Of a stretch of 64,000 nucleotides of DNA, positions 1 to 64,000 are shown one piece after another. This DNA is from an uncultured Chloroflexia bacterium (GTDB lineage Bacteria > Chloroflexota > Anaerolineae > Anaerolineales > UBA4823): positions 94,044 to 158,043 of the forward strand of contig CAVZNX010000014.1 of the NCBI GenBank assembly GCA_963776795.1. Direction: 5' to 3'. The notes under the pieces are model-generated. The model had not been told where the DNA came from. It saw only the letters and a program-made list of their open reading frames with translations, and made no database searches. Numbering within the stretch: the first letter of the stretch is position 1; each line of letters starts with the position of its first letter. The translations under genes were made by a program, and so were the position numbers.

Positions 1-35
1 GAATACATATCACCTGAATTCTTCTTCTTTATCAA

Positions 36-1033
36 ATGAATCATTATAGAGATGCCATAATTAAATCAGTAGCTACTAAAGTTAGCATTATTATCCCAAC
101 TTTCAATGGCGCTGACACCATTAACAACTGCCTCGAAAATATATTTAGACAAGAAACCCCTTGGAAATTTGATGTGAATATTACTAACTCGGGTTCTTCT
201 GACAAGACTTTAGCAGTAATAAAGGAATATCCTGTAAAATTGACAGAGATTCCTAATCGATTATTCAATCACGGTAAAACTAGAAACGAAGCTATTACCC
301 GTGTTGATGGTGAATTTGTAGTTTTTCTTGTCCAGGATGCAGAACCGATAGGAAATGATTGGTTGAAAACACTAGTTTCTGCTGTTTCCACAGTAGGAGC
401 AGTAGGTGGTTTCGGGAGCCAATTGCCCAGAACTAATGCCAGTTTATTCACTCGTTGGATGATGTCCAGATCTTTACCAGTATCATTAGAACCATTTGTT
501 AAAGAATCAAATCAATCTACTATTGGAATCAGTTGTCACCATTTGAAAAATTCCAACTTGCTTTATTCGATAATACGAATTCTTGTATTCGCCGTGAAAT
601 CCTATTGCGTTATCCATTCAGTGAAATTCCATACGGTGAAGACATTGACTGGTCAGCGCAAATCTTACAAAAAGGATACTCTCTTGTCCATGAACCGAGT
701 GCTTGCGTGATACATTCACATAATCGTTCCATTAAGTATACATTTAAAAGAGCATATTCCGACCACAGTCTAGTTAATAGTTTATTCGGACTAAATTTGA
801 TCGACACAAAAATCAAATTATTAAGGTCATTTTTATGGAATGTTCTCGATATCACGCGATATGAAATGAATAACTCGACAAGTTTAATTAAAAGAACGAA
901 TAATATCCTTAATGCAATTCCCCACGTCTTTGCTCTGGTTATGGGAACTTATGTAGGTGCTAGATCTGCAGCCTGGTTAAAGAAATATCCATCCTTTACC
1001 CGTTTTGACAGAATCTGGCGTCAAGGGGTGTAG
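36..1033 (+). pseudogene. Glycosyltransferase family 2 (GT-A), reading frame broken once near 520-540
   Basis: ORFs 36..710 and 533..1033 overlap in different frames. The first has the GT2 N-terminus VSIIIPTFNG...SGSSDKT...VFLVQDAEP. The second continues with NSCIRREILL...GEDIDW...HEPSACVIHSHN. Confidence 0.75.
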
Positions 1034-1085
1034 AGATTTCTACAAAAGCATTGTCAAACCTTGAATATATTTACGAAATACTAGA

Positions 1086-3831
1086 CTAAGGTAATTCAGA
1101 GGGGGCCTGTAGAATTGCTACTAGGTTTTGTATGTAAAACAAATCCCCTTTGTCAAAAGCTGGAACATCAAGATACTTAGCGAGGGCTTCTCTGGATTCT
1201 TTTAGAATACCCGCTTTGGCCTGAAAAATCGATGGATAATCAAAAAGATGTTGGAGCACTCCTTCCCCAGCAGTGCTGTCGAATTTGGTGACAAACCAAT
1301 ACGGCGCTGTCGAGCAGTATTCGTCGATGGCTTGCTGCACTTTTAATAAGGCGTTGTCGTGAAGGTAATTGGCTAGCTCGGGCACCAGGAACATGAAGTT
1401 GCGAGCAATATTAAGGGCACGGTTATAATCGATAGAGGTTCGACCTTCCTCAGTGTCAGGAACTACATAGGGAAAATCTTTAGAAAAGCTCGATGCACGC
1501 AAGGAGAGCAGGCGGTCTTTGGTCTCGACAATGCCAGGAGTAGGAGCATACTCGGACATACTTTCCAACCCGAGGTAACCGATATATCCGGCAATGTAAG
1601 CATTATGGATATACGGTTTGCTAATCAGGTAATCATCAGCTGGAGGAGACTCCAGCTTGGATTTCATAGTATCAAAAATAGATCTAGCACCATCAAAGAC
1701 CTGAGCATATTTCCAAGTGCCATAAAAAAATCTGGGGGAAAGGACTGCCACCAGGTACCTGATATACTCGTTGTGGCGGGACCAGAATATACATAGGAAG
1801 GTACTTCAGGAGGCATGTCAAAGACTTCGCGAGGCAGGCCATTCACCCATCCCGTTGAAACGATGTTGTAGGTTGGGAACCGGGTAAAGAAATTCAGCAA
1901 ATATAATTTCGTTTGGTCTTGGAGGTCAGTCGAAAGATAAGGGAGAGCAGAGCATAATATATTCAATGTGTCGGAAGGGTTGTGGAAATATTCTATTAGC
2001 CTATCACCATCAATGTTGAGATAAGAATTAAAGAAACCGGTTCCATGAAAACCAGGTCTCAAGAAAGTAGAAGGATTGTTGACTATTTTCTGCACCTGAG
2101 CTTCTAATTTCTGCTTCAACTCGTCGAGCGAGACCGGTAGGGTAGTCTTGGGGATAGATATCGTTGCAGCCATGGGGAGTTGAGTTGGCGGACCCCCTGT
2201 CGGACTAAATGCGATAATACTATTGCCCTTTTGCATGAAGACTTTCCCCATATAGGGGATGGGAGGGTTTTGAGCGCCATGCTTCCCATAAATTCCGTTG
2301 ATACCTCCGAAAAGCCCCCAGCCATTAAAATCATTCCCATAGTATTTGGGTTGATAGCCCGGCACAAGCTTCCTCAAAGTGTAGATAAAGTAGTCCCATT
2401 TACGGTTGGGTTGATTTTCCGGAATTGTGATATCGAATGCTCCAGAGGCGCGGTCATTGCATAAACTCCAATAAATAATTCTCCCTCCAGCCGCATAAGC
2501 CATGGGTTCGTCCACAGCTAAATCGCTGCCGGCTACCTTACTAATAAAATGGGTACCGAATTTCCAACCGGCAATCTGCCCACGGGTAATCCAGGGTGCA
2601 GAAACATAATTGGCAAATTGATATATCACACCATCAATACCGATTAATGGAGGATACTTATTGCCACTGTGGGTTGTTCCCGCCCAGGTGAACGGTATAT
2701 ATTCCTGTAAGCCATTACTGTTTGAGTCAAAGGTGAACTCCTGACCGTTCTCAGTATCCAAAACAAACACGACACGGTGTCCAGACATATGTTCGAGGTA
2801 ATTAGTGATTTTACTGACATCTAAAGTGATAGTACCTGAAGCCCAATCCCCAGGTTCTACTCCGGTTGGACTGATAAGCGTTCCCCATGGGTCAATTTGA
2901 TGATTGGGGAAGAGAACATCTCGATCCAGACTAAAAAGATCGGCACAATCGTGGATATTCTGTGATCCGGAAAATATTACATAATCTCTTCCAGTGGTTT
3001 TATCGGTAAAGATGACCGGCCAATAGGAATGGAACCCTGCACCCGGAAACTTAGCAGATTTCCAGATAAGCTGGCCATTCTTATTGTAATGATCATCTGG
3101 GACCGATTTCAAAGCGTAGGCATAAGAATCATTAGCGGCAAAATACAGGACGCCATCTTTGTATGCAGCAGAGACCAGTATGGGACCATCCGGTTTGATA
3201 TTTCCACTTCAGGTTACCGCTTGTTGCATCCAGAGCATAAAAATATCCATCTCGGTTCCCGGTAAAGACGGTGTTGTTAATAACAATGGGGTTCGTCTCA
3301 AATCCAGCACCAGCTAAAATGAAATTCCAGCTCGGGATCAATTGACCGGTTGCGGCTGAGATGGCATGGACCTTTTTATCGTACCCCCCAACATAAACGA
3401 CACCATTTACTACCGTTGGAGAATTACCCAGGGGAAGCTCAGTCGGGTAAATCCACTCGACATTTCCATTATCTGCGTTTAGTGCATATACGCCCTCGTG
3501 CTGTGGAAATAAAAACTTTACCATCTGAAGCAATAATTTGAGTCTTATAATTAATATATGGATCGATCGGTCTAACCCAACGAGGAGCTAATTGTCCACG
3601 TACTTCTTCGGGCGTCCATGAAGTCCTCTGATTGTTCCCAGCGACCATCGGCCAATTTCTTCCTCCATCTTTTCCAGCCTTCATAAGTAAGGGAAGGTAA
3701 GAAGTATGACCGTTTGGCACATAATCAGCATTCGCTGTTCCAAGATAATGGATTAATCTCCCGCCAATTCCATATCCAATAGCTAATCCAATAGCCTTTA
3801 AGAACTTTTTTCGTGAAATCAGAATTCCCAT
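1086..3831 (-). pseudogene. Large secreted protein with PQQ-like beta-propeller repeats, split into 4 ORFs by 3 frame shifts
   Basis: Colinear minus-strand ORFs 3469..3831, 3132..3533, 1664..3112 and 1086..1751. The N-terminus MGILISRKKFLKAIGLAIGYGIGG...ANA looks like a signal/TAT-like peptide. PQQ/BamB-type repeats are present: VVNGVVYVGGYDKKVHAISAATG, NNTVFTGNRDGYFYALDATSGNLKWKY. Confidence 0.6.
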
Positions 3832-4419
3832 TTTATTATCTCCTGCAAGCTATAAGATATCTCTAAACTTGTTTTTATCGGCGAGAAGTATTCCCTAGAA
3901 TGATCTTATGAAATATTCGGTGGGGTGATGGTTATTGAGTTTATGTAATTGTAATCTTATCACAAGCGCGATTTTTCATAAAAACGCAGTACATCAATAA
4001 GTTCAGATGACAAATTTTCCAAAGGTCGCAATTGTAGTTGGAAATTGGGATTACTACGATCAGATAAAGCGATTAATTTTACCAGTTATGTTGTCATATG
4101 CGAAAGGTACGAGATAATTATTATCGATAATGTTTATTCACTGGTTAAGTGGTGGGAATAAAGTTCCCTTCTCAGAACAACAAGTAATTACAGAAGAGAA
4201 TAATCTTGGATTTACCTACTCAAATAATCTCAGTATTAATTGGGCCTTGGAGCAACATGTTGTTAAAGGATTTGGCCCAAACCAAAGTATTTCGCGATAT
4301 TATAAAATTCGGACAATAAATAAATCATAATATATGTATTCAGAATAGTGAATTCTTGACCAATTACGATAAATTTTTACTATAATTGATATTACTATCA
4401 AAAATAATCGAGGAAGATC

Positions 4420-5415
4420 ATGAGTAAAATATTAGTCACTGGCGGAGCCGGATTTATTGGATCCCATATATCTGAAGCTTTATTCTCTCACGGGCATGAA
4501 GTCGTCGTTGTAGATGATCTAAGTGGCGGTTTTATCGATAACTTAACTGATGGAATTAATTTTATCCAGGCAAGTGTATGTAATGCTGATATTGTCAATA
4601 GTATTTTTGAACAATACAAATTTCAATATGTCTTTCATCTGGCGGCTTATGCAGCTGAAGGATTAAGTCATTTTATTAAACGTTTTAACTATGAGAACAA
4701 CCTGATCGGTAGTATAAATTTGATCAATGCTTCGATTAATACCGGCGTCAAATGCTTCGTTTTTATGTCTTCGATTGCTGTTTATGGCACAAGCCCTGAT
4801 TTACCAATGACAGAAGACACCGCACCACACCCTGAGGATTCTTACGGGATTGCCAAGTTGTCAATCGAACAAGAACTTAAAATTTGCAAAGATATGTTTG
4901 ATCTTGATTTTATAATTTTTCGCCCACACAATGTATACGGAGAACGACAAAATATTGGTGATAAATACCGAAACGTTGTGGGTATTTTCATGAATCAAAT
5001 ACTTCAGAATAAGCCGATGACGATATTTGGCGATGGAAACCAGACCCGAGCTTTTAGTTACATTGGTGATATTGTGCCTGTTATTGCGGAGTCTATTGAG
5101 AATTTTGATGCTTATAATCAAATCTTTAATGTTGGTGCAGATCAGCCTTTCACAGTGAATCAGTTAGCACTGTCTGTTGCAGAGGCCATGGGTGTAAAAC
5201 CTGATATTGTTCATCTATCTCCTAGAAATGAAGTAATAATGGCGTATTCATCCCATGAAAAAGTCAGGCAAGTGTTTGGTGAACGCAAGCTACATAATCT
5301 GGACAATGGTTTAGCAAAAATGGCGAGATGGATAAAGCTACATGGAGCTCGAAAAAGCCAGGAATTTAAAAACATTGAAGTGACAAAAAATTTTCCAAAA
5401 GCCTGGATTTTATAA
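4420..5415 (+). CDS. NAD-dependent epimerase/dehydratase (extended SDR, UDP-sugar epimerase-like)
   Basis: Intact 331-aa ORF. Rossmann motif MSKILVTGGAGFIGSH, catalytic YGIAK (YxxxK). AGGAAG-type RBS upstream. Confidence 0.85.
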   Translation: MSKILVTGGAGFIGSHISEALFSHGHEVVVVDDLSGGFIDNLTDGINFIQASVCNADIVNSIFEQYKFQYVFHLAAYAAEGLSHFIKRFNYENNLIGSINLINASINTGVKCFVFMSSIAVYGTSPDLPMTEDTAPHPEDSYGIAKLSIEQELKICKDMFDLDFIIFRPHNVYGERQNIGDKYRNVVGIFMNQILQNKPMTIFGDGNQTRAFSYIGDIVPVIAESIENFDAYNQIFNVGADQPFTVNQLALSVAEAMGVKPDIVHLSPRNEVIMAYSSHEKVRQVFGERKLHNLDNGLAKMARWIKLHGARKSQEFKNIEVTKNFPKAWIL

Positions 5416-5433
5416 ACTAACAATAAAAATAGA

Positions 5434-6337
5434 ATGACATCTTCATTGGTAATTTCGATTGTATTAAGCACCAACCATCGCGAAGATACGCTCCAATGTA
5501 TTGCTTCGCTAAATCGTAGTACATATAAAAATCATAAAATCATCCTATTGGATAATTCCTCATTTGATGGGACTGTAGAAGCCGTGAGAGCTTTATGGCC
5601 TGATGTTCAGATTATTAGAATTACAAAAAAACCTAGGTTATGCAGGAAACAACAATCTGGGCATCCAAACAGCATTAGAACAGGGAGCGAATTGGGTATT
5701 TATCCTCAACGAAGACACAATTTTGGATCCTGATTGCATCAGTTATTTGGTATCGGAGAGTGAAAGCAATGAAACCTTCGGAGTTGTGGGACCATTGGTC
5801 TATCATCACAATGAACCTTTTGTTATTCAATCAGCTGGCGGGTGTATTGATAAATATTATCGTGGATGGCATTTAGGTCAAAACGAACTTGATCATGGTC
5901 AATTCCAACAACCACATTCAGTTGATTGGATTTCTGGATGTGGCATGATGGTTCGTCGATCTCTTATCGAGCAAGTAGGCGCATTCGATGAAAGGTTTTT
6001 TTATTACAAGGAGGAATTCGAATGGTGCATCCGCGCAAAAAAGGCGGGATGGCAGATAATTCATGTCCCTCAGGCAAAACTCTGGCATAAAGGTGTCCTA
6101 CGCAATTACAATCCCAAACCTTCAATAACATATTATGCGACTCGAAATCAGTTATTAGTATTATTAAAACATCATGCTAGTCTTATGACATGGATAGTTA
6201 CTTTTGGTCAATTATTTCGCACTTTCATCAGCTGGTCTGTAAAACCGGAGTATCGATATAAGAACGAGCATAGGAATGCAATGTGGCGTGGATTCCTAGA
6301 CTTTCTCAATCATCGATGGGGTAAGGTATCCATATAA
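5434..6337 (+). pseudogene. Glycosyltransferase family 2, frame broken at an A7 run (5625-5631)
   Basis: ORF 5434..5733 (ISIVLSTNHRED...LLDNSSFDGT) joins ORF 5603..6337 (NLGYAGNNNLG...FILNEDT...WISGCGMMVRR). The frame switch lies exactly in the run ACAAAAAAACC. Confidence 0.8.
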
Positions 6338-6370
6338 TTTATATATGCTCATAAATCCAGGACATAAGAT

Positions 6371-7597
6371 TTGAAAATTTTATTCCTTTCTCGATGGTAC
6401 CCTTTTCCACCAAATAACGGTTCAAAGATAAGGATTTATAACTTATTGCGAGGATTATCCAAGGATCATGAGATTTCGGTGCTGAGCTTCTTTAGCCCAA
6501 TGGATAGGCTCGCAGCGAATGGCTCTCTGCAGAACCTTTGCTCTGAAGTCGACGTTGTAACCTGGAAGCCATTCAATCCAAATAGTCTGAGATCTATTTC
6601 TGGTTTTTTCAAGCCTGAGCCACGTTCGGTAATTGATACATATTCGCCAAAGATGGCAAGGAAGATCAAGGATGCGATTAATAACAACAATTTCGACCTG
6701 GTAATTGCTTCACAGATTACTATGGCTGGATATGTCCATCACTTCAAGCGAATTCCTGCTATTTGGGAAGAAGTCGAGACTGGTGTTTTGTACCAGCAGT
6801 ATGCCCAGGAAAATACATTCTTAGGGCATATTCGGAATAGTTTAACCTGGTTCAAATATCGGAAATATCTTACCAATTTAATCCATGAATTTACAGCTTG
6901 TACGGTTGCATCTACGATTGAGAAGAAACTATTAGAGCAAATTGCTCCGGATTATACTAATATCGAGGTTATTCCTAATTTCATACAAATTTCGGATTAT
7001 GAAGAATACCGCTCAACAGCAGAACCAGCTCTTTTCTCCCTGATATTCTGTGGATCGTTCAGTTATTCACCGAATTACAAAGGGATACAATGGTTTCTGA
7101 AAGAAGTATTTCCGATAATTCTGTCTCAATGCCCTGATGCTCGACTTACGATTACAGGTGATCCTGCAGGGATGGAATTGCCATCAGCTACGAATGTAGA
7201 CATTCTTGGATATGTTGACGATGTACGACCACATATTGCCAATTCGTGGGTGAGTATTGCACCCATTCTTGAGGGGGGAGGTACAAGGGTAAAGATAGTG
7301 GAAGCGATGGCCTTGGGTACACCAGTTGTATCTACCAGCAAAGGAGCGGAAGGCTTAGATGTAATTCCAGGAGATCATCTTTTGATTGGGGACACTCCAT
7401 GTGATTTCGCGAATGCAATAGTTCGTCTTTTTAGAAATCCTTCACTTTACCAAAATCTAGCTGCAAGTGCATATCAACATATATTGAGTACTTACGATTG
7501 TGACGTGATTGTTCCCAAATTCCAAGGTATTCTCGAAAAAGTAGCAGTCCAAAAGAGAGATGGAATTAATTTCTGCTTAGGTACAGATGATCGCTAA
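6371..7597 (+). CDS. Glycosyltransferase family 4 (GT-B, GT1-like)
   Basis: Intact 408-aa ORF with a TTG start. N-terminus MKILFLSRWYPFPPNNGSKIR. C-terminal EX7E-type region EGGGTRVKIVEAMALGTPVVSTSKGAEGL. Confidence 0.85.
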   Translation: MKILFLSRWYPFPPNNGSKIRIYNLLRGLSKDHEISVLSFFSPMDRLAANGSLQNLCSEVDVVTWKPFNPNSLRSISGFFKPEPRSVIDTYSPKMARKIKDAINNNNFDLVIASQITMAGYVHHFKRIPAIWEEVETGVLYQQYAQENTFLGHIRNSLTWFKYRKYLTNLIHEFTACTVASTIEKKLLEQIAPDYTNIEVIPNFIQISDYEEYRSTAEPALFSLIFCGSFSYSPNYKGIQWFLKEVFPIILSQCPDARLTITGDPAGMELPSATNVDILGYVDDVRPHIANSWVSIAPILEGGGTRVKIVEAMALGTPVVSTSKGAEGLDVIPGDHLLIGDTPCDFANAIVRLFRNPSLYQNLAASAYQHILSTYDCDVIVPKFQGILEKVAVQKRDGINFCLGTDDR

Positions 7598-8999
7598 AAT
7601 TAAAGCAGAGAAGTAGATTTAATCAGGATTTTTGTCGTATGCTTGGTCTTGATCATAGGCACAATGCTTGCTTATCAAATTCCGAGTATGGTTAAGTTCA
7701 AATTCTCAGGCTCATCCTCTTTATCATAATCGGATTATCCGGTCTCATTGGTATATCCATCTTTGTTAGAGTCCCTCCTTTGGGTTTGATTGTGTTATTG
7801 ATATCTGATTTGGTACTGTCATTCTCCCTTGGCACTGGTTCCCATACCAGCCTGAGTGTCCCGATCCTTCTCATACCAGTCTTGACCGGCATTGGTGTAG
7901 TTACCTGGCTCACGTATAAACAACATGTTCATAGATATTCATCGCGGACAACATGGCCTTTATTTTCTCTTCTCGTGATCGTTCTACTGGCAGTCATAAA
8001 CGGTTTGTTACCCTGGTTTGATTTTGCACAGCAAGCACCGCTCACTGCTCAGGTGGGCGGGGCAGCGTTGTTTATCTTTTCGATCCTGACTTTCCTATTA
8101 GTTGGAACTCAAATCCATGAAATTCGCTGGCTAAAATGGCTGGTATGGTTATTCCTCAGCATAGGTTCAATTTATATACTCAGCTGGTTTAATTCAAATC
8201 TAGCCAATCTAGCAAGCCAATATCTTCCGTATGGAGTAACTGGAGCGTTGTTTTGGGTCTGGTTGGTGGTTCTATCTTTTAGTCAGTCTGTCTATAACCG
8301 GGAATTGAAGCCCATTTTTCGTTTCATCTTGCTCGGTTTATCATGCGCAGCGCTGTATATTGGTTTTTTCAGGAACATTGGATGGACTTCTGGTTGGCTT
8401 CCAGCATTTGGTAGCTCTCTTGGTTGTCATATATATCCGCTACCCCACGGATTGGTTTACTCCTAGCGATTTTAGTAGGGGTAGGAATTGCATTTTTCTA
8501 CAAGCAATCCGTGGGTTTTGTGATGATTGGTGATAATACCTACAGCCTGGAAACCCGCTTGGCGGCCTGGCAAATCTTGGCGAAAATTGTAAGGTCAGCC
8601 CCATCCTGGGATTAGGTCCGTCGAACTACCATTTCTATACACCTCTTTCCCAATTATGGGATGACCGGTGAATTTAATTCACACAACAATTATGTCGATA
8701 TCGTGGCTCAGATCGGCTTGCTTGGTTTAGCTGCGTTTCTATGGTTCTTTTGGGAGGCTGGCAAATTGGGCTGGCATTTACGATCCATTGTTACTGAGTG
8801 GATTTGAACGTGCGTACGTGTATGGTGCGATCGGCGGGCTTGCAGGGATGATCGCAGCAGGTATGCTTGGGGATTGGATTGTCCCGTTTGTCTATAATAT
8901 CGGCTACATGGATTTAGAGCCAGCTTACTGGGATGGTTGTTTTTAGGGGGATTAGTTGTGCTCGAACGTGCTTATAAGAAGAATGCAGCTCAAGACTAA
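7590..8999 (+). pseudogene. O-antigen polymerase/ligase (Wzy_C-like) polytopic membrane protein, several frame shifts
   Basis: ORFs 7780..8466 and 8424..8615, plus unlisted fragments to 8999, are all hydrophobic. Hand translation of 8670-8800 gives NSHNNYVDIVAQIGLLGLAAFLWFFWE, a typical O-antigen-ligase loop. The 5' limit (7590 versus 7780) is uncertain. Confidence 0.55.
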
Positions 9000-9013
9000 T
9001 CAATGAACATTGA

Positions 9014-9928
9014 ATGAAAGTATCGATTGTAATCGTCAATTGGAACGCCAGTGATGTCTTCGAAATTGCTTGGCAAAGTGTCTGATTTGATAACTCCATA
9101 AATGAATATGAGGTATACTTGTTGATAATGCATCAACTGATGATAGCCTTGAAGTAGTTAAGAGAATATCCTTTCGTTGAAGTTATTGCAAATAAGGAGA
9201 ATATTGGTTTTGCGAAAGCGAATAACCAGGGGATTAGTCAGTGCCAGTGGTGAATACATTTTATTACTTAATCCTGACACAGAGATTAAACCCTATTGCA
9301 ATAAATACTATGTCTGACTACCTGACTGCTCAACCTAAAACGGGTATTGTTGGTCCCCGCCTTCTCAATGCTGATGGCTCTATTCAAGGTTCTTGCTATC
9401 CATTCCCAACTTTAGCACGCGAGTTCTGGCGTCTACTCCACCTGGATAAGATTCACCCAGTTAGGAAGTTATTACCAAGCCAGTTGGAATTTGACGCAAC
9501 CGCGTGAGGTTGATTCCCTCCAAGGCGCTTGTCTGCTCATCCGCCGAGAAGTCTTCGATCAGATCGGTCTACTTGACGAAGATTATTTTATGTATACTGA
9601 AGAGATCGATTTTTGCTTCCGTGCGAGAAAAGCTGGATGGAATATCATCTGGCTGCCCACTGCCGAAGTGATCCATTACGGCGGACAAAGTACCCGTCAG
9701 GTAGCTGCCAGAATGTTTATCCAACTATATCAATCAAAATTACTTTTTTTCCGTAAGCATTATGGAAAACCAGCTACCTGGATCTATAAGTTAATTATTG
9801 TCTTTGCGTCTCTAATCCGCCTAGCCCTGACACCATTAGCCTGGTTGGAGAGACTACCCGTACACGAGCAGCATTTAGCTCTATCGCGCCATTATCTGCG
9901 TCTACTTGCTGCTCTCCCACAACTATAA
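9014..9928 (+). pseudogene. Glycosyltransferase family 2, multiple frame shifts
   Basis: Hand translation from 9014 gives MKVSIVIVNWNASDV. Later fragments give NKENIGFAKANNQGI, then ORFs 9241..9507 and 9491..9928 (LQGACLLIRREVFDQIGLLDEDYFMYTEEIDFCFRARKAGW). Confidence 0.7.
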
Positions 9929-9930
9929 AT

Positions 9931-11143
9931 TTGCGTATCCTATTTCTTACCCAAATTCTCCCTTATCCTCCTGATTCCGGCCCCAGGGTCAAGACCTGGC
10001 ATGTCTTGCGATATCTAGTTAGGCAGGGACACGACGTGACCTTAGTTTCATATGTGCGCCAGGAGGACAAGTACCGCTCTACCGGTTCTAGAAGAGATGT
10101 GTGATGTGTATCCTGTACCCATCCGCAGGTCTCGCCTGGCAGATGGCTATTACTGGTTGCGTAGCCAGTTGGACAGCGCCCATTTCTGATCGAGCGAGAT
10201 GATTTGAAGACTATGCGCAGCAAGTTGAAGAGCTAAAGAGAAATAAACCATTCGATGTTGTCCATGCCGACCAACTCACAATGACACAATTTGCGCTTGC
10301 ATTTCAAAGGATCTACCCCCCACCCCAAGTAGTCTTTGATGCGCATAATGCTACCTGGACAATTGTCGAACGCATGAAACAAAATGCTCCGGCAATCCTC
10401 AAACCAGTCATAGCCCTGGAAGCAAAACGGGTGGAACATTATGAAGGTCGTCTTATCGGACAATTCGACTATACCTTGGCGGTAACCGAAATCGACCGTC
10501 AAGCTTTGCTTAAGGCATGTCCAAGAAGAACATCAAATGGTGGCTGCTAACCGGATAGTGTCATCCCAATTGCCATCGATACAACCAACCTTACCCCTAT
10601 CCAACGTATCCATGGTTCTCATAATATCGTTGCAATAATGGGACCTCTATTATCCCCCAAATGCAGATGGTGTACGCTGGTTTACGAACAAGGTGTTTCC
10701 TTTGATGCGTGGTCAAGTACTGGATGTGACACTTACGATCATTGGAAAGGGGCGACTAGTTGAGCCTGGTACGCTTGGCCACCAATCCCCGGAATGATCA
10801 CCATCACCGGATACGTCCCTGATCTGATTCCCTATCTGGAGAAGGCTGCTTTAATGGTCGTGCCAGTGCGCTGCAGGTGGAGGATGCGCGTCCGCATCTC
10901 AGAGGCTTTCGCCAGAGGTATTCCTGTGGTAACCACCTCCGATTGGTTTGGAGGGGATTGATGCAATACCGGGAGAAGATATATTGGTGAAGATACAGCA
11001 GAACAGTTTGCGATCGCTCTTAGCAAAACTATTAAAGATCCCGATTTTGCAAATGAGATTATCAGCTAAACGGTCGCATACTTGGCAGAGAAAATTATGA
11101 CTGGCAGGTTGTCTTACGAAAATTAGATGATATCTACGCTTAA
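9931..11143 (+). pseudogene. Glycosyltransferase family 4, multiple frame shifts
   Basis: TTG start at 9931 gives (M)RILFLTQILPYPPDSGPRVKTWHVLRYL. The middle fragment is ORF 10281..10550. C-terminal fragments give ITGYVPDLIPYLEKAALMVVP and ENYDWQVVLRKLDDIYA, ending with the stop at 11141-11143. Confidence 0.6.
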
Positions 11144-11150
11144 TTTAAAT

Positions 11151-12492
11151 GTGAAATCCGAGGGTCGGAGATATCTGCAAAAAAGCAATCTTAATCCTTT
11201 TTGCTGTCATAATTGTTTCCAGTTTCTTGCGTATCGGGGCTTCTATTTATCTCGGTGATCAGATCGTCGATCTCCCAGGCACATATGACCAAATCTCATA
11301 CCACACACTGGCAGTTCGGGTGTTGAATGGCCATGGATTTACATTTAGCGAACCTTGGTGGCCGATTACAGCTGCCGGGGCACCTACTGCGCATTGGAGC
11401 TTTTTATATACTTTTTATCTTGTTGCCAGTCTATACAGTTTTTGGGTCCATCCTCTGGTTGCCCGCTTGATCCAGGCAATTCTTGTCGGCATCTTGCAGC
11501 CAATCCTTATCTATCATCTCGGTAAGCGTGTGTTCAACCCTCTGGTAGGGTTGATCTCGGCAGCAATAACTGCAGTCTATGCGTATTTTATCTATTATGA
11601 CGCTTGCTTGATGACCGAGCCATTTTATATCACAGCGATTTTAGCTGGTATTATTTCTTGCAATCTCTATTGTGTCTCATACCTGCTACCAATAATAAAG
11701 TGTCGTTCTTAAGAATAAATTCTGGCAAGGAATTATTCTCGGGCTATGTATGGGTGCGGCGGTCTTATTGCGCCAGTTATTCTTGCTGATAATCCCGGTG
11801 ATTTTTCTCTGGATGATCGTGGCAGGTCGTGATAGATTGAAATCAGTTCTTTATCTCAATCATCGTCTCTTGCGTGGTAGTTATAGTTATGATCTTACCA
11901 TTTACTGCTTATAACTATGCACGCTTTGGCCGTTTTGTTTTGCTCAATACCAACTCGGGCTATGCTTTTTTTTGGGGGAACCACCCCATTTACGGCACGC
12001 ATTTTGTACCTATTTTGACTCCAGAGATGGGCTCTTATCAGGATCTGATCCCACCTGAGGTCCGCAACCTGGATGAGGCCGCCCTCGATCAGGAATTAAT
12101 GCGGCGAGGTCTGCAATTCGTTATTGATGATCCCGGGAGATATCTACTGCTTTCGCTCAGCCGCATCCCGGTCTTATTTCATGTTCTGGCCATCAGCAGA
12201 TTCAGGATTAATCAGCAATATTTCTCGGGTGCTTAGCTTCGGCTTATTCTTGCCATTCATGCTCTACGGCCTTGTGCGAAGCCTGGTTAAACCTTTCACA
12301 AAATTGTCATTATCTTCCCCAGTGGTCTTGTTGATTCTTTTCATTATCGTTTATTCCATGATCCACTTGCTTTCGTGGGCACTGATCCGTTACCGATTAC
12401 CAGTGGATGCCGTAGCTATCTTATTCGCTGGAGTGGCTTTCCAGGATATTATCAATTGGTTAACCAGGCGGCGAGCTATTCCAATCGTATAA
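11151..12492 (+). pseudogene. GT39/GT83-like (ArnT/PMT-type) membrane glycosyltransferase, frame shifts (one at the A6 run 11179-11184)
   Basis: Fragments 11227..11712, 11874..12236 and 12124..12492 are all polytopic. The N-terminal region DQISYHTLAVRVLNGHGFTF...WPITAAGAPTAHWSFLYTFYL resembles the dolichyl-phosphate-mannose/ArnT family. Confidence 0.5.
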
Positions 12493-12521
12493 AAGCAGGA
12501 AATCACTACTATCTATATAGC

Positions 12522-13896
12522 ATGCGTATCCTTTACATTGTTCCTTACATTCCTAATTTAATACGCGTCCGGCCCTATCAGCTCATCCGTAACTTATCTC
12601 TGCGGGGTCACCATGTTACCCTGGCAACATTGTGGGAGAATGCGGAAGAGCGGGATTCGCTTCGAAAAATTGAGGGTATTGTCGAGCGAAGCATTGCCAT
12701 CCATCAACCCCGCTGGCGATCCCTAATGAATTGCATTTTAGCTTTACCCACCTCGACACCGCTTCAAGCAAGTTATTGCTGGAATGCAAGACTGCAACAG
12801 GTATTGCTTGATCTTACTAATGATGACCATGGGTACAGGTAAGTGGGATGTCATACATATCGAACATTTACGCGGGGCGCGATTTGGAATCACCTTAACC
12901 AATAAATGGGCTGAAAAACCCAACAATCGTTCGTACCCACCAATCATCTGGGATAGCGTAGATAGTATCTCCTCACTGTTTCGCCAAACTTCGCAACAGT
13001 AGCCAGAAGCGGTTCAACCGCTGGCTGGCACAAATGGAGTTGCAGCGTACCGAGATATACGAGCGAAGAGCAGCCATACAATTTGATCGCGTCTTAGTCA
13101 CCTCCAGGATTGACCAGCAAGCGTTTTGGGAATTGGATCGAGAGGGGTTAACTCATCATAAGGTGTCCGTACTGGCCAATGGTGTCGATCTGGATACCTT
13201 CCAACGCAAACAGTCAAATTCGACGCGAACCAGCTACCTTGGTAGTTCACGGAAAAATGAGCTACCATGCTAATGTAACCATGGTAATCCATCTTGTAAA
13301 AGATATCTTACCAATGGTTTGGAATGAAAGGCCTGATGTCAAGCTCTGGATCGTAGGGAAAGATCCGCCCAAGGAAATCCGGATGCTGGCTAAAAATTCT
13401 GCGATTTGCGTTACAGGAACTGTAGATGATATCCAGGCTTATTTACAGCAAGCTACAATCGCGGTGGCGCCTGTTGCTTATGGCGCTGGGATTCAGAATA
13501 AAGTCCTCGAAGCAATGGCATGTGCTACCCCGGTGATTGCCTCATCTCAAGCCATTTCTGCGTTGGATGTGGAAGCGAGTCATGATATATTGGTTGAAAA
13601 TGATCCAATGGAATTTTCAAAGGCGATCTTGGATTTATTGGCAAACTCAGAGCAGTCGGGATTTACTTGGACAGGCAGGCAGAAGATATGTAGAAATCCA
13701 CCATGATTGGAATAAAATCGTTGCTGAATTAGAAAAAATATATATCGCTTCAATTCGAGAAAAGGGATCTAGTTATAACAATACTTTTCCAGCCACCGAA
13801 AAAGTTGGTGATTATTCCATGATAAAGATTACCAGGTCCTCAGAGATGTCAAGTCTTGAGAAAATCAAGGTTTCTAATACTGCTTTAGCGTATTAG
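12522..13896 (+). pseudogene. Glycosyltransferase family 4, frame shifts
   Basis: ATG at 12522 gives MRILYIVPYIPNLIRVRPYQLIRNLSLRGHHV. ORF 13179..13706 carries VAPVAYGAGIQNKVLEAMACATPVIASS. The tail lies in ORF 13537..13896. Confidence 0.65.
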
Positions 13897-14252
13897 TTTT
13901 GGTTATTATTAGCTGCTACAATCTTTGCAATAGTTAGTAGTTGTTGGCAACTATTCGAAAGTCAGATATCTCTCAAGCGCTTTCCAACCTAATGTTTATT
14001 TGGAAGACATGAATTCCAACTCTAAGAATTATTCTTGATTTAATATTTGACTGATAATGTGGATAAAAACAGTAAACGAGAACAGCTTAGAATTGCAAGT
14101 ATGGAATACTTAGCGAATTTTCCGATGTCAGGTAATCACGTTCGAACAATACCCAACAGACCACGATCTTGAAAATATATATTCGTTTTTAATCTTAATT
14201 CTTTCCAAGAATGTTCACGATATTTTTATGCCGAGTACGTATCACAAAAAAA

Positions 14253-15800
14253 CTATGGCTCACCCCAGACCACAATCAAGGCGGGACGAGCCTGATAATT
14301 CCAATCTTCCGCATCTGAAGAACTAAAATATTTACCACTGTGCATGGCAGCATCTGCTTCATACATGGCTAACCTGAGCGGAATTGACAATTGATAAGCT
14401 TGAACTACAGCCCGGGTCACATCCCATTCATAAGGATACCCGGCCATCCAGGAAAAGTAGTCGGATTGACCCATGCCTGGCTAACATTCTCAAATGCAAG
14501 GGGAGCATTATTCCAGGTAATTGTACTTTCATCCCAGTTCTGCCCGATAGTAAATACCTGGATAAGGGAAGGATAGGCTTGGGTTGGGTCAGATCCACCA
14601 AATTGGTGTAAGACTGAGCTTAGCTGAAATGATGGATTTATCATGAGGAATCTGGTCTATAGGGAATGTAAGATAATACTTAGCAAAGCAAGGCCAATCG
14701 GCAACATCAGCCTGATTTTGAATGGCAAAATCAAACGCTCCAGCAAAATTCAGGTTTCCCCATATATTCCAAATAAAATCGGTGTCTCCAGGACAGAGGT
14801 TGCCTGTCGTTCCCCCAACAGCCGCATCGATCACCTTTGCACCATTTAATTTATTTTGAATCAGTAACGCTGCCCGTCTCCGGAACATCTGGAGGAGTAT
14901 ATATCGGAAGCCCAAAATGCAATCTACCCCAAGTTGAGGGATTGGATTCGACCATCAATTCAGGCCAAATTTGTGGGGTTATCGGTGTACCAGCAACATC
15001 ATCACGATCAAAAACCTGAACGCCTAAGCGCCAGACCGTTCCATCAGGGGGTAAACTGTTTATTCCCAAGCTGGTAAAGGGAATTTCGAAAGACATAGCC
15101 CATCCTCGATCTTCAGCGTTATTATTATTGTATCCTTCACCCCGCCAGCCTGGAAAGGCATGAAATTCAATTGAAGCACTTGTCCATTCAGATCCATTTC
15201 CAGTATAGCTCGCTTTATATCTAGGATCATCCGGATCGACATTGATACTCAACTCAGCATCCAAGCGAAAACTGGTTGAGGAAGGTTGAAATCCTGGATT
15301 GCTATTTGTATCGATCACAAGAGAGATTGTATCCCAGTTTGGAAGAGTTGACGGGATTGGCTGCAAATCGTACCAAAGTTTACGGTCGAATGTGCCGCTT
15401 CTAATAAAGAGGGAAGTGCGATTATAGCCTACACGAACATCGGTATAGTTATCAATTGAAGTTACATTCCCAAACCAGAAGATAGCCATCTCTGAGAAAC
15501 GATCGTTGGTTACATTCGTTACATCGAAGAATGGTAGTATTCACTGTTCGTGAGGAAGACAAGATATGCGGCGGTAAAGTCGATACCAGATTGGTTTTGG
15601 ATAACTGGTAGATATACAGTGGTAAGATTTTGCAACTGAGAGTAACTCCTCATCAAATTCGAATAACTATTAGCAGACGACAATAAAGCCAATGCTCCGA
15701 TTGTCTGTGGGTGGAAGCTGAAGGAATTAGAAACAAATAATATAGCTACGATAAGTATGATAAAAAGTAGGGGTATATGCCTTGGAGGTTTGAGTTTCAT
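14253..15800 (-). pseudogene. Secreted carbohydrate-binding protein (CBM9/DOMON-like plus DNRLRE-like region), frame shifts
   Basis: Five colinear minus-strand ORFs from 15519..15800 (signal-anchor MKLKPPRHIPLLFIILIVAILF) to 14253..14474. Central segment: WAMSFEIPFTSLG...VWRLGVQVFDRDD. The later segment STITWNNAPLAF is a DNRLRE-type hallmark. Confidence 0.4.
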
Positions 15801-16264
15801 TTTCGAATAGCTTTTTTATTGTAGAATAGCATGGTCTTTACAGATTATAGAAGATATTCTACCAGGTATATTGTTCCTAACAGATTTGTTAGGTCTATTA
15901 ATTTCTACCTTTGAGAAGTGACGAATAATAATAGTGGTTAGAGAAAAATACTAGTAGATCACAATTCTACCCAAAGTATGCTTCTAATCGTTTCATACAT
16001 ATAAGATGATAGATAAATTTTTATACCAATGGTAAGTGTAGCCATCTTCTTCGCATGTAAGTGTATTTATCATCAACCAAGAAGTAGTCGATGAAAGATA
16101 AATTACCAACTAAAACTAAGTACCTTATTAACCCATCGTTTTAGTGGAATCACGTTATATTTATAGGTTTATAATGATATTAATAAAAGGTGACTAATCT
16201 TTAAAAGAAGGCTTAAGTTTTTTTTGCCTAATCCATCAAAATAAAATTCTTATCGGAGAATTGC

Positions 16265-17848
16265 ATGGAATTACGTCGATATTTACGCGTTGTCTGGAAA
16301 TGGTGGTGGCTGATCCTATTATCAATCTTGATTGCATCATTCTCGAGCTATTTCGCGAGCAAGAGAGTAACTCCATTATACCGAGCAAAGACAACATTAA
16401 TGGTAGGCAGGATTATTGAGAATCCGGACCCAAATTCATCACAAATATATTTAAGTCAACAATTAGCTAGTACCTACCAGCAAATGGTCTCAAGAAAGCC
16501 TGTTCTGGATGCTACAGTAAAATCACTTGGCTGGAATGTCGGTTGGGAACAGATTGCATCGAAAATCACCGCCAATGTGGTCCCAAACACTCAATTAATT
16601 GAAATATTCGCTATTGATGGGAATCCCCAAGATTGCTAAATTACTTGCCGACACAGTGGCAAGTGAGCTAATAAAGCTGAGTCCATCAGGGGCAAACCAG
16701 GTGAAACCTGGAACAAACCACATTCATACAATCACAATTATCTGATTTACAAGAAAAAATTGATTCCGGAAAACAAGAAATAATCGATTTACAATCACAG
16801 CTGGATAATTCAAACAGCGCTGTGAAATCCAGGATTTACAGGATCAAATTGATATCCTCGAAACAAAAATTTCTAATTGGCAAAGTACTTATGCCTCACT
16901 ATTGTCGACAATCCAAGGTGGTGATGCAAATACAATTTCAATTGTTGAAGAAGCCACATTACCGACGGTCCCGTTTTCGCCTAACACTCGTATGAATGTA
17001 TTATTGGCGGCAGCAATTGGTCTTATACTGGCAGTAGGAGGAATATTCGTAATTGAGTATTTTGACGACACTATGCAAGCCCTGGATGATACACAAGAGT
17101 TATTAAATTTACCTACCCTGGCAAAGATCGACAAAATTAATGGCGGAAAAGATCAAAGTAAATTAATTGCTCTAGAAAATCCATCATCACCCGAGGTCAA
17201 TTCTTTCCGGATGCTTCGGATAAATCTCCAATCTATATCAAATTGGCAGTCTTTACGATCAATATTATTCACTAGTGCTGAGCCCTCGGTAGGAAAAAGC
17301 GTAACTGCTTCAAACCTGGCAGTTGTTATGGCGCAATCAGGTCAGAGGGTAATTCTTGTGGATGCTGACCTAAGAAAACCTTCAATTCACAGGTTGTTTC
17401 ATGTTGTAAACGAAGAGGATTACAAATCTTATTTGAAAATCAGAAATAAACGTAGTTGATTGCTTAAAATCAACCGAGATCGAGAATTTAAAAATCCTTC
17501 CTTGCGGTACAGAAAAGATGAATTCTATTGAAGCACTCGGATCAGATCGCATGAAATTAATTGTTAAAGAATTAGGTAAACTATCTGACTTTATAATCTT
17601 TGACTGTCCACCAGCAATGTTATTCTCTGACACCTTATCTCATTGCAAAACTTGTTAATGGAGTGATTGTCGTTTCACGGCTCGGCCGAACACGCTCTGA
17701 GATGTTGAAACAGGTAGTAAATGATTTACGATTAGCAGGGGTAAATCTGCTAGGTGTTGTGGTTCAACGAAGAAAGAAAAATGACTTGTACGGGTATCGA
17801 TATCACAAGTATTATTCTGAACCAGACAAGGGAATTAAGAAGGGGTGA
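16265..17848 (+). pseudogene. Polysaccharide co-polymerase (Wzz domain) fused to a BY-type tyrosine autokinase, frame shifts
   Basis: ORF 16265..16639 has the Wzz-like N-terminus LRRYLRVVWKWWWLILL. ORF 16902..17459 has Walker A SAEPSVGKSVTASNLA and ILVDADLRKP. Hand translation near 17590 gives IIFDCPPA. ORF 17600..17848 is the C-terminal tail with YGYRYHKYY tyrosines. Confidence 0.7.
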
Positions 17849-18292
17849 TATTTTTCGGTCATCTGGTTATTATGAAGAAAACCTATTTCTTTTTTTATTC
17901 GCAACTTCCGAGAAACAGTTTAATTAAGTCGTTTAGGTATACTTGTAGCAATCAAATGATATATAGATCTTCTAAAGAGATATAAGAATTATTATTCCGA
18001 AAGATTATTGTAATTCAATCGCAATTTTACTGTCTATCAAAGACATGATTTATAGAAACATTCGAAGCAAATTATCAGGCATATGCCAACTAATAATATT
18101 CGATTAATTTCACATTTCGTTTTTCCACAATCAATCATTCCAGACTTGCAGGAATTTACGATCATCTATAATGGCACATCAGGCGAAATTACACAGATTA
18201 CCGGCTGATTTTGTTTCATAATACAAAGCAAAATATGAAGCGAATTGTTGACAGTCCAAATTTCTTTTTAGCCGAACTAACCTGCATCACTA

Positions 18293-20053
18293 TTGGCAAT
18301 AATATTGTGGAGGTTAATTCCCGGGCAAAATTGGCTACCGATACTCATTGCCATCGCACCTCTCATCATTAGAATTTCAGCCAAAAGATCCACCATAATA
18401 CATACACCTTTTAATCTTCCTATCTTGATCTACTTAATTACAGCTGGAATTGGGATATGGGCTGCATATCAACCTGAAGCTGCATGGATGAAATTCTGGT
18501 TCCTAATTACTTCAGTTCTTTTGTATTTCCTCCTTGCACGCCAGCCAGTAGAAAATCTCTGGAAAGCTGCAGTCATGTTGAGCTTGCTCGGTTTGGTCTT
18601 ATGTGTTTACTTCTTCCTGTGTAATGACTGGGAAGCACAGCCTCAAAAATTCATTCTGATCAGCCAGCTCGGTAAAACCTGGATGCGGATACGACCGAAT
18701 ATAAATCTGATAAGCATAAATCCAAATGATATAGCTGGAATTGCGGCTTTGATACTTCCATTCTCATTTGCGCTCATTCTGCAATTTTGGAGAAAAAAAT
18801 CATATCTATTGGGTAGCTTATTTGTATTATTCACCTGTATTATTGGGCTAACTATTATCTTTACCCAATCACGCGGAGCATGGCTTGCGGTAGGTCTAAC
18901 GTTATTATTATGTTTATGGTGGTGGGCACTAAATCGTTGGTTTATTCGGGGTACTTTTGCTTTAAGGAAAACGCTTTATGCAGCGTTTATTGGAGCGATT
19001 TTGTTAATGGCACTCGGTGTTGCATGGGTTTCACTTAATCGCAGAATAATCCAGGTAGCTATTGGTGGTACGAGTCTCTATGTTTCAGACTCGCGCTTTC
19101 ATCTTTTTCTAAGCGCTTATGAACTAATCAAGGATACACCATTTACAGGAGGCGGTCTCGAAAGTTTTTCCGGTCTTTACTCCACATATATCATGAATAA
19201 TCCCAATTACATCCTGGGCTACAGCCATAACATCTTTTTAGATACTACTCTTCAACAAGGCCTATTGGGTGGTTTTATGCTCTGTTGGATCATCCTCGGT
19301 AGCCTGGTCTTATTACTTTCTAAACCATTATCCGGTAACCTCTCAATATTACGTTATTCAATTCTGTCGAGCCTCTTAATCATGATATTACATGGACTCG
19401 TGGATAATGTTGTCTTGCGCACCATTTCCACAATGCTTATCTTCTATGTTCCCGGGATGGCAGTCGGCTTGTTGACTTTGACAAAATCAGAGACATTAAA
19501 TGCCCCACAAGCAAATGTTCAAAAGCGACAGCATGCCATAGCCGGAATAACTGCCATCATCGTGATCCTTGGTTCAATGATCATTTTTCATCGTCCAATT
19601 CTCTCTGCATGGTTCACTAATCTCGGGGCAGTAGAAATGGCGAAGGTTCAACTAGCTGATTTTCCCACAGGCGTCTGGGATGAGGGCCAGCATGTCAACC
19701 AGCTTATTAATGCCGAAGCATTTTTTAAGCGAGCCATCTTTTATGATCCAAGCAATCCCAGTGCTAATTACCGCTTAGGCTTAATTGCCATGTTTAAGAA
19801 GGATTTTTCTACCGCTGTCAGTCTTTTAGAAATTGCCCACCTGGGTGATCCATATCACAGGGGGATCATCAAGGCATTGGGTCTCAGTTATCTCTGGAAT
19901 GGACAAATCGAAGCTGCAGAACCATTACTATCCTTGCTTCCTGAGACCAACCAGGAAGTTGGAGTATATGCATGGTGGTGGGGTCAGCACGATCGTCCTG
20001 ACCTGGTTACTTATGCTAAACAATACTTGGAATTAATAGGCGCCAGACAATAG
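18293..20053 (+). CDS. O-antigen ligase-like polytopic membrane protein with a C-terminal TPR-like domain
   Basis: Intact 586-aa ORF with about 10 predicted TM segments. Loop TQSRGAWLAV...GGGLESF...YSHNIFLDTTLQQGLLG is typical of Wzy_C. A soluble TPR-like tail follows (YRLGLIAMFKKDFSTAVSLLE). Confidence 0.7.
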   Translation: MAIILWRLIPGQNWLPILIAIAPLIIRISAKRSTIIHTPFNLPILIYLITAGIGIWAAYQPEAAWMKFWFLITSVLLYFLLARQPVENLWKAAVMLSLLGLVLCVYFFLCNDWEAQPQKFILISQLGKTWMRIRPNINLISINPNDIAGIAALILPFSFALILQFWRKKSYLLGSLFVLFTCIIGLTIIFTQSRGAWLAVGLTLLLCLWWWALNRWFIRGTFALRKTLYAAFIGAILLMALGVAWVSLNRRIIQVAIGGTSLYVSDSRFHLFLSAYELIKDTPFTGGGLESFSGLYSTYIMNNPNYILGYSHNIFLDTTLQQGLLGGFMLCWIILGSLVLLLSKPLSGNLSILRYSILSSLLIMILHGLVDNVVLRTISTMLIFYVPGMAVGLLTLTKSETLNAPQANVQKRQHAIAGITAIIVILGSMIIFHRPILSAWFTNLGAVEMAKVQLADFPTGVWDEGQHVNQLINAEAFFKRAIFYDPSNPSANYRLGLIAMFKKDFSTAVSLLEIAHLGDPYHRGIIKALGLSYLWNGQIEAAEPLLSLLPETNQEVGVYAWWWGQHDRPDLVTYAKQYLELIGARQ

Positions 20054-20087
20054 CCATTTATTCCTATAGCGATAATACTAGCATAAA

Positions 20088-20116
20088 GCAACCCGCTCAA
20101 TGCGGGTTCTTTATTT
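20088..20116 (+). terminator. Rho-independent terminator after the ligase/TPR gene
   Basis: Stem AACCCGC / GCGGGTT (20090-20096 / 20102-20108), 5-nt loop, followed by CTTTATTTAT. Confidence 0.6.
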
Positions 20117-20254
20117 ATATACAGATCCTTGTATCGACCTTTAATATTTCCTTCAATCAATTGCTGCCTTTAACATCTTCGGCACCTCTGGGTCATTGAA
20201 TGCAATAGTATTTTTTAGATCAATATAATTTATGGTTCTATTTAGATAAATGAC

Positions 20255-21269
20255 TTACATTTTATCCGGCCGCAGTGGTGCCATCCGTAAGTAAGTCGTG
20301 GCTCGTATCTTTGATTGTATGTCAGAGATAACCCTGGTTACCTGCTCAGGCGTCAATTGTAGAACCTCTGCAATCTCTTCTGCGCTTACACCTTTTTCGT
20401 GACCCAGCCAGATTGCATCCAAGATATCGAATGGTATTCGGTAAAAGAACTCTTCCTGGGTCGATCCACCTGGATAGGTATCTGTGGTGGGGACACGAGC
20501 CTGGATTTCTTCAGGGATATTCAGATACTTGGCGATTTGGAAAATCTGTGTCTTGAAAAGGTGTTCAATCGGGCCAATATCCACACCACCATCACCGTAT
20601 TTCACAAAAAATCCGAGATCATGTTCGTTTTTATTAGCCGTTCCGATCACGGCATAATTATGGGCCTCGGCATGGTAATATAAAAAACTCATGCGACTGC
20701 GTTGTTTAAAATTTGAAGCGGCAACAATCTGTTGAAACTCATCCTCTTGGTAAACGTTTGCTGATCTCTTGTCCATCTGGCGAGGTAACCACTAGGCTAA
20801 AGATATTTAATGTATTCTGCTCCAGTAAATTAGCAGGTAAGACGATCTTCGCTGCCCAACCTGGTTGATGATATTCGGGAACAATCCTCCTGATGGCTTC
20901 ATCCCTGCGTTGGTAACAACCAAAGCCATCCAACGCGTCCGAAATATTCTCAGTTACTGTCTTCACTCCCAATTGATCAGCAAGATTATGAGCTAGCTCG
21001 CTGCTTTCTGGGTCGGACTCTTTTTCTGGTAATAAAATCCCCAGTACCTTATCAACTCCAACAGCTTTTACGGTTAATGCCAGAACAACCGACGAGTCAA
21101 TTCCACCACTGATACCAACCACTCCACCCTGTTTATGTAATTTTTCGAAAATCCCTTGCCGTAATTTTCCGCAAATCAGATTTACCTCATCTTCAGGGTC
21201 GAGATTCAACCACTCTCGGCTAAAACCCAAGGACATTTCCGATCTGAGTTGTTTTTTTGGATCATTCAT
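20255..21269 (-). pseudogene. nadE: NAD+ synthetase (PP-loop ATP pyrophosphatase), one frame shift
   Basis: ORF 20739..21269 has the PP-loop GISGGIDSSVVLAL. ORF 20255..20776 continues with YAVIGTANKNEHDLGFFVKYGDGG...PTTDTY. Confidence 0.75.
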
Positions 21270-21286
21270 ATCAGCTCCGATTTAGA

Positions 21287-23235
21287 TCAGTATTCAACTA
21301 GTCTTAGTAATATTAGACTTGTATAGGCTTTAGCCTGAAATTCCTTAATGAAAAACTGGTGAACAAGCTGCAACGAGATAATACCTGCAACAGCCATGGA
21401 ATCGATTTCGCTCAACTTAGTTGAGTTCGCCGCTTTTTGGATCAAAGCTAACACAGCTCTCGTATTATAGTATCCCGTTTCGTTTATACATTTTTCAGAG
21501 AGTAATTCTTTCACATAATCATGAGGATGGCTGAAAAAACATTGGTTGATGGGTGCCCGGTAAGGTTTCTTCAACCGCTTCCAGATGATCTCCGGTAAGA
21601 TTTTTGCTCCCAATTGCTTTAATAGCCATTTTTCTTTCAATCCGTGTAATTTTAGCGTGTCAGGCAGACGATCACTAAACTCACTAATACGATAATCGAT
21701 ATAGGGTTGGCGTGCTTCTATTGAGTTACCCATCGCCATACGGTCACCTTGCGAAGATAACAGGTATGGTGATAAAAAGGTCACGATTTCAAGATATTGT
21801 GCCTTTGCCAAGTCTGACCACTCGAGAATAATTTTCTGGTAAGAGTTCGAAGGGCGATTGAACAATCCTGTCAGAATTCTGTAAGAACCGAATTATGCGT
21901 CCGGTAGTGTTCCAACGAAGCATATGCGAATAGAATGGAGAGCCAGTATCTGCTCAATCCATTTTTAAAGAATGCCTTCATATATTCGAATCTGGTCGGC
22001 AAATAATCCTTCGATGTCAGTATATAGCCGTTTTAATAACAGAGGTCGTAATGTAGAATTCCGGGTTTTTTGCCCAGAAACGCCTGATCTTCATTTCCTT
22101 GAAAATATCATATCCAGCAAAAAACTCATCCGCACCTTCCCCGGTAAGGACAACTTTATACCTAAAACTATTGACCATCTTTGATAATAAATACATCGGT
22201 GCAGGTGCGGTTCGTAAAAGAGGTGTTTCAGCATGCCAGATGACATCTGGGAAAATTTGCCCGATATCTTCATAACCACATCGGACCACATGGTGTTTAG
22301 CATTGAAGAAATTTGCCACTTCGAGTTGATAATGACTCTCGTCATATTCAGGATCGGAAAAGGAGATCGAAAATGTCTCGAGGGGATAATTGGAGTATTT
22401 TCGGATAAGCGAGGTGATGATGGATGAATCAATCCCTCCACTCAAATAAACTCCAACCGGAACATCTGATCGTAATCGAAGGCGAACCGAATCAACCAGC
22501 AAACTCTCCAATTCTTCAAGATATTCATCTTCTGTATGTGGATTTAATTTGTTTCGTGAAATCCAATGACCAAAAGGTCTTTACAGATACCTGACCTTCT
22601 TTTGCAATTAGGAAATGACCAGGAGCTAGTTCATAGATCCCTTTGAAAATCGATCTTGGGCTTTGAACACTCCAGAAGGTGAAGACCTGCTGAAGAGCAA
22701 CAGGGTCAATTTCAGCTTGAATACCGGGAAATGCCAGGATTGCTTTTATTTCTGATCCAAAGATGAGTTGGTTGTTATGAATGGTATAAAAGAGTGGTGT
22801 TATTCCCAAGTCGATCGCGGGCTAAAAAAAGAGATCGATTAGCCTTATCCCAGATAGCCAGGGAAAATTGACCATTTAACTGCTGAAGAAATTTCTCGCC
22901 GAATTCTTCATAGGCGTGCAAGATCGTTTCGGTATCACTTTTTGTGTTGAATTGATGGCCGCGCTGCTCAAGATCCTGGCGCAATTCGATATAGTTGAAT
23001 ATCTCACCATTTAGCACAATCCAAAGTGTTTCATTTTCGTTGGTAATTGGCTGATCACCTGTTACCAGGTCAATGATGCTAAGTCTAGCATTCCCCATCG
23101 CCATGTTTTCATCGCTAGTAAATCCCAACCCCATCAGGGCCACGATGTTGAACCATCTCAAGCATTTGATGAATGATAGATTTATCAGTCCTCTGATTTG
23201 GTAGAAGATTGTAGACCCCACATATCCCGCACATG
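21287..23235 (-). pseudogene. asnB: Asparagine synthase (glutamine-hydrolysing) family amidotransferase, 3 or more frame shifts
   Basis: Hand translation at 23235 gives MCGICG, the class-II GATase N-terminal Cys. Fragments 22775..23221 (WIVLNGEIFNYIELRQDLEQRGHQFNTKSDTE), 22525..22809, 22017..22511 (YLSGGIDSS) and 21287..21865. Confidence 0.8.
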
Positions 23236-23320
23236 TTAGCTGGTTCCGATTTTTCTTAGTTCTGACTTGATCACCTTGCCATGTGCATTTACAGGGAAGG
23301 ATTTAGTGATGATAATCTCT

Positions 23321-24723
23321 TCAGGCCACATATACCTGGATAAGTGCTGTACGACAATGTTCCATGATATTTTCAGCCATCATTGCCGACTTCGAGGATA
23401 AGATGACAAAGACCTTGATTTTTTCCCCAGCACGTTCATCTGGGACACCGATGGCAGCTGCAGCAACCACATCCGGGATCTGAAGCACGCAGGTCTCAAT
23501 CTCATAACTGCTGATGCGATTACCATAGGATTTGATGAAGTCACTTTTCCTGTCTACAATGTATATATAACCTTCTTCATCAACTGTTGCTAAATCGCCA
23601 GTATAGAGAATGCCTTTTTTAAATTTTCCTTGAGATGCTTCGGGATCTTTATAGTAACCAGGTGAAATATTATCTCCCGATGCGATTATTTCACCAATTT
23701 CCCCTGGTTTAACCGGTTGCCCATCTTCCTCACCAACAACAGATAAGGTCACTCCTGGAATACCTTTTCCAATCGAGCCTAATTTCGTGCTGAGCAATCC
23801 TGGCGGCAAGTACGATAAGCGAGCTGTAGCTTCAGTCTGCCCATACATGACATATACTTTTGCCTGTGGGTGCGAGCTGACGAGCTCTTGAATTAGGGTA
23901 TTGTGGAGCTTTCCGCCTGCCTGTTGAATTTTCCGTAAGATGTGGTAAGTTTCTATTCAGGAAAGGTTGAGTTGCGAAGTAAGGTTTGATAATTCGTCGG
24001 CACACCGGCAAAACCAGTGCACCTGGTTTTTTCCATAAGATCTAGCACAGTTTCAGGAAAAACAAAAGACTTACACAACACCAGGGTTCCATTGACCCGT
24101 AAGTGTGTATGCAATAATGAAGTCCCAAAGCAATAAAAAAAGGGTAATACCACCATCATCCGCTCGTCGGAATTTAGCTCGAGGTAATTGATAATGGAAT
24201 CAGTATTTGCCTGGATGTTACGATGAGTGATCCTGACCGCCCTAGGGGTCGCAGTTGTTCCAGAAGTAAACATAAGCGTAGCATCGCTATCAATGTTAAA
24301 ATTCTCGCACGAAGTTGGCCAGTCTAGTTGCCCAGTGTTCAGTAGCTCATCATCGAGGACAAATTTTGGGAAATTGGTTTGATATTTTTAAATTCCGGTT
24401 ATAAAGAGCCTTATCAACAAACAAGAACTTACAACCAGTAAATTCCAAATAGCGATTAAAATCATCAGCAGAGATGAATGTAGAGATGGGTACTGCGATA
24501 GCACCCATTTTCATGATCGCGAGGTAGGCTGCTGCCCAATAACGGCGAGTTTATTCCCCATATTGCCACTCGATCGCCTGGTTGAATTTCGTCTTTCCGT
24601 AATGCCTCAATCAAACGCGCCGATATATTTTGTAACAATCCATATGATAACTTCAAGATTGTTCGTTATGAATGCAAGGGCATTTTTATTTGATTTTTCT
24701 AAGAGATAATCTGAAGTATTCAT
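23321..24723 (-). pseudogene. AMP-dependent acyl-CoA/acyl-AMP ligase (ANL superfamily), frame shifts
   Basis: Start ATG at 24723 (MNTSDYLLEKSNKNALAF). Fragments 24465..24656, 23953..24273 (FTSGTTATPRAV, the AMP-binding motif) and 23321..23848 (MYGQTEA..., GDLATVDEEGYIYIVDRKSDFIK). Confidence 0.75.
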
Positions 24724-25062
24724 GATCCTCACTATGAAAATGGAATTTGTTTCTTCATATGCATTCGATCAATTATTACGTGGTCATATAAAGAATACCC
24801 TTAGATATTGTCTAAAAATTCGGTTGTACTTTTAGTTTGATTGCATAAAAAGTGCCATTCTCTTGATCAGGAAGAATAGCACCTATGATTAACCTCGACG
24901 TAGATATCTAGGCAGAAGAAAAAAAATAGGATCTCCCCATCTATATTACACGAATCCTTTTATTAATATTAAATCGAGTTATCGCATATAGATACATATC
25001 TTCAAGTCCCAATAAAGATAATAGCTTTGCCTTTATTTCGTAGTTAGTCATGCTGAGGATCA

Positions 25063-26142
25063 TTAAGGATTTACAATACCATCCCAACCAGCTAAGCGCG
25101 CTGAAAGCCACCAAAACGCCTGGCCTTTCAAATAACACAATAAAGAGTGTGAGTGCGCACAGTTGATATCGGGTACAGGGCAGTAACCAGGGTGAGAATT
25201 ACACCAATCCTGGCACCACGGGCAGCTATCATCAGGGATACCAGGGTATAAGGTTCCATCCGGTAACCAACTCTCCATATCTGCGAAATCAAAGAGGATC
25301 TTGTTATTTGCCAACACATAATTTCGAACCATATTGTTATTACGCGTGAGTACTTGCGGGTCATAAGCATCATCGGTATGTCCAGTCATATAAACAAAAC
25401 GCACACCTGGGTACTCACTCTCCAATTGTGTCATTTTATCAAGATACTGTTGGACTACGCTAGTATCAATCCACGACATTTCACCGCACCATGACCACAT
25501 AAAGGAATTGCTTTGAGGTGCTTGATCTAGCATATTTCGTGCCGAACTAAGGAAACTATCAGGGTTCCATGAAAAACCATCATTGTATCCCATTCGTAAA
25601 TATGCTGGGTTTCCTTGGATGGGTGGGATAATCCAGGCTTTGAGGAAATTATATGCTGGTGGATTTACATAGACACCCAGATATTCGGCACCTGCCCAAA
25701 GCTGGGTTCCATGAGATGTTGAGCCATATGACCAAACGACATTCTCCTTCGCCGTTAGAATCCACTCTGTTGGTATCAGTGAAATATCTCGGTTGTTATG
25801 ATCAATGATGATTGCATGTGAAGGTCCTCCGTTAGTTGGAGTCGGTGTAAAAGTAGGTGTTGGCGTATAAGTAGGTGTTGGCGTATAAGTAGGTGTCAGT
25901 GTATAAGTAGGTGTTAATGTAGCTGTCGGTGTGCGTGTTGGCGTTGCCACCAACTCTGCTTTCCCGAGCAATGGTAAGAAGTTCTTGATTATGTCTTGGA
26001 TATTAAAATACCTGCCATCCGGATTATCTAAGGAAGATGCAGCCGTAACTTCAGCGTGATTATTCAATTTGGCATTTAAGGCGACTACCAATGATATTGT
26101 GAAAAACAATGCAAGCAGCAACCAAATTTTTTGGGTTTTCAT
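25063..26142 (-). CDS. Secreted protein: signal peptide, Thr/Pro/Tyr repeat linker, Cys-rich C-terminal domain of unknown function (possibly SGNH-like)
   Basis: Intact 359-aa ORF. Signal peptide MKTQKIWLLLALFFTISLVVALNA. Linker TPTRTPTATLTPTYTLTPTYTPTPTYTPTPTFTPTPT. No catalytic motif that I can name with confidence. Confidence 0.5.
   Translation of the reverse strand: MKTQKIWLLLALFFTISLVVALNAKLNNHAEVTAASSLDNPDGRYFNIQDIIKNFLPLLGKAELVATPTRTPTATLTPTYTLTPTYTPTPTYTPTPTFTPTPTNGGPSHAIIIDHNNRDISLIPTEWILTAKENVVWSYGSTSHGTQLWAGAEYLGVYVNPPAYNFLKAWIIPPIQGNPAYLRMGYNDGFSWNPDSFLSSARNMLDQAPQSNSFMWSWCGEMSWIDTSVVQQYLDKMTQLESEYPGVRFVYMTGHTDDAYDPQVLTRNNNMVRNYVLANNKILFDFADMESWLPDGTLYPGIPDDSCPWCQDWCNSHPGYCPVPDINCAHSHSLLCYLKGQAFWWLSARLAGWDGIVNP
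25841..25945. repeat. Imperfect 18-bp tandem repeat encoding the (TPTYTP)n linker
   Basis: The unit GTAGGTGTTGGCGTATAA is exact at 25853-25870 and 25871-25888. Degenerate copies lie at 25889-25906 and 25907-25924, with similar flanks. Confidence 0.8.
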
Positions 26143-26596
26143 GGGATACCTCTAATAATGTCATAGATTAATCTGACTACTTTATTATTGCATACTAATT
26201 ATGAACCTTTAGTCTGAACAAAATATTGATTGTAAGACAGAAATCAAATATTTAGCAGTATACCATAAGGGCTTAATATCCGAGGGAACGATAGATTGGT
26301 TGAATTTAACTGTTTACTATCGAAGCCTGTTTTTTTGATAGATGCAATAACCATCCCATGGTGTAAACCCAGCTACTAGAAAAAGTGAAGGCAATTATCC
26401 ACCCCTATCAAAAATCAAAGTGGTGGAATCCCGAGCATTCCGAAGAATATTTCCCAGTTACGCGTCAAAACTTATCTTTGGAGAAAAGTACTATATTGGA
26501 TCAATCCCGATAAGAAATTCATTGATTTTCGAGTCTGTTTATGTAATAATTGGAATAATGTGATTTTCCGTCGATATATCTTAAAGGTATGATGAG

Positions 26597-27638
26597 ATGA
26601 AAACTCTTTATCTTTCTATCAATGTTCTCTCCGTGATTTGCCTTTTTTTGGCTAGTTGTACTACAGCTGGACAAACCAGTGACTCATCGCTAGGCCTTGA
26701 GAATACCCCCACCGATCCAAATAGTCCCCCTCCACCCACAGCTACAGTGAAACTTATTTTCATCCATCACTCAACAGGCGGGCAGTGGCTGGCCGATAAT
26801 TATGGCGGATTGGGTAAAGCACTCATGGCGAACAACTATTATGTTAGTGCGACTAACTATGGTTGGGGTCCGAACAACATCGGTGACCGTACTGATATCA
26901 TAAACTGGCCTGAGTGGTTTACGAGCGCGAACCGTGATACATACATGGATGCATTATTCAACGAAAATGGGCAAAATTTCGGTGATTTTGGAAAATGGTC
27001 ACGTTTAAGGAAAGATCCTGGTGGAGAGAACCAAATAATCGTCTTCAAATCCTGCTATCCAAACTCTGATCTGTGGGGTTCACCTGATGACCCACCAGCA
27101 GATGTGATCAATGATCAATGGACAGTAAGCAATGCCAAGGCTGATTTATATTGACTTGCTTTCTTATTTTGCTACTCGCCAGGATAAACTTTTCATCGTC
27201 ATTACCGCCCCACCATTAGGAGAAGGTGACTACTCCGCAGGTGATCAGACAGCTGATCAACGCTCATCCAACGCCCGTGCATTCAATAATTGGTTGATGA
27301 ACGATTGGCTGGCGGATTATCCATATAGCAATGTCGCTGTATTTGATTACTACAACGTGCTTACATCGAACGGCAGCGAAGGGCGGATTGACATTACAAA
27401 TACAAATAACGAACCTAATGATGCTGGGTGGGAGGATGGTAACCACCACCGTTGGTGGAATGGTGCCATCCAGCATATCCAAACAGTAGATAATAACTAT
27501 TCAGCATTTCCAAACGCGTCCCCTGGCGATAGCCACCCAACCGCAATAGGTCAACAGAAAGCCACGCAGGAGTTTGTCCCACTGCTGAACTATTATTATA
27601 ATCAATGGCTGGCAAGCATGAATCAAGGCAGCAATTGA
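26597..27638 (+). pseudogene. Secreted lipoprotein-like protein of unknown function (SGNH-hydrolase-like features), one frame shift near 27130-27154
   Basis: ORF 26597..27154 has a lipobox-like MKTLYLSINVLSVICLFLASC, then VKLIFIHHSTGG. ORF 27132..27638 continues with LFIVITAPPL...GDSHPT, reminiscent of the SGNH block V D-x-x-H. Confidence 0.4.
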
Positions 27639-27767
27639 TTTCTACCTGACTAATATTAGTTATCTATCGATCATGACTGTCCTGGCATGACATCAGAAAG
27701 CGGGGTAAACTTAAGTAACACTGAATTCAAAGTGATAGCTAGTTTATACTTTTGTTTCAATGTCAAT

Positions 27768-27797
27768 AAAAAAATCCGTTTTTCACGGATTTTTTTA
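27768..27797. terminator. Bidirectional rho-independent terminator between convergent genes
   Basis: AAAAAAATCCG-TTTTTCA-CGGATTTTTTT: a 7-bp stem flanked by an A-run and a T-run. Confidence 0.7.
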
Positions 27798-27978
27798 TTT
27801 CAACCAATAGATTAAAATCAATATTCGCTAGCAAAGTAATGAGCATACAAAAATTGATAGCATGTGCAACCTATTATTTAATTGTTGTGTGAAACCTTAC
27901 CCAAGATACCATAGTGATGAATGGTTCAGTTCCAAAGCTAATTTAATCCTTTATAGAAGAACACTACTTGTACGATCC

Positions 27979-28911
27979 CTACATCATAGATAATTCATGC
28001 TCTTTAATATAACTTACAGTCTTGAATAAACCCTCTTCCAATGGGATTGTCGGTTGCCATCCTAGCTCTGACACCGCACGATTGGCGTTCAAATAGATCT
28101 TATACGTTTCACCCTTTTTTGCAGGACCGTATAAGGGAGTTCTTTTATAGCCCGTGATCGAGCTTAGATTTGAAAAAATCTCATTTACTGTTGTTCCAAT
28201 CCCATAACCGAGGTTGTATACTGTTCTACTCCCTTTTTCGAGGAGTAATAAATTTGCGGTCGCACAATCAGTCACATACACAAAATCCCTTGTCTGGTTA
28301 CCATCGCCATTAATGACTACCTGCTCATCTCGCAGCATTTTTTCAGTGAAAATGGCCACTACCCCTGCTTCCCCATGCGGATCCTGGCGTGGACCATAGA
28401 CATTCGGGTAACGCAGGACAGAGTAATCTAAATCGTAATTCGAGCTGAATACATGCAGGTAAAGTTCAAATGTGTATTTGCTTGCTCCATAATGACATAA
28501 GGGTTTTATCGGGTGTTCTTCATCGCAAGGTAGGTATTCAGGTTCGCCATACGCAGCTCCACCACTTGAAATATGAATGAATTTCCTTGTGCCATATTTT
28601 ATGGCTAGCTGCGCTAATTTAATCGATCCGACAATATTTACATCAGCATCAAAGAGCGGATCCAACATGGAACGACGTACATCCATCTGGGCTGCATGGT
28701 GGCAGATAACTTCTGGTCGTTCCTTTGAAAAGATCTCTTCAACTTCTGGATTACGAATGTCTATTTTATAAAACGCTGCCTTTGGATTAATATTCGATAT
28801 TCTCCCTGTAGACAAATCGTCAATGATGACAACCTGATGTCCTGATTCAATCAATAGATCAGTGACATGTGAGCCGATGAACCCAGCCCCTCCTGTGACT
28901 AAGATTTTCAT
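27979..28911 (-). CDS. NAD-dependent epimerase/dehydratase (UDP-glucose 4-epimerase-like)
   Basis: MKILVTGGAGFIGSH with a GGAGG RBS 9 nt upstream of the ATG at 28911. The listed ORF start at 28965 is probably spurious. Catalytic YGASK. Confidence 0.85.
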   Translation of the reverse strand: MKILVTGGAGFIGSHVTDLLIESGHQVVIIDDLSTGRISNINPKAAFYKIDIRNPEVEEIFSKERPEVICHHAAQMDVRRSMLDPLFDADVNIVGSIKLAQLAIKYGTRKFIHISSGGAAYGEPEYLPCDEEHPIKPLCHYGASKYTFELYLHVFSSNYDLDYSVLRYPNVYGPRQDPHGEAGVVAIFTEKMLRDEQVVINGDGNQTRDFVYVTDCATANLLLLEKGSRTVYNLGYGIGTTVNEIFSNLSSITGYKRTPLYGPAKKGETYKIYLNANRAVSELGWQPTIPLEEGLFKTVSYIKEHELSMM

Positions 28912-29206
28912 TGAGTGAACCTCCTGAAGAATGAGTAATACAATATTATATATGTATTTGCTCATCCACCAGTCGTTGGTTTATTTAAAAGATATATTCT
29001 CCGGCAAAACAACGACTATGCGCAGTTTATTTAATAATGCCTATTTTTGCTTCAACTTTATCTCATTCGCACTTACTATAGCAAACTGCACATTCGACAC
29101 CAAAATTCAGATAAAAACACTGGTCCTATCAGATACATTACAAAAATTGGATAACAGGTAGAAATCGCCTTTACGTTTTGCCGATATATCTAAGAAATTC
29201 GTATAT

Positions 29207-29677
29207 TTATGCCATTACCTGCTTCATTTGCCTTCTCTTATTTGCGTGAGATTCTTGAATAAAGGATTGATCATGAGCGCTCATATCATATTTTTGTTTA
29301 TCAAGCATCTCCAATCCTCCCCAAGGTAATCCCAGGAAAGAAATATGCTTGATATCAACAAGCGATCGACCATTATGGTTTACAAGCTTACCCTGGGCGA
29401 TCACATACGGACGCGCCTGATTTACCAGGATCGCTGGCTGGTCGACTGAGACGCTGGCGATCTCGATCAAACACACACCAGCCTCGATCAAAGGCTTTTC
29501 TTTGACCTTTCGCATGATATCGATGATCACTTCTGCGGGACGACCAGATACTACTACCGGATGGTGATCATCTAAAATTACCTCTGATGCCATCACGGTC
29601 AGTCGTGTGAATCCTGCCTTCAACGACCAATACTGACGTTCGATTTGCCACGACAGTCCTTGCAGACTCGACCTCAA
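29207..29677 (-). CDS. Hypothetical protein (last gene of the island; the 3' part is already AT-rich)
   Basis: 156-aa ORF. An internal start at MASEVILDD (29593) is possible. No recognisable motif. Confidence 0.4.
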   Translation of the reverse strand: MRSSLQGLSWQIERQYWSLKAGFTRLTVMASEVILDDHHPVVVSGRPAEVIIDIMRKVKEKPLIEAGVCLIEIASVSVDQPAILVNQARPYVIAQGKLVNHNGRSLVDIKHISFLGLPWGGLEMLDKQKYDMSAHDQSFIQESHANKRRQMKQVMA

Positions 29678-29720
29678 ACCAGCCTTGCAGGATGCATAAA
29701 TTCGTGTAAGTCGGCATTGC

Positions 29721-30266
29721 TTAACCTCCCACGAATTCCCCGAATGGTAATTCTTCTGTTTTGGTAGAATTGAGTGATTTTATAAACTCATTCACCTCTT
29801 GAAGGCGACGTGAAGCGATGCGATGACTTTCCAGCAACGCCTGATACGCCTGGATGAAGTGGGCGCGATCTGCAATAGGATTCTCTGAATTGCATAATGA
29901 AGTCCAGCCCAAACTATCAACCACCTTATCCGTGATCGGATTTGAAAATTTTGGCCTGTTCAGGTAACCTACGCGCTGCATCTCCTCTTGAACCTCCGCC
30001 CAGGCTTCATATCCGGATTGGACAGGATCTGCAGCTTCAATAATATTGAATGCACCCATCCGTAATTCAGCGATCGATGGGAAGAACGAAGAACGGCTGA
30101 TGTGATCCAGGACCGATTGGCCAAGGATATTCCCTGGGATATCATCCAGCAGTCTGACATACATCTCGATCGCTGTACTGCTTAACTGGAAACTTGGGTA
30201 AATATCTCCTAATATTTTTAATACCTGAAGGACTTCAATCTCGGTCGCCACTCGGGATGCCTCCAT
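29721..30266 (-). CDS. Phage G39P-like helicase loader/inhibitor domain protein
   Basis: The N-terminus EIEVLQVLKILGDIYPSFQL...YVRLLDDIP...SSFFPSIAELR matches my recollection of the G39P loader-family pattern (YPxF ... LxD ... FPSIAEI). It lies in a replication gene block. Confidence 0.5.
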   Translation of the reverse strand: MEASRVATEIEVLQVLKILGDIYPSFQLSSTAIEMYVRLLDDIPGNILGQSVLDHISRSSFFPSIAELRMGAFNIIEAADPVQSGYEAWAEVQEEMQRVGYLNRPKFSNPITDKVVDSLGWTSLCNSENPIADRAHFIQAYQALLESHRIASRRLQEVNEFIKSLNSTKTEELPFGEFVGG

Positions 30267-30633
30267 GCTTCTCTATATATGCACGAATACCAGCAAATGC
30301 AGCAGGCTCCCTTGTACTTTTCCTGGAAACCTGTCCTTTGGTTCCTGTTTTTCGTGGCTGCCCTGGCTGTTTCCGTTCCTTTCCATGTTCAGTCCAGTCA
30401 TCCAGCACCGCAGCTGCGTAGTGCAGGATATTGCGCGGATCGGCTACTCCCAATGCGCAGGTCAATGCTTCCGCCAGCCACTCACCACCACTGGAACCAC
30501 TTGCCCGGGCTGCTGGATCACAGCGATCCGCCATGATACGAAACCGCAACCGGGTGTCTGTATTGATCTCACGTCCGCTGCTTTGATAGACCTTGATCGC
30601 CTTGATAAAGGTCTGGTTCAAATCGATACTCAT
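30235..30633 (-). CDS. DnaD/replisome-organiser C-terminal-like domain protein
   Basis: ...PRNILHYAAAVLDDWTEHG resembles the DnaD-domain signature (I.Y...IL..W...G). It overlaps both neighbours (65 nt and 32 nt), so it may be part of a frame-shifted fusion. Confidence 0.45.
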   Translation of the reverse strand: MSIDLNQTFIKAIKVYQSSGREINTDTRLRFRIMADRCDPAARASGSSGGEWLAEALTCALGVADPRNILHYAAAVLDDWTEHGKERKQPGQPRKTGTKGQVSRKSTREPAAFAGIRAYIEKHGGIPSGDRD

Positions 30634-31006
30634 CTGATCGCTTCAGAGGACCTGTTCCATCAAGGGCTTCCGGCTTCCGGGAAAACGGCGGATGGTTTTC
30701 CGGACTTCGGGTTTCCTGCTTCTGTTGTAACAGGTCACGGGCGATCGCTGCACAATGTGTGAAATATCTCGGCGGTGACGAGCGTTTGAAAGCCTCATCA
30801 ATGCCTTCCAGGATATTCTCGAATGTAAACCCAGCCTGGACCAGCTTTTTAAGCGCAGCTCTCTCCTTGATCGTTGGTGTGTAATCTGGATCGCCCTTAC
30901 TCCAGGCGAAATACGAAAAAACACTGCTGTCGATCGGAGTGGAGAGCTCATCCTCTTCTTTATCTTCTAATCCATTTATGTACTTTTTTGATACCTGGTG
31001 GTGCAC
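30569..31006 (-). CDS. DnaD-like domain protein (replication initiation/membrane attachment family)
   Basis: KERAALKKLVQAGFTFENILEGIDEAFKRS...YFTHCAAIARDLL. The tail after ~QQKQ is low-complexity, which suggests a frame problem. Confidence 0.4.
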   Translation of the reverse strand: MHHQVSKKYINGLEDKEEDELSTPIDSSVFSYFAWSKGDPDYTPTIKERAALKKLVQAGFTFENILEGIDEAFKRSSPPRYFTHCAAIARDLLQQKQETRSPENHPPFSRKPEALDGTGPLKRSDEYRFEPDLYQGDQGLSKQRT

Positions 31007-31059
31007 TTTTTGAACACAGCTGCCATTGGATGTGCCATCTTTTATTTCACGGTGACCGA

Positions 31060-31599
31060 TTAATTAGCATCCATTTCACCTTTTTTCTCAACGTGTTGGG
31101 AAGTGCGAATAATGTTCTTTTCGAGATACTGGTCCTGGATAGCACCCGAAATTAGATAGGCTTTCGTCCCGTTGAAACGGCCATGCGAATCGCGAAATGA
31201 GGTCAGTTCCTTTGGGATCATGAGGACCGAGATAGATTGGTTTTCAGCTAAATTGCGTATGGCCCGCGCGATGGTTGCCCTGCTCATGCCTAACTCCTCT
31301 GCCAGCGCAATATCACTCACTCTGGCATAAAGCCTGCCTTCGTCCTCCTGAGTAACCATATTTAAACCGAGCAGCAACGCCAGATCCTCTCCTTTCAAAG
31401 GCCGTGCATGCATGGCGATCGCCAGCAAGATCACAAAGTCATTCCCGCGGCTGGAAAATTGATCGCGGTACCATCGGCTGGTGATCGCCTCGGAAAAGAG
31501 CCGCACGGATACCGAGATGCTTTCACTCCAGGGAGAAAGTTCACTCTCCTGTACCACGGATTGCTGGAATTCGAACTGCAGAACGCGCTGCTGGGTCAT
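31060..31599 (-). CDS. HTH DNA-binding protein (replication-initiator/organiser-like)
   Basis: 179 aa. [26 protein letters not shown]. Its start ATG overlaps the dnaB stop (ATGA). Confidence 0.45.
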
Positions 31600-32925
31600 T
31601 GGGATATCTCCTGCCTTGAAGGATCTTCAAATCTCGCAAAATGCCGATGAAAAACTAACCTTGCTACCCCGGTCGGCCCATTGCGGTGTTTTGCAATGAT
31701 GATCTCCACATGATCTCGGGAGCCCAAGCTCATCCGGATAGTAGATGAACATCACGAGATCAGCATCCATCTCGATGCTGCCCGATTCTCGCAGGTCACT
31801 CAGCAGCGGGTGCTTGTCAGCGCGCTGTTCAACCGCCCTTGAGAGCTGCGCAGCAGCCAGCACCGGAACATCCAGCTCGCGTGCCAATGTTTTCAGCTGG
31901 CGGGTTATATAGGAGACTTCCTGGACGCGGTTGTCAAAACGCTCTCCTGCACTGACAAGCTGGAGATAGTCAACAACAACCAGATCAAGTCCCTTTCTAA
32001 AGAGAGCTTATGGCAGGCTGAGCGGATCTGATTGATACTGACGATTGAGGTGTCATTCACGAACAACGGTACTTTCTGCAGCAGTTCGATCGCCTCACCA
32101 TATCGGCGCTTTTCATCGACTTCCAATTTTCCTGAACGCAGGCGTTGGACATCCATGCTGATCTCCTGGGCGATCAGGCGCTGGGCAAGCTGCTCACCTG
32201 ACATCTCCAGGGTGAACAAGGCGACTCTTTTTCTTTCTTTGACGGCCACATTCCTGATGATGGAAAGCAATAAGCTGGTCTTGCCTGTCCCAGGCCTGCC
32301 CGCAATGATCCCCAGGTCTGAAGCCTGCAGCCCACCAACCAGTATGTCCAGTTCACAAAATCCAGTTTGCAAACCGGGCTTGTCAGCTTGACCGGGATGA
32401 TTGATGACATTTTCATCCACGGTACTCAAGTATTTCAGATAGAGACTTTATGCCAAGTGAAGGCCTGCCCTGGCGGATTGATGAGATGGTCCTTTCGGTC
32501 TCCTGGATCACCTCTTCCATATCCGTGCCCTTGCTGTGAGCAAGCTTGGCGATACGGCTGGCGGCTTCAAGGATGTGTCTACGCGTGGCCATATCCTTGA
32601 TGATCTGTGCATACGCACCTGCATGCAGGGAGGTTGGAACCTGGTTGATCAATCCGGTCAGGTACGCTGTACCACCAATCTCATTAAGTTTCCCTGCCTG
32701 GTCAAGCTCGTCCGTGATCGTCAGGAAATCGAGCGGAATTTGGCGCTCCTGGAGCCGGGTAATGGCCTCCCAGATGAAGCGATGACGATGGATATAGAAA
32801 TCACCTGGCTGGATCACCTGGGCAACCGAGTGGTATGCATCTGGATCGATGAGTACCGCCCCGATGACAGCCTCTTCAGCTTCAACGCTATATGGGATGG
32901 ATTTCGGCTTCGGTTCTGATTCCAT
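31596..32925 (-). pseudogene. dnaB: Replicative DNA helicase DnaB, about 3 frame shifts
   Basis: N-terminal domain IPYSVEAEEAVIGAVLIDPDAY (32413..32925). Walker A IIAGRPGTGKTS (31905..32429). [13 protein letters not shown]...[19 protein letters not shown] (31627..31887). A hand-translated tail [13 protein letters not shown] ends at the TGA at 31596-31598. Confidence 0.85.
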
Positions 32926-33277
32926 TTATGTCCCTAAATAAGCCAGGCATAAGTTATGTTATGCTAATCCATATCACAGGTATCGTTTTTATTGAGAATT
33001 ATCGAACAATATAGATTTGATAAAAGGCACCGCCATTTTTCTATCCTGCATTGTGCAGATGTTGTTGTGTTTTTTACGTAAGTCTCATTTGATTCATCTC
33101 ACGATAGTTTCCAGATGTAAATATGGTGTTTGTTGTGCATCGGAACTGTTCTCACGCATCTCTCAACCAGAGCCAGATATACTCCGAGTCATCTGGCCAA
33201 AGATCGAGATCACCGCTTGATCCCGATCTTCTTCCTTGCGGTCAGCGGCAAAACCCTTATAAGCTCCGGTTCAATGA

Positions 33278-33439
33278 TCATGATCGGGTCTTGCTCAGTC
33301 CTTTGAGAAGTTTCATGACTTCATCTGTGTAGGCCTTACCAGCTGAAATATAAAAACCCATAATTTGATCATCTGCCTTATCCATATTTCGTTCATTTCT
33401 ATCGCTCGTATCATGATCATTTTTTGAGATTAATTTCAT
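33278..33439 (-). CDS. Possible 53-aa leaderless small ORF downstream of the predicted promoter
   Basis: Hand translation gives MKLISKNDHDTSDRNERNMDKADDQIMGFYISAGKAYTDEVMKLLKGLSKTRS. The ATG lies about 8 nt after a TAAAAT -10 box. There is no homology evidence. Confidence 0.2.
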   Translation of the reverse strand: MKLISKNDHDTSDRNERNMDKADDQIMGFYISAGKAYTDEVMKLLKGLSKTRS

Positions 33440-33447
33440 TCATAGAA

Positions 33448-33533
33448 ATTTTACTGGTCAGCAAGCGACTTTCCAATCACACATATCCCCCACCTCATTA
33501 CTTCCTGTCCCCTGGTTTCTGGACACATGTCCC
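33448..33533 (-). promoter_or_regulatory. Sigma70-like promoter (TTGGAA-N17-TAAAAT) with upstream operator TGTCCC-N8-TGGACA-CA-TGTCCC
   Basis: On the minus strand, -35 is at 33471-33476 and -10 at 33448-33453 with an exact 17-bp spacer. The operator is at 33506-33533. The same architecture occurs at 38363-38428. Confidence 0.45.
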
Positions 33534-33595
33534 ACCTCGGGTGGGCATATAACACGCCCTTTAGAGAAAATCAAGCAATAGGACTTAGCAAGAAT

Positions 33596-33626
33596 CAAAA
33601 CGGGCTTCATGAGCCCGTTTTTTTGT
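33596..33626. terminator. Rho-independent terminator (bidirectional form) after the GNAT genes
   Basis: AAAACGGGCT-TCATG-AGCCCGTTTTTTT: a 10-bp stem with a T-run on the plus strand and an A-run on the other side. Confidence 0.65.
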
Positions 33627-33646
33627 TAATTTTACATATTGTTGGT

Positions 33647-34116
33647 CTATTTATCCAGCCATTTGATCAGTTCGATCCAGGTATATGTCCTTACCCACCC
33701 ACTATCAAGCAGGTATTGGCTGATCCTGGATCCTTTCTTCAGGGACCTCGACAAGCACCGATTCTCTATGCGCTCCAGCCAGCCAGTCTTCTGCGACCCG
33801 GACCATTCTGGGGTAGAAATCCGAGCTCAGCATCTTCGATCACTGGCAGGAGCAGGGTACCCTTGTTCTGGTAACGCTGGTAGTCCGCCCTCAGGAACCC
33901 GATGATCCTTCCATCGACCAGGACAGCTTTTATCCACCAGGAAAATCCCGTGTAGGTAAGGAAGGACCTCTGCAAGATCGACAGAAAATAGCGGGAATCC
34001 AGACTGCCATTTACCTGAAGCACCAGGGGAGAAGTCGTCCTGCTTTCGATCGCGTGGAATACTGCCCGGTCCCGGCGGTTGACAGGACGAGTGGTGAAGC
34101 GATCATTAACCTTCAT
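33647..34116 (-). pseudogene. GNAT-family N-acetyltransferase-like protein, about 2 frame shifts
   Basis: ORF 33766..34116 (VLVDGRIIGFLRADY...) continues in two other frames by hand translation: FYPRMVRVAEDWLAGAHRESVLVEV, then SQYLLDSGWVRTY...WLDK, with the stop at 33647. Confidence 0.35.
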
Positions 34117-34612
34117 GATTGCCTCTGATCGGATGGCAGTCGGTGCTCATAGACAGAATAGCGGTTATACTCGGAAAATCCTTGCTTTCGTAAATTGCCC
34201 AGCGAGGCGAGGTTCGTATCAAGTACCTGGGCAGTCACGTAGGGATAGCCCAAGTTCAGAAAGCCTTTCCAGCCGCTTTTCAAGGAGTGCCTGACCAACC
34301 CCGCGCCTGCGATATTCTGGGTCGACCATCAGGTTGGTGACGGCCATCTGCTCCTTCCTGCCGATATACATCCCTCCCCCGGCCACCTTCCCCTCGACTT
34401 CTGCAACATAACCTTCCCACTTGATGCCCATCAAGGCGGTCAGCAGCTTATAGGGGATCATCCTCCAGCGGAATATCCTGCGGGTCTCCCGTTCGAAATC
34501 ATCAGGGCTCATCCCGGCTGCCCTGGTTTCTTCAGCAAAGGCCACCCGCGAGATCCGCAGGAACTCATCCACATCGGTATGGGCGAACTTACGTATAGCT
34601 GATATTTTCCAT
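34113..34612 (-). pseudogene. GNAT-family N-acetyltransferase, frame shifts
   Basis: Acetyl-CoA-binding motif MVDPEYRRRGVGQALLEKRLE in ORF 34219..34572. The C-terminus YVTAQVLDTNLASLGNLRKQGF is in ORF 34113..34298. The probable ATG at 34612 is one frame off. Confidence 0.65.
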
Positions 34613-34648
34613 TATGGATCACCTTTAAGTTAAATTCTTCCATCCGCA

Positions 34649-37021
34649 TCATGCCCTGACTCGCACCAAAATAGCCGTCCCTGATCCTGGAGAAGCAACA
34701 ATGCTCATCTCTGCCCCGATCATCGCAGCCCGTTCTTTCATCCCAAGCAGCCCGTAGTGGACGCCTCCCCATAGCCCTCCCTGCTCCGACATACCGATAC
34801 CGTTATCTTCGATGCGGACTTCAAGAATACCGTCGTCCCGCTGAGCCGTGACGGTGACATGGTCAGCCTGAGAATGTTTCAAGGCATTGGTAAGCGATTC
34901 CTGGACGATCCGGTAGATCGATGTCGCCTGTTCGTCAGTAAGCTTCAGATCCCCACTCAGCTTATTCCGCCACAGGATGGCGGTATCGTCTGCAGCGATG
35001 TCTTGCATGCTACTGATCAGATCCTGGAGGGCCAGGACCAACCCACGGTCAAGCAAGCTCGAGCGCTGTGCCTTGATGGTCTGCCTGAGGTTGGCGATCG
35101 CCTGGTCTATGAAAGACACTGTCTCCCGGATCGGACCTGGCCAGGCGCTGTTTTACAAAGAACAGGTTCTGCAAGACCGTATCATGCAGATCACGGGCGA
35201 CCTTTTTCCGCTGGTCCTCATCCGAACGCACCATCTGCTGGGTTAATCCCCTCAGTTCTTCCGCATGGATGATATTGGCGATGGTCAAGGCAGCCTGCTG
35301 GCTGACCGTCTCGAGGATCTGCAGATCCTGGCTTGAATAGACTTCTCCTGATGACCGCTCTCCAAGGATCAGCACGCCATACAGGATATCCTGGTGAAGG
35401 ATCGGCACCAGAACCTGGGCCCAGGAATATGCATCCCAACGCTCAAAAGATCCCTGGCTGACCGTATTCCACAGGCTTTGGGCAAGCACAGGCTTGCGGT
35501 AACTGACCAGCGCATTACAGACTTCATCATCCGGAAGGACCGAAAAAGACCCGGCATCCAGACCCTGGCTTTCGAAGTGGTCGCCCGATGCTAAAAGCAG
35601 CTCACTCCTGGAGATGTTCATCTTCTCCGGCAGCATACAGGTCAGCAGGTCAATAAAGTCCTGACGATCAACGGTCTGGGCCAGGCGGCTGGACAGGTCG
35701 GAGGTTACCGAGGTATAGTCATAATAGCTGTCCGTACAGCACCCGGTCGACCTGCATCTGCACCCGTTTCTGCAAGCTGGCTGAGGGTAAAGCGACCAGC
35801 ACACACAGCAGAGATCCTGCGATCACCAGTTGGACCGGCTGGTCAAACAACCTGGATAGTACGCTTAACACACAGAAGGACAGAAGCAGGACGGATAGGA
35901 TCAGTAAGAACAACACCAGCACCCGGTTGATAATAAGATCGACCTTGAGCAGCTTCCGCTGGTAGATCACATAACCATATGCGATCGGGATAAAGATCAG
36001 GGTCAGGCTGCTGATATTGCTCGGAACCAGGATGTATTCGCTCCCAGCTCCAAATACCAGGCGGGGAAAGCCGCTCAATACCAGGAAAGGCAGGAAACCG
36101 ATCAGGGTTCCAAGGAAGACAATATTGATCTGCCTTTTGATATCGCCATCCCTGGTAAGGAAGCGGTTCTTCAGCAGCAAGCCGATATCCACCAGGATGG
36201 ATAAATAAAAGACAATACTGATCACCCTGAACATGGTGGAAGAGGCTGGATTTTGGTTGGCGACTTCCAAAGAACCTGTTCCACGATATAGGCGATCCCC
36301 AGCAAAACCGAAACAGCAAAGGCACCATAGATCAGCAGGCTGCGAGTCCTGGATGAAAAAGAAGGCACCGGGAAATACAGGTGGGCAGCGGTGGCAAAAA
36401 AGATCGCGGCGGTAAAGGAAAGCATCGCCACATTGGGGGCAAACCAGGCGCAGCTCCAGTAACCAGGCCCCGTGGCTGTTAATGCCACACCTGCCAGCAC
36501 CCAGGCGATGCCGACCAGGCGCCCTCTGACCTCGGAAGCTGGAGAAAAGAACAGCAGGACCAATCCAAGCAGGGTAATGATCAGGGAAAGCACCTGAACC
36601 GGGAGGACTTCCAGCAGGTAATTGGGATATTGAAAATAGCTACCCACCCGAACAGGGATCGAAAGGGTTGCCCCACCTCGTTCGATCACATATACGCTCT
36701 GTTTCGCCTGCGCCCTTTGGTCGATGGACCGGGACATTTAGATCTGAAATGATATTTCCATCGATCGAAAGGACCCTATCCCCCACCTGCTAATCCAGCC
36801 TGCTCTCCAGGCCCACCGGGATCAAGGCTTGATATCACCGCGGAGTTCTGCTGGGAGTCCTGGTAGTCCAGCCACACCCCAGTGACCGGCACGAAGATGT
36901 AATAGGCTGCGTTATAGAACACGACCGCACAAATGGCCAGGAGAGCAAATCCGACCAGGAAACCGTTGCTGGTAACGAAACGGATCAGCCTGGGATAGCC
37001 TGGTTCAGGAGGGATCGCCAT
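34649..37021 (-). pseudogene. Sensor histidine kinase: TM anchor, PDZ-like domain, multi-TM block, GAF, HisKA_3, HATPase_c; about 4 frame shifts
   Basis: 36776..37081 has LDPGGPGEQAGL (PDZ-like). 36222..36737 and 35719..36270 are polytopic. 35049..35804 has a GAF-like region plus the H-box ARDLHDTVLQNL. 34649..35119 has the N/G boxes QESLTNALKHS...IEDNGIGM...GLLGMKERA. The start at 37021 overlaps the upstream gene by 17 nt. Confidence 0.75.
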
Positions 37022-37979
37022 CCGGCTCCTCTGACTGGCCAACCCGGTGCCGCTCCAGGAACAGGGCAGGGATCTTTTCAAGGACTTGTTTTTCCGGAGA
37101 ATCCGGAAGGAAGCTCAGCTGCTGCAGGGCACGGCCCTTCCACTCCAACAGCAAGGCGGATATGGCTGTGATAATATCTTTCCGGGTTAGTAGCTCGACC
37201 AGCTGCCCCCTGGTGCTGACGTCCAGGTTGCGAAGCTCTTCCTCACCTTCTGCCAGCAGGTACAGCAGGACTGGCAGGCTGATCTCATGGCTCGCTTCCC
37301 CGTCGGCCTGGCTGAAGATATCCCGGCAGTCATCGAAAAGCTGAAGCATGACCCCAAGGGAAGTGCCATACTCAGCCAGGGCGTGAATCGATCTTTCATC
37401 TGTGGTACCGGCAGCCGCACCAGCCCCCGCCCCTGCCATAAACACGCTGCCTGATTTTAAAATGACCGCTTCCCAGTAATTCATCAACGCCTGTTCCACG
37501 GAAAGCGGCTTATGGAGCAGATCCTGGTGCTGCCCGAACGAAGCCTTGAAACCTGCCTCGGCAAAGATCTGGACCGCGCGGCATGCCCCGCGGGGATCAG
37601 GGATCAAGGACAGGTCGTGAAATGCCTTGAAGACCAGGGAGGTGGCCAGGTTCATTGCTTGTTCCTTCGTTGGCAAGGCTGGCTCCGGCATGAACTGCCT
37701 ATCTTCCAGGTCGTCCAGGATCTCCGAGGCAAGATTGGCGGTGAACCAGGCGCTTGCCACACAGTTACCAGGTTCAGGAGTCCCACCAACTGCCACGCAG
37801 GCGATCACCGGAAGGGCGATCTGCCAGGCAGGTATCTCAGTGATGTGTCCAGCGATCAGCTGAGAACACTCTGGAAAGGTCAGGGCAAGCTCGCAGGAGG
37901 ATATGCGCCTGACTACAGGCTCCGAATAGATGCGAAGGATTTGATCTAGGTCGCGATCATCCACGGTGAATATCTTCAA
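37005..37979 (-). CDS. Polyprenyl synthetase-like (class I isoprenoid synthase fold) protein
   Basis: 324 aa with a TTG start. Two Asp-rich motifs sit in the expected order and spacing: EILDDLEDRQ (FARM-like) and LQLFDDCRDIF (SARM-like). Confidence 0.5.
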   Translation of the reverse strand: MKIFTVDDRDLDQILRIYSEPVVRRISSCELALTFPECSQLIAGHITEIPAWQIALPVIACVAVGGTPEPGNCVASAWFTANLASEILDDLEDRQFMPEPALPTKEQAMNLATSLVFKAFHDLSLIPDPRGACRAVQIFAEAGFKASFGQHQDLLHKPLSVEQALMNYWEAVILKSGSVFMAGAGAGAAAGTTDERSIHALAEYGTSLGVMLQLFDDCRDIFSQADGEASHEISLPVLLYLLAEGEEELRNLDVSTRGQLVELLTRKDIITAISALLLEWKGRALQQLSFLPDSPEKQVLEKIPALFLERHRVGQSEEPDGDPS

Positions 37980-38125
37980 GAAAAAGATGCAGGCTGAAAA
38001 AACCTGCCATTAATAAGGGAAAAATCAACTCACAGGCAAAATCCATTCCTGGATATTGCCAGTGATTGGAATTCAATCGCTTGTTTCGGTTTCCCGTTCG
38101 GGTGCGGTAGCCTAACTTACCGTTT

Positions 38126-38308
38126 TTAAGTGATTGTCCAGGCTACCTTTTTATCGATCTCCCCTTCGGCCATAACGCTCAGGATGGTCATTGCCACAGC
38201 AATGACCGCAGGTGATGTAAGCCGCCGGGGCAGCTGTGCGTCTTTTACTGCCTGCTTGCACGACGCGGTGAATGACTTTGCCAGATCACTGATCTTATTC
38301 TGCTCCAT
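38126..38308 (-). CDS. Small hypothetical protein (60 aa) with one hydrophobic segment
   Basis: GAGGAGG RBS 6 nt upstream of the ATG at 38308. First gene after the predicted promoter. No homology inferred. Confidence 0.4.
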   Translation of the reverse strand: MEQNKISDLAKSFTASCKQAVKDAQLPRRLTSPAVIAVAMTILSVMAEGEIDKKVAWTIT

Positions 38309-38362
38309 CTATGCCTCCTCAGTCCATGCTTTGAAAATACAATATCTGGTAAACCTTCCAAT

Positions 38363-38428
38363 ATTTTAGGTACCCAACCCCAAGCTATCAATCACCAAGT
38401 GTCCCGTGATGGGCGGGACAAATGTCCC
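38363..38428 (-). promoter_or_regulatory. Sigma70-like promoter (TTGATA-N17-TAAAAT) with adjacent operator TGTCCC-N9-CGGGACA-AA-TGTCCCG (perfect 7-2-7 palindrome)
   Basis: On the minus strand, -35 is at 38386-38391 and -10 at 38363-38368. The palindrome is at 38414-38429, with an extra half-site at 38400-38405. It lies between the response-regulator gene and the small-ORF/polyprenyl/kinase operon. Confidence 0.5.
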
Positions 38429-38457
38429 GTCCCTTTTAGGCCGTATAATCTGGCGAT

Positions 38458-39105
38458 CTACTCTGCAGGGATCAATCCTTGCTTACGTGCTTCGTTAATA
38501 GCTGCGATGCGTAAAGATACCCCATCCGAGCGGTCGACCACCAATTTATCGCAGATCGAGACCAGCAGATTCCTGACCCTTTTTTCTGAGACACCCAGGT
38601 TGCTGGCGATCGCCTCGGTTGCCAGGCCCTGGGAAAGCAGGTTAAGCACGGATAATTCCCGGGCAGTCAGCCGATCATCCTCACTGCTATCAAGCAGCTT
38701 GTCAGCAATGGCTGGGGAAAAGAATTTTCCACCCTGGTGGAGTGCCCGTACTGCTAAGGGTATGCTCAATGAAAAATCGTCGGATTTGAGCATATACCCG
38801 CTGGCTCCGGCTTTGACCAGCTCGCGCACCCAGAGACCGTCGTCATAACCGGTCAGGATCAATATCTTGACCTTGGGGTGCTGCTCGTGAAGGGTCTGTA
38901 CCGAGTTGATCGGATCGAAATTATCCAGTGTCATTCCCAGGTCAAGGATGGCAACATCCGGCTTATGCTCGCGCACCAGCTTCAGCAGCTGTGAACCCTG
39001 GTTGGAGGTGGCCACAAGCTGGAAATCTGGTTGCTCATTGAGCAGGTCCGCCAGTGCCTTCAGGATCAACGGGTGATCGTCAATGGCAATGATACGTATG
39101 GTCAT
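38458..39105 (-). CDS. Response regulator, NarL/FixJ family (REC plus LuxR-type HTH)
   Basis: MTIRIIAIDDHPLILKAL...PDVAILDLGM...ILILTGY. HTH LTARELSVLNLLSQGLATEAIASNLGVSEKRVRNL. The ATG at 39105 is preceded by GAGGTG; the TTG at 39123 is less likely. Confidence 0.85.
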   Translation of the reverse strand: MTIRIIAIDDHPLILKALADLLNEQPDFQLVATSNQGSQLLKLVREHKPDVAILDLGMTLDNFDPINSVQTLHEQHPKVKILILTGYDDGLWVRELVKAGASGYMLKSDDFSLSIPLAVRALHQGGKFFSPAIADKLLDSSEDDRLTARELSVLNLLSQGLATEAIASNLGVSEKRVRNLLVSICDKLVVDRSDGVSLRIAAINEARKQGLIPAE

Positions 39106-39389
39106 AAGCACCTCACTAGCCAATAAGTACAGAATACTGAACGTTGAGCAATAGTATTCACGAACAAAAAAACCACGATCAGGCTTATATTAATTATCGA
39201 TGTCTAACCATCAGGGACTGCATCCGAACCTGTAGTGGTTCAGATGGCTGTCGAGCTCCCCTGTTTGTGCGTGAAGCCCGGTCACCGGGCTGCTACTGTA
39301 TCTGACCGTTTGTGGTATTTTTTCCGGTGACCTCCTCAATACTTGCGGATATATTGGTCTAATTCATTACGATAACTTACCCGGACTAA

Positions 39390-39746
39390 TCAATATTTGC
39401 CGAACCTATTCCTGCGGAACGCCAGCACGATCCTGGCGAAAGCGAGCAGCATTTCCTGGTCGGTTTCTGAAAGCTGGGCTGCCACGTAATTCAGTTCATC
39501 CTGACACCGGAATTTCGTCTTGTGTGTGGGCATCCCAGCGGCCTTCAGAACGGTCTCTAGTGGAACTTCCAAGGCATCCGCAAGCGCCTTGCAGCTGGAT
39601 AGGCTCGGATGTTTAGTTTTTGAAGAAAGTAAATTATGAATTGCTGTTTTCGACAAGCCGGATTTCTGGGCGAGTTTTGCCTGAGTTAATTGCTTCTCGT
39701 GTATGATTTTATTGAGCCATTCAGAAAACAGGTCATCTTCCATCAT
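39390..39746 (-). CDS. XRE-family HTH transcriptional regulator (phage-repressor-like)
   Basis: KQLTQAKLAQKSGLSKTAIHNLLSSKTKHPSLSSCKALADALEVPLETV, 118 aa. Confidence 0.75.
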   Translation of the reverse strand: MMEDDLFSEWLNKIIHEKQLTQAKLAQKSGLSKTAIHNLLSSKTKHPSLSSCKALADALEVPLETVLKAAGMPTHKTKFRCQDELNYVAAQLSETDQEMLLAFARIVLAFRRNRFGKY

Positions 39747-40021
39747 GGGCAGATTATGCTACAACGGTGATTTACTTTGGTGACCAGTATGTTCACTTTT
39801 GTTTACTATTTATCCAGTCCTCTGAGCGACGAGACCTGGTTAGCCAGGTGTTCCCCCAAGCAATTGCCCAATCGCATGCTTGGCGTGGTATATGCGAAAA
39901 CATTGGATTTCCTTATCTTGAATCACCAGCTTCACAACATTTATTCCATTATGGTCATCAAGCACATCCATGATCTGGCCAGGATGCAATCATCTTTTCT
40001 TTGAGACCATCGGCTATACGC

Positions 40022-40051
40022 AAAAAAAGCCCCCGACGCATGGTCGGGGGC
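40022..40051 (-). terminator. Strong rho-independent terminator ending the AAA+/vWA operon
   Basis: Minus strand: GCCCCCGAC-CATGC-GTCGGGGGC followed by TTTTTTT, 7 nt after the stop at 40058. Confidence 0.8.
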
Positions 40052-40057
40052 AGAATG

Positions 40058-41632
40058 CTATGCCAGGCTGTACAGCATCTGGCCCAGCTTTTCAGCTAAG
40101 CTTTCCCCATCCTGGCAGTTGACCAGGCGGGTGAACAGCATTTTCAGTTTGGATAGTGTTCCCCTGCCGAGATGGATACCGATCGGTATGAAACCGCCCT
40201 GTTCAAGGCTGCGCAGGTGTGCCTGGGACAGCTCCCAATCAGAAGCACTTTTCGACCTGTAGACCGGTTCACCATCATGGATGATGAGCAGGACACGCAG
40301 GCGTTCAGGCCGCTTGCGCAGCTCTGCTTCCGCCTTACGCAAGCCCCAGTCCAGGTACTCTTTGCTCGCCCAGGCCGTATAGCCTGCGATGAGGGCTTTG
40401 GCAGCTTCCTGGCTGTTGCTCGAAATAGGGACCACTTCAGACACCACCCTTTCGACCGGGATCCGTTCCGGCTGCAGGGATAGGCCACCCCGGTCGAGGT
40501 TATCTTCACCGAAGTAGGCCATGCCAAGAGGGATCCCCGCCTGCATCGCAGCCAGGTAGATGGTCATCAAGGCTTCACGGACCGCGGGTTCATAGAGATT
40601 CATTGAACCGGAACGGTCCACCAGGACGTAGAAAGCCAGGCTGCGGGCTGCTTTTCCTAAGTAAGTGGTGCCAGGTGCGGCGTATCCGGCGTGCGGATCT
40701 CCTGGCGGAAGCTGTACCGGCCATGGTACTCGTGCGGTGCAGGGCGCTGGTCAGGAGCCTGTTCTTTCAAGGCATCAGCCAGGCGTGCAGCATGTGCCTG
40801 GACCCTTTCCTCCAGCTCCAGGTAAGGGGCTGGCTCAAGCGCCTTTTTACTGCTGGGCACAGGTGGCAGGTCGCGGTCTTGCAGGTCACCACCCAGACCG
40901 GGGCTGAGATCGGCAGGTCCCTCTGGGATCGAGCATGGCCTGCCCCCTTTTTTGGGAATTCCACCCGCAGAGATATGCTCCAGGCCAAGGCGAGGCATGG
41001 AGGCGGGTAATGCCTAAGGTTTCCAGGATCTTGCGCCCGGCGGCGATCACCCTGCCGGTATCCGAGGCAGTCCAGGACTGCTCGACCAGGTCCCGGATCT
41101 CCGCCCACAGCTTCTGGCCTTCCTGCGAAACTTTCAGATGGGTGAACATTTCCTGCTCACCGGTGCGCGCATGCGCCCAGCGCCAGGCCAGGCAGCAGGC
41201 ATACGCCTGGAGGTTCGCAGCTGCAGGGACAGCCTTCATGTCGGCATAGATAAAGTCTCCCAGCAAGCGCACCGCTGGTGCGATCCCAGGATAGAGCTTG
41301 CAGATGCCTCGCTCGACACGCTCGTCTTCCAGGATATTCGCGAGTTCCTGCAGGATATTCTCAGACTGGTCCGGCCAATCGCTGGTGAACCAGGCATGCC
41401 CGCATTCATGGGCCAGCAAGCCCTGGGTGAGGCGGAACTGCACATCCACGGGTTGTTCAGGGAACAGCTGCGGGTTGACCTGGATGAGCCGGGTCAGGGG
41501 TGAGTGGGTTCCAGTCCCTTCAGGCTGCAGGCGGATGGTGTAGCGCCGCCCGGAAAGCAGCGCCAGAGCCCATTTGGTGAGCCTCTCGTTGGTGAGGCGC
41601 CAGAGCCACCATAGTTGTCTTTGATCAGCCAT
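40058..41632 (-). pseudogene. HExxH metallopeptidase-like domain fused to a vWA domain (DUF2201-type architecture), 2 frame shifts
   Basis: 40886..41632 has NPQLFPEQP...GLLAHECGHAWFT. The linker is in 40657..40998. Hand translation across 40621 gives LAFYVLVDRSGSM, a MIDAS DxSxS motif, continuing in 40058..40621. The start is 9 nt after the AAA+ stop, with AGGAG. Confidence 0.65.
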
Positions 41633-41641
41633 GGGTAGCTC

Positions 41642-42604
41642 CTAGAGTATCGCCAGGCTGGCCAGGTAATCCTCCAGCCCCTTGAACGAACCCTGGTTGA
41701 TGCGCCCGGTATGGTCCCGCCCACACACGATATCCGCCCAGGAAAGCTTTGCCTGCTGCATGACCCCATCGAGCGTCCTGGTCGTGTTCGATTCGCATTT
41801 TCTGGCCCAGTTGAGGAGTGTGGCCGTGTCGATACAGCCAGGCATCTCTCCATTGGCCATCAACCGGCGGGTCTCCTGGGCCAATTTCACAAGCGATTGG
41901 CTCGTGCCACTGTCCAGGCGGGCAGCCTCCCGCCGCAGCAGGGACAGCTCATCGTCATACTCCAGGTAGTCAAACTCGATCACGGTATCGAACCGCCTGC
42001 GCACCGCTGGGTCAAGGTCGTAGACCTGATAAAGGCGGCCGAAGTTGCCCGCGGCTACGATACGCAGGGTTTTAACCGGGCAGAGCACGACCTCACCTGT
42101 CAAGGGGACCTCAACGACATAGTAGCAGCCTGGCTGATGGACATCCAGTCCCATCTGGCGGCAGGCCTCCCCGGTTTTGGGATTCATCAGGCCCAACAGG
42201 ATGTTCAGGTGGGGACGAGGGATGCGGTTCACCTCATCGATGAACAAAAGGACAGGCTCGAGATTGGCCTGGCGCATGGCGCGCAGCAGGGGTCCATCCA
42301 CCCATTTCCGGCTGCCATCTTCCTGGGGCAGGATCGCCCCAATGAAGTCCAGATCGGTCAGCCCTTCCTTGCCTTCGATCACCACCAGGAAAAAATCCAT
42401 ACTCGCCACCACCTGGTGGAGCGCATACGTTTTTCCTGATCCCGTAGGCCCGGCCAGGAGGATATTATCCCCAGAACCGAGAGCCGCTGCCAGGGCACCC
42501 ACCTGCCATCCAACAAAACCGCTGGCTTGACTAGGCTGTTCGGCCTGTGGCGAAGCAACTCTCTGGTTTGGGATCATCTCCTTCAAGCAGTGTACGCAGT
42601 GCAT
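41642..42604 (-). CDS. AAA+ ATPase, MoxR/CbbQ/NorQ-like (AAA_5)
   Basis: Walker A ILLAGPTGSGKTY. Walker B LLFIDEVNRIPRPHLNILLGLM. DPAVRRRFD sensor/arginine region. 320 aa. Confidence 0.8.
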   Translation of the reverse strand: MHCVHCLKEMIPNQRVASPQAEQPSQASGFVGWQVGALAAALGSGDNILLAGPTGSGKTYALHQVVASMDFFLVVIEGKEGLTDLDFIGAILPQEDGSRKWVDGPLLRAMRQANLEPVLLFIDEVNRIPRPHLNILLGLMNPKTGEACRQMGLDVHQPGCYYVVEVPLTGEVVLCPVKTLRIVAAGNFGRLYQVYDLDPAVRRRFDTVIEFDYLEYDDELSLLRREAARLDSGTSQSLVKLAQETRRLMANGEMPGCIDTATLLNWARKCESNTTRTLDGVMQQAKLSWADIVCGRDHTGRINQGSFKGLEDYLASLAIL

Positions 42605-43212
42605 CCGGATCGGTCAACACCCCGACATTGGTGGGGTGCAGCTCAAGAGCAGCGCAGGGGTACTGCGGACCGATCTGCAAGCCTTCCAACCGGCTGTTGC
42701 CAGGTTCAGGCAGCGCATTTCCATAACGCAGGAAATAGTACAGCTCATCGGCTGCCCGGCATAATGGCTCCTTGATCTCGCCTGCGCGGCCGTGGCGCTG
42801 GTATGCTTCCAGCAGTTCAAGATAGGAGAGCCTGAAATCCATTGCCGTTCCAGGATCCGCCAGGGACTGGATGATCGCCAGAACGCCCAGGTGATAGGTG
42901 ACCTTGCTTTCATCACCATGCGGGACACCACAGTGGGAAGTAGACCAGTCCAGCCAGCATTCGGCGGTGGTGCCGGGGCGGGTGTGCGAGCGCACGATCG
43001 CCCGGACAGATGCACCTGAAGTGGATACTATGGGCTTCCAGTACGCAGCCGTCCAGGGTGCTGAGCAAGGCACGCACCAGGATGGCTGATACAGCTGCCT
43101 TGCCCGTACGATTTCGCCGGGCCGTCCAGCTGTGTTCCTCTCCACCGCGCAGCCAGGGGATATGGTCTTCGACCAGCGGTGTACGTTTTCGAAAAAGCAA
43201 TAATGTGTCCAT
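42531..43212 (-). pseudogene. Hypothetical protein, operon partner of the AAA+/vWA pair; one probable frame shift near 43000
   Basis: The N-terminus from ORF 42913..43212 (MDTLLLFRKRTPLVEDHIPWLRGGEE...) reads as protein-like. The C-terminal two-thirds come from ORF 42531..43220 (HLGVLAIIQSLADPG...YLELLEAYQRHGRAGE...). GGAGG RBS before 43212. Confidence 0.4.
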
Positions 43213-43247
43213 ACAGACATGCCTCCAGTAGATTAGGTTCGGGAGGG

Positions 43248-43331
43248 TTCATCTCCCTTCAGCTGTCAGGGATGGCTCCGAAACAGCCAGAGGGAGATGA
43301 AACATCGAGGCGCACCGGGTTGGTGCGCCTC
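43248..43331 (-). promoter_or_regulatory. Two consecutive perfect hairpins in the intergenic leader between the Zn-finger gene and the next gene
   Basis: Minus strand: GAGGCGCACC-AACCC-GGTGCGCCTC (43307-43331), then TTCATCTCCCT...32 nt...AGGGAGATGAA (43248-43301), then the GGAGG RBS. Confidence 0.45.
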
Positions 43332-43347
43332 ATTGACCCCCGGAAAT

Positions 43348-43854
43348 TTACCAGATGTCTTCTGAAAGCGGCTCTGGAGGCGGCAGACCATGCCGGGCGG
43401 CATGCTTTTTAGCGAACTGCCACCTCAAGACAGCTACCATGCGCTGCCAGTAGTGGGCTGAGCCACCCGCATCACACCGCCAGCCAGCACCGCGCTGGGG
43501 ACTGCCCAGGGAATTATCGAAGGATACCCCTGCATGGCAGACCGGGCAGCGGGCAGGGATGACCGGGTAATATCCTGGCGGAGGGTCTGGGGCCTGTTCG
43601 CCTCCGGCAGCCAGGTTGGCTCGAACCACATCCGCTGCCGGGCAAAGCTCACCCAGGTAGCAGGTACAGGTGCCAGCCTTGCTGACGAAGTGGACCCTGG
43701 GCTGGACATGGCCGCCAAGATCCACGGCATAAAAATAACCGCTCACGGACACGCTGGCTTCCAGCATGGCCCTGTGCAGGGCAAGCCGGTCATACCTCAG
43801 CTGGAAAGCCCTCACCGGTCCGGTTTTGTCATTTTCTTGTGGGTTTGTTTTCAT
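43348..43854 (-). CDS. Cys-rich Zn-finger protein (SWIM-like CxC..C element plus C-terminal zinc-ribbon-like CPVCH...RCD)
   Basis: GTCTCYLGELCPAADVV lacks the canonical SWIM His. CPVCHAGVSF...WRCDAGGSAHYW follows. The ATG at 43854 has a GAGG RBS; the listed ORF start at 43935 is probably spurious. Confidence 0.4.
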   Translation of the reverse strand: MKTNPQENDKTGPVRAFQLRYDRLALHRAMLEASVSVSGYFYAVDLGGHVQPRVHFVSKAGTCTCYLGELCPAADVVRANLAAGGEQAPDPPPGYYPVIPARCPVCHAGVSFDNSLGSPQRGAGWRCDAGGSAHYWQRMVAVLRWQFAKKHAARHGLPPPEPLSEDIW

Positions 43855-43946
43855 GATGATTGCCTCGGATGCCAGGAAACAGGCGGGCAGGATGTGCGCG
43901 CCTGATCCTTTTTTTGGAGATCGCACCGTCCGCACAAATCACGGGA

Positions 43947-44600
43947 TCAGTACGGGCAATCGGCTTCGGCGACCTCCCGGTGCGGGATGTTTCCGGCTTC
44001 TTCTACTTTATAGGCGATCAGGTTGTAGTATGCCTTGCCATTGTCTGGCGAGACCTGGTAGCTGAGCCGGCCGACAACGGTGGCCAGCTCACCTTTATGT
44101 AATCCAGCCAGTGCCTTGGGGACCGACTCATCCCCTTCTTTGGATGTGAAGCCTTTTACGGTCAACCACAGCGAAGGCTTATAGCTTCCCGTCGCGTCCT
44201 TACCCTGGCTCAGGGCCATGCGTACTCGGCTCCACAGGTTGCCAGCCTCTGAATAGCGGCTGTCAGTGTCCTGGCCGACACGCAGGGTGAGATAGGCATA
44301 GTTGCGCAGCCTGCCATCACTGGGCGCAGGTTCGATCCTGGTCGGGAAGAAAATGATCATGCTCTGACCATCCTTCTCTTCATATGCCAGGCGACCCACC
44401 AGGGTCAGCTCACCCATTGATAGGATGCCTGCCGTCCCTTCAAGGGCTACGATACGCAGCGGCATCGAGGCGCCTTTTTCGATGGGTAAGGTGGCCAGTC
44501 CGATCGCGTACGGCTTGCCTTCCTTGCTGGTCTTATGCTCTACTGAGCTGACATTCACGGTAAAGACCGCGAAGTTCTTGAATTCTGACCTTGTAGTCAT
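43947..44600 (-). CDS. Hypothetical protein with two OB-fold/SSB-like halves
   Basis: 217 aa with AAGGAG RBS. ELTLVGRLAYEE... and LWLTVKGF...LHKGELATVVGRLSYQV...YNLIAYKVEE follow the SSB OB-fold pattern. This rests on pattern only. Confidence 0.35.
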   Translation of the reverse strand: MTTRSEFKNFAVFTVNVSSVEHKTSKEGKPYAIGLATLPIEKGASMPLRIVALEGTAGILSMGELTLVGRLAYEEKDGQSMIIFFPTRIEPAPSDGRLRNYAYLTLRVGQDTDSRYSEAGNLWSRVRMALSQGKDATGSYKPSLWLTVKGFTSKEGDESVPKALAGLHKGELATVVGRLSYQVSPDNGKAYYNLIAYKVEEAGNIPHREVAEADCPY

Positions 44601-44947
44601 GGTGTATTACTCCTTATGAGTGTGTTGTGAAAAACATTCGATGGATCCGGGTAACCGGTGTACAGGCATTGGCCGTCCATTACCAGGCCAATGCAGGTGG
44701 ATCGCGAGCCTGGGGGTGCGGTCTGGGCAGGGAAAAATGGACCTGCTGCCCTGCGAAGAGCCCGCACCCCGCCAACCCGCAATGATGATTGAGCAGGAGT
44801 AGGCAGAGACCAGGGCTCTACTTGCAGCCTGTGAAAATATGGGCTGGTATCTGCGCCTATCCATTCAGAAATTTGCTCTTGATCTCTCTTGCAGAAATAA
44901 GGAGGGAACGGCATCCAGCCATTCCTTTGGTGCAAGCGTACTCTCGC

Positions 44948-45145
44948 TCACTCCTCTGAAAAAGACTGGTCGTCTTGATACTCCTGAATGGTCTCCTGGA
45001 TGGAAAGCCATTCAGGCATTCGCCTGGGCCTGAAGTATGCCAGGATGTTCTTCCCGGATCGAAGCATCAAAGTGAGCGCCAGGGTCCAGAAGCAGGCGAC
45101 CAGAATCCCTGCCAGGCAGATGAACAGCATTACGGCTTCTCTCAT
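44948..45145 (-). CDS. Small single-pass membrane protein (65 aa)
   Basis: GGAGG RBS 6 nt before the ATG at 45145. MREAVMLFICLAGILVACFWTLALTLMLR. The longer listed ORF (to 45274) would run through a terminator hairpin. Confidence 0.45.
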   Translation of the reverse strand: MREAVMLFICLAGILVACFWTLALTLMLRSGKNILAYFRPRRMPEWLSIQETIQEYQDDQSFSEE

Positions 45146-45237
45146 GGTTGCCTCCAGTGTATTTTTGATATCTTTTTTTACGGTACTGCTGCGAATGGGA
45201 GCATCCCATTCGATGCAGCACAAAATACCCCTTTTCC

Positions 45238-45491
45238 TCAAAAAAGTGGAGAGAGGCGGATGGCCTCTCTCCATGGCGGGGACCGCCGCAGCTCACCAGT
45301 CTCGTCCAGGGATTCAGACCCTCGCAGGAGACTGGATCGCGAAGTCTCCCGACTGACGGGTGTGATCAAACCAGGAGGAGGGATGGAGGTTGCTCTCGCC
45401 CGCAGATGTCATACTCCAGGGCGATAGGTTATCCAGCAGGGATCGAACCTGCTCATGGACGGCATGCGTCCAGTGTGCACCAGCCGGATAA
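45238..45491 (-). ncRNA. Candidate ~250-nt ncRNA: 5' tRNA-like module (45428-45491) plus structured body plus intrinsic terminator (45238-45273)
   Basis: Minus strand: acceptor TTATCCG/TGGATAA (7 bp, one G-U). T-arm GCAGG-TTCGATC-CCTGC. Anticodon-like arm TGGAC-GCATGCC-GTCCA. The D-arm region is only 12 nt. Terminator GGAGAGAGGC-CATCC-GCCTCTCTCC followed by ACTTTTTT. Confidence 0.45.
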
Positions 45492-45527
45492 GGAAATTAA
45501 ATGCGCTGTGATGCTCGGGAATTCTGG

Positions 45528-46316
45528 TTACCGTTTGGTGTACTGGATCAGTTTTTGGGCGACCAGGCACGTCTGGGCATAGGCGGCCCAGACCTCATCG
45601 GGAGCCTGGCCATCGGATAGGTTCGCCAGCACGCTGGCCTGGTGGGCTGCGATCAGGAAGGAACGCAGGTTCTCTGAATAGATACGGCTTCCCAGGGAAC
45701 CTGATACCCGGATGCGATCCTTAAGTTTCAGGATGACAGCCCGCCCGTCCACCCGCTGGTCCAGGAACTGGACCGTCACATAATGGGGTGTCCGCCGTTC
45801 CCGCCCATGGTTGCCAGCTGCAGGGGTGGAGGCGGTGTGCCGGTCGTAAACGGCCAGGCGTAGAAAAAGGTGCCCACCATATTCCCAGACCCTGGCCACC
45901 ACGCCATCGACGCGGGCGAAACTTGCAGGTGAAAACCTGGCCGGATCCAGCAGCTCCAGGGTCTCCGGGACGACACAGGTCACGGAGCGTTTGACCTGGG
46001 CGCTCGAGGCAGCCAGCAGCTCAGGGATGCGTTTGACAAGCTCCTCTTCCCGGGCTTTGAGCAGAAAATCGCGCAGGGTCTCCCACTGGGGGAGGTCATC
46101 CAGGTAGCCAGTGATGTGTAGCGCGTCGCCTTTCAGCAGGCTGACATCCCGCCCACCGACCTGGCCTCCAGGCAGCCTCAGGGTCAGCCGTGGGTCGACC
46201 TGGTTTGGGATGGTGTCCAGCTCTTTTTCTGCATCCGTTGCACCGGTATCGATACGGGCGAAGACATCCCCGGTCGAACGGGACCAGATCTTGGTCACAT
46301 GGCCTGCCAGGTCCAC
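45528..46316 (-). CDS. Double OB-fold SSB-like protein
   Basis: 262 aa with a GTG start. An AAGGAGG ~70 nt upstream suggests a frame-shifted longer N-terminus. Second half: HYVTVQFLDQRVDGRAVILKLKDRIRVSGSLGSRIYSENL, an SSB-like pattern. The first half is analogous (LAGHVTKIW...LLKGDALHITGYL). Confidence 0.4.
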   Translation of the reverse strand: MDLAGHVTKIWSRSTGDVFARIDTGATDAEKELDTIPNQVDPRLTLRLPGGQVGGRDVSLLKGDALHITGYLDDLPQWETLRDFLLKAREEELVKRIPELLAASSAQVKRSVTCVVPETLELLDPARFSPASFARVDGVVARVWEYGGHLFLRLAVYDRHTASTPAAGNHGRERRTPHYVTVQFLDQRVDGRAVILKLKDRIRVSGSLGSRIYSENLRSFLIAAHQASVLANLSDGQAPDEVWAAYAQTCLVAQKLIQYTKR

Positions 46317-46604
46317 CTGGTTGCAGTCATAGCGTTCGGGGGCAGCAGATGGTAATAAATCGTGGGGTGATCAAATCAAAATACCTCCTTGGTGGATCCC
46401 CAGGCAAGCCTTTTCATTGATCGACCTGCCTGGGTCTCAAAAGTAATAATGAACATTACAATGATTGCAATCGCTTGAAAACGGTCTCAATTGTTAAGGT
46501 TCGTGTCATCCTGTAAACAGGTCCACTTGATCAGTGACCTGCCAGATCCTTGAGAGAGGGAAGGCAGGTGGCCTTCCCTCAGGCACGCTGCGCAAGCGGA
46601 CGGG

Positions 46605-47459
46605 TCAGGCAGGCTGCAGCTCGGCCTCGACGAAAGCCAGGTACTTGCGGGCCGCAGCCTGGTCCAGGCGGGCCTGTTCCGTGGCTGGTTTCATTTCATT
46701 CGCATACCAGCGCAGTGCAGCCAGGCCAGCGTCAAGACCGCGCGGGTTCTCCTTGACCAGCCTGTGTAAGCTCCAGCCGGAGTAGGCCTTCCCGTAGCGG
46801 ATCAGGTATGCACCAGGATCTTGATCAGGCTGTACGTCAGGCGCAGGCACGGGTTGCGCGGGGTCGTCAAATCCCAGTTCTTTCAGGATCTCACCTCTCG
46901 ATCTGGGGATCTTAGGACCACTGCCATTGTTCCCATCACCATGCCCGGGGGGATGTGGGCTGTTGCCATTCCCACCCGGTTGAGAGGCTGCACCCAGCAG
47001 CAGGCTGGCATTATGGTGGTCAAGCTGCCCTTTATATACCGGCAGCTGGAAGCACAGCGACTTGAGGGCTGCACCGATCGCGGCCGTGCGCGCCCCTTCT
47101 TCAGCGTAAGCAAAATCATTGGTGTTGGCCCCACCGGTGATGATGGGGTACCAGTTCACCAGGTCCTGCTCGTTGATCAGGGCATAGCTGAAGACTGCGT
47201 ACTTCAGGTGGGCGGTGACCCGCTTGCCCTCACCCAGCCCGATGAACACCATGTCCTCCGGGCTGTATTCCAGCTTCCAACCCAGCCCGCGCAGGCCGAA
47301 GACCTGGGTGGCGCGCTCGATCATGTAGCCGGTGTTGATGTCTGTCAGGTCAGCACCGCCGGGCACACCCCGATAAGCCTGCGGCTCGAAAGGCAGGGCC
47401 AGCCTGTCCACGATCTGGCTGACCGGTATGCCGGTCAGCGAAAAGAGCTTGTCGTTCAT
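46605..47459 (-). CDS. Rad52/22-family single-strand annealing protein (phage recombinase-like)
   Basis: DINTGYMIERATQVFGLRGLGWKLEY parallels the Rad52 [20 protein letters not shown] block. EEGARTAAIGAALKSLCFQL parallels KEAVTDGLKRALRSFG. Gly/Pro-rich linker and C-terminal tail. GGAGG RBS. Confidence 0.55.
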   Translation of the reverse strand: MNDKLFSLTGIPVSQIVDRLALPFEPQAYRGVPGGADLTDINTGYMIERATQVFGLRGLGWKLEYSPEDMVFIGLGEGKRVTAHLKYAVFSYALINEQDLVNWYPIITGGANTNDFAYAEEGARTAAIGAALKSLCFQLPVYKGQLDHHNASLLLGAASQPGGNGNSPHPPGHGDGNNGSGPKIPRSRGEILKELGFDDPAQPVPAPDVQPDQDPGAYLIRYGKAYSGWSLHRLVKENPRGLDAGLAALRWYANEMKPATEQARLDQAAARKYLAFVEAELQPA

Positions 47460-47647
47460 GATTGATTACCTCCTGAGGTAGACCGCCCCTGCAATGAGAG
47501 GCGGTGGATAGGAACACCTCTCGCTGCAAGGATGGAACTGCCTGGCGGATGTCAGGATCTACTCGCCCAGAACTACAGACCGGTATCGTCCGTCTCTTTG
47601 CATGTTAAGGTGCCTTGCGTGATCCGCATCTAGCGGACCGATCGCAG

Positions 47648-47693
47648 TCAACCTCCCGGGACTCGAACCCGGGTTCAGGCCTGCCCGAGGTTG
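47648..47693 (-). ncRNA. tRNA-like minihelix (acceptor stem plus T-arm only) at the 5' end of the Rad52-like gene leader
   Basis: Minus strand: CAACCTC-GGGCAGGCCTGAAC-CCGGG-TTCGAGT-CCCGG-GAGGTTG-A. Perfect 7-bp acceptor, canonical T-loop with the G53-C61 pair. No D arm or anticodon arm. Confidence 0.45.
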
Positions 47694-47871
47694 AATAAGT
47701 TTATATTCCTATCCCAATGCATCGCACTTAAATGACCTGGAAGAAGCGGTTTTGCCATGGCCAGGTTGGCACGGGCGCCTTGGTTATCACCAGACGCAGT
47801 CCCGATCGATCCTGGTAAGACAATATAACCATCCTCTGCCACTTGGTGCACGGCTTTCGGCCATTGCCTGC

Positions 47872-49161
47872 CTACCACTCTTCTATCCATAACGGCGTCT
47901 CCTCGCTAATGTCGGGAACTTTACAGGCGATCAACGTTTCAAGGTCGGTAGCGATCCCATGCAGGTTTTTCAGTTTACAATCCCCGACCAGCCGCGCCCG
48001 GCGCTTCGCATTTCGGGCACACAGCGCGACCCGGCCTTGGAGCTGGGAGAGGTTGCGCCATTTTGCATCCAGTTCCTTGCTGGAGAGCTCCACCTCCACG
48101 AAGGTCGTCTCTGGCGGGCTGCCAGGGAAACAGCGGCTGACAGAGACGTCCGGAACCGCATTGGTCTGCACCGTCTCCAGTTTCGGCAGCACACCCACCT
48201 GGTAGCCGCGGAATCGAGCGTGCATGGCGAAGATCATCAAGGCCAGGGTGTGCTGGGGATACTGCTCACCCTGGTGGTAGCGGTTCACGCGCTGGCGTTC
48301 TGTTTCCACAATATTCCAGCCGAGCACCTGGCACAGCTCACGCCCGTCCTCGGTCAACTGCAGCATCGCCAGCGACGTGTTCGGCGCGCTCATCTCCAGG
48401 ATCTCGATGCTCACGAAATTCTTTGCGACCATGTTGTCATACACCCTCCTCAACGCCCCGGTGCGAGAGCTGATCCCTTCGACCAGGCTGATCAGGTGAT
48501 CGATCTCCAGGCGGACATCCAGGCCACGCGCCAGCAGGTAGACCACGTACAGCTTGCGGCGTACCTGGCGCTCCTGGTCGGTCCCGGTCATCCTGGGTTG
48601 CTGAAAATGGTTCTGGAAACGCGCCGGGAGGGTCGAGGGAAGCCTGAGGCTGCGCAGTTCAGCTAGCAGCTCATGGTGGATGAAAGCCTGGCCCATCGTA
48701 TCGATCCTTTCCAGCCCAGGAGCCTGAGGACTCCGGAGCACAGGATCCTGATCCAGGGGATCTGGTGGCTGATCACCGGTTGGCTGAACGCTACCTATCC
48801 AGCTGTTATTGCTAACGACCGGCTTATGATCACCGGATACCAGATGGGCTAGTTTTTCCTTGAGGGCCTGGTTCTCGCGTGTCAACCGTTCGAGTTCAAT
48901 GGGCGCGCTTGCATTCCATCCTTCCAGACCTGGTGCTACAGGCAGGCTGTTATAGAATCTCCGCCACTCATCAGGCCCCCAGCTTTCCGGGGCATACGGG
49001 TCGGCGCGCCTGATCTCTTCGATCTGTGGACCCGCAAGCCGTTGGGCCTGCTCGGTCAGGACACTGCGGAATTCCCGCAGGGCATTTTCGGCCTGCTGGC
49101 GGAAATGGCGTTCGGCGTCCAGCAGGTCATCCAGGGCATTGCTGCGCACATCACCAGGCAT
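47872..49161 (-). CDS. Coiled-coil / wHTH / PD-(D/E)xK-like nuclease-fold protein (replication-relaxation-like?)
   Basis: 429 aa. GAGG RBS before the ATG at 49161. Predicted wHTH region RKLYVVYLLARGLDVRLEIDHLISLVEGIS...LQLTEDGRELCQVLG. Then HTLALMIFAM...VPDVSV...TFVEVELSSKE, which could be a D...ExE/K nuclease motif. Confidence 0.35.
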   Translation of the reverse strand: MPGDVRSNALDDLLDAERHFRQQAENALREFRSVLTEQAQRLAGPQIEEIRRADPYAPESWGPDEWRRFYNSLPVAPGLEGWNASAPIELERLTRENQALKEKLAHLVSGDHKPVVSNNSWIGSVQPTGDQPPDPLDQDPVLRSPQAPGLERIDTMGQAFIHHELLAELRSLRLPSTLPARFQNHFQQPRMTGTDQERQVRRKLYVVYLLARGLDVRLEIDHLISLVEGISSRTGALRRVYDNMVAKNFVSIEILEMSAPNTSLAMLQLTEDGRELCQVLGWNIVETERQRVNRYHQGEQYPQHTLALMIFAMHARFRGYQVGVLPKLETVQTNAVPDVSVSRCFPGSPPETTFVEVELSSKELDAKWRNLSQLQGRVALCARNAKRRARLVGDCKLKNLHGIATDLETLIACKVPDISEETPLWIEEW

Positions 49162-49670
49162 GGACCGCCTCGCATCCGGGGAGGAGTTTTCTGTTCATCG
49201 AAGAGGGCTCTAACATACGCAGAGCTAGGCACAGGGGTTCCTTGTGGCGCTGGTGGTGCAGACAGGCTGTGCAGCGCTTCATCCAGGGCTTCCAGAGCAG
49301 ATGCCCTTGTTGCGGCTCCGACGGACCAGGCGCTGACCGCCTGTGCCGCGAGGGCCAGTTTTTCCCGTTGATACTCCAGGGAAGGCTGGCCCTCGCTTGT
49401 ATGGCGCAGGATACGCTCCACAGCCAGCTGGGCGCGCACCGGGTCAGGCCCGGCATTGAGCAGTTCAGCCAGCGTTTCAGCTTCCACCTGCAGGTCCTTG
49501 AGCTCTCTCCCGTACAGGCGGCGTGCCTTCAGGACCTGCCATTCTGAACGGGTCAGGAGCCGGTCGCCTGAAGGCTGGTAGGCATGACCCAGGTAGCCCA
49601 GGCAAGCCAGGAGGAGGATGGCTGCCAGGCAGACCAGGGGAATGCGGAGTTCAGAAAGGTCAAGTTCCAT
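49056..49670 (-). CDS. Single-pass membrane protein with an Ala-rich helical ectodomain
   Basis: The ATG at 49670 (MELDLSELRIPLVCLAAILLLACLGYL) is 5 nt after the upstream stop. The 3' end overlaps the next gene by ~105 nt, so the true stop may differ (possible frame shift). Confidence 0.35.
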   Translation of the reverse strand: MELDLSELRIPLVCLAAILLLACLGYLGHAYQPSGDRLLTRSEWQVLKARRLYGRELKDLQVEAETLAELLNAGPDPVRAQLAVERILRHTSEGQPSLEYQREKLALAAQAVSAWSVGAATRASALEALDEALHSLSAPPAPQGTPVPSSAYVRALFDEQKTPPRMRGGPCLVMCAAMPWMTCWTPNAISASRPKMPCGNSAVS

Positions 49671-49675
49671 ACGGT

Positions 49676-50122
49676 TCAACGAAAGCGAAGGGAGGTGGCA
49701 GCAAAAGCCGATAGCGTGACGGATGAGCGTCCGCCGGCTGCGCTGAACAATACTGGCACCTCTGCAGACGCAGAACACAGCACCTGGTGGTTAATATCAT
49801 CAAGTGTGAGACCGTAAACCGGAGCGAAGGCCATGCGGGTGCGCTCGTTCAGCGTGGCAAGAAAAGTGTTGAAAGCCACTTCGTACACTTCACCTTCATT
49901 CCCGATCTGGGTCTGGCCAGTATTGGTGTATGCCAGCCTGTCGCCAGCTGTCCAGGCAGCCGCTTCACAGGCGGCGTCCGTGGCCGTTTGCAGCCTGCCG
50001 CGGACATATAAAAGGCGGGTGCCATCGACCACGAGCAGCATGAGCGGCAAGAACACGGTCGTCAGGAACGCAGCGGTCCAGGCCAGTGAAGAACCCTGCT
50101 CACTACGCTTTGATCGCCTCAC
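49676..50122 (-). CDS. TadG/TadE-G-like (Tad_N) pseudopilin-like protein
   Basis: QGSSLAWTAAFLTTVFLPLMLLVVDGTRLLYVRGRLQTATDAACEAAAW matches the Flp-pilus TadE/G-like N-terminal pattern. Confidence 0.55.
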   Translation of the reverse strand: MRRSKRSEQGSSLAWTAAFLTTVFLPLMLLVVDGTRLLYVRGRLQTATDAACEAAAWTAGDRLAYTNTGQTQIGNEGEVYEVAFNTFLATLNERTRMAFAPVYGLTLDDINHQVLCSASAEVPVLFSAAGGRSSVTLSAFAATSLRFR

Positions 50123-50562
50123 CAGCCCTCCTGCCGGAAATAAGAACTGGCTGAGCTTGTGAAGGTCCCCGGTGTGCCCACCCCAAAGATGCTTGCCAGG
50201 CCCCCGAAATAATTGGGAACGGAGTAGCTCACCACAACGACCATCAGGTCACCAGGCTCGCCACCGCCTGATACGCTGACAGAGTAGGTCCCGACGGGGA
50301 TCGCCTCCAGCATCTGGTAAGCGCTGGAGGCAGCGACTCCCGAAGCATTGGACTGGGCTACGGAACCCATGCGTGCCCCATAGTTGGCCGCATTCCCGGC
50401 GTTCACTGCCGCGAACCCGAGGATCGCCAGGTTGACCAGGCCCATGGAGATGAGCAGGAGTACAGGCAGCACCAGGGCGGCTTCGTCCAATTCAGCACGG
50501 CGGTCAGCTAGAAGTTTGCGCATGGGTTCCAGGCTCTCGATGCTAGATCGCCGCAGCGACAT
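50119..50562 (-). CDS. TadE-like pseudopilin
   Basis: RRAELDEAALVLPVLLLISMGLVNLAILGF. 4-nt overlap with the downstream gene. Confidence 0.55.
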   Translation of the reverse strand: MSLRRSSIESLEPMRKLLADRRAELDEAALVLPVLLLISMGLVNLAILGFAAVNAGNAANYGARMGSVAQSNASGVAASSAYQMLEAIPVGTYSVSVSGGGEPGDLMVVVVSYSVPNYFGGLASIFGVGTPGTFTSSASSYFRQEGW

Positions 50563-50692
50563 CCTGAAAGGTCTGGGCTACCTTGGCACCCAGGGGAGAC
50601 AGGCCGATGATGGCTGCGATAACGAACAGTGCGATCAGCAGGGCTTTTTCATCGAGTTCAGCTGAGGTATCTTTAAATATTCGTTTGAGCAT
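50543..50692 (-). CDS. flp: Flp-family type IVb pilin
   Basis: MLKRIFKDTSAELDEKALLIALFVIAAIIGLSPLGAKVAQTFQDVAAAI. Flp-like length and layout. AAGGAG RBS upstream of the ATG at 50692. Confidence 0.6.
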   Translation of the reverse strand: MLKRIFKDTSAELDEKALLIALFVIAAIIGLSPLGAKVAQTFQDVAAAI

Positions 50693-50812
50693 TTTTCGAT
50701 AAATTCTCCTTATTTTTGTTTTGAGCTGCATTCAATGTAAATACAGCTATTCAGGTACGGATGGGTAGTCGTTAGGGTATTTTTCCTATTTGATCCAGTA
50801 CACCTCCTTTCA

Positions 50813-51294
50813 TCAGGCGGCCAGCCGCTGGGTGATGAGCACCCCGAGCTGGCCGATCGTGAATAACCCAATACCCAGGGCAAAGCCGGGCACACCGGCA
50901 TAACGATTGGAGTGATCGTGATGAATGACCATGACTACAAAAACATACACCAGGGCCCCAGCCCAGGCAGCCAGGACAAGTATGGGGTTGATAAGGGCCA
51001 GGACCACCAGGATCTTAAGATCAGCACCACCCATAAGGTGGTAGTGCCAGGCAACCACGAGGGCAAGGCTAAAATGAGGAAGTGCATTAAAAATCCTGTC
51101 ACCGATCCGCTCCGCACCTCTTTCATCAGCCAACCCGCCAGGAGAACTGCTGGTATGGCTGGCAGGGTCAGCCAGTTGGGCACATGATGAGAATGAATAT
51201 CGAAAACCGCACAGGCACATAACCAGGTGATCACAAGCGTGGAGATCGAAAGAGAAAGGGATGATGCTGTTACATGCATATCGTAATCATGCAT
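50813..51294 (-). pseudogene. Prepilin peptidase, A24 family (CpaA/TadV-like), one frame shift
   Basis: 50935..51294 has AVFDIHSHHVPNWLTLPAI, carrying the first catalytic Asp. 50813..51220 has GGADLKILVVLALI, carrying the second catalytic Asp. Confidence 0.6.
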
Positions 51295-52003
51295 GGGATT
51301 ATATGGAAGATGGTTGAAAAATTGGGATGTGGAAGGGCAGTATCCACACAGGTGGAGAAATAATGACGGTAAAATTCCTCAATATCGGGGAACGCCGAGT
51401 TGAAGAAAAAGCCAGTTGACTGATCAATTGGGGACATCCGCACTGGCTGTGGCGGATTCGATTTATGAAGGATTCAGAATTAATCGGGTGTGTAATACTC
51501 TGCTAACAATAACTATTTTCTGTTGCCTATATTCGTTCAATAAATTCAAGCGATAAGTGCAAATAATGGGGTGTGTTATTTGCACTTATTGTTATAAGAT
51601 GGGCCTGGATTTATATCGTCGCATTTACCAGCTAGTTTTACATCGCGTGAAGCAATCGTCTTCCAACCGCGTGCCAACAATCCTTGGTAAAACGAATGAT
51701 AATAGCAATTACCAACGAAGCGTTGCAGGAGGATTGATACTATCTCATTGCATAGCAGATTTGAAAATGCGAATAGATTGATGCGCGTCTCTGGTGACAC
51801 ACAAAATTGGAGATCTTAAGGCGGTACTATTCTAGAATTTTTATCCAATGGCGTTTTCGGTATAAAAATAAAAAAAATGAAATGAATGCCGTAATTAAAC
51901 CCGATATAAGAAATAAATGTTCGCTTATTGATGCCCAAGAGCCAACATATGATATTCTGCAGATATCAAACAGACTTTAACAAATTCTAAACTGAGTGCG
52001 AAT

Positions 52004-54121
52004 TTATGGTTTCTCTATCAATGCTCTCTCGCGAAGGAAGGGGATAGGTTCATAAGGGTTGTCCGAATCTATCTCGCGTGCCAATCTATGTCCATCGAAG
52101 ACCGCATCGGCCATACACAATCGTGGTGCAAAACAATCTCCAATTCGATATAATCCTTTTATTCCAGCGAGCGATAAAGCGTCGGGGTCATTTTTTAGCT
52201 CGCGGTAGAGATTATCGTTCGGCACACGACCAGTAACGAGAACCACACAATCTGTTTCCCAAATAATAGGGATTTCTGGAGTGACTAGTTTAACAATCGT
52301 TACTTTGTTAGCCTTAAAGCTTCTGATCATGTGTGAGGTAGCAACCTCGATTCCCAGTTTATAAAGATGTGGAACCATGAAGAGGTTCTCTCCAGTCCAA
52401 TCCATATACGGGCTTACGGTCGAAAAAGGCGTCACGAACTGGACTTTATATCCATCACGAGCGAGTTTCTCCGCGATTGATGCACCCATAAAATAACCCT
52501 CAAAGTCGTATACAAGTACGCGTTCACCTGAAATTTGCTTACCACCTGCCAGTAACTGATCGGGAGTTAAGATATTGGAGAGATCTGCATTAGCTCCCCG
52601 AACGGGTCCACGATCGATTCGATTGTATCCATCCTTTGCCCAGTGCGAACCTGTAGCGAGGACAACAATGTCGCTACCATATTGAACGATTTGTTTCGAA
52701 TCCAATCTGGTGCCAGTAATTAGCGTTATGTTATTCAATTTCTCGAGCTGGATTTTTCGGTAATCAACTACCCGTCTCCACTCCGATAGACCTGGTAAAT
52801 TTGCGATCCAATTAACATGCCCTCCGATCTCCCCTTGATCATCTACGAGATGAATGTTCTTTAGTCCACGTTTCGCCAGAGTAATTGCGCACTCTGTACC
52901 TGCAGGTCCTGCACCCACCACAAGTATGTTTAGATCCTTTTGCTTGACCTGGTTAAACTGTTCGGGGTGCCAGCCGCGCCGATATTCCTCACCAGCAGTA
53001 GCGTTTTGAGTGCATACGATACGACCACCTGTTCCATACCGAGAAACACATACATTGCAACCAATACATTCACGTATCTCGTCGAGCCTCCCTTCTTCGA
53101 TTTTTTTAGGTAAGAATGGATCTGCGATTGACGATCGAGCTGACCCAATTATGTCGACTTTTCCGCTCCGTATAAGCTCAACCATCAAATCTGGATTGGT
53201 TAATCGGCCAACGCTTACGATTGGCTTTGATGTGTGTGAATGCACGCGGGCGATCCATTCACCCTGAAAGTTTTCCTTATAGAAGCGGGAAGGACCGGTG
53301 TCTTTCGGCCAGAATGAAATCGTTTCACCACCAACTTGAAGGTCCCAGAAGTCAACCAGAGAATCGGCAAGTTCGATAAAGCCAACCCCCTCTTCGTCCA
53401 CCCGGATTCCTTGATCAGTCCCATGGAGAGTGTCAACAGCAAAACGAACCGCGATTGCACAAGAATCGCCGACTGCCTCTCGCAGCTGTTCTAGTGTCTC
53501 GAGTGCAAAGCGGGCGCGGTTAATAAAAGAACCGCCATATTCATCTGTTCTTTTATTAAAATAATTCATTAGGAACATGAGGGGGATTGTTGCTCCCTGC
53601 ATAGCCGCGAAATTGATGATATCAAAACCCGCTGAAAGGGCAAGTCTAGCTGCTTTAACATAATTTCGCTGTAGTTCTCGTATGTCGTCCTTGTCCATCA
53701 CATACGTTGAGCCTGTCCAGAAGGTATCGTGGATCGTGCCGGATACAGCCCTGGCTGGCAGCCTGGCATCAAAGCCAGAACTGCCCCCAACAGCTATAAG
53801 CTCAGCCCCAGCTAATGCACCATGCTTATGGACAGCCTCACACATAAAACTCCAATTACGGGCATCGTCATCGTTCCAAAGACGGGAGTGTGTCTCAGAT
53901 GCTCCCCAACAGTCATATTCTGGATGAACCGAGAGTCCGGAGGTATTCACCACTGCCCATCCACCTTCTGCCTTTATCTCGCGAAAGCGCGCTTCAGATC
54001 TAGGGTACAGATCACCGCTAAATCCCGATGCATGAGGAGCTTGATAGAACCGGTTTTTCATCCTCTTTGGCCCGATCGTAAGCGGCTCAAAGAGAACGTC
54101 GTACTTGGAATCACGACCCAT
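52004..54121 (-). CDS. Trimethylamine/dimethylamine/histamine-dehydrogenase-family flavoprotein (OYE-like TIM barrel, 4Fe-4S, ADP-binding domains)
   Basis: Intact 705 aa. YDVLFEPLTIGPKRMKNRFYQAPH...KAEGGW. CIGCNVCVSR...CTQNATAGEEYRRGWHPE. ILVVGAGPAGTECA. Colinear with the TMADH sequence as I recall it. Confidence 0.7.
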   Translation of the reverse strand: MGRDSKYDVLFEPLTIGPKRMKNRFYQAPHASGFSGDLYPRSEARFREIKAEGGWAVVNTSGLSVHPEYDCWGASETHSRLWNDDDARNWSFMCEAVHKHGALAGAELIAVGGSSGFDARLPARAVSGTIHDTFWTGSTYVMDKDDIRELQRNYVKAARLALSAGFDIINFAAMQGATIPLMFLMNYFNKRTDEYGGSFINRARFALETLEQLREAVGDSCAIAVRFAVDTLHGTDQGIRVDEEGVGFIELADSLVDFWDLQVGGETISFWPKDTGPSRFYKENFQGEWIARVHSHTSKPIVSVGRLTNPDLMVELIRSGKVDIIGSARSSIADPFLPKKIEEGRLDEIRECIGCNVCVSRYGTGGRIVCTQNATAGEEYRRGWHPEQFNQVKQKDLNILVVGAGPAGTECAITLAKRGLKNIHLVDDQGEIGGHVNWIANLPGLSEWRRVVDYRKIQLEKLNNITLITGTRLDSKQIVQYGSDIVVLATGSHWAKDGYNRIDRGPVRGANADLSNILTPDQLLAGGKQISGERVLVYDFEGYFMGASIAEKLARDGYKVQFVTPFSTVSPYMDWTGENLFMVPHLYKLGIEVATSHMIRSFKANKVTIVKLVTPEIPIIWETDCVVLVTGRVPNDNLYRELKNDPDALSLAGIKGLYRIGDCFAPRLCMADAVFDGHRLAREIDSDNPYEPIPFLRERALIEKP

Positions 54122-54279
54122 ATCTACCTCCGTTTACTTCAAATGATGAACACACTATGTATATTCTGCTTAAGCTATTTGGATTTATTCAATTCTCGCA
54201 AAGAGAGTTTGTATGGATATTTTTAGATAATTACAAAAAAAGCATTCCGAACACGATCACTTTCACACTCTGGTCCTGA

Positions 54280-54937
54280 CTACTTTTCAGAAATGGCATT
54301 TACTATCGCTCGAATATTATCCGAGATATTTCCATTCTCAAATATCGATCTCCCAACGACAAAGGTATTGACCCCCATCTTGGCAGCCAGATTTGCATTA
54401 TGAGTATTCAAACCACCGTCTATTTCCAATTCAATATTACGTAGTTCCCCGTTTTCTTTGAGAGTTAAGATTTTTCGTAACATTCCAGGAATAAATTGGC
54501 TATCTTTTATCTGTGGTTCTGTCGAAAGGATGTTTATTGAATCTAATACAGGCAGGACAAACCCAAGATCAGGAATCGTGGTCTTTGGATTAAAAGCTAA
54601 GCCCGAGCTTATACCGAATTCTTTTATCATGCTCAACGTTCGGAATGGATAACGGCAGGCTTCCCAATGAACAGTCACACGATCGGCTCCGTTTTCTATA
54701 AGTTCTTCTAGATAGCTTTCTGGATGTCTAACCATTAAATGAATTTCGAAGGGCAAAGACGTAAGTGGTCGAAGATCTTTTATTAATTTCAGTCCCCAGG
54801 GTGATACTGGGAACAAACCATCCATCCTCAATATCAAAATGGAGCATATCGACCGGATGCATCTCAAATAGGTCGATAAGATCATGGAGATTGGCCAGTG
54901 GTGCAGCAGCTATTGATACGGATAATCGGACAGTCAT
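54280..54937 (-). pseudogene. Ribulose-phosphate 3-epimerase family (Rpe/SgcE/AlsE-like), one frame shift
   Basis: 54728..54937 has SIAAAPLANL...MLHFDIEDGWFVP. 54280..54885 has FEIHLMV...VHWEA...GLAFNP...ELEIDGGLN...FVVGRSIF. Confidence 0.75.
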
Positions 54938-55253
54938 CGCTACACTCTATCCTAAGGATTTTTTCATGACAAATACATTTGCTGATGTAAATCACTATAC
55001 AATTACGATGAAATTAAGCTATGAGAGCCTGGTTTATAGCTTTAGTATATATAGATAATTTTCAAAAAATATCCTTCGCGACAATTTCTGGACGAATAAG
55101 AAAATCCATCATCTGCCTTTAATAGCTTGTTTATTACCTGTCCGCGAAATTTACCGATGTGTCCAGTCGACACACAATTATTGAAGTTACTCTTGACAAA
55201 TATATCACAAAACCTGTATCATATAAACAAATCCTATTATAATTCAAACAATT

Positions 55254-56042
55254 ATGAACGCAGCAGACCAGCGCAAGAAAGTGATCCTCGAGCAAATCGA
55301 GCAGAGAGCATCAGTTAGTGTAATCGAATTAGCTGAGACCCTTAATGTATCAGACATGACCATCCGCAGGGATTTGAATGAGCTCGAAAAGATCGGGCTG
55401 ATCCGGCGGACTCATGGAGGTGCTGTTGGCTCGCGCGGACGTAGCTATGAACCACCCCTAGCTATCCGAAGCAGCGAAAATAACGCGATTAAACAACTGT
55501 TGGGAAAATACGCTGCTGAAATGGTCGTCGAAGGGGATAGTATCGCTCTTGATGTAGGTTCAACGGTGTACGAAATAGCAGTCAACCTGAAAAATGCCAG
55601 AAATATCACAGTGGTCACACCGAGCATTCCCATCGCTACTCTATTTTTCGACCGTTCGGATGTCAGGTTAATTTTACCTGGAGGGATCATCAGAGCCGGG
55701 GAATTGTCAATGGTGGGTGAATATGCACGGCATAATCTTGAGTATATATTCATGGATAAATTGTTCCTTGCTGTTGCGGCGGTCAATTCGTCTTTCGGAC
55801 TAACCGAGTACAACGTGGATGATTTTGCTGTTAAGCAAGCGATGATAAAAAATGCTAAGGAAATCATCCTGGTTGCAGATTCATCAAAATTCGAAAAGAC
55901 AGCGTTTGCATTTGTGGCGCCATTAAAGGTACTCTCGCATCTCGTCACGAACGAAAAACCACCCAAAGAACTAATCGATACACTCAAATCTAATGGTGTG
56001 AAGATCCATATTGTCAATGAAACTAAGAATTTTATTCTTTGA
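55254..56042 (+). CDS. DeoR-family transcriptional regulator
   Basis: QRKKVILEQIEQRASVSVIELAETLNVSDMTIRRDLNELEK, plus a C-terminal sugar-phosphate-binding DeoR_C-like domain. 262 aa. Confidence 0.85.
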   Translation: MNAADQRKKVILEQIEQRASVSVIELAETLNVSDMTIRRDLNELEKIGLIRRTHGGAVGSRGRSYEPPLAIRSSENNAIKQLLGKYAAEMVVEGDSIALDVGSTVYEIAVNLKNARNITVVTPSIPIATLFFDRSDVRLILPGGIIRAGELSMVGEYARHNLEYIFMDKLFLAVAAVNSSFGLTEYNVDDFAVKQAMIKNAKEIILVADSSKFEKTAFAFVAPLKVLSHLVTNEKPPKELIDTLKSNGVKIHIVNETKNFIL

Positions 56043-56089
56043 TCATTGATGATGTGGGTTAAAACCTAATATCTTAAGAGAGGGACTAA

Positions 56090-56911
56090 ATGGATTGGTT
56101 AAAAGACATTTTTGGAACGATTAAGCCAATCATCGCGATGTGTCACCTGGAGGCTTTACCAGGTGATCCAGCATATGATCCAAACAAAGGGATGGAATGG
56201 GTCGTTGATCGAGCGCGTAACGATATGCTTGCGTTACAAAGCGGTGGTGTGGATGCCATCATGTTCTCTAACGAGAGAAGCTTGCCGTACCTTACTAAAG
56301 TCGAACCCATCACAACCATTTCTATGGCGCGCGTCATCAGTGAGCTATCGAAGGAACTTAAGGTACCATTTGGAGTCAATGTATTATGGGACGCTGAAGC
56401 ATCGATCGACCTGGCAGTTGCTACAGGCGCAAAGTTCGTACGCGAGATTTTTTCAGGAGTATACGCCAGCGATTTCGGATTATGGAATACCAATTCCGGG
56501 GCAGTCATCAGGCACCAATATAGGGTTCATGGCGAGGACATACGGCTTTTCTTTAATATTTTCCCGGAAGCGTCCGCCTACCTTGCCGATCGAAATATTG
56601 AAAGTATCTCACGATCGACCGTATTTAATATCCACCCAGATGCTTTGTGTGTGTCAGGGGTTATCGCAGGCGTTGAGACGGATGAACAAATTCTACGCAG
56701 AGTTAAATCCTCTGTACCAGATACACCGGTTTTTGCTAATACAGGTGTCAGGTGTTCAAATATCGAGAAACAACTCGAAGTTGCCGACGGTGCAGTCACT
56801 GGAACCGCTTTTAAACGTGACGGGATGATCTGGAATGAGGTCGACCCCCAAAGAGTCAACGAGTTCATGGACAAAGTAAATGAATTTCGATCTAAATGCA
56901 ACCATTCTTAA
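56090..56911 (+). CDS. BtpA/SgcQ-family TIM-barrel protein
   Basis: PIIAMCHLEALPGDPAYD...GVDAIMFSNE...FGVNVLWD is typical of the BtpA family. 273 aa. Confidence 0.65.
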   Translation: MDWLKDIFGTIKPIIAMCHLEALPGDPAYDPNKGMEWVVDRARNDMLALQSGGVDAIMFSNERSLPYLTKVEPITTISMARVISELSKELKVPFGVNVLWDAEASIDLAVATGAKFVREIFSGVYASDFGLWNTNSGAVIRHQYRVHGEDIRLFFNIFPEASAYLADRNIESISRSTVFNIHPDALCVSGVIAGVETDEQILRRVKSSVPDTPVFANTGVRCSNIEKQLEVADGAVTGTAFKRDGMIWNEVDPQRVNEFMDKVNEFRSKCNHS

Positions 56912-56923
56912 GGCGAAAAAGAA

Positions 56924-57898
56924 ATGACCAATCATCCAGCAGTTGAAAGAGTTATCGAACGAATTTCCGCGGATACGATCGGAGGAGCGGCTGATACTGC
57001 AAAAGAAGTACTGGCAGCGATGGCCCAGGTAGCTAAGGATAGTAATGCGTTAACCATCAATAGCTTGTACGATGAAATCGAATTGGCCGCATTAGCTGTG
57101 ATGAAGGCCTGTTCATCGCTGGCGCCACCTATCAACGTCTTGCATAGAATTATGCGAACGTTAGAAAATGATGTTGCAGCAGGTGCAGATGCTGAAACTG
57201 CAAAAAAACATCTTCTCGAATCGGTTGATGACTTCATGCAGCGACTAAATAAAGCAATGGATATGGTTGCTGATATTGGCGCTGCATTGATCAAAAATAA
57301 TCACTCCGTCTTTATGTACAGCATGAGCTCCACCATTTGGAAGGTCTTACGAAAAGCCAAACAGCAAGGTAAGGATTTTAAGGTGTTGGTAACAGAATCG
57401 CGCCCTGCCAACGAAGGATTATGGACCGTAGCTGAAATGAACAAGAGCCATATCCCGGTGGAAGTCAGTATTGACACCTGCCTTCCTGAAATGATAAAGA
57501 CCAGCGATATTGTCTTTGCTGGCGTGGATGCAGTAGCTGCGAATGGGACAGTGCTCAATAAAACAGGCACTTATTTATGCGCATTAGTAGCCAGGGAATA
57601 TGGTGTCCCTTTCTACTTCGTCTCTGATACGCTGAAGTTTGACACTTCTACACTTTTTGGATTACCTTTTAAATCCGACCCGATTCATTACCATGAAGTG
57701 ATGGGTGACAAAAAATTCGATGAGGGTGTAAAGGTGGTTGGAAAGGTGTTTGATGAGACTCCTCCACACCTGATTACCGGTATCATTACTGAACTCGGTA
57801 TTATTCCTCCGAGCGCGTGTATAAACGTGATGTGGGAAATGAAACTTAGTAAAAGGATCAGCGAATTGCTGCCGAAATGGGCTAATGGAAATCTATAA
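56924..57898 (+). CDS. eIF-2B alpha/beta/delta-family sugar-phosphate isomerase paralog 1 (MtnA / R15P-isomerase-like)
   Basis: FKVLVTESRPANEGLWTVAEM...VFAGVDAVAANGTVLNKTGTY...YFVSDTLKF. 324 aa. Confidence 0.7.
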   Translation: MTNHPAVERVIERISADTIGGAADTAKEVLAAMAQVAKDSNALTINSLYDEIELAALAVMKACSSLAPPINVLHRIMRTLENDVAAGADAETAKKHLLESVDDFMQRLNKAMDMVADIGAALIKNNHSVFMYSMSSTIWKVLRKAKQQGKDFKVLVTESRPANEGLWTVAEMNKSHIPVEVSIDTCLPEMIKTSDIVFAGVDAVAANGTVLNKTGTYLCALVAREYGVPFYFVSDTLKFDTSTLFGLPFKSDPIHYHEVMGDKKFDEGVKVVGKVFDETPPHLITGIITELGIIPPSACINVMWEMKLSKRISELLPKWANGNL

Positions 57899-57932
57899 AA
57901 CAATCTGCAGACAGAGATGAGAACCTGCAGTA

Positions 57933-58916
57933 ATGACTCTTAGTACTACTCTCCTCCAGATTGCAAAAAAGTTCGAACTACATGAATTACATGCTGCGCA
58001 CGGTGGCCGGGAAGTCCTGGACGCCTTTGTTGCATTAGTAAACTCCAGTGATGCAGCGACGGTTCGGGAACTATTAAGAGAAGTTCAACAAAACATCATT
58101 TATCTGTTGAAATTTCTGCCTCCTTATGCGCCTCCAATTAAGAACATAAATCGTGTCTTGTTGTGCCTGGAAAGAGCCATCGAAACCGATCAGGATCTAC
58201 CCAGCACGGTCAGATCAATTAATGAGATATCGATAGATGTCCCAAACCCCATTCAGAACGCACAGCTGATCACGGAAGTGCTCAAAAACCTGATCTCTGA
58301 TCGGTCGATCATTTATACCCACACGCTATCCGAGACGGTGTTGAATTCAATATTAGAATTAAATCAATGGGGCAAGGTTGGTACGATTTATGTTACCGAA
58401 TCGCGGCCAAATAACGATGGATGGGAAACAGCCCGCAGGCTGGCCGCAAGCGGAATTGAGACTGTCCTCACGATTGATGCAGGCATGCCATTCGCGATTT
58501 CGCAGGCTCAGGTAATGATCTCAGGAGCAGAAATCATCAATGAGAATGGTGCCGTACTGGGGAAAGTTGGTGCGTACCCAGCAGCAGTATTCAGCAAAAA
58601 ATATGGAAATCCGGTGTGGATTTTGGCCGATAGCACCAAGATTTGGCCGCGTGACATAGAAAATCTCAACCCGTATTTAATTACCGCAGGCGATGTGGGA
58701 TTGAAAATATCAGATCCAACGCTAAGGATTACAGGTAGCTTTTTTGACCGCACTCCTCCGGAATTCATAACAGGTTATGCGACGGAACTAGGTTTACTCG
58801 ATCAAGCTGGAATTAAACGCTACGCAAATCAAATCCAGTTAAGTAAATGGCTTGAAGACCAATTATCAGCTAACTCGAAGAGAAACAGACCGGTGGAGAT
58901 TACTTATGACCGATAA
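57933..58916 (+). CDS. eIF-2B-family sugar-phosphate isomerase paralog 2
   Basis: TIYVTESRPNNDGWETARRLAASGIETVLTIDAGM...ISGAEIINENGAVLGKVGAY. 327 aa. Confidence 0.7.
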   Translation: MTLSTTLLQIAKKFELHELHAAHGGREVLDAFVALVNSSDAATVRELLREVQQNIIYLLKFLPPYAPPIKNINRVLLCLERAIETDQDLPSTVRSINEISIDVPNPIQNAQLITEVLKNLISDRSIIYTHTLSETVLNSILELNQWGKVGTIYVTESRPNNDGWETARRLAASGIETVLTIDAGMPFAISQAQVMISGAEIINENGAVLGKVGAYPAAVFSKKYGNPVWILADSTKIWPRDIENLNPYLITAGDVGLKISDPTLRITGSFFDRTPPEFITGYATELGLLDQAGIKRYANQIQLSKWLEDQLSANSKRNRPVEITYDR

Positions 58917-59976
58917 ACGGTGGAACCAATTAGCCGAAATCTTAGTAAATTATTCGACAGGTATAAAGGAAGGTGAGCGAGTATTGATCACCATGATGGA
59001 AGTTGAAACCTTTCCCCTGGCACGTGCGGTGTATGCAGAAGTGGTTAAGGCTGGCGGACTTCCTTTCATTGAGTTTCAATCTGCGTACCTCGAGCGCGAC
59101 CTAATGAGGTTGGGCAAAGAGGACCAAGTTAATTGGGTGTGTGAAATGCAATCGATGGGTATGGAATGGGCTGATGCATATATTGGGCTACGCGGGGCGC
59201 GTAATCCGAGCGAGTATTGGGATATTAAGAAGGAGAAGCTCGTTGCTCACAAAAAAGTCATGGGGAAGATTTCCGCATTAAGGAATGAACAGACGCGCTG
59301 GGTACTTGTTCGGGTGCCTAACGAGTCATTTGCTCAACAAGCGCAGACCAGTTTAGACGAGATAATGGATTTCTTTTTTGGAGCAACAATAAAAGATTGG
59401 AACCTTGAGGCTGGACAATATAAAAATATCCAAAGTATTTTCCAGGCAGCTCGTTCAGTGCGAATCACAGGAAATGGCACAGACCTATCTTTCTCTACAT
59501 CTGGAAGGATTTATGAATTGGCCGATGGCCATTACAACATGCCGGATGGAGAGATATTTACAAGCCCTGTAGACGATAGTGCGGAAGGAACCATCACATT
59601 TGAGTTCCCGGGGGTGTATGCTGGCAACCTGGTGGAAGGAATATGCCTGGAATTTTCAGAAGGTAAAGTAATTAATGCTTCTGCGAAGAAAAATGAGGCC
59701 CTGCTATTCGAGCTTCTGAATATGGATGAAGGTGCCCAAAGGATTGGAGAATTTGGAATCGGTGTCAACCCAGGGATCGATCGATTTTGTTATGACATCC
59801 TTTATGATGAAAAAATAGGTGGAACCATTCATATCGCTCTTGGTCGTGCTTATGCTGAATGCAATGGAATAAATCAATCCGCTTTACATTGGGATATTAT
59901 TAAGGATCTGCGAATCAATGGTGCGATATTTTTAGATGGCAGGTGTGTGTTCGAAAATGGGAAGTTTATAGTTTAA
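58906..59976 (+). CDS. M29-family aminopeptidase (AmpS/PepS-like)
   Basis: MTDKRWNQLAEILVNYSTGIKEGERVLI...GEIFTSP...IHIALGRAY. GGAG RBS. The ATG at 58906 overlaps the upstream stop by 11 nt. Confidence 0.65.
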   Translation: MTDKRWNQLAEILVNYSTGIKEGERVLITMMEVETFPLARAVYAEVVKAGGLPFIEFQSAYLERDLMRLGKEDQVNWVCEMQSMGMEWADAYIGLRGARNPSEYWDIKKEKLVAHKKVMGKISALRNEQTRWVLVRVPNESFAQQAQTSLDEIMDFFFGATIKDWNLEAGQYKNIQSIFQAARSVRITGNGTDLSFSTSGRIYELADGHYNMPDGEIFTSPVDDSAEGTITFEFPGVYAGNLVEGICLEFSEGKVINASAKKNEALLFELLNMDEGAQRIGEFGIGVNPGIDRFCYDILYDEKIGGTIHIALGRAYAECNGINQSALHWDIIKDLRINGAIFLDGRCVFENGKFIV

Positions 59977-60075
59977 TATAAATATTTGCCACCAGATAAT
60001 AGTGAGAATATTGCCAAACCGAAAACATCAATTCCTCCATATCGCCATGAATTTTTCGCTAGTGGCAGGGAAGTA

Positions 60076-61641
60076 ATGAGAAGTCACAACAAGCTAATCG
60101 TATCCTTGGATATCGGAACCACCGCCATAAAAGTTGGCTTATTTTCAGCAGATGGGAAGCTATTAGCTTTCGAAAAACGAGAGCAAAAACTTATCTTCCC
60201 TAAGCCGGGGAGAGTAGAGCAATCCATGCAGGATACCTGGCAGTTGATCACCGGATCCATCAGGGAGATCATGCGGAACAATCCTCCAGGTGATGTATCT
60301 GCGGTTTCGTTATCTGTGCAACGAGGCAGTGTGATCTCAATGGACGCGGATGGAAATCCACTTGGAGATCAAATCGTTTGGATGGACAACAGGGGGTTGA
60401 ATTACGTTGAGTGGATTAAAAGCAATTTGGGGACCGAAGCATATTATAAAATCTCTGGGCATGGATTAAGTCATATTACAGGTGTTAGCAAATTACTATG
60501 GCTGCGGCACGAGGACCCAGAAAAATGGAAAAAAACTAAAGTCATCGGTACCCCTCAAACCTTGCTACTAAAATGGCTTGGATGTGAGGATTTTATATGC
60601 GATCGATCGAGTGGCACATATTTCTTCCCGTTTGATATCGATAACAAAGTGTGGAGCAAGGACCTGGCAGAAAAGCTCGACTTCCCCATCCACAGACTTC
60701 CCAGGCTCGTCAGTGCAACGGAAATCGTAGGCAAACTATCGGTAAAAGCAGCCAATGACCTAGGTTTGAAATCTGGAATCCCACTTGTTGCTGGTGGTGG
60801 CGATGGACAATGTGCGGCTGCGGGTTGTGGGGTTATTGCTCCAGGTATGGGAATGATCAATATTGGCACGGGAGCCGGGGTGCAATGTTTCCTTTCAGCG
60901 CCTTTACGGGATCCGGCGTGTGTCATTCCTGTTGCCGCACATGTCGTACCGGATGGATGGGAGATGGAGGCGCATACGCAGGCATCGGGAGCAGTTTTCA
61001 GGTGGCTGCGTGATGAATTTGGATATCCCGAAAAATATCGGGCTGATATTGAAAATGTCGATGCGTTTGACCTACTGGTTTATGAAGCCGGATATGCTCC
61101 TCCTGGGTCCGCTGGTTTACTATTGATCCCAACCTTTAACGGGAGCACGGGACCAAAAGTCGATTTGAATGCCCGAGGAATTCTAATGGGTCTGACCCTG
61201 TCACATCAAAGAAGACATGTGATACGTGCTTTTTTAGAGGGGATTAGTTTAGAACTCAGGTGGATGTTTGATGCAATCTCACAGGTAGGCGTGCCGCTGA
61301 ATGAGCTGCGATTGGCAGGGGGTGGAGCACGAAATCCTCACTGGAATCAGATCCATGCAGATATCCTGTGCCGTCCAGTAAGCACACTTGACCAGAGCGA
61401 AGCAGCCCTGGTTGGAGCAGCAATGTGTGCTGCTGTGGCAGTTGAGGAATATAAAAATCTGGCGGAAGCAGCCTCGCAATTTGTCAGGGTAAAAGATACG
61501 ATTGATCCCGATCCGAAGAACTACCAGGTTTACCAGGCGGCTTATGAAAGGTATCGCGAGGTATATACCCTCTTCAGCGATAAGGGTATTTTTACTGAAC
61601 TGGTTGAATTAGCTGAGCTTAGTCAGGGAGATGGAGCATAA
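60076..61641 (+). CDS. FGGY-family carbohydrate kinase (xylulokinase/glycerol-kinase-like)
   Basis: LIVSLDIGTTAIKVGLF...VAGGGDGQCAAAGCG...LRLAGGGARNPHWNQIHADIL. The start at 60076 (MRSHNK) is preferred over the listed 59986. Confidence 0.8.
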   Translation: MRSHNKLIVSLDIGTTAIKVGLFSADGKLLAFEKREQKLIFPKPGRVEQSMQDTWQLITGSIREIMRNNPPGDVSAVSLSVQRGSVISMDADGNPLGDQIVWMDNRGLNYVEWIKSNLGTEAYYKISGHGLSHITGVSKLLWLRHEDPEKWKKTKVIGTPQTLLLKWLGCEDFICDRSSGTYFFPFDIDNKVWSKDLAEKLDFPIHRLPRLVSATEIVGKLSVKAANDLGLKSGIPLVAGGGDGQCAAAGCGVIAPGMGMINIGTGAGVQCFLSAPLRDPACVIPVAAHVVPDGWEMEAHTQASGAVFRWLRDEFGYPEKYRADIENVDAFDLLVYEAGYAPPGSAGLLLIPTFNGSTGPKVDLNARGILMGLTLSHQRRHVIRAFLEGISLELRWMFDAISQVGVPLNELRLAGGGARNPHWNQIHADILCRPVSTLDQSEAALVGAAMCAAVAVEEYKNLAEAASQFVRVKDTIDPDPKNYQVYQAAYERYREVYTLFSDKGIFTELVELAELSQGDGA

Positions 61642-61643
61642 AT

Positions 61644-62207
61644 CTATTCCTTGAGCCGCACCACCATCTGGCAGAAACCCCGTTCTGAGAGTCCCCTGCA
61701 ACCCGTTAATTCGGCAACAAATTTATCGTTATAGCCTTCAACCATCCCCTTATCAACCTGGTCAAACAGTAAGCAAAAACGCACGATTTCTTCATCTTCC
61801 ATGCCCATGCCCTTCCATTTTATTGGAAGTGGACAATAGGTCTCCCTGATCACCAGTTTGTCTTCACTAATTTCAGGAGTAGTACCATAATACATCCTTG
61901 AGAGCCGATGCGACACAAGCTCTGCTAAACTGCCCAGGTCATTTTCCTGGCCTTTTTCTTTGACAATTTGGGCTCGTAATTGACCTTTTTCAAAGCCTAT
62001 CTGATATATCACCTGTTTTACAATTTCATAGACTTCTTCTCCAAAACGCTCTTTCATCGCCAGGATGATATCAGCGATATATTCTGCTCGCCGCATGTAT
62101 TCTTTATCAAGAAATCCCTTTACTTCATCCCAGGTAAATGTATCATTCACAACGGAATTACTCTTTTCAGGGAAATTTAGATCAGATTTTGTTTGTGTTT
62201 TTGACAT
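61644..62207 (-). CDS. Hypothetical protein, possibly L-2-amino-thiazoline-4-carboxylate-hydrolase-like family
   Basis: ~187 aa. GAGG RBS before the ATG at 62207. The Cys pattern YCPLPIKWKGMG...FCLLFDQVD...TGCRG...GFCQMVV resembles that family only by recollection. Confidence 0.3.
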   Translation of the reverse strand: MSKTQTKSDLNFPEKSNSVVNDTFTWDEVKGFLDKEYMRRAEYIADIILAMKERFGEEVYEIVKQVIYQIGFEKGQLRAQIVKEKGQENDLGSLAELVSHRLSRMYYGTTPEISEDKLVIRETYCPLPIKWKGMGMEDEEIVRFCLLFDQVDKGMVEGYNDKFVAELTGCRGLSERGFCQMVVRLKE

Positions 62208-62286
62208 CGATGACCTCAATCGTTTATTTATGAAAGTATTTATTTTCGCTCTATGTTATTTAGTAATGAAAGTATGCCAGCTTGTT

Positions 62287-63090
62287 TTACATCGTTTTAC
62301 GAAAAACAATGCGATCTTGCTTTAGGGCGAGGAGGAACTCAGTAAGTCCTTTGGCTTTGGCCTCAATTAATGCCTTCCCTCGCTCAGCTGTTGCCCATTT
62401 CGGATCACCGTGATGGCCTGCTTCGACCATTTCTCCCATTGTCAATGAGAATACGGCTGGCCCTTTAGACAGCTGACCTCCAGGGCTCGGAAAAACTGAC
62501 CCGAATCTCGAAAGGTCAACGACTGGTTTTGAATCGACAAATTTATCTTCGGCAACTTCTTCAGGCACCAAATACATCATTGCTGAGGTTTCAGATAATC
62601 CACCATGACCATCGTACGGCGGTATACCCTCGGGTTTGGGTACTGAACCCATTTCCCATGCTCGGACATGTGTAGCCAGTGCACCTGTCTCAAGGTGCAG
62701 ATCTTCAGCGATCAGATCCAATATCCCATAATTTCCCCCGTGACCATCCACGATGACCGGCTTACGGAAACCATGATGGATCAAGCTGAGAGCAATATCC
62801 TTAATAACCTTTCCAAGTGTATCGGGCTGGAGCGTGATGGTGCCGGGGAATTCCATGAAGGCCCGCGAGTTACCATACCAGACCAGTGGCAATAAGACTA
62901 CTTCTGCCTGGATAGCAGCCAACCGGGCAATCTCATAGGTTTCGATTGAATCTGTCCCGACAGGTAAATGCTTGCCGTGCTCTTCCATAGCGCCGATCGG
63001 AATTAATGCAATGCCATTGGCTTCTTTAACAGCCTCTTGCACTTCAATCCAGCTCATGAGCTCTAATTGAACTTTCTTCTCCAATATCAT
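62287..63090 (-). CDS. Creatininase-family amidohydrolase
   Basis: ALIPIGAMEEHGKHLPVGTDS...VIVDGHGGN... 267 aa, intact. Confidence 0.75.
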   Translation of the reverse strand: MILEKKVQLELMSWIEVQEAVKEANGIALIPIGAMEEHGKHLPVGTDSIETYEIARLAAIQAEVVLLPLVWYGNSRAFMEFPGTITLQPDTLGKVIKDIALSLIHHGFRKPVIVDGHGGNYGILDLIAEDLHLETGALATHVRAWEMGSVPKPEGIPPYDGHGGLSETSAMMYLVPEEVAEDKFVDSKPVVDLSRFGSVFPSPGGQLSKGPAVFSLTMGEMVEAGHHGDPKWATAERGKALIEAKAKGLTEFLLALKQDRIVFRKTM

Positions 63091-63173
63091 TTTTTTAACT
63101 CCAATTCCGATATCACGATGGACTAGCTTATAAATAATATTCGTAAGGAAATTTTGTTTTTTTCAAGGATATT

Positions 63174-64000
63174 TCAAGATCTGCCTGATGCGACATCAGG
63201 AAGATTATTCCCAATTAGTTTATATTGCTTAAAAATCTCATTATACCTGGCAGGTGTTTCAGATTGGGGTTCTATTACCCCGATCGGATGGACCATCTCC
63301 TTAATGGCAGTATTTATATCCGAATATTTCCGTACTCCAACCGCAGCCAAGATCGCGCTGCCAAGACACGAATCAGCCGGTGAGTATATCATTTCGTGAT
63401 CAAGCACATTTGCCATAATTTGGCGCCATAACGCACTCTGTGCCCCCCCACCTGTAATATGAATTTTCTTGGGAGAAAAACCCATCTGGGAAAAATCTTC
63501 GATGATCTCCCGAATAGCGAAGGCAACCCCCTCCATTACAGCCCGGCAAAGATCGGCGCGGCACGTAGTAAGGTTCAATCCATAAAATCCGCCTCGAGCT
63601 ATAGAATTATCATTTGGTGTTCCGCGACCCATCAGATATGGTAAAAAAATTACACCTCGACTACCGGTCGGGGATGTAGATGCTTCATCGATCAAGCGAT
63701 TTAATTTATTGGGGTCAAATTCGCCAGAAATCACCTTAGCCAGCCACCCAAGGCTTTCAGCCCCACACTTGGTTTGCCCGCCAGCGATCCATGATCCTTC
63801 TAAATATCGCCAGCAGAATATGGCATGTTCATAGCAAATTGCCGACGGGATGGGAATGGAGGTTGCCATATAAACCACCCCGTTCGTTGCCAGCTGGATT
63901 ACGTTTTCATTATCCGAAACCACACCTGTAGACAGAGCAGCCGAGCCACCGTCATTCATCCCAATAACTACGGGAAGCTTGCGTGGCAGCCCAAGCTCAT
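63174..64000 (-). CDS. FGGY-family carbohydrate kinase, C-terminal part (the gene continues beyond the window edge)
   Basis: ITGGGAQSALWRQIMANVLDHEM, an FGGY_C motif. Hand translation upstream of the listed M stays open to position 64000 (ELGLPRKLPVVIGMNDGG). Confidence 0.75.
   Translation of the reverse strand, partial: ELGLPRKLPVVIGMNDGGSAALSTGVVSDNENVIQLATNGVVYMATSIPIPSAICYEHAIFCWRYLEGSWIAGGQTKCGAESLGWLAKVISGEFDPNKLNRLIDEASTSPTGSRGVIFLPYLMGRGTPNDNSIARGGFYGLNLTTCRADLCRAVMEGVAFAIREIIEDFSQMGFSPKKIHITGGGAQSALWRQIMANVLDHEMIYSPADSCLGSAILAAVGVRKYSDINTAIKEMVHPIGVIEPQSETPARYNEIFKQYKLIGNNLPDVASGRS

Follow-up and report, generated by a model that had tools for sequence, protein, structure and literature searches.

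Results

The window, the stretch of 64 000 nucleotides analysed here, holds at 29207–51345 a 22 kb block of genes that all lie on the minus strand (Table 1), an orientation proposed by the sequence-only reading and borne out by synteny with relatives, which are denoted here by L numbers. The block is bordered by an old-yellow-enzyme-type oxidoreductase gene on one side and a sugar epimerase/polysaccharide cluster on the other. Windowed GC rose from 0.33–0.36 (28.9–29.3 kb) to 0.44–0.49 (29.2–29.65 kb) at the left border and fell from 0.55 (50.95–51.25 kb) to 0.40 (51.25–51.55 kb) at the right. The switch in base composition first noticed by eye was therefore sharp and correctly placed, near 29.2 and 51.3 kb, although the flanks averaged approximately 0.42 GC (range 0.34–0.49) rather than the high 30s, and the interior, described as about 60 % GC, was two-tiered, at approximately 0.50 (29.3–40 kb) and 0.59 (40–51.3 kb). 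The shift extended to codon level, with GC3 of 0.60 in the left block and 0.69 in the right, compared to 0.38 and 0.44 in the flanks. The window is compositionally foreign at 29.2–51.35 kb. Both GC steps coincide with the conserved end genes, namely the 5′ end of the prepilin peptidase gene and the 3′ end of p146, and DNA similarity to relatives begins within the former and ends at approximately 29310. A search for tRNA genes found none and the longest border repeat was 11 bp, equal to the expectation from shuffled sequence, in keeping with the earlier inspection.

At least 16 frame changes were counted within the island. Genes in the flanks, such as that for asparagine synthase, were also fragmented, in keeping with the earlier impression of a similar density inside and outside, and relatives from the same kind of assemblies likewise carry frame-shifted genes. 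The abundant frame changes have the look of errors in long-read sequencing rather than of decay, but several lie outside homopolymers and some decay of this copy is therefore possible.

Table 1. Features of the island, with coordinates in the window
Feature	Coordinates	Strand	Remarks
Prepilin peptidase (Peptidase_A24)	50813..51345	-	Leads the unit; one frame change splits it
Flp-like pilin (putative)	50543..50731	-	49 aa in relatives
TadE-like pseudopilin 1	50119..50562	-	Pfam TadE E 4e-8; kept in all long relatives
TadE/TadG-like pseudopilin 2	49676..50122	-	Pfam PF13400 (Tad) E 1.6e-6
p168, conserved membrane-anchored protein	49176..49670	-	Always between pseudopilins and p429; synteny in 21 loci
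p429	47872..49161	-	Predicted coiled coil, disordered linker, PadR-like winged helix and PD-(D/E)xK-like domain
Rad52-fold single-strand annealing protein, 284 aa (predicted)	46605..47459	-	Predicted structure
ob284, conserved 284-aa protein	45528..46358	-	Called ORF lacks the N-terminal ~20 aa
p65, small conserved protein	44948..45148	-	Last gene before hot spot; tblastn to L007 p65
Empty hot spot	44601..44947		Between p65 and SSB-like gene; only 350 bp here
SSB-like protein, 217 aa	43947..44600	-	Sub-threshold Pfam SSB match
p157, Cys-rich conserved protein	43348..43935	-	61 % identical to L007 12508–12981
AAA_5 (MoxR/dynein-type) ATPase with N-terminal extension	41642..43220	-	Pfam AAA_5 E 3e-17 to 4e-19
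524-aa HExxH protein with C-terminal DxSxS (MIDAS-like) motif	40058..41632	-	Double frame change
XRE-family HTH regulator	39390..39746	-	Pfam HTH_3/HTH_26 and PHROG repressor families
NarL/LuxR-type response regulator	38458..39123	-	Pfam Response_reg and GerE; 76–85 % identical in L007–L009
Operator-like palindrome GGGACATTTGTCC (site 1)	38416..38428	-	Upstream of p60-synthase-kinase-GNAT operon
p60, small conserved protein	38126..38308	-	58 % identical in L008/L009
Polyprenyl diphosphate synthase-like, two DDxxD motifs	37005..37979	-	Pfam polyprenyl_synt E 4e-13
Membrane histidine kinase (PDZ-GAF-HisKA_3-HATPase_c)	34649..37081	-	Pfam
GNAT acetyltransferase	33650..34596	-	Pfam Acetyltransf_1; ~328 aa in relatives, fragmented here by frame change
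Operator-like palindrome GGGACATGTGTCC (site 2)	33521..33533	-	AT-rich spacer upstream of dnaB; GGGAC half site downstream
DnaB replicative helicase	31614..32925	-	Pfam DnaB and DnaB_C; three pieces
p454, winged-helix N-terminus and weakly DnaD-like C-terminus	30235..31599	-	Three pieces
Phage-type helicase-loader-like protein, 181 aa	29721..30266	-	PHROG 9804 E 1e-22; PHROG 2289 'helicase loader'
p146, last conserved gene of the unit	29207..29717	-	One frame change; 48–64 % identical to L008/L009 orthologues

The island is a composite of a GC-rich right module, with pilin and DNA-handling genes, and a left module. The prepilin peptidase matched Pfam PF01478 weakly in the window and clearly in its orthologues, and tblastn to L007 spanned 51345–50816 in two frames. 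The adjacent gene, 78–88 % identical to a 49-aa gene downstream of the peptidase in L003–L007, had no Pfam match; its hydrophobic Flp-type N-terminus suggests a Flp-like pilin. No family match was found for p168 or p157. More than 120 homologues of p429 were seen, mostly of approximately 390–460 aa, in a family of 660 clusters at 50 % identity. Its AF2 model (pLDDT 81) was matched by Foldseek to PadR regulators, weakly to EcoRII/YaeQ, and to Bacillus phage G gp146-like proteins (E 5e-6), and invariant or near-invariant residues were P337-D338, E356-V-E358, K362 and K367. The model thus portrays p429 as a DNA-binding, nuclease-like protein. An earlier suggestion that it was a non-canonical recombinase was not supported, as the fold matches no known recombinase and the gene adjoins pilin genes in every relative. 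No relatives of p429 were found in IMG/VR (2.9 M contigs) and no match in PLSDB.

The annealase named from the letters was borne out by fold only: the AF2 model (pLDDT 80) matched human RAD52 and yeast Mgm101 in a Foldseek search of the PDB (probability 1.0, E down to 1.4e-5), which confirms the Rad52 fold, whereas by sequence there was no match in Pfam, PDB or NCBIfam. The protein had no relatives in IMG/VR (2.9 M contigs) and no match in 50 697 phage records. The product of ob284, 64–71 % identical to its orthologues, is possibly an OB-fold protein, although all PriB, ssDBP and OB matches were insignificant. Two SSB-like proteins had been listed, one of them ob284; that at 43947–44600 reached only a sub-threshold Pfam SSB score (21.5 bits, E 2.6e-4, against a cut-off of 26), and 3 of the 12 sequences scanned gave a match at E ≤0.05. 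For the AAA+/vWA pair, Pfam confirmed the ATPase, which is a single 523-aa gene in relatives and here carries two frame changes, with tblastn matches in three frames. Its neighbour is 56 % identical to L007 14700–16274, with the middle scrambled in single-frame translation; it had no Pfam vWA match, and only its DxSxS motif (DRSGSM) points to vWA in this putative metallopeptidase/vWA-like protein.

Pfam or PHROGs also backed the other assignments made from the sequence: DnaB, the XRE regulator, the histidine kinase and LuxR-type response regulator, the two TadE-like proteins, Peptidase_A24 and the helicase loader. The kinase, approximately 790 aa in relatives, lies here in six pieces with five frame changes, and NCBIfam IdsA-type matches to the polyprenyl diphosphate synthase-like protein were weak. 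An intact DnaB orthologue scored 515 bits on TIGR00665 and so reached the cellular-DnaB equivalog cut-off (385), but fell short of the phage_DnaB and SPI-7-type cut-offs. What had been read as two DnaD-like genes proved to be one 454-aa gene, p454, split by frame changes and present as a single 453–454-aa gene in L008/L009; it had weak HTH matches and a weak DnaD-like match (PHROG 7498, E 2e-5) and is a candidate replication organiser/initiator. The loader is 35 % identical to a Moorella phage protein adjoining that phage's replication initiation protein, and 6 of its 33 IMG/VR relatives lie directly upstream of a DnaB.

Within the window there are just two exact copies of the palindrome motif, and L007, L008 and L009 have it at the equivalent position; the pair is conserved at the promoters of the kinase operon and of the dnaB operon. 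The shared GGGACAnnTGTCC boxes are probably recognised by a single regulator encoded on the island, for which the response regulator is the best guess; it would switch on its own kinase operon and the dnaB operon upon a signal.

The 22 kb unit matched independent Anaerolineae metagenome contigs gene for gene, with protein identities of 55–85 % between copies, and relatives showed at least five different right and three different left flank contexts. The same GC step was present in the low-GC hosts L005–L007, L071 and L024 and absent from GC-rich hosts (L070 lineage, L040, L044, L057), which implies that GC-rich donors exist; the internal structure, with the right block above the left, was conserved in relatives. 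The right module is widespread and the left module, from XRE to p146, was confined to the window's subfamily. In distant relatives the right module extends upstream into a fuller tad locus encoding a TadZ-like ParA, the TadA ATPase, two membrane proteins and an Ig-domain protein; tad loci are the most frequently transferred type IV filament systems (PMC6668835). Units of the window's type are sparse, at approximately 57–59 clusters at 90 % identity (loader and close p429 relatives) among 5.8 billion proteins. An identical (100 %) Rad52-like protein is on record from a 206 kb contig and relatives are located inside contigs of 257 and 665 kb, which indicates a chromosomal setting.

The slot between p65 and the SSB-like gene holds variable cargo in many relatives, together with a tyrosine integrase, DUF6908, RadC and p199; several add a PDDEXK_1 nuclease, accompanied in some by DnaN. 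This segment was present in L003, L004, L014, L016, L018, L053 and L070, and a tyrosine integrase occupied the slot in about a dozen relatives, down to 31–39 % p429 identity. The cargo beside the integrase differed between two units that are 96 % identical, relatives' contigs often end at the hot spot, and a Mu-type transposase was also found within the unit in relatives. No remnant of the segment was found in the window, where the relatives' integrase, RadC and PDDEXK genes had no tblastn match. Among the island ORFs, Pfam and PHROGs gave no match to integrase, transposase, terminase, capsid, tail, relaxase or T4SS, and no partition genes were found. The reported absence of structural and transfer genes therefore held for this copy, as did that of an integrase, but the latter does not extend to the family, from whose integrase this copy appears to have been parted by loss. 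As the integrase lies mid-unit rather than at an end, it may be part of nested islets rather than of the island proper.

Discussion

Our study leans towards reading 29207–51345 as a member of a conserved family of genomic islands that has spread horizontally among the Anaerolineae (Chloroflexota), although with no great margin of confidence. The proposal that the stretch is foreign and brings its own genes for replication and recombination was upheld. With neither a recombinase segment nor att-like repeats, this copy is most likely immobilised and fixed in place.

The same genes might instead form a lineage-specific, vertically inherited and non-mobile chromosomal cluster, its high GC upheld locally by selection or, for example, by GC-biased gene conversion at a recombination hot spot, and its differing flanks the product of ordinary genome shuffling. 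In its favour, mobility genes, att sites and tRNA genes are all missing from this copy, the DnaB looks cellular, gene order has held across 55–85 % identity to a degree unusual in a mobile element, the right-above-left GC structure is kept in relatives and the unit has host GC in the L070 lineage. We nevertheless consider vertical descent unlikely, since several low-GC hosts still show GC3 raised by +0.2 to +0.3 in copies that are deeply diverged, an excess that should have faded under vertical inheritance; the distribution is sparse, the loader is phage-type, and relatives' units contain an integrase, a Mu-type transposase and swapped cargo. Counting against the island reading are a DnaB that passes the cellular equivalog cut-off, flanks whose differences could stem from ordinary rearrangement at such protein identities, and searches that turned up no excision product, no att site and no empty site.

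A distinctly improbable alternative treats the conserved core (Flp pilin, pseudopilins, p168, p429, the Rad52-fold annealase and the OB-like protein) as the functional unit and the rest of the island as baggage, with a Tad-type pilus importing or handing over DNA that is then bound, cut and annealed into the genome, and the usual competence proteins not used. These six genes occur together in 26 of 26 longer loci, down to 31 % p429 identity, directly after a tad locus containing TadZ/TadA in distant relatives; the GC-rich patch of L024 consists of the core alone, and RadC, SSB-like and PDDEXK genes cluster with it. Flp/Tad pili are also required for natural transformation in Micrococcus luteus (PMC4322843). 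However, the argument is drawn from gene neighbourhood only. Homologues of ComEA, ComEC and DprA were not seen in the unit, TadA/B/C genes are missing from the window, and the annealase might just as well act in replication or recombination of an element, as in phages.

The combination of an XRE regulator, Rad52-type annealase, SSB-like protein, DnaB and phage-type loader resembles the early region of a temperate phage, and would fit a PICI-like satellite, which had been among the original proposals, or a defective prophage, in either case reduced to the early region for replication and recombination and relying on a helper phage for packaging. This reading is very hard to sustain: Pfam and PHROGs found no genes for a terminase small subunit, capsid, portal, tail or capsid remodelling, this copy lacks an integrase, and the p429 and Rad52-like families are missing from IMG/VR, the Rad52-like protein also from the 50 697 phage records. 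The island further differs from known phage satellites in its 22 kb size, two-component system and pilin genes.

An assembly chimera of low-GC and high-GC organisms, also raised previously and suggested by sharp GC steps in an error-prone assembly with many frame changes, can be set aside with near certainty, because the low-to-high step recurs in low-GC hosts with different flanking genes: complete gene order and step reappear in independent assemblies (L005–L009, L071, L024), the same low-GC flank leads into the same GC-rich genes in several independent contigs and samples (with the same order in L005–L007), each step coincides exactly with the first or last conserved gene, and flanks and island share strand and reading direction.

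Under the preferred reading of a horizontally spread island, the family is apparently undescribed, and it may or may not derive from a plasmid. In complete members, the hot spot that p65 and the SSB-like gene enclose would house a tyrosine recombinase alongside RadC, a PDDEXK nuclease and sometimes DnaN, and this recombinase would move or rearrange the element. The DnaB, organiser and loader set would be able to replicate it, and the annealase and ssDNA-binding proteins would process its DNA.

Composition, gene content and borders of the island

The 1-kb GC profile of the window gave values of about 0.34–0.49 outside the island (mean about 0.42) and resolved the island into two levels, about 0.50 from 29.3 to 40 kb and about 0.59 from 40 to 51.3 kb, with steps at 29.2–29.4 kb and 51.25–51.4 kb at 300-bp resolution. 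A sequence-only reading of this DNA had described a switch from the high 30s % GC to about 60 %; the switch was located where it had been seen, the outside figure proved too low and the inside figure applies to the right-hand level only. The excess was also present at the codon level, with GC3 at 0.60 (left block) and 0.69 (right block), whereas the flanking genes have 0.38 and 0.44. The composition of the window copy is unlike that of its host, as is characteristic of a genomic island.

Pfam and PHROG scans of the minus-strand ORFs matched DnaB (in three pieces), a fragmented histidine kinase, a LuxR-type response regulator, GNAT, a polyprenyl synthase-like protein, XRE, AAA_5, two TadE-like proteins, Peptidase_A24 and a helicase-loader-like protein. 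Among these ORFs the scans recognized no recombinase, transposase, virion, relaxase or secretion-system family, which bears out the absences reported from the sequence for the window copy, and no island ORF had a Pfam or PHROG match to terminase, portal, capsid, tail or lysis genes. Relaxase, coupling protein and type IV secretion families of Pfam were lacking both in the island and among the relatives' genes examined, and Pfam revealed no ParA/ParB partition genes in the window unit. Inspection of the island's non-coding gaps revealed no iteron array. A defence island was considered and rejected, as the PADLOC models recognized no system among ten unit proteins and gave only two marginal AAA matches.

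ARAGORN detected no tRNA in the window and no tmRNA in or beside the island, and no Rfam family was found across 27–54 kb. Direct and inverted repeats at the borders were at chance level, the longest shared repeat being 11 bp, the same as in shuffled sequence; inspection by eye had likewise seen neither a flanking tRNA nor direct repeats. Integrase or transposase, flanking direct repeats and a tRNA target are all missing from the window copy, and an integrase was found in relatives. Overall, the sequence-only description of the island was correct in substance when set against the GC and GC3 profiles, the family scans and the tRNA and repeat searches. The flanking genes have ordinary chromosomal functions, namely an NAD-dependent epimerase, a Wzy-type ligase and asparagine synthase fragments on the left, and an OYE/FMN oxidoreductase, ribulose-phosphate epimerase, a DeoR regulator and BtpA on the right. 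The spacer between the first gene of the island and the oxidoreductase stop contains a perfect hairpin and has no similarity to the relatives' corresponding spacers (see table).

Compared with intact orthologues, the unit carries at least 16 frame changes: five in the kinase, two each in the AAA gene, the 524-aa gene, DnaB and p454, and one each in the peptidase, GNAT and p146 (p454 and p146 being conserved unit proteins). Genes in the flanks are also split, as are those of related 'contig_N'-style assemblies (relatives' loci L006, L007 and L070). The whole contig, and not the island in particular, carries this load of frame changes, in line with the similar density inside and outside that had been noted initially. 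Because flank genes and related assemblies are fragmented too, the changes are read as long-read error; several sites lie outside homopolymers, and some real decay may be present among them. Since frame changes fall within p454, the two DnaD-like genes originally counted are a single gene.

A conserved unit in other Anaerolineae

More than 120 homologues of p429, the protein originally proposed as a non-canonical recombinase, were identified; most are about 390–460 aa, none carries a Pfam domain, and wherever a source is named it is Anaerolineales or Chloroflexi. On the contigs of these homologues the gene order is fixed: peptidase A24, Flp, TadE, TadE, p168, p429, Rad52-like, ob284 and p65. 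In L007 the order runs on through ssb217, p157, AAA_5 (523 aa), its 524-aa partner and the response regulator. Contigs with homologues of the loader hold the left half, which comprises XRE, the response regulator, p60, the polyprenyl synthase, a 790-aa kinase and GNAT, then the replication genes DnaB (442 aa), p454, the loader and p146. Taken together, the two halves provide every gene of the window unit with a syntenic ortholog, at 42–88 % identity.

The genes beyond the unit vary by locus, with at least five right-flank and at least three left-flank contexts, and the terminal DNA outside the first and last unit genes is not conserved among relatives. The same block is present in different contexts and with a patchy distribution, as is seen for genomic islands. 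The compositional step also recurs: flank GC is 0.41–0.49 in L005–L007, where the right block of the unit is 0.54–0.58, and 0.42–0.51 in L071, where the unit is 0.56–0.59 at the core and 0.51–0.54 further on; in L024, flanks of 0.35–0.47 adjoin values of 0.61–0.67 across most of the core. GC-rich carriers exist as well, as contigs of the L070 lineage and of the distant relatives L040, L044 and L057 are at about 0.58–0.63 throughout, and such carriers could be donors of the unit.

NCBI and ENA list a protein 100 % identical to the window Rad52-like protein, from a 206-kb contig. The only close genome match of the flank oxidoreductase, at 73 % identity, is in an uncultured Anaerolineaceae MAG, on a 3.4-kb contig that ends before the junction, and no empty site was found. 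L005 and L007, from the same ENA sample, are 94–98 % identical over the unit and the upstream flank, and L007 has an extra insert of about 2.1 kb with an NTP_transf_5 gene directly upstream of the peptidase gene, which is strain-level variation at the island edge.

The p429 family is far wider than the window-type island, with 660 clusters at 50 % clustering (E ≤ 1e-3) and only about 57–59 clusters at 90 % identity for the window-type 22-kb arrangement, and L071-type units do not have the left module. It follows that the island is composite, a widespread GC-rich module of pilin and DNA-handling genes joined to a subfamily-specific module of two-component and replication genes. In distant relatives, p168, p429, the Rad52-like gene and ob284 still follow the pilin genes. 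In six such relatives (L031, L040, L042, L044, L055 and L062) the pilin/p429/Rad52-like core is immediately preceded by a fuller tad locus. The tad genes of distant relatives include a ParA-like TadZ, a T2SSE (TadA) ATPase, two membrane proteins of about 300 aa, an ICMT/PEMT-like methyltransferase and an 800–950-aa Big_13 (Ig-domain) protein.

Mobility genes and a cassette-swap hot spot

Scanning JGI metagenomes with a p429 profile added 60 further loci. Approximately 12 loci carry an opposite-strand tyrosine recombinase 1–9 kb downstream of ob284/p65, including loci whose p429 is only 31–39 % identical. In members of the window's subfamily, variable cargo, an integrase, DUF6908, RadC, the relatives' gene p199 and a PDDEXK_1 nuclease occupy the slot that separates p65 from ssb217; in L070 and L014, dnaN (DNA polymerase III beta clamp) was also seen. 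L003 and L004 are 96 % identical from pilin to p65, yet the cargo beside the integrase differs between them, and contigs of several relatives end at this point. The p65-to-integrase stretch is a hot spot of cassette swapping, and the distant relative L028 has a Mu-type transposase in this variable region.

The window slot is only 350 bp long and holds no remnant of the integrase segment; L007 and L071 are also without an integrase. The reported lack of an integrase is accurate for the window copy and does not extend to the family, as a tyrosine integrase sits in the slot of many relatives. Around the integrase segments of L003, which lies on an 84-kb contig, and of L070, on contig JAXGYW010000010.1, no direct repeats were found, and the tyrosine recombinase may be the mover of the whole unit or of nested islets only.

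A putative operator shared by two operons

Chance alone would give about 0.008 exact copies of the palindrome GGGACAnnTGTCC in the 64-kb window; there are two, both of them intergenic and inside the island. L008 and L009 keep both positions and L007 keeps the first, with no other match among the 72 loci. A GGGAC/T half site lies downstream of each palindrome, and a TAnAAT hexamer is also present at site 1. This pattern suggests that GGGACAnnTGTCC is probably an operator common to the kinase and dnaB operons, with one regulator for both, for which the response regulator would be the natural candidate. Two further features were noted near the second site. A terminator-like hairpin just past GNAT is kept in L008 and L009, the rest of the spacer being unconserved, and GATC-containing inverted repeats upstream of dnaB are not kept in either locus.

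Positions of features in the window and in relatives' loci (L handles)
Feature	Locus	Position	Content or context
Island	Window	29207-51345	From p146 (left end) to prepilin peptidase (right end)
p429	Window	47872-49161	
Rad52-like	Window	46605-47459	
ob284	Window	45528-46358	
ssb217 (SSB-like)	Window	43947-44600	
Hot-spot slot	Window	44601-44947	Between p65 and ssb217; empty
GGGACAnnTGTCC site 1	Window	38416-38428	Just downstream of response-regulator gene, ahead of p60, synthase, kinase, GNAT
GGGACAnnTGTCC site 2	Window	33521-33533	AT-rich spacer ahead of dnaB, p454, loader, p146
GGGACAnnTGTCC	L008	1689 and 6649	
GGGACAnnTGTCC	L009	1708 and 6643	
GGGACAnnTGTCC	L007	17695	
Terminator-like hairpin	Window	33560-33620	AAAACGGGCT...AGCCCGTTTT, minus-strand reading
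Inverted repeats	Window	33200-33430	AAGATCGAGATCA/TGATCCCGATCTT, AATGATCATGAT/ATCATGATCATT; AT-rich spacer
Right spacer	Window	51295-52003	About 700 bp, AT-rich, non-coding
14-bp hairpin	Window	51553-51566 / 51576-51589	In right spacer
Fragmented flank genes	Window	20255-24273 and 8500-14000	Asparagine synthase, AMP-dependent ligase, glycosyltransferases, each in several ORFs
dnaN	L070	17915-19132	Between p199 and PDDEXK_1 nuclease
Cargo	L003	7938-8817	Zn-ribbon protein, between p65 and integrase 3' end
Cargo	L004	5667-9367	DUF5677, 257-aa protein and ATPase_2/DUF234 protein, p65 to integrase 3' end
Mu-type transposase	L028	14086-16128	rve + Mu-transpos_C, downstream of ob284 homologue
Fuller tad locus	L031	195-7865	

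Proteins of the unit

The Rad52-like protein had no sequence-family match, nothing significant against PDB and no match among phage records. Its AlphaFold model (pLDDT 80) matched human RAD52 and yeast Mgm101 in Foldseek with a probability of 1.0 and E-values down to 1.4e-5; the model has the Rad52 N-terminal fold, and the annealing role is putative. The p429 model (pLDDT 81) comprises a long coiled coil, a disordered linker, a PadR-like winged helix and an alpha/beta domain, in which conserved PD...EVE...K residues recall PD-(D/E)xK nucleases. Its PDB matches were PadR proteins and, weakly, EcoRII and YaeQ, its top viral matches were uncharacterized Bacillus phage proteins, and PLSDB plasmids gave no match. 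As the predicted structure shows a winged helix and a nuclease-like domain and no recombinase fold, the recombinase candidacy of p429 is rejected. IMG/VR contains no relatives of p429 or of the Rad52-like protein. The SSB match of ssb217 was below threshold, and neither it nor ob284 gave anything significant against PDB sequences. More broadly, p429, the Rad52-fold protein, ob284, p168 and p454 had no match to Pfam, NCBIfam, PADLOC or PDB sequence families.

The DnaB ortholog scored 515 bits on the cellular DnaB equivalog model (cut-off 385) and fell below the phage cut-offs; on the SPI-7-type model NCBIfam NF040583 it scored 374 bits, short of the cut-off of 655. The loader-like protein matched PHROG 9804 and 2289, and also a Moorella phage protein adjoining that phage's replication initiation protein; of its 33 distant IMG/VR relatives, 6 have a DnaB immediately downstream. 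The DnaB and loader assignments are clear, and p454, which has weak HTH and DnaD-like signals and no detectable similarity to the Moorella phage initiation protein, is a candidate replication initiator.

Comparison with known systems

Tad systems are the type IV filaments most often transferred, and are often plasmid-borne (PMC6668835, PMC5696575). The island has in common with the tad locus, or 'Widespread Colonization Island' (type IVc Flp pili, including Cutibacterium acnes Flp-pilus plasmids), a prepilin peptidase and TadE/Tad pseudopilins, identified by Peptidase_A24, TadE and Tad Pfam matches, and a putative Flp pilin assigned from sequence pattern and position only. As in tad loci, the pilus genes are on a horizontally moving block, and distant relatives add the TadZ-like ParA and TadA ATPase. 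Unlike them, the window and its close relatives lack the TadA ATPase and the TadB/TadC platform, and the pilin genes are invariably followed by the winged-helix/nuclease-like protein, the Rad52-fold annealase and the OB-like protein. To our knowledge, this linkage of pilin, p429-like, Rad52-fold and OB-like genes is not part of described tad loci.

The XRE, Rad52-fold, SSB-like, DnaB-type helicase and loader genes resemble temperate-phage early modules (SPP1 G38P-G39P-G40P; Sak/Rad52-type annealase). However, the island has no structural, lysis or packaging genes, its family-specific proteins are missing from viral collections, the window order is DnaB-organiser-loader, and a two-component system and pilin genes lie within the unit. 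Elements of the SPI-7, PAPI-1 and ICEclc type combine dnaB, ssb and radC-type genes with a type IV pilus set and a tyrosine integrase; once relatives are counted, the Anaerolineae island family has each of these. What sets the family apart from these elements is its Chloroflexota host, pilus genes of the Tad and not the type IVb kind, and the lack of a relaxase, a coupling protein and a type IV secretion system.

Natural transformation of Micrococcus luteus depends on Flp pili (PMC4322843), and there, as in the island, Tad/Flp-type pilus genes are tied to DNA handling, although that link is experimental and the link in the island is genomic only. The DNA-processing genes of M. luteus are the usual com/dprA set and are located elsewhere, whereas the partners in the island are Rad52-fold and nuclease-like proteins.

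Origin and significance of the island

With moderate confidence, we read the window island as belonging to a so far undescribed family of Anaerolineae islands, acquired horizontally and by now immobilized. The main rival, a vertically kept cluster in which high GC is maintained locally, appears unlikely: under vertical descent the GC3 excess should have faded, and a large excess lasts in several low-GC hosts though the copies are at 55–85 % protein identity, which is the main argument for horizontal spread. The sparse distribution, unrelated flanks, mobile-element genes of relatives and phage-type replication parts all agree with such spread.

Phage satellites, which the sequence-only reading had proposed in the form of a PICI-like element, are likewise compact islands with their own replication genes, a repressor-type regulator and no virion genes. 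The satellite or prophage reading is disfavoured, as the window copy is without an integrase and att site and has no PHROG match of the terS/ppi/cpm type or to other packaging, capsid-size or structural genes; the island is also larger than satellites, and the p429 and Rad52-like families are absent from viral datasets (IMG/VR). An assembly chimera, also raised initially, is disfavoured in turn, since gene order and GC step are repeated in independent assemblies and a misjoin is thereby excluded. A virus with an unrecognized capsid was rejected, with too few unassigned large ORFs and no relatives in IMG/VR.

Beyond the horizontal acquisition of the island, a more speculative proposal, which we consider improbable at present, concerns function. 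The core would be a hitherto unrecognized Tad-pilus-coupled system for DNA uptake or transfer and recombination in Chloroflexota, formed by the Flp pilin, pseudopilins, p168, the winged-helix/nuclease-like p429, the Rad52-fold annealase and the OB-like protein, and carried in the window's subfamily on a self-replicating island whose dnaB operon would be switched by the two-component system via GGGACAnnTGTCC. The basis of this proposal is that the genes are strictly linked and that M. luteus offers a precedent for transformation dependent on Flp pili (PMC4322843).

The window copy is ordinary in being a fixed island; its family is uncharacterized. Two features appear to be new: that tad genes are constantly partnered by a Rad52-fold protein, and that they are fused to a replication module putatively under signal control. 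Full-text literature searches found no description of such an element or of DUF6908.

In summary, an integrase-less island was recognizable by comparison with its relatives. The mobile elements of Chloroflexota are poorly charted, and Anaerolineae are abundant in sludge, digesters and sediments. In this family, genes for pilus subunits stay linked over deep divergence to those for single-strand annealing and ssDNA-binding proteins, GC content remains high in hosts of low GC, and the replication genes stand behind the same putative operator as a sensor-kinase operon. The family raises a testable question on pilus-linked DNA processing in Chloroflexota. If the link between pilus and DNA is functional, it would represent a new route of gene exchange; if it is not, the family would still be a useful marker for horizontal transfer among Anaerolineae.

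Follow-up and report, generated by a model that had tools for sequence, protein, structure and literature searches.

Gene Content of the Locus

In the window, that is, the whole stretch of 64,000 nt of DNA from an uncultured Chloroflexia bacterium analysed here, the open reading frames from 44600 down to 40058 all lie on the minus strand; the run ends, as had been foreseen, at a strong intrinsic terminator (40029..40051, minus strand), in which a stem of nine pairs (40051-40029; eight of them G-C) is followed by TTTTTTT. The first gene (43947..44600, minus strand) encodes a 217-aa protein that is built of two OB-like halves and has an acidic tip (...EADCPY) at its C-terminus. The proposed resemblance to SSB has weak support: the Pfam SSB match (2.6e-4) stays below the cut-off, and a profile made from four homologs finds SSBs of Bacillus and Thermus with E-values from 1e-3 to 1e-2, the two-OB SSBs of Thermus at 1e-3. 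The second gene (43348..43854, minus strand; public gene call P0378, starting with the ATG at 43854) encodes a Cys-rich protein of 168 aa which, judging from its CxCx5C and CPxC...C...H motifs, probably binds zinc; the segments CTCYLGELC, CPVCH and WRCD pointed out earlier are present in the translation, and the label "SWIM-like" is not borne out by any Pfam SWIM match. Homologs of the protein fall into 86 clusters, Chloroflexota MAG proteins among them, all of which lack a Pfam domain, and the protein itself has no match in Pfam, PHROG or PADLOC.

The remainder had been divided in the original prediction into three genes, giving an operon of five. tblastn with the intact homolog from the colinear locus L001 argues for a single AAA+ gene of ~523 aa (41642..43212, minus strand) spread over three frames: residues 1 to ~210 of the homolog map onto 43212-43030 and 43025-42561, the AAA+ portion maps to 42571-41645 in the third frame, and the breaks are frameshifts near 43028 and near 42566. 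Because intact homologs have ~523 aa (AAA+ homologs range from 520 to 545 aa) and their first ~210 residues align there, the 227-aa "unknown" is the N-terminal domain of the ATPase (~210 aa; 43212 to ~42580), followed by the MoxR AAA+ domain (~42571 to 41642). On this sequence comparison the gene count is four and the five-gene model is wrong; the motifs named earlier were all found, gene model aside. The last gene (40058..41632, minus strand; ~524 aa), hereafter the partner gene, was recognised as a single gene of CobT architecture by frame analysis, AF2 modelling, Foldseek, PDB profiles and hhalign. The genes had been called tightly packed, which holds for the 9-nt spacing between the AAA+ stop (41642-41644) and the partner start at 41632, but not for the 135-nt gap between the Cys-rich, Zn-ribbon gene and the AAA+ gene; in that gap a terminator scan, which also recorded the terminator at the operon's end, located a hairpin of 11 pairs (8 G-C) with a weak T tail (43306..43332, minus strand).

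Two more frameshifts, near 41000-41010 and near 40660, compensate each other in the partner gene, and the two genes together thus hold four frame breaks within 3.1 kb. Such breaks extend across the whole window: the colinear block contains at least 12 over six genes, and in the low-GC flank NAD synthase and asparagine synthase are likewise split. Because the frameshifts span the whole window, NAD synthase included, they are probably assembly errors. That they are real, and that the operon has decayed into pseudogenes on an island which is itself degrading, is quite improbable; the density of breaks, the lack of long homopolymer runs at any of them and the damage to several further genes of the GC-rich block would fit such decay, but essential housekeeping genes are broken alike, the AAA+ gene is split into three pieces in a similar way in a locus from a long-read MAG (L020), the catalytic motifs are all intact, the aligned segments are free of in-frame stop codons, and the shifts in the partner gene cancel out.

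The AAA+ ATPase and Its vWA Partner

The ATPase is a MoxR AAA+ protein of the NorQ/CbbQ class, and both of its Walker motifs (A and B) are intact. The sequences GPTGSGKT (Walker A), LLFIDEVN (Walker B) and RRRF had been correctly noted in 41642..42604, and the domain is matched by Pfam AAA_5 (3.9e-18). Midasin, CbbQ, NorQ and CobS are the PDB profile matches; the top Foldseek match of the AF2 model (pLDDT 86) is NorQ, with a target TM-score of 0.83, and CbbQ is also matched. The N-terminal domain of ~210 aa is novel, having no relative in PDB or Pfam.

The partner, an adaptor of CobT architecture, begins with an M48C-like zincin N-domain (HECGH and NILEDERVE), which a conserved linker joins to a vWA domain at the C-terminus, where the MIDAS motif is complete (DRSGSM ... 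HDG); the HECGH and VDRSGSM reported before are both present, and H75, E76, H79, E102, D103, E107, D339, S341, S343 and D453 are invariant. Foldseek matched its AF2 model (pLDDT 86) to the NorD vWA and to MDN1 MIDAS domains, and with phage CobT-like proteins the alignment spans their whole length; the PDB profile matches are NorD (2e-8) and CobT (6e-6). Pfam CobT_C or VWA was matched in 15 of 24 family members, PF13203 and PF09967 in none of them, and the "DUF2201-type" assignment thereby gives way to a CobT architecture. The order of elements in the modelled N-domain (one helix, a three-stranded sheet, seven helices) agrees with the published description of CobT_N, which "resembles peptidase M48C", and the N-domain of a homolog from IncC-type plasmids (see below) matches Pfam CobT PF06213 (5e-6). 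There is a difference: the partner has kept an invariant HExxH with a Glu/Asp cluster, and nothing like it is reported for true CobT. It is possible that this HExxH serves metal binding or metal delivery, not peptidase activity. The predicted combination of a MoxR-class AAA+ protein with a cognate vWA partner bearing an HExxH domain is thus supported.

The only PDB sequence matches of the N-domain profile are IrrE proteins, aligned over the strand, the helix that bears HExxH and, after it, the E-x-R-x-E helix. The zincin might accordingly be imagined as an ImmA/IrrE-type anti-repressor, which would cleave an XRE repressor and so switch on the element, the AAA+ ring gating the protease; as a candidate target, an XRE-family HTH protein is encoded directly downstream (39390..39746, minus strand; Pfam HTH_3 1.1e-8), and L002 and L035 also have XRE genes close to the pair. 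However, the E-values of the IrrE matches are marginal (0.011 to 0.017), Peptidase_M78 of Pfam is not matched among the members of the partner family, and the XRE gene stands beyond the strong terminator, is not a conserved neighbour of the pair elsewhere and is missing at that position in the colinear L001. Known proteases of the ImmA/IrrE type require no vWA domain and no AAA+ partner. Of the explanations considered here, an anti-repressor is the least probable.

Related Loci and Mobile Elements

In related loci, wherever the contig allows, the AAA+ gene and the partner gene stand side by side in the same order, and it is this pair alone which is universal, not the proposed set of five genes. 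The SSB-like gene adjoins it in five of about 20 clustered loci (in L035 its place is filled by a bona fide PF00436 SSB) and the Cys-rich gene immediately precedes the AAA+ gene in three (the window, L001 and L006); in four other loci an unrelated, Cys-free protein of 172 aa is encoded at that position. Further upstream, three conserved genes (45528..49161, minus strand; proteins of 262, 284 and 429 aa), recovered by neighbourhood clustering, are colinear with L001, L018 and L020. None of their products has a Pfam or PDB match, comparison of the 284-aa and 429-aa proteins with SSAPs and exonucleases (Pfam, PHROG, PDB) gave no identification, and the earlier label "recombination genes" was not confirmed for the three.

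The module lies within the GC-rich block of the window; neither an integrase nor a tRNA gene nor a flanking repeat was found over the window's length. The mobile-element setting proposed for it is supported by the related loci: neighbours in Chloroflexota include ParAB, SSB, primase, RadC, a toxin-antitoxin pair and integrase, and further loci add a RuvB-like ATPase, a PD-(D/E)XK nuclease, DnaN, integrase and a large DUF6094 methylase fused to a SNF2 helicase. The commonest neighbours are genes for replication, partition and establishment of mobile elements, not for defence.

The partner's N-domain profile retrieved 2,389 clusters, mostly of 500-750 aa, in which the domain is N-terminal and the vWA, where Pfam detects one, C-terminal. 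Full-length homologs of the partner are found on Deinococcus megaplasmids (hhalign 99.9%, 1.3e-36), next to an AAA+ gene, ParB, a 1,719-aa methylase-helicase, SSB and TopA, and on an IncC-type island (hhalign 99.3%, 1.3e-20) with the order AAA_5/CbbQ_C ATPase, hypothetical, ssb, bet, exo (YqaJ), DUF3150, HExxH-vWA. The IncC protein occurs in 1,159 plasmid records, mostly IncC-type, 962 of them predicted to be conjugative. To call the system uncharacterised was therefore to overstate its novelty, since over 1,000 conjugative plasmids that have been sequenced carry a member of the partner family in their backbone. Pairs of this kind, found on plasmids, integrative elements and phages next to genes for DNA-binding proteins, form a widespread but poorly understood family, to which the module belongs as a distant branch.

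On IncC the gene for the partner homolog closely follows the hde operon (AAA_5 ATPase, ssb, bet, exo), of which vcrx089 (AAA_5 and CbbQ_C) together with vcrx090 counteracts type I restriction in the recipient cell, while ssb, bet and exo repair CRISPR-induced breaks (PMC7498323); deletion of vcrx089-090 raises restriction by EcoKI and EcoBI 400- to 900-fold (PMC11602122). The anti-restriction phenotype was mapped to vcrx089-090 and not to the HExxH-vWA gene, which was not among the five genes depleted in a TnSeq screen (PMC7498323). The ATPase of the window resembles Vcrx089 at the generic MoxR level only (hhalign 97%, 31% identity), about as much as it resembles E. coli YehL, and a search for a Vcrx090 homolog found none. 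The description of yehLMPQ as a MoxR, vWA and SWIM cluster was correct, but its similarity to the module is confined to generic AAA+ and vWA features.

Candidate Functions of the Pair

By analogy, the pair may be a two-gene, ATP-driven remodeller of the CobS/CobT and NorQ/NorD kind, which belongs to a Chloroflexota mobile or integrated element and probably aids its establishment; we give this reading a probability of about 45%. Judged by its relatives and neighbours, the module would probably serve either the establishment or the defence evasion of such an element.

The defence-gene settings of several Chloroflexota loci, which are flanked by pAgo, BREX, restriction enzymes and nSTAND NTPases, would fit a role in host- or element-borne defence equally well, in which the MoxR-vWA switch would sense an invader and set free an effector, either the zincin or the N-domain of the AAA+ protein, to act on phages or plasmids. 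The pair adjoins a DpnII-type restriction enzyme, pAgo, BrxL and PglZ in L004, pAgo in L019 and nSTAND1 in L010, while L002, L003 and L037 contribute a type ISP restriction-modification enzyme and TRADD-like, SLFN and ResIII genes; moreover, MoxR-vWA ternary conflict systems have been described, in which metallopeptidase effectors are rare (PMC7159879). The anti-phage or anti-plasmid function put forward originally is nevertheless unlikely. PADLOC yielded no significant model for any of the proteins (the best, IetA at 1.3e-5, covers part of the AAA+ domain), neither a VMAP-like third component nor a typical effector domain is present, and the neighbours most often belong to mobile-element maintenance as described above. 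The full-length partner homologs are conjugative-plasmid backbone genes beside an experimentally defined anti-defence operon; the nearest studied relatives thus favour the opposite side of the conflict.

Similarly unlikely is a chaperone for metal insertion or maturation like CobST, NorQD and CbbQO, in which the HExxH would hold a metal and deliver it to a client enzyme, either encoded by the element (e.g., the adjacent Zn-ribbon protein, or RadC) or by the host, for instance CobN. The closest solved relatives in sequence and fold, NorQD and CobST, are metal-insertion machines, the partner has the architecture of CobT, three loci have, immediately upstream, the gene for a Cys-rich protein that probably binds zinc, and for viral cobST a hijack of host CobN has been proposed (PMC8651126). 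Yet CobN, NorB, a Rubisco-type client and cob, nor or cbb genes are absent from every locus examined, in keeping with the original view that this is not a metabolic chaperone pair; the small upstream protein is replaced elsewhere by the Cys-free one, the invariant HExxH and Glu are typical of a catalytic zincin and not of a transfer site, and published descriptions of true CobT_N mention neither zinc nor HExxH.

For the remodeller, the solved NorQD and CobST complexes suggest that the ATPase would assemble as a hexamer, that the shaft or finger of the partner's vWA would enter the ring while the N-domain docks onto the AAA+ lid, and that ATP hydrolysis would pull or twist the linker such that a target bound at the MIDAS site is delivered to the zincin site. 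From the gene context and the IncC hde operon, the module would probably act when element DNA enters or replicates in the cell, alongside SSB-type proteins, and would help the element to become established; it could, for instance, neutralise the host's restriction or another host protein bound to DNA. In the NorQD template the finger is inserted into the pore and the linker is remodelled (PMC13036017); a second mechanistic template is provided by the CobST structures.

Gene content and frame breaks of the operon

The operon consists of four minus-strand genes, which encode an SSB-like protein (44600..43947), a Cys-rich Zn-ribbon protein (43854..43348, with an identical 168-aa call in public data), an AAA+ ATPase (43212..41642) and a zincin-vWA protein, here termed the partner (41632..40058). 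The minus-strand reading frames, the motifs and the terminator named in the original prediction are all found in the sequence: the AAA+ reading frame at 41642..42604 carries GPTGSGKT, LLFIDEVN and RRRF in translation and matches Pfam AAA_5 at 3.9e-18 (66.2 bits, cut-off 22); the partner gene, which starts 9 nt past the AAA+ stop, contains HECGH and VDRSGSM; and the Cys-rich reading frame contains CTCYLGELC, CPVCH and WRCD. The minus-strand terminator (40051-40029) is a hairpin of nine pairs, eight of them G-C, followed by T7. Another strong hairpin (43306-43332; 11 pairs, 8 G-C), located between the Zn-ribbon and AAA+ genes, may act as an attenuator or mark a site of RNA processing. The Cys-rich protein had been regarded as a SWIM-like zinc finger, for which we find no support; it is without any Pfam match, to SWIM (PF04434) or otherwise, its motif reads CxCx5C-P-A and the final His is absent.

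Five genes had been proposed, among them one for a 227-aa protein of unknown type; this reading frame is the N-terminal domain of the AAA+ protein, as follows from the length of the homologs (520-545 aa) and from a tblastn alignment in three different frames. There, the intact AAA+ homolog P0003 from L001, a colinear locus used as reference, aligned with residues 1-61 to 43212-43030, with residues 63-217 to 43025-42561 and with residues 214-523 to 42571-41645, which puts the breaks of the AAA+ gene close to 43028 and 42566. In the partner gene, a shift near 41000-41010 and another near 40660 compensate each other. Compared to the intact L001 proteins, the colinear GC-rich block around the operon has at least 12 frame breaks, and the genes concerned are those for prepilin peptidase, AAA+, vWA, PDZ-histidine kinase, DnaB and a DnaD-like loader (outside the operon, at 30238-37021 and 50816-51345). 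In the low-GC flank (20255-22511), NAD synthase is split into two reading frames, covering Pfam profile positions 5-89 and 93-234, and asparagine synthase is split likewise. That the breaks occur window-wide suggests an error-prone assembly. The catalytic motifs are all intact and nonsense codons are absent from the segments aligned by tblastn; in L020, a long-contig MAG, the homologous AAA+ gene is likewise found in three pieces. As the frameshift sites lie outside long homopolymer runs, the homopolymer test leaves sequencing error and real mutation undistinguished. Judged from the sequence, the frameshifts are very probably technical, that is, errors of the assembly; real decay of the operon, a matter separate from what the pair of AAA+ and partner proteins might do, has little likelihood.

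A NorQ-class ATPase and a partner of CobT-like architecture

The ATPase is NorQ-class. A profile of 15 homologs searched against solved structures retrieved the Midasin AAA domains, CbbQ and NorQ, and more weakly CobS; with the AlphaFold2 model (pLDDT 86) the best Foldseek match was NorQ (E = 2.5e-16, target TM-score 0.83), besides CbbQ (4e-15). Pfam CbbQ_C scored 15.9 bits, under its cut-off of 20.6, and the phage CobS family phrog_249 matches the ATPase at 2e-19. With AAA_5 above threshold, Walker A and B motifs, the NorQ/CbbQ fold match and an adjoining gene for a vWA/MIDAS partner, the protein has the features expected of a MoxR ATPase. Its residues 1-210 are confidently modelled as a beta-meander followed by a helical bundle. 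This N-domain is without a relative in PDB sequences or Pfam, and searches with the full ATPase model, in which AAA+ matches dominate, left its fold unclassified; it is previously undescribed. Likeness to Vcrx090, to the IncC DUF3150 protein and to the N-terminus of the Deinococcus ATPase was looked for and not found.

Among 24 homologs of the partner H75, E76, H79, N99, E102, D103, R105, E107, D339, S341, S343 and D453 are invariant; they provide an HExxH...E signature of the gluzincin type as well as a complete MIDAS site. In the model of the partner (pLDDT 86), one helix leads into a three-stranded sheet and then seven helices; beyond a linker of low confidence lies the vWA domain. In a 2026 preprint on CobSTN the true CobT N-domain, “resembling peptidase M48C”, is described as alpha1, a three-stranded sheet and eight helices, after which come some 90 residues of linker and a vWA domain that bears a shaft. 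The secondary-structure order of the partner N-domain model, compared as an order of elements, agrees with this description, and the layout of the partner is the same as that of true CobT. Nearest to its vWA domain in Foldseek are NorD (3.7e-10) and the MIDAS domains of MDN1/Rea1, and a PDB profile search gave NorD at 2e-8 and CobT at 6e-6; CobT_C or VWA of Pfam is matched in 15 of the 24 family members (best 9e-6 and 4e-7), and the partner has a C-terminal CobT_C/vWA domain (PF11775) with MIDAS. The Pfam CobT N-domain (PF06213) has no direct match in the 24 members, and the full-length homolog from IncC plasmids scores 26.6 bits against it (cut-off 26.1). We read the partner as an adaptor built like CobT, its zincin and MIDAS motifs being intact. 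It had been assigned to the DUF2201 type, which finds no support, as neither PF13203 nor PF09967 matches any of the 24 members at E <= 1. An anti-repressor of the ImmA/IrrE kind, to which the zincin motif and an XRE gene nearby might point, is very improbable; IrrE matches the partner N-domain over 85 residues, but reaches only E = 0.011 to 0.017, and the XRE neighbour is not conserved across loci.

The two genes, closely spaced and invariably adjacent, reside on mobile-element-type DNA. We put the probability that their products, as a pair of MoxR and vWA proteins, belong to the CobS/CobT-like family of mobile elements at roughly 85%. With NorQ/NorD and CbbQ/CbbO the pair shares the two-gene arrangement and the best structural matches of both subunits; however, NorD and CbbO have other N-terminal regions, known clients (cNOR and Rubisco) and metabolic operons, none of which applies here. 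The partner resembles CobT and the viral ‘peptidase’ (phrog_459, paired with phrog_249) in its layout, in which a long linker joins an apparently M48C-like N-domain to a vWA domain with MIDAS, but the ATPase is nearer to CbbQ and NorQ than to CobS, HExxH is invariant in the partner family and the AAA+ subunit has the additional 210-aa N-domain. A metal-insertion chaperone, or a hijacker of CobN, would be in keeping with the likeness to CobS/CobT; the window and some 25 related loci, the neighbours of which were clustered or scanned, contain neither CobN nor any cobalamin gene, and this alternative is distinctly unlikely. The original prediction also pointed to E. coli yehLMPQ: the K-12 annotation confirms this as a MoxR/vWA/SWIM cluster of unknown function, but it is not the same system, the similarity being generic to AAA+ (hhalign 96%) and vWA domains (71%, 3.8e-5), with no similarity of YehM to the zincin domain.

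Neighbourhoods in Chloroflexota

Close homologs of ATPase and partner were found in Chloroflexota MAGs only (Anaerolineae, Thermoflexales, Chloroflexia), and in every related locus long enough to show both, the two genes are adjacent and in the same order. Conservation of all five proposed genes as a unit was not observed; only AAA+ and partner are constant, the SSB-like gene being present in 5 and the Cys-rich gene in 3 of the clustered loci, while in 4 loci an unrelated 172-aa protein takes the place of the latter directly upstream of the AAA+ gene. Repeatedly found nearby are RadC (10 loci), a RuvB-like ATPase, a PD-(D/E)XK nuclease, DnaN, a tyrosine integrase and giant DUF6094-methylase/SNF2 proteins; one locus (L035) has ParAB, SSB, primase, RadC, a toxin-antitoxin pair and an integrase, another (L037) a 1,659-aa helicase near the pair. 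In the window, the GC-rich block of about 21 kb (about 29.9-51.3 kb) has 50-63% GC as compared to about 40% in the flanks and is colinear with L001, an ENA contig, from the prepilin peptidase/TadE-like genes through the operon to response regulator, histidine kinase, DnaB and DnaD-like loader. Neither an integrase nor a tRNA gene was found, nor a direct repeat of at least 13 bp at the borders, so that mobility of this block is putative.

In some loci defence genes (pAgo, BREX, restriction enzymes, nSTAND NTPases) abut the pair; directly beside it are a DpnII-type restriction enzyme, pAgo, BrxL and PglZ, or an nSTAND1 NTPase (L004 5332-13670; L019 3439-5370; L010 13969-16794). These neighbours would suit a defence system, as the original prediction had considered; a PADLOC-DB v2 scan of all proteins gave nothing significant, with weak partial matches of the AAA+ protein to IetA (1.3e-5), mad8 and BrxF, and such a role appears improbable.

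Three conserved proteins encoded upstream at 45528-49161 (262, 284 and 429 aa) have no relatives in Pfam or the PDB. By eye, the 262-aa protein resembles two OB folds, and the invariant PD...ExExSxK block of the 429-aa protein looks like that of PD-(D/E)XK nucleases. For two readings made by eye, a Rad52-like SSAP (284 aa) and a PD-(D/E)XK exonuclease (429 aa), Pfam, PHROGs and PDB profiles gave no support; a PHROG ‘exonuclease’ match, at 36 residues, is too short to be of use.

In L002, a 1,176-aa SNF2/DUF8437 helicase and a 518-aa Helicase_C protein precede the pair and a WGR-domain protein follows it; E. coli yehF, just upstream of yehLMPQ, encodes a WGR domain, too. An association of WGR, MoxR and vWA may be recurring (L002 4660-13469; L030 475-14945). 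A polyprenyl-synthetase-like reading frame between response regulator and histidine kinase (37005-37979) is missing from the colinear L001. TadE/TadG-like pilin genes and an A24 prepilin peptidase (49676-51345) adjoin DNA-metabolism genes, a combination that recurs in L001, L020 and L036; it hints at a pilus linked to the element.

Relatives on plasmids and phages, and a possible function

The partner N-domain profile identified 2,389 clusters among 1.84 billion representatives, nearly all of 500-750 aa with the domain N-terminal, and with a C-terminal vWA wherever Pfam detects one. Megaplasmids of Deinococcus carry full-length homologs (hhalign 99.9%), adjoined by genes for an AAA+ protein, ParB, a 1,719-aa methylase-helicase, SSB and TopA. 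On an IncC-type island and on plasmids a full-length homolog (hhalign 99.3%, E = 1.3e-20, 451 columns) ends a string of genes for an AAA_5/CbbQ_C ATPase, a hypothetical protein, ssb, bet, exo, DUF3150 and HExxH-vWA; in PLSDB, 1,159 records contain the IncC-type partner, 962 of them predicted conjugative. The DUF3150 gene between exo and the HExxH-vWA gene (L033 7471-8748, an IncC-type island) is called a ‘cobalamin biosynthesis protein’ in some plasmid annotations; whether this 425-aa protein could be a second AAA+ protein was considered and ruled out.

The first five genes of the IncC string are the published host defence evasion (hde) operon, vcrx089-093 (PMC7498323). There, vcrx089-090 shield incoming plasmid DNA from type I restriction, acting in the recipient, while ssb, bet and exo mend CRISPR-induced breaks (PMC7498323); deletion of vcrx089-090 increased restriction by EcoKI and EcoBI 400- to 900-fold (PMC11602122). 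The anti-restriction phenotype has been ascribed to vcrx089-090 and not to the vWA protein, and published results are limited to vcrx089-093. An older paper reported ORF101 (MoxR) and ORF103 (VWA) of pCAR1 to be conserved in R478, Rts1, SXT and R391; deletions in the matching SXT region, a match of regions and not gene by gene to the pair, altered transfer at most 10-fold. With the systems of IncC, IncT, IncP-7, IncH and SXT/R391 the window shares a partner homologous over its full length, that is, an HExxH-vWA backbone protein with HExxH, N-x-L-E-D-x-R-I-E and the DxSxS MIDAS, and, with IncC, the occurrence of SSB in one gene string with an AAA_5-class MoxR ATPase on a mobile element. However, the IncC ATPase has 322 aa and no N-terminal domain, vcrx090, ssb, bet, exo and the DUF3150 gene separate it from the vWA gene, and the ATPase of the window is only generically similar to Vcrx089. 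Homologs of vcrx090, RecT, YqaJ and DUF3150 were not detected in the window (the Pfam search for RecT and YqaJ covered the upstream genes); of the hde proteins the SSB-like protein alone is common to both. What distinguishes the pair of the window is the undescribed N-domain of the ATPase and the fused adjacency.

By analogy to the NorQD and CobST structures, the ATPase would form a hexamer, the vWA shaft or finger would reach into the ring pore with the N-domain on the lid, and ATP hydrolysis would then strain the linker. The genomic context and the hde results would fit a protein target engaged, alongside SSB, when the element enters or is established, plausibly restriction or another DNA-bound host complex; we regard this function as conceivable, at somewhat less than even odds. 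It is rather doubtful that mobile-element CobS/CobT-like modules are ATP-driven, MIDAS-targeted metalloproteases, whose ring seizes a host restriction or defence complex or other DNA-bound host protein via the vWA adaptor and feeds it to the retained zincin site. If so, IncC/SXT resistance plasmids, Deinococcus megaplasmids, integrative elements of Chloroflexota and phage ‘cobST’ genes would have in common an anti-defence machine of a mechanistically new class, and the Chloroflexota branch would have put its own target-recognition domain on the ATPase.

More than 1,000 sequenced plasmids encode members of the partner family; most of them are conjugative, many belong to the IncC multidrug-resistance type, and the gene is an uncharacterised one of their backbone. 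The family is also present in related integrative elements and Deinococcus megaplasmids and, more distantly, among phage “CobT/peptidase” genes. In all branches the HExxH zincin motif has stayed intact on the CobT scaffold, and this motif, together with the company of SSB and recombination genes and an anti-restriction ATPase, gives a testable hypothesis for this backbone gene of clinically important plasmids. The window contributes a distant, error-ridden member of the family, and the cross-phylum link leads to that hypothesis. The value of the window itself is mainly corrective (four genes where five had been counted, and probably technical frame breaks), and it extends the family to Chloroflexota.

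At the sequence level, viral contigs and phage genomes are essentially devoid of the partner family. A phage origin was considered and dismissed: a tblastn search of 50,697 phage records with the partner gave no match, an IMG/VR scan four motif-level matches only, and a match in a Gordonia phage is limited to the linker and vWA region. The zincin motif kept in all branches and the company of the gene, described above, also question the usual view of viral cobST as auxiliary metabolic genes for cobalamin. In a viral structure library, the whole partner model aligns to phage “CobT” proteins (Foldseek, E down to 3e-15), and the “peptidase” of a T4-like cyanophage, encoded beside CobS and gp46/47, has an HExxH...EDxRIE...YPG block in common with the partner (hhalign 96%, 4e-9). 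In Synechococcus phage S-MbCM7 (L032 253-7125), a CobT-like ‘peptidase’ with HExxH retained and CobS follow immediately after the gp46/gp47 recombination nuclease genes, an order that echoes the link of plasmid MoxR/vWA pairs to recombination genes.

Follow-up and report, generated by a model that had tools for sequence, protein, structure and literature searches.

tRNA-like elements in the intergenic gaps of an Anaerolineae mobile element: candidate processing marks, one of which heads a conserved terminated RNA

INTRODUCTION

That tRNA-like structures punctuate transcripts is textbook knowledge in the case of mitochondria, with a few further examples among eukaryotic and viral RNAs, and RNase P needs only the acceptor/T minihelix. 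RNase P cleavage of MALAT1 generates the 3′ terminus of the RNA lying upstream and also frees a tRNA-like piece (mascRNA). Mobile elements also carry regulatory RNAs that RNase P matures from longer transcripts, namely the C4 RNA of phages P1 and P7 and the CI RNA of P4, which base-pair as antisense RNAs with targets close by on the element that encodes them. In plant mitochondria, non-functional tRNA-like structures (t-elements) lie beside or between the genes of polycistronic transcripts and are cut by RNase P and RNase Z, which sets the mRNA ends (PMC1920247). Bacteria and phages encode YrlA, a non-coding RNA in which one domain imitates a tRNA acceptor, D arm and T arm; its gene lies no more than ~4 kb from that of Ro60 (TROVE), on the same strand, and the YrlA of M. 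smegmatis is cut by RNase P and tailed with CCA (PMC4201824).

Here we analyse a tRNA-like-headed RNA element in a window of 64 000 nt, by which we mean the whole stretch of DNA that was analysed, from an uncultured Chloroflexia bacterium. A preliminary description, made from the letters of the window, had proposed either a stand-alone structured RNA or a tRNA-like punctuation signal. The host group, the Anaerolineae of sludge, sediment and digesters, is abundant and poorly studied. We know of no case in which tRNA-like punctuation is an organizing principle of a bacterial mobile element, and the literature that we searched holds no description of one.

RESULTS

Architecture of the tRNA-like head

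Over ~250 nt, positions 45491–45238 of the minus strand hold a tRNA-like module followed by a structured body and, at the end, an intrinsic terminator. The 64-nt element of the preliminary description, said to begin 36 nt past the stop codon of an SSB-like gene, does so (TAA at 45530–45528), and its acceptor, T arm (GCAGG-TTCGATC-CCTGC), 12-nt D region and lack of an encoded CCA are all as had been reported. The parts of the head are as follows.

45429..45491, minus strand: tRNA-like head (sequence, model R1 and covariation on alignments A4 and A6; ARAGORN and Rfam negative)
45491–45486, minus strand: 5′ strand of the acceptor, UUAUCC
45485–45476, minus strand: D-like segment GGC-UGGU-GCA, degenerate in the window copy
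45472–45456, minus strand: variable 'anticodon-like' hairpin
45453–45435, minus strand: T arm, AGCAGG-UUCGAUC-CCUGCU
45434–45429, minus strand: 3′ strand of the acceptor, GGAUAA; CCA not encoded

Across the family the head consists of a 6-bp acceptor with, immediately after it, a 3-bp D-like hairpin that has UGG as its loop, and of a 6-bp T stem with the loop UUCGAUC. Three features of the preliminary description hold for the window copy and need restating for the family. The 7-bp acceptor (TTATCCG/TGGATAA) is present in the window, where its seventh pair is G–U and the head can be read as either 6+6 or 7+5 bp (acceptor plus T stem), but has 6 bp family-wide. The missing D arm is indeed a stretch of 12 nt in the window, but corresponds to the 3-bp D-like hairpin of relatives, degenerate here. 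The anticodon-like arm (TGGAC-GCATGCC-GTCCA in the window) ranges among relatives from 0 to ~45 nt and is absent from L008, L016 and L026; to judge from these comparisons, the 'anticodon arm' is a dispensable variable hairpin outside the conserved design.

The window head scored 74.9 bits (E 2e-17) against model R1, which was built from relatives. In A4, a MAFFT alignment of heads, 98.1 % of cells are paired and 6 pairs carry compensatory changes; none of 500 shuffles reached the observed value, and slid controls gave 30–49 %. In A6, comprising 26 model-aligned elements, compensatory changes occur in 11 of 15 pairs. Covariation across A4 and A6, in 6 to 11/15 pairs, thus strongly backs a tRNA-like head, and with it the earlier proposal of a structured RNA, which is conserved and includes a true tRNA-like module. 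The heads of a divergent subgroup (group B) have no D-like hairpin, and their T loop (UCGCU) is non-canonical, so that tRNA mimicry is not universal in the family.

The main heads, and a second family described below, each have 6+6 bp of acceptor and T stem, i.e. the coaxial stack of ~12 bp capped by a T loop (UUCGAUC or UUCGAGU) that defines a minihelix. The 7-bp acceptor and 3′ RCCA of RNase P substrates are not found in the family, in which the nucleotide at −1 of the head is not conserved and the 3′ flank of heads and mimics reads N-CUAUCG or A-CUGC, that is, no RCCA.

Comparison with known RNA classes

ARAGORN found no tRNA or tmRNA gene in the window; a cmscan of the window against Rfam 15 gave no match at the gathering threshold and no tRNA match in the region even at E≤10, and Rfam gave no match in nine relatives at E≤1. 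The sole weak Rfam match, to Plastid-ycf2 on the opposite strand (23.8 bits vs a threshold of 65.7), falls on the reverse complement of tRNA-like sequence. These searches, which the preliminary description had called for, returned no tRNA, tmRNA or other Rfam family and so argue against an ordinary tRNA. Indeed, a tRNA gene was rejected on the negative ARAGORN and Rfam (RF00005) results, a D arm of at most 3 bp and an anticodon arm that is variable or absent in relatives. Anticodon identity is not shared among orthologues, whose loops differ in sequence and length; marginal ARAGORN tRNA calls in L019 and L025 have the anticodons CGU and UGC, and L028 and L003 were not called.

A kinship with YrlA or tmRNA was not borne out by ARAGORN and Rfam. 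For tmRNA, a contiguous tRNA-like domain also speaks against it, as does the lack of a conserved reading frame, which follows from indels among relatives that are not multiples of three. For YrlA and other bacterial Y RNAs, a Pfam scan detected no TROVE domain in the neighbouring proteins, and Rfam was without a match (window, E≤10; nine relatives, E≤1). A protein-coding reading of the region was discarded on the same indels and on the ORFs themselves, as those on the plus strand (44975–45427 and 44988–45356) and one of 33 codons on the minus strand are not conserved. The element does have the GC-rich hairpin and U-run of an intrinsic terminator. On these comparisons we regard it as a new RNA family, absent from Rfam 15.

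Body, CU tract and terminator

Downstream of the head, the following features were recognized.

45396..45424, minus strand: hairpin P4, UCGCCC...GGGCGA, on the 3′ side of the head, from which the linker CCUA separates it (single-sequence fold)
45373..45389, minus strand: CU-rich tract CCUCCAUCCCUCCUCCU, anti-Shine–Dalgarno-like (conservation)
45289..45364, minus strand: near-invariant body core CACACCCGUCAGUCGGGAGACUUCGC...GAGACUGGUGAGCUG (alignments A2 and A7)
45275..45287, minus strand: small hairpin GGCGG-UCC-CCGCC just before the terminator (fold and consensus); missing in L004
45238..45273, minus strand: intrinsic terminator GGAGAGAGGC-CAUCC-GCCUCUCUCC followed by a U-run (terminator scan)

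Single-sequence folding of the element gave a modest z-score (−2.4 to −2.8). P4 shows CG/UA/UG exchanges in relatives (RNAalifold consensus, pairs 87–118 to 99–107). The CU tract, predicted to be single-stranded or paired with downstream GA-rich segments, is shared by the main group, by group B and by L020 and L021, and is absent from L023; most members conserve it as UCUCCUCC. The core admits two mutually exclusive pairings, either CCCG/CGGG plus CCAGUCUC/GAGACUGG, or CGGGAGACU/AGUCUCCUG, both of which are compatible with the alignments (90.8 % and 94 % of cells paired); neither has significant covariation (shuffles reach the observed values), and since the body sequence is too conserved its fold is not resolved by covariation. 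Altogether the body holds three GA-rich and three CU-rich segments that are able to pair in mutually exclusive ways. By eye, the core resembles the 1400 region and anti-Shine–Dalgarno tail of 16S rRNA, a likeness that has no support from Rfam and to which we give no weight.

The terminator lies where it had been placed, although its stem (45273–45247) has 11 pairs rather than 10, 7 of them G–C, and is followed by CTTTTTT. It is kept in relatives, and L004 shows compensatory changes in it. A proposed antiterminator, in which the CU tract pairs with the 5′ arm of the terminator, appeared in the truncated folds of only ~5 of 13 members. Nucleotide identity is 75.8 % for the RNA vs 73.8 % and 69.0 % for the flanking coding sequences; we count an identity at or above that of the flanking genes in favour of purifying selection on the element.

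Neighbouring genes and intergenic features

The surroundings of the element include the following.

45528..46316, minus strand: gene upstream of the element for a 262-aa SSB-like protein with two OB folds (AlphaFold2 and Foldseek)
44948..45145, minus strand: downstream gene for a 65-aa single-pass membrane protein, MREAVMLFICLAG... (synteny by tblastn in 15 loci)
45187..45219, minus strand: hairpin in the spacer that runs from the terminator to the ribosome-binding site of the following gene; sequence varies among relatives
46461..46517, minus strand: promoter-like hexamers upstream of the SSB-like gene (consensus scan; putative function)
46556..46580, minus strand: GA/CU hairpin GAGGGAAGGC-CACCU-GCCUUCCCUC after the 284-aa gene, without a U-run
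47649..47693 (widest 47644–47698), minus strand: second tRNA-like minihelix, between the 429-aa and 284-aa genes (models R1 and R2)

The AlphaFold2 model of the 262-aa protein (pLDDT 89.6) has two OB folds, and its top Foldseek matches are the two-OB SSBs of Deinococcus and Thermus (E about 1e-7); as modelled, the protein is SSB-like by fold, in keeping with its first naming. It has 68 homologue clusters, some of them named PriB by JGI. Sequence searches of Pfam, PHROGs, NCBIfam and the PDB found nothing for the 262-, 284- and 429-aa proteins, the 65-aa membrane protein matched no Pfam or PHROG family, and a neighbouring 217-aa protein has a weak Pfam SSB match. The island further encodes DnaB and a histidine kinase and contains split genes; relatives also have DnaN and RadC. 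The mobile element consists almost wholly of proteins without a known family.

The membrane-protein gene has a conserved ribosome-binding context, ACACUGGAGGCA. The hairpin preceding it, first placed at 45191–45215, exists and is slightly wider (about 45219–45187). The hairpin after the 284-aa gene (46556..46580) belongs to the type seen in the terminator stem and in the hairpins ahead of tRNA-like elements in relatives. A conserved motif, GAACCUUAACAAUUGAGACCG (46502–46482), lies partly inside the promoter-like stretch, and recurs in relatives and upstream of the 284-aa gene (47613–47589).

Conservation and layout in relatives

We found the element in every one of the more than 20 related Anaerolineae loci whose sequence continues past the orthologous gene, namely 13 distinct copies in the main group (counting that of the window), five loci of group B, and L020, L021, L023, L026 and L027. 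The conservation and covariation that the preliminary description had set as a check were therefore found, the element being in every locus and its head covariation significant. The gap between the stop codon of the SSB-like gene and the head is only 0–77 nt, with the stop codon overlapped in L021, 1 nt away in L023 and 8 nt away in L026, and a gap this small leaves no room for a promoter in front of the head. A hairpin ends 2–6 nt before the acceptor in L001, L002, L007 and L016. In some relatives a terminator-like hairpin with a U-tract stands right before the head, by which co-transcription with the SSB-like gene would be lowered.

In group B the distance from the T-run of the terminator to the next start codon is ~24–26 nt (L019 and L025), ~30 nt (L003) or ~55 nt (L029). 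In L019, L025 and L003 so short a gap has no room for a promoter, and the next gene would be expressible by read-through only. This spacing points to a role, probably as a cis-acting leader or attenuator, that was not among the options of the preliminary description. In the main group 95–110 nt separate the terminator from the next gene, enough for an unseen promoter to sit there.

BLAST searches of phage and plasmid collections found no similar DNA, and pattern and protein searches of IMG/VR were without a match; a phage or plasmid origin was set aside on these empty searches.

Further tRNA mimics in the same element

The second minihelix of the window reads CAACCU-CGGGCAGGCCUG-AA-CCCGGG-UUCGAGU-CCCGGG-AGGUUG, and is followed by ACUGC and a conserved structured leader. 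It was found with model R1 at E 1e-3 (filters off) and with R2 at E 1.5e-8. Syntenic copies with compensatory changes in both the acceptor and the T stem occur in L004, L006, L011, L026 and L027; L023 has a copy at this position, outside the scored set, and model searches found syntenic copies in L013 and L014 as well. Group B has mimic copies after the membrane-protein gene, L021 has one after a Pfam-SSB gene, and L020 has three to four mimics. Relatives carry two to four mimics, all of them on the sense strand, intergenic and often just after a hairpin. A third candidate, between the TadE-like and 240-aa genes (L006 11863–11937, E 0.07–0.3), has a D-like hairpin and an unconvincing T arm and is not counted.

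DISCUSSION

A proposed model of punctuation and gated read-through

Our best reading is that the mimics are a new bacterial variant of tRNA-like punctuation, with the processing itself as what we infer. They suggest an element that may use the cell's tRNA-cutting enzymes to cut its long transcripts, and the presence of mimics in other intergenic gaps, in the window and in relatives, lends this reading a support that was unexpected. For the RNA studied here in particular, we see about an even chance that it is the 3′ part of the SSB-like transcript, composed of a tRNA-mimic processing mark and a body that gates read-through.

Considering the architecture, conservation, head covariation and recurrence described above, we infer cleavage by RNase P and RNase Z, a switch and its input signal in the following manner. 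The 6-bp acceptor stacked on the 6-bp T stem gives the 12-bp length of a tRNA minihelix, and the UGG loop of the D-like hairpin could form a tRNA elbow with the canonical T loop UUCGAUC. RNase P would cut at the 5′ edge of the head and, since CCA is not encoded, RNase Z may cut after the 3′ edge. A cut at the head would separate the upstream mRNA from a discrete RNA, and in many relatives that mRNA would then end in a protective hairpin; the mimics in other gaps may extend such punctuation across the mobile element. The 190-nt body and terminator would set the level of read-through to the gene for the small membrane protein and those that follow it, for which the neighbouring SSB-like protein, by binding the CU tract in its single-stranded state, is one possible input. 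The fullest form of the model, in which the intergenic mimics recruit host RNase P and RNase Z and one of them launches a 190-nt invariant riboregulator that senses a trans factor (possibly the SSB-like protein) and gates a membrane-protein operon, is tentative and we regard it as somewhat doubtful.

Other explanations

The discrete unit with a strong terminator at its end could instead be an independent small RNA that acts in trans, transcribed either from a promoter of its own or by read-through, with a CU tract that recognizes GGAGG ribosome-binding sites in target mRNAs by pairing and a head that is only a stabilizing or protein-recruiting 5′ domain and no cleavage signal. C-rich seed regions targeting ribosome-binding sites are an established mechanism of Gram-positive small RNAs and offer a precedent, the CU tract is conserved in most members, and the invariant core suggests a sequence-specific partner. 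We nevertheless think this unlikely, given that no conserved promoter precedes the head (upstream gap down to 0–8 nt), that short-word BLAST of the window and long loci for antisense targets or direct repeats of the RNA or the extra mimics in their own locus gave only chance-level matches, that L023 lacks the CU tract, that a next gene ~24–30 nt past the terminator in L019, L025 and L003 better fits a leader, and that the other intergenic mimics would be left unexplained. The pseudo-tRNA reading, i.e. a decaying tRNA gene or a phage-type tRNA damaged by assembly indels, appeals to the tRNA-derived look of the T arm and acceptor, to the split genes, DnaB and histidine kinase of the island and to the marginal ARAGORN calls in L019 and L025. 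It is effectively refuted by the comparative data: the same non-canonical design, with compensatory changes, is shared by more than 20 independent assemblies, which excludes the assembly damage that had initially been allowed for, and the anticodon arm is variable or absent, with differing 'anticodons' where orthologues are called at all.

Two explanations at the level of DNA also need to be weighed. tRNA and tmRNA genes are classic integration sites, and tyrosine-integrase genes with variable cargo (Abi, toxin–antitoxin, acetyltransferase) lie 1–3 kb downstream of the RNA in L006, L021, L025 and ERZ1426837, so that the elements might be tRNA-gene mimics serving tyrosine integrases as attachment sites, with islands or cargo integrating alongside. 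However, no direct repeat of the tRNA-like elements occurs elsewhere in the window or the long loci, compensatory changes keep acceptor strands paired 45–80 nt apart, which an attachment site does not need, the elements hold fixed syntenic positions within a conserved gene block, and the membrane-protein gene stands between the RNA and the variable cargo; attachment sites are accordingly improbable in our view. A structure in single-stranded DNA, such as a site of single-strand initiation or of primosome assembly, or else a single-strand promoter during ssDNA replication or transfer, might be considered for a locus with SSB-like genes on both sides (262 aa and, by its weak Pfam match, 217 aa), with PriB names among the 262-aa homologues, and with DnaB in the island and DnaN and RadC in relatives. 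But the conserved loop is the strand-specific T-loop consensus of tRNA (UUCGAUC), the hairpin and U-run at the end are an RNA signal, G–U pairs are tolerated at several sense-strand positions and every copy is co-oriented with the genes, all of which makes such a structure highly improbable.

Returning to tRNA-like punctuation, should RNase P or RNase Z cut the mimics, they would represent a new way in which mobile DNA hijacks an essential RNA-processing pathway of its host. They would then also provide a compact natural set of minimal RNase P substrates, of 45–65 nt and without an anticodon arm, and add to the structured RNAs a family outside Rfam 15 that has an unusually invariant core with a putative partner.

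Relation to known systems

Of the described systems, plant mitochondrial t-elements share with the present mimics that several of these are likewise intergenic and on the sense strand. The differences are that here a bacterial mobile element and not an organelle is concerned, with cleavage that is proposed from the sequences, that the mimics are minimal, made up of a minihelix of 6+6 bp with a short D-like hairpin and, optionally, an extra arm, and that a conserved body of 190 nt with a terminator follows one of them. MALAT1 and MEN-beta likewise have a tRNA-like module after a stabilizing structure, comparable with the hairpin before the mimic in many relatives; theirs are eukaryotic nuclear RNAs with an upstream triple-helix stabilizer, whereas the RNA of interest here lies downstream of the mimic, not upstream.

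YrlA is similar in having a tRNA-mimicking domain in a non-coding RNA, but here there is no nearby Ro60/TROVE gene, GNCGAAN0-1G motif, Ro-binding helix or Rfam match, and the tRNA-like part is contiguous at the 5′ end instead of closing the molecule. With tmRNA the element shares an acceptor and T arm, a D region without a normal D stem and foreign RNA in the place of the anticodon arm; it differs in having no CCA, G3–U70, tag reading frame or pseudoknot ring and no ARAGORN call, and in a body that follows the tRNA-like domain rather than being enclosed by it. The C4 and CI RNAs share with the present RNA their place in mobile elements and, in our proposal, maturation by RNase P; the hosts differ, and neither antisense complementarity nor an Rfam match was found here. 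Finally, attenuators and riboswitch platforms (trp-type, T-box) differ in that we recognized neither a leader peptide nor a ligand pocket nor a tRNA-binding specifier here and that the antiterminator pairing lacks covariation support; they resemble the element in their mutually exclusive pairings, terminal intrinsic terminator and position before a gene.

Layout of the RNA and its conservation

Re-reading of the minus strand bore out every feature of the preliminary description, which had taken 45238–45491 for a terminated RNA with a tRNA-like head. The 262-codon ORF (46316–45528) stops with TAA, the head starts 36 nt beyond, and a G+C-rich stretch of ~150 nt lies downstream of the head:

45491–45428, minus: head, UUAUCCG-GCUGGUGCACAC-UGGAC-GCAUGCC-GUCCA-UGA-GCAGG-UUCGAUC-CCUGC-UGGAUAA; CCA not encoded
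45273–45238, minus: terminator, an 11-pair hairpin and then CUUUUUU
~45219–45187, minus: further hairpin, between the terminator and the next gene
45145, minus: ATG of the 65-aa membrane-protein gene, preceded by a ribosome-binding site

An ordinary tRNA or tmRNA gene was dismissed by ARAGORN (0 tRNA and 0 tmRNA over the whole window). Rfam 15 gave no match at gathering thresholds, and at E<=10 the sole, weak match was Plastid-ycf2 on the opposite strand, a mirror image of tRNA-like sequence. Since single-sequence folding gave only a modest gain over shuffles (z -2.4 and -2.8), the case depends on comparison with relatives.

Related loci (those with L numbers) were collected through homologues of the 262-aa protein, which form 68 clusters, every one metagenomic or from an Anaerolineae MAG, and through the invariant RNA core; the latter query (CACCCGUCAGUCGGGAGAYUUCG) found 14 loci in metagenome contigs, and IMG/VR, phage and plasmid collections yielded none. 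Gene order is conserved (TadE-like, TadE-like, 240-aa, 429-aa, 284-aa, 262-aa, RNA, membrane protein), and the RNA is present in all loci whose DNA runs beyond the 262-aa gene. Its nucleotide identity (75.8 %) equals or slightly exceeds that of the coding neighbours (73.8 and 69.0 %), and its length differences among relatives are not multiples of three, so the region is non-coding.

The head is a tRNA mimic

In the main group (13 distinct copies, including the window) the head has the consensus CCAUCC / CGC-UGGYN-GCG / variable hairpin / GGCAGG-UUCGAUC-CCUGCC / GGAUGG. Acceptor strands exchange CC, CU or UU opposite GG, AG or AA (CUAUGC/GCAUAG in L027), the D-like stem alternates between CGC/GCG and CAC/GUG, and in the T stem GGCAGG is replaced by GGCCGG or GGCGGG, the partner strand matching each time. 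In an unbiased MAFFT alignment of 14 sequences 98.1 % of cells in the head are paired, with both-sided changes in 6 of 15 pairs; none of 500 shuffles reached this pairing, and slid registers pair at 30–49 %. Because the 'anticodon arm' ranges from 0 nt (L008, L016, L026) to ~45 nt (L004, L017) and its loops are unconserved, we regard it as an expansion hairpin. Conservation lies in the 'top half' of tRNA: a 6+6-bp acceptor/T helix (as long as the 7+5-bp helix of tRNA), together with the T-loop consensus and a D-like loop containing GG that could form a tRNA elbow. The window head is slightly eroded, with a G-A mismatch in the D-like stem and G7 paired with U instead, and still scores 74.9 bits against R1, the covariance model of the head. 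The head is not itself a tRNA but a mimic of one that is under selection, and we are close to certain that the element is a selected, tRNA-mimicking structured RNA.

The body of the RNA

The body, 3' of the head, comprises a P4 hairpin with exchanges, GAGAGCAA and a CU-rich tract, an invariant block, a small hairpin and the terminator. The block is invariant over 26 nt (87 % identity over 79 columns) and includes GGGAGACU, CCAGUCUCC and GAGACUGGAGAG, of which the middle one can pair with the segment on either side. RNAalifold favours CCCG/CGGG together with CCAGUCUC/GAGACUGG; single-sequence minimum-energy folds mostly favour CGGGAGACU/AGUCUCCCG, and in these the CU tract is paired with GGAGAG. 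Both pairings are retained, by eye, in divergent members (L023, L026 and the divergent subgroup, group B), and covariation supported neither, because there is too little variation. Given that the CU tract pairs with the terminator 5' arm in about 5 of 13 members (folds truncated before the 3' arm), a terminator/antiterminator switch is plausible but unproven. The strict conservation of the body's sequence argues for its recognition by a putative sequence-specific partner.

The RNA also carries CCUCCU (CCUCCUU in relatives), GAUCAC and CACACCCGUCA...GGGAG (window 45364–45340 and 45389–45366, minus). By eye these segments resemble two parts of 16S rRNA, its anti-Shine–Dalgarno tail and its 1400 region, which may be coincidence; Rfam gave no SSU match for the RNA.

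Genomic setting

The element sits in a ~22-kb block of G+C ~0.58 surrounded by DNA of ~0.42. Nearly all block proteins lack a known family, the exceptions being two TadE-like pseudopilins, a split DnaB, an AAA_5 ATPase and a 217-aa protein with a weak SSB match. The 262-aa protein had no sequence match in Pfam or PDB; its AlphaFold2 model (pLDDT 89.6) has two OB folds and is matched best by Foldseek to two-OB SSBs from Deinococcus and Thermus (E about 1e-7), so the 'SSB-like' label given to the gene in the preliminary description is correct.

DnaB appears as two ORFs (N- and C-terminal domains) and a histidine-kinase-like gene as several overlapping ORFs (window 31905–32925 and 34649–36737, minus), reflecting either a decaying island or frameshift errors in assembly; the RNA itself is unbroken except for its weakened D-like stem. 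An AAA_5 (MoxR/CobS-like) ATPase gene is followed by those of an HExxH protein with a weak PHROG peptidase match and a 187-aa protein, VWA-like by eye and with no family match (window 41642–42604, 40886–41632 and 40058–40621, minus); the trio is kept in L003 and L027.

Beyond the module formed by the RNA and the membrane gene, on its downstream side, lies a variable cargo zone (L006 791–6711; L021 8708–12776; L025 3421–5369; L019 1–1179) with genes for tyrosine integrases, Abi_C, AbiEi/AbiEii, MazE, acetyltransferase, C39 peptidase, RadC, DUF6908 and DnaN, which points to a hotspot of accessory or defence genes. In L015 a group II intron (589–873; Rfam RF02001 133.7 bits, RF01998 65.3 bits) lies ~85 nt past the RNA terminator, the usual place of the membrane-protein gene, in agreement with the known tendency of certain bacterial group II introns to insert behind terminator-like hairpins.

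Mimics recur between other genes

Searches with R1 and its iteration, R2, found further elements, without exception intergenic and on the gene-sense strand; the window's host flanks gave no match. The second window mimic lies between the 429-aa and 284-aa genes:

47693–47649, minus: CAACCU / CGGGCAGGCCUG / AA / CCCGGG-UUCGAGU-CCCGGG / AGGUUG; R2 E 1.5e-8

It has syntenic counterparts in L004, L006 (with L014 identical), L011 (with L013 identical), L023, L026 and L027; their acceptors differ widely, each with a matching partner (CAACCC, CAGCCC, CUGCC, GCGACC, CAUCUU), and their T stems also covary. In group B (L003, L019, L025, L028) a mimic closely akin to the main-group head (CAUCCC/GGGAUG; CGC-CUGGCA-GCG in L028) lies 3' of the membrane-protein gene; ARAGORN marginally called two of these four as tRNA-Thr and tRNA-Ala, with mismatched acceptors and differing anticodons, and missed the others. 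L021 has a mimic after a bona fide SSB gene, and in L020 three occupy consecutive gaps and a fourth follows the 262-aa homologue. Compensatory change affects 11 of 15 pairs over 26 model-aligned elements, in an alignment that is fitted to the model and favours pairing.

A stable hairpin lies within a few bases 5' of many mimics, often with a GA-rich 5' side, a CU-rich 3' side and a YAYCC loop. Such hairpins (loops CACCU, CAUCC, UACCC) recur after genes and directly before tRNA-like elements, only some being followed by a U-run, and may be a motif specific to the element that binds protein or protects ends:

Window, minus: 46580–46556, 47522–47496, 45273–45247
Relatives: L019 7553–7575, L025 3298–3320, L021 11470–11500

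The entire gap between the 429-aa and 284-aa genes forms a second conserved structured RNA, whose CCUCCGGAGGU falls at the ribosome-binding site of the 284-aa gene:

Window, minus: 47440–47700
Relatives: L004 6084–6392, L006 9499–9748, L011 6477–6747, L027 53–278
Parts in order: minihelix; ACUGCGAAAGG and hairpin; motif GGCACCUUAACAUGCAAAGAGACGG (window 47613–47589); long helix GAGACGG...CCGUCUCCCCUUGCAG; hairpin; CCUCCGGAGGU

Proposed production and use

The distance from the 262-aa stop to the head is 0–77 nt (stop overlapped in L021; 1 nt in L023, 8 nt in L026), and no conserved promoter was found in this gap. Upstream of the 262-aa gene there are promoter-like hexamers and a conserved motif (46517–46461). 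The motif (G/C)(A/C)ACCUUAACA-N5-GAGAC(C/G)G stands upstream of both the 262-aa and 284-aa genes (window 46502–46482 and 47613–47589, minus), in relatives too, and near the 262-aa gene is followed by a conserved UGCAAUCAU similar to an extended -10 sequence. The motif is a candidate promoter or operator of the element.

The simplest reading is co-transcription of the RNA with the SSB-like gene as one unit (promoter, SSB-like gene, RNA, terminator), and a discrete RNA consequently needs an endonucleolytic cut. RNase P recognizes the tRNA minihelix, and we suggest that it would cleave at that of the head, releasing the RNA from the SSB-like transcript; hairpins just 5' of mimics would then be left at the 3' ends of the upstream mRNAs as protectors and, with no encoded CCA, RNase Z might cut the 3' side of the mimic. 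YrlA is a precedent for RNase P acting on a tRNA-like bacterial RNA (PMC4201824), and t-elements for processing at tRNA-like elements (PMC1920247).

From the end of the terminator T-run to the next start codon, group B has ~24–26 nt (L019, L025), ~30 nt (L003) or ~55 nt (L029), and the main-group spacer is 95–110 nt. At the ~24–30-nt spacing of L019, L025 and L003, in these loci at least, the next gene would have to be read through the terminator, and the RNA would thus act at least partly in cis, as a gate. A candidate input is binding of the two-OB SSB-like protein to the single-stranded CU tract, modelled on T4 gp32 and M13 gene V protein, which regulate mRNAs. For the full mechanism we put the chances at about even.

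A purely trans-acting small RNA, which we consider improbable, would leave unexplained the missing promoter, the other mimics and the group-B spacing, and a search for targets in cis found none. The integrase-bearing cargo 1–3 kb downstream in several loci would suit mimics that serve as integrase attachment sites, but no mimic is repeated elsewhere in the loci, and attachment sites are not expected to evolve by compensation. A structure acting as ssDNA is made less likely by the U-run, by a T-loop consensus specific to one strand and by the tolerance of G-U pairs. The comparative data rule out a decayed tRNA or an assembly artefact, and with them the normal tRNA damaged by assembly indels that the preliminary description had allowed for.

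Relation to known systems

The element, which Rfam 15 does not contain, is a new RNA family; no description of it was found in the literature searched. Its closest bacterial counterparts are YrlA and the tmRNA tRNA-like domain, and it lacks what defines membership of either. In function the nearest parallels are tRNA punctuation in mitochondria, the t-elements of plants and the MALAT1/mascRNA device; if processing is confirmed, the element would also be a new bacterial variant of tRNA-like punctuation.

What the first reader, a model, noticed from the sequence alone, without database searches (positions are those of the whole stretch)
47460..47693. Second, different tRNA-like minihelix heading the 230-nt leader of the Rad52-like recombinase gene
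Seen on the minus strand: CAACCTC-(14 nt)-CCGGG-TTCGAGT-CCCGG-GAGGTTG-A (47648-47693).
- The 7-bp acceptor stem is perfect and the T-arm is canonical (G53-C61, TTCGAGT loop).
- There is no D arm or anticodon arm.
- A structured-looking ~190-nt leader follows, ending in an ACCGCC...GGCGGT hairpin next to the GGAGG RBS.
- The sequence is unrelated to the first tRNA-like element, but it occupies the equivalent position, an intercistronic gap in the same transcription direction.

A chance exact 7-nt complement placed correctly around a T-arm is unlikely.

Inference: it may be an acceptor/T-arm minihelix (minimal substrate for RNase P, the CCA-adding enzyme or EF-Tu-type recognition). Alternatively it is a remnant attP/att-type tRNA 3' fragment that happens to be closed by a complement.
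Basis: partly seen in the sequence, partly recalled or inferred. Interest (0 to 1): 0.6.

Follow-up and report, generated by a model that had tools for sequence, protein, structure and literature searches.

The report
tRNA-mimic three-way junction heading recombinase leader
A 46-base RNA fold that copies the top half of a tRNA is real and conserved at the front of the untranslated leader of a Rad52-like recombination gene on an accessory island of an Anaerolineae bacterium. It most likely marks where tRNA-trimming enzymes cut the multi-gene message, but no RNA data show this yet.

Summary
Window 47648-47693 (minus strand) carries the described acceptor-like stem and T arm.

- **Chance:** this design occurs only twice in the 64-kb window, both times in the same gene block. 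Only 2 of 100 shuffled windows had any.
- **Structure:** ten related Chloroflexota metagenome or MAG loci show it is a compact three-way junction: P1 of 6-7 bp, a 4-bp mini-hairpin inside the "14-nt linker", and a 5-6-bp T stem with a 7-nt T loop. P1 plus the T stem total 12 bp, as in tRNA.
- **Selection:** about 95% of cells are paired and each helix shows compensatory changes. Mean identity is 0.85, against 0.60 at fourfold sites of the adjacent gene and 0.43 in the 5' flank.
- **Context:** it opens a conserved structured leader of about 230 nt that is absent from Rfam.
- **att relic not supported:** no host tRNA, and none in 400 sampled Anaerolineae genomes, shares its 3' half. It is single copy, and contig C14, which holds the window, has no tRNA gene.
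- **Relatives:** they put another tRNA-like fold or a long hairpin in the same slot. A second T-loop element closes the recombinase unit.

Best reading (about 0.4, inferred): a t-element-like punctuation and end-defining signal for RNase P and RNase Z. This scan has noted comparable tRNA top-half mimics on other DNA.

The parts
47648..47693 (-). tRNA-mimic three-way junction (46 nt). P1 is 47693-47688 paired with 47654-47649. The P2 mini-hairpin is 47687-47676. The CA/AA joint is 47675-47674. The P3 T arm is 47673-47655, with the T loop UUCGAGU at 47667-47661. The unpaired A ('discriminator') is 47648.
   Evidence: Sequence; RNAalifold consensus; pair counts; covariance model R1 scores 53-78 bits in 11 loci.
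47616..47646 (-). P4 hairpin. The UGCG/CGCA closing stem encloses a variable inner hairpin, which is longer in L007, L009, L013 and L020.
   Evidence: The inner stem changes sequence and length while keeping its pairing.
47590..47614 (-). Block A, GGCACCUUAACAUGCAAAGAGACGG. It is nearly invariant (mean pairwise identity 0.97) and contains ACCUUAACA.
   Evidence: The motif recurs in other leaders.
47486..47531 (-). Long hairpin of blocks B and C: CCUUGCAG-GAGAGGUG ... CCGCCUCUC-UUGCAGGG. It overlaps the alternative local hairpin ACCGCC/GGCGGU (47505-47482).
   Evidence: The inner stem is GAGAGG/CCUCUC here, GACAG.GGC/GCC.CUGUC in the main clade and GCAGGAGG-type in distant relatives.
47467..47480 (-). 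Small hairpin UACCU-CAGG-AGGUA that holds part of the Shine-Dalgarno GGAGG (47473-47469). The start codon is 47459-47457.
   Evidence: The stems are nearly invariant and the loop varies.
47694..47871 (-). Variable spacer between the stop of the 429-aa gene and the junction. It has no homolog in relatives. The 71-aa ORF that overlaps it is not conserved.
   Evidence: The 5'-flank identity is 0.43.
46605..47459 (-). Rad52/Mgm101-like single-strand annealing protein gene (284 aa), served by the leader.
   Evidence: AF2 model with pLDDT 68. All top Foldseek PDB hits are RAD52 or Mgm101, E about 1e-3, probability 0.95-1.0. Pfam finds nothing.
45428..45491 (-). Partner T-loop tRNA-like element (the 'first element'), 36 nt after the stop of the 262-aa OB-fold gene. 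With the junction it brackets the Rad52-like plus OB-fold gene pair.
   Evidence: Homologs lie at the same place in L007, L009, L011, L023, L024 and L025.

Best explanation
**What it is.** The element is a reduced tRNA mimic written into a polycistronic transcript of an accessory island. It works like a t-element.

**Proposed steps.**
1. On the sense RNA, P1 stacks on the T stem to give the 12-bp helix capped by a T loop that RNase P measures, and that RNase Z also accepts.
2. RNase P would cut between U47694 and C47693. This separates the 429-aa cistron from the recombination cistrons.
3. The Rad52-like mRNA would then carry a fully paired 5' end, so the same fold would also protect that 5' end.
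4. RNase Z may additionally cut after A47648. That would release a 46-nt tRNA-like RNA.
5. The partner T-loop element after the OB-fold gene would define the other end of the unit.

**Shown.** The fold exists, is conserved and covaries on the sense strand. It has a sharp conservation boundary at C1. The slot and the two-element arrangement are conserved. The host has RNase P RNA and an RNase Z-like gene.

**Inferred.** Co-transcription, every cleavage, and the stabilising effect are inferred.
For: - **Geometry.** The stack is 6+6 or 7+5 = 12 bp. The 7-nt loop has U54, A58 and G53-C61 invariant in 11 leaders.
- **Pairing and covariation.**
  - On the MAFFT alignment, 94.9% of cells are paired, against 24-53% when the partners are slid, and two pairs change on both sides. 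On the model-fitted alignment five pairs do.
  - G-U pairs occur on the sense strand only.
- **Constraint.** Mean identity is 0.85 in the junction, 0.60 at fourfold sites, 0.43 in the 10 nt upstream and 0.34 in the variable hairpin. Conservation therefore starts exactly at C1.
- **No promoter.** The scan finds no sigma-70-like promoter between the 429-aa gene and the junction. The spacer ranges from 18 nt (L020) to more than 240 nt.
- **Slot equivalence.**
  - L003 (37% aa identity) has a different cloverleaf-like T-loop fold at the same place.
  - L023 keeps the junction, with a compensatory change in the T stem.
  - L015, L024 and L025 have a 16-25-bp hairpin there.
- **Bracketing.**
  - T-loop elements lie only in intergenic gaps and only on the sense strand.
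  - They sit at p429|Rad52 and OB262|mem66 in the main clade (mem66 is the small membrane-protein gene at 44948-45145).
  - They sit at p429|Rad52 and Rad52|OB262 in L003.
- **Upstream hairpin.** In relatives a stable hairpin ends 8-9 nt before C1.
- **Enzymes and precedent.**
  - The host has RNase P RNA and an RNase Z-like gene.
  - Acceptor/T-stem/T-loop hairpins are efficient RNase P model substrates, and mRNAs including T4 gene 32 are RNase P substrates (PMC11143913).
  - t-elements direct RNase P and RNase Z cuts in plant mitochondria and Haloferax (PMC1920247; PMC4326828).
Against: - No RNA ends are known. No RNA run holds the stretch, and three same-study metatranscriptome contig sets laid nothing.
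- There is no 3' RCCA. The sequence after the stem is A-C-U-G, and the P4 helix starts 2 nt after the unpaired A. That could hinder RNase Z.
- Position +1 is C rather than G.
- Four relatives have UCCGAGU in the loop, with C at position 55.
- In L003 the closing helix continues beyond 11 bp.
- The junction is fused to a strongly conserved leader, so it may be an integral structural domain rather than a cleavage signal.
- The element is absent from many more distant homologous loci.
Confidence: 0.4

Rival explanations
1. The junction is an uncut structural domain of a cis-regulatory leader RNA. The T loop would serve as a tertiary-contact or protein-docking module. The leader would control translation of the Rad52-like gene by switching between alternative pairings: block A with block B, block B with block C, the local hairpin in block C, and the hairpin that holds the Shine-Dalgarno sequence. 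The switch might respond to binding of the annealing protein itself, as T4 gene 32 protein regulates its own mRNA.
For: - The whole leader of about 230 nt is conserved. Block A has identity 0.97.
- The predicted helices are 95% paired.
- Mutually exclusive pairings are conserved with compensatory differences between clades.
- The Shine-Dalgarno sequence lies in a conserved small hairpin.
- ACCUURACA could pair with GGAGGU, and it recurs in several leaders.
- T loops are common tertiary modules in structured RNAs (own knowledge).
Against: - The 5' module is swappable. A long hairpin replaces it in L015, L024, L025 and L044 while the core stays. A different cloverleaf-like fold fills the slot in L003.
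- No covariation links the junction to the downstream leader.
- A second T-loop element lies in a 3' untranslated position, where no such leader follows.
Confidence: 0.3
2. The released 46-nt tRNA-like RNA is itself the product. It would be a small RNA that acts in trans, for example as a decoy or inhibitor of enzymes or defence toxins that recognise the acceptor/T-arm half of tRNA.
For: - The island block looks like an establishment or anti-defence region: SSB-like proteins, an annealase, and a CobS/CobT-like pair (note e1-3112538).
- The sequence of the P2 hairpin and the joint is more conserved than pairing alone requires.
Against: - There is no evidence that the RNA is released or accumulates.
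- There is no anticodon arm, so it cannot mimic the target of anticodon nucleases.
- The slot is filled by plain hairpins in some relatives.
Confidence: 0.08
3. The element acts as single-stranded DNA. It would be a folded signal on a transferred or replicating strand, such as an ssDNA promoter, a priming site or a nick site of a conjugative-type element.
For: - The gene content resembles leading regions of conjugative elements (note e1-3112538).
- The structure is strand-specific.
Against: - No relaxase or transfer genes were identified next to it.
- No -10/-35 pair is formed by the stems.
- The invariant T-loop positions and the G-U-tolerant covariation fit an RNA motif better.
- No homolog of the Rad52-like protein is found in plasmid or phage records.
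Confidence: 0.07
4. The element is a decayed tRNA gene or an att-type tRNA 3' fragment with no present function, or a chance match.
For: - The host genome does hold tRNA-derived fragments: tRNA-Glu-linked repeats and a duplicated tRNA-Ser 3' fragment.
- The homolog of the partner element in L025 is still called a tRNA by ARAGORN.
Against: - No tRNA shares the 3' half in the host, nor within 2 or fewer mismatches in 400 class-level genomes.
- The element is single copy.
- It shows purifying selection and compensatory changes.
- Only 2% of shuffles give any such design.
Confidence: 0.05

Closest known systems
t-elements: tRNA-like processing signals of plant mitochondrial mRNAs, and the element upstream of Haloferax volcanii 5S rRNA (PMC1920247; PMC4326828)
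   Same: - A partial tRNA fold with the GGTTCRANYCC T-arm motif sits in untranslated or intergenic RNA.
- It is proposed, or there shown, to direct RNase P and RNase Z cuts that make mRNA ends.
- Elements can flank the RNA that is released.
   Different: - This one lies on a bacterial accessory island.
- It is reduced to a three-way junction with a 4-bp mini-hairpin.
- It is fused to a conserved regulatory-looking leader.
- No transcript ends are mapped.
Acceptor-stem/T-stem/T-loop model substrate of bacterial RNase P (McClain, Guerrier-Takada and Altman 1987, as reviewed in PMC11143913)
   Same: A 12-bp coaxial helix capped by a T loop, with single-stranded 5' leader.
   Different: - A 12-nt hairpin plus a 2-nt joint is inserted between the two stems.
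- There is no 3' RCCA.
- The first pair is C1-G72.
mascRNA/menRNA tRNA-like small RNAs (Rfam RF01684)
   Same: A three-armed tRNA-like fold that is cut out of a longer transcript by RNase P and RNase Z. It is the best Rfam match here.
   Different: - That family is vertebrate and nuclear.
- The score here is 25 bits against a gathering score of 42.5, so this is resemblance of shape only.
tRNA genes embedded in bacterial mRNA operons (for example secG-leuU, PMC2241853) and the mitochondrial tRNA punctuation model
   Same: A tRNA-shaped unit between cistrons makes RNase P separate the messages.
   Different: This unit cannot be a working tRNA, because it has no anticodon or D arm.
T4 gene 32 mRNA (an RNase P substrate per PMC11143913; its leader is bound by its own ssDNA-binding product, from own knowledge)
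   Same: A structured 5' leader of a recombination or ssDNA-handling gene on a mobile genome.
   Different: There is no sequence or fold relation, and autoregulation here is only a conjecture.

Membership tests
Functional tRNA gene | Cloverleaf with D arm, anticodon arm with a 7-nt loop, and T arm; detected by a tRNA finder | tested here: not met
   ARAGORN finds 0 genes in the window. Only a 4-bp hairpin with a 4-5-nt loop lies between the acceptor and T stems.
Rfam RF01684 mascRNA-menRNA | Score at or above the gathering threshold of 42.5 bits | tested here: not met
   25 bits, E 0.24.
Any Rfam 15 family (whole leader) | A match at the gathering score | tested here: not met
   No match in the window at 40-55 kb at E up to 10, other than chance-level hits. 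Fifteen related loci give only a group II intron.
t-element (tRNA-like mRNA processing signal) | Partial tRNA fold containing the T-arm motif GGTTCRANYCC, closed by an acceptor-like stem | tested here: met
   The window has GGTTCGAGTCC. Four relatives read GGTCCGAGTCC.
t-element (tRNA-like mRNA processing signal) | Lies in the sense strand of an untranslated or intercistronic part of a transcript | tested here: met
   It lies between the 429-aa gene and the Rad52-like gene in all loci, on the same strand. Transcription itself is not shown.
t-element (tRNA-like mRNA processing signal) | Transcript ends coincide with the borders of the fold; cleavage by RNase P and/or RNase Z | not testable with these tools
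   No RNA holder was listed, and nothing was laid from three runs.
att-site tRNA fragment of an integrated element | Identity with the 3' part of a tRNA gene of the host or of relatives | tested here: not met
   None of the 50 host tRNAs or the tmRNA matches. Among 400 class-level genomes there are no matches with 2 or fewer mismatches, and the 7 matches with 3 mismatches look like chance, as the reversed control pattern matched in 2. IMG/VR gives 0.
att-site tRNA fragment of an integrated element | A second copy (direct repeat) at the other end of the island, or an adjacent tRNA gene | tested here: not met
   It is single copy in the genome. There is no tRNA in the window or on contig C14.
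RNase P minimal substrate | 12-bp acceptor/T coaxial stack with a T loop | tested here: met
   6+6 or 7+5 bp, conserved.
RNase P minimal substrate | 3' RCCA that pairs with the P15 loop of type A RNase P RNA | tested here: not met
   The 3' side reads A-C/A/U-U-G-C-G. Many bacterial pre-tRNAs also lack an encoded CCA (own knowledge).

The most novel reading that the evidence does not exclude
A family of accessory islands in Chloroflexota punctuates its recombination operon with stripped-down tRNA mimics. The forms are a three-way junction, cloverleaf-like folds and a near-tRNA. Host RNase P and RNase Z would therefore excise the Rad52-like and OB-fold message as a unit capped by a tRNA-like 5' end. 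This would be a bacterial counterpart of mitochondrial tRNA punctuation and of archaeal and plant t-elements. The released 46-nt mimic might have a function of its own.
Probability: 0.35. Interest if true: 0.7.

Novelty: new variant of a known kind. Interest (0 to 1): 0.55.

Why it matters
If the cuts occur, tRNA-processing enzymes would be a general way for bacterial mobile elements to divide and stabilise long transcripts. So far that idea rests on organelles, haloarchaea and a few E. coli operons.

The element is small, sharply bounded and testable in vitro. It could also serve as a portable processing signal.

Independently of that, the leader of about 230 nt is a conserved structured RNA in front of a single-strand annealing protein gene. 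It is absent from Rfam and is a candidate new cis-regulator.

Tried and rejected
**Searches that returned nothing or could not run**
- **RNA evidence:** no RNA holder was listed for window 45200-48200. Laying three same-study metatranscriptome contig sets on 45200-49200 gave nothing.
- **Viral contigs:** IMG/VR has no exact 23-mer and no protein relative.
- **Known plasmids and phages:** no tblastn match to the Rad52-like protein.
- **Protein sequence methods:** a PDB sequence profile and Pfam gave nothing for the Rad52-like protein. Only the fold search did.

**Readings tested and dropped**
- **att hypothesis:** tested and rejected.
- **Block A as a promoter:** the TTAACA/TTGACA in block A has no conserved -10 at 16-18 nt. 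The GG...GC spacing is one base too long for sigma-54, and distant relatives lack it (reading; scan).
- **Promoter just upstream of the junction:** there is a TATAAA 7 nt before C1 in the window only. It is not conserved.
- **Ribozyme in the slot:** no self-cleaving ribozyme appears in relatives.
- **ORF71 (47675-47890):** not conserved.
- **Other copies:** none of the junction or leader in the host genome.
- **Other gaps of the block:** the intergenic gaps 46317-46604 and 44601-44947 fold well but hold no T-loop element.

Full report
**1. Observation**

- On the minus strand, 47693-47648 reads CAACCTC GGGCAGGCCTGAAC CCGGG TTCGAGT CCCGG GAGGTTG A.
- ARAGORN finds no tRNA in the window.
- A permissive Rfam scan of 40-55 kb gives only a sub-threshold shape match to mascRNA-menRNA: 25 bits against a gathering score of 42.5, E 0.24.
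- I wrote a scan for the design: a G53-C61 T stem of 5-6 bp, a loop T[TC]C[AG]AN[TC], then at once a 6-7-nt strand whose complement lies within 90 nt upstream.
  - It hits two places in 64 kb, this one and 45428-45491. Both are on the minus strand of one gene block.
  - Only 2 of 100 dinucleotide shuffles give any hit.

**2. Where it lies**

- The window is G000:C14:94044-158043 of a 4.76-Mb, 23-contig genome.
- Related loci come from Anaerolineaceae and other Chloroflexota MAGs.
- The block at 40-50 kb has GC of about 0.6, inside flanks of 0.40-0.45.
- Neither the leader DNA nor the downstream protein is found in 21 same-genus genomes searched.
- The genes run on the minus strand in this order:
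  - a 429-aa gene (49161-47872);
  - a 412-nt gap that holds the element;
  - a 284-aa gene (47459-46605);
  - a 262-aa OB-fold gene (46316-45528);
  - the other tRNA-like element (45491-45428), with a terminator-like hairpin at 45273-45247;
  - a small membrane-protein gene;
  - an SSB-like gene.
- The 284-aa protein has no Pfam or PDB sequence match.
  - An AlphaFold model (pLDDT 68) finds only RAD52 and Mgm101 chains at the top of a Foldseek search of the PDB, with E about 1e-3 and probability 0.95-1.0.
  - 'Rad52-like' is therefore supported at fold level.
- No plasmid or phage record encodes a relative, and none is found in IMG/VR.

**3. Conservation and structure**

- The protein has more than 100 metagenomic homologs.
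- Fifteen metagenome loci and six MAG loci could be read.
- In every locus with 66-77% protein identity that includes the upstream region, the junction and the whole leader are present. These loci are L005, L006, L007/8/12, L009/10, L011, L013/22, L014, L018 and L020.
- RNAalifold on the MAFFT alignment shows a three-way junction rather than a bare minihelix:
  - P1 of 6 bp, CAACCY/RGGUUG;
  - directly next to it, a 4-bp hairpin P2, CAGG-loop-CCUG;
  - a 2-nt joint;
  - a 6-bp P3 with the 7-nt T loop.
- The base after the T stem pairs either with position 7 (7+5) or with the base before the T stem (6+6). Both give 12 stacked pairs, the tRNA value.
- Pair counts on the MAFFT alignment: 94.9% of cells are paired, against 24-53% for slid partners. 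Compensatory series are C-G/U-A/U-G at P1 pair 6 and G-C/C-G/A-U/G-U at the outer P3 pair.
- On the model-fitted alignment, five pairs change on both sides.
  - They include A-U/C-G/G-U in P2 and C-G/U-A in the T stem of L023.
  - That alignment leans towards the model and contains one antisense row.
- U54, A58 and G53-C61 never vary. Positions 55 (U/C), 57 (G/A) and 60 (U/C) do vary.
- All G-U pairs are on the sense strand.
- Mean pairwise identity by region:

| Region | Identity |
|---|---|
| Junction | 0.85 |
| Block A | 0.97 |
| Fourfold-degenerate sites, first 450 nt of the gene | 0.60 |
| 10 nt upstream of the junction | 0.43 |
| Variable hairpin | 0.34 |

- The conserved unit therefore starts exactly at C1.
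- The spacer upstream is 18 nt in L020. It is about 180 nt of unrelated sequence in the window, where the 71-aa ORF has no homolog. In other relatives it is 190-250 nt of hairpins, the last ending 8-9 nt before C1.

**4. The att and tRNA-relic idea**

- None of the 50 tRNAs or the tmRNA of the host has this 3' half.
The seven 3-mismatch hits look like chance, since the reversed control pattern matched in two genomes.
- The element and the leader are single copy.
- Contig C14 has no tRNA gene.
- Together with covariation of the 5' strand, this rejects the att remnant.

**5. The slot in more distant relatives**

- L023 (47% aa identity) keeps P1, P2 and a compensated T stem (CUGGG/CCCAG), but its loop is no longer a T loop.
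- L015, L024, L025 and L044 (42-59% for the first three; L044 identity not measured) have a 16-25-bp hairpin in the slot, followed by the same core, GGCACCUUGACA....
- L003 (37%, another family of the order) has a different four-way, cloverleaf-like fold there. It has a GGCAGG-UUCGACU-CCUGCC T arm, and block A follows after 11 nt.
- A scan of all loci finds T-loop elements only in intergenic gaps and only on the sense strand:
  - p429|Rad52 and OB262|mem66 in the main clade (mem66 is the small membrane-protein gene);
  - p429|Rad52 and Rad52|OB262 in L003;
  - downstream of Rad52 in L046.
- The L025 homolog of the partner element is still scored as a tRNA by ARAGORN, although its acceptor stem is poor.
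- Six further homologous loci of the order have neither element.

**6. The leader**

- After the junction come, in order:
  - a hairpin whose inner part varies in sequence and length (P4);
  - the nearly invariant block A;
  - a variable hairpin;
  - block B, which can pair with A (UGCAA/UUGCA and GAGACGG/CCGUCUC) or with the 5' half of block C;
  - a local hairpin in block C;
  - a small hairpin that holds part of GGAGG.
- The window itself has GAGAGGUG/CCGCCUCUC where the main clade has GACAG.GGC/GCC.CUGUC, and it lacks the GAGACGG partner.
- ACCUURACA recurs in the leader of the next gene (46492-46500), and in L023, L003, L044 and L049.
- I could not turn block A into a promoter. No conserved -10 is present and the sigma-54 spacing is off by one (reading; scan).
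- This is a conserved structured RNA without an Rfam family.

**7. Mechanism**

- The most economical reading is a t-element-like signal.
  - The host has type A RNase P RNA (245 bits).
  - It also has a full-length RNase Z-like gene just under the curated cut-off (288 against 293 bits).
  - Acceptor/T-stem/T-loop hairpins are efficient RNase P substrates, and mRNAs are known substrates (PMC11143913).
  - t-elements make mRNA and rRNA ends in plant mitochondria and Haloferax, and they work when placed on both sides of an RNA (PMC1920247; PMC4326828).
- Four points fit a boundary-making function:
  - the sharp conservation edge at C1;
  - the variable spacer with a hairpin just upstream;
  - the replacement by long hairpins, which are candidate sites for a different nuclease, or by other tRNA-like folds;
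  - the bracketing by a second element.
- They fit that function better than a role inside a ligand-binding core.
- Nothing shows cleavage. There is no RCCA, and the next helix starts 2 nt after the unpaired A.
- An uncut structural or protein-docking domain of a translational regulator remains a serious rival. I put the two readings at 0.4 and 0.3.

**8. Comparison and novelty**

- It works like a t-element. It is not a tRNA, not an Rfam family member and not an att fragment (see the membership table).
- I found no description of such elements on bacterial accessory islands in three literature searches.
- Earlier notes of this scan report comparable tRNA top-half mimics between genes of phages and plasmids on other DNA, and the partner element on this window. 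They are unverified and were used only as leads.
- I rate it a new variant of a known kind, with moderate interest. It is limited by the lack of any RNA evidence.

No claim in this report rests on genome G447, which is marked unpublished. It gave only a 3-mismatch chance-level hit.

Noticed in passing
Own genome G000:C18:1600806-1601259 and C18:941674-941939 (outside the window): Tandem repeats of about 101 nt lie directly downstream of tRNA-Glu(ctc) (5 units) and tRNA-Glu(ttc) (3 units). Each unit is a closed mini tRNA-like fold of about 51 nt (a CCCCC strand, a short hairpin, then a copy of the tRNA-Glu T arm and 3' acceptor strand). A terminator-like hairpin with a U run follows.
   Followed up: partly
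Own genome G000:C12:9014-9064 and C18:557037-557087: Two identical copies of a tRNA-Ser-like 3' fragment (variable arm, T arm, acceptor 3' strand). They may be the att pair of another integrated element.
   Followed up: no
window 46492-46500 (-) and 47603-47611 (-); L023:5886 and 7123; L003:2128-2136; L044; L049: The motif ACCUURACA, within GCACCUUAACAAYUGA-like blocks, recurs in leaders of different genes of these islands, down to relatives with 37% protein identity. Its role is unknown; it could pair with GGAGGU.
   Followed up: partly
L005:3587-3770, L011:1874-2063, L014:1897-2059, L018:862-1044, L009:3490-3741, L007:3510-3761: Relatives carry a conserved 160-250-nt spacer of hairpins between the 429-aa gene and the junction. 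One hairpin follows the stop codon and has several compensatory pairs. Another ends 8-9 nt before the junction. The spacer is absent from the window and from L020.
   Followed up: partly
L025:8646-8716: The homolog of the window's first tRNA-like element is called tRNA-Thr(cgt) by ARAGORN. It has a full cloverleaf but a poor acceptor stem. This hints that these elements descend from tRNA genes.
   Followed up: partly
L021:1044-1120: A group II intron (RF00029, 69 bits), with a reverse-transcriptase/HNH reading frame upstream, lies next to or in the start of the Rad52-like gene of one MAG.
   Followed up: no
window 46317-46604 (-): The 288-nt gap before the OB-fold gene folds unusually well (z = -3.85). 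It contains a strong AAGGAGGU followed by a 15-codon reading frame that ends just before the GTG start of the 262-aa ORF listed. This may be a leader peptide, or the start may be misplaced.
   Followed up: no
window 40022-40128 (-): A terminator-like RNA gives a sub-threshold Rfam match to anti-hemB (26.6 bits against 49.5, E 0.011). It is probably just a strong intrinsic terminator.
   Followed up: no
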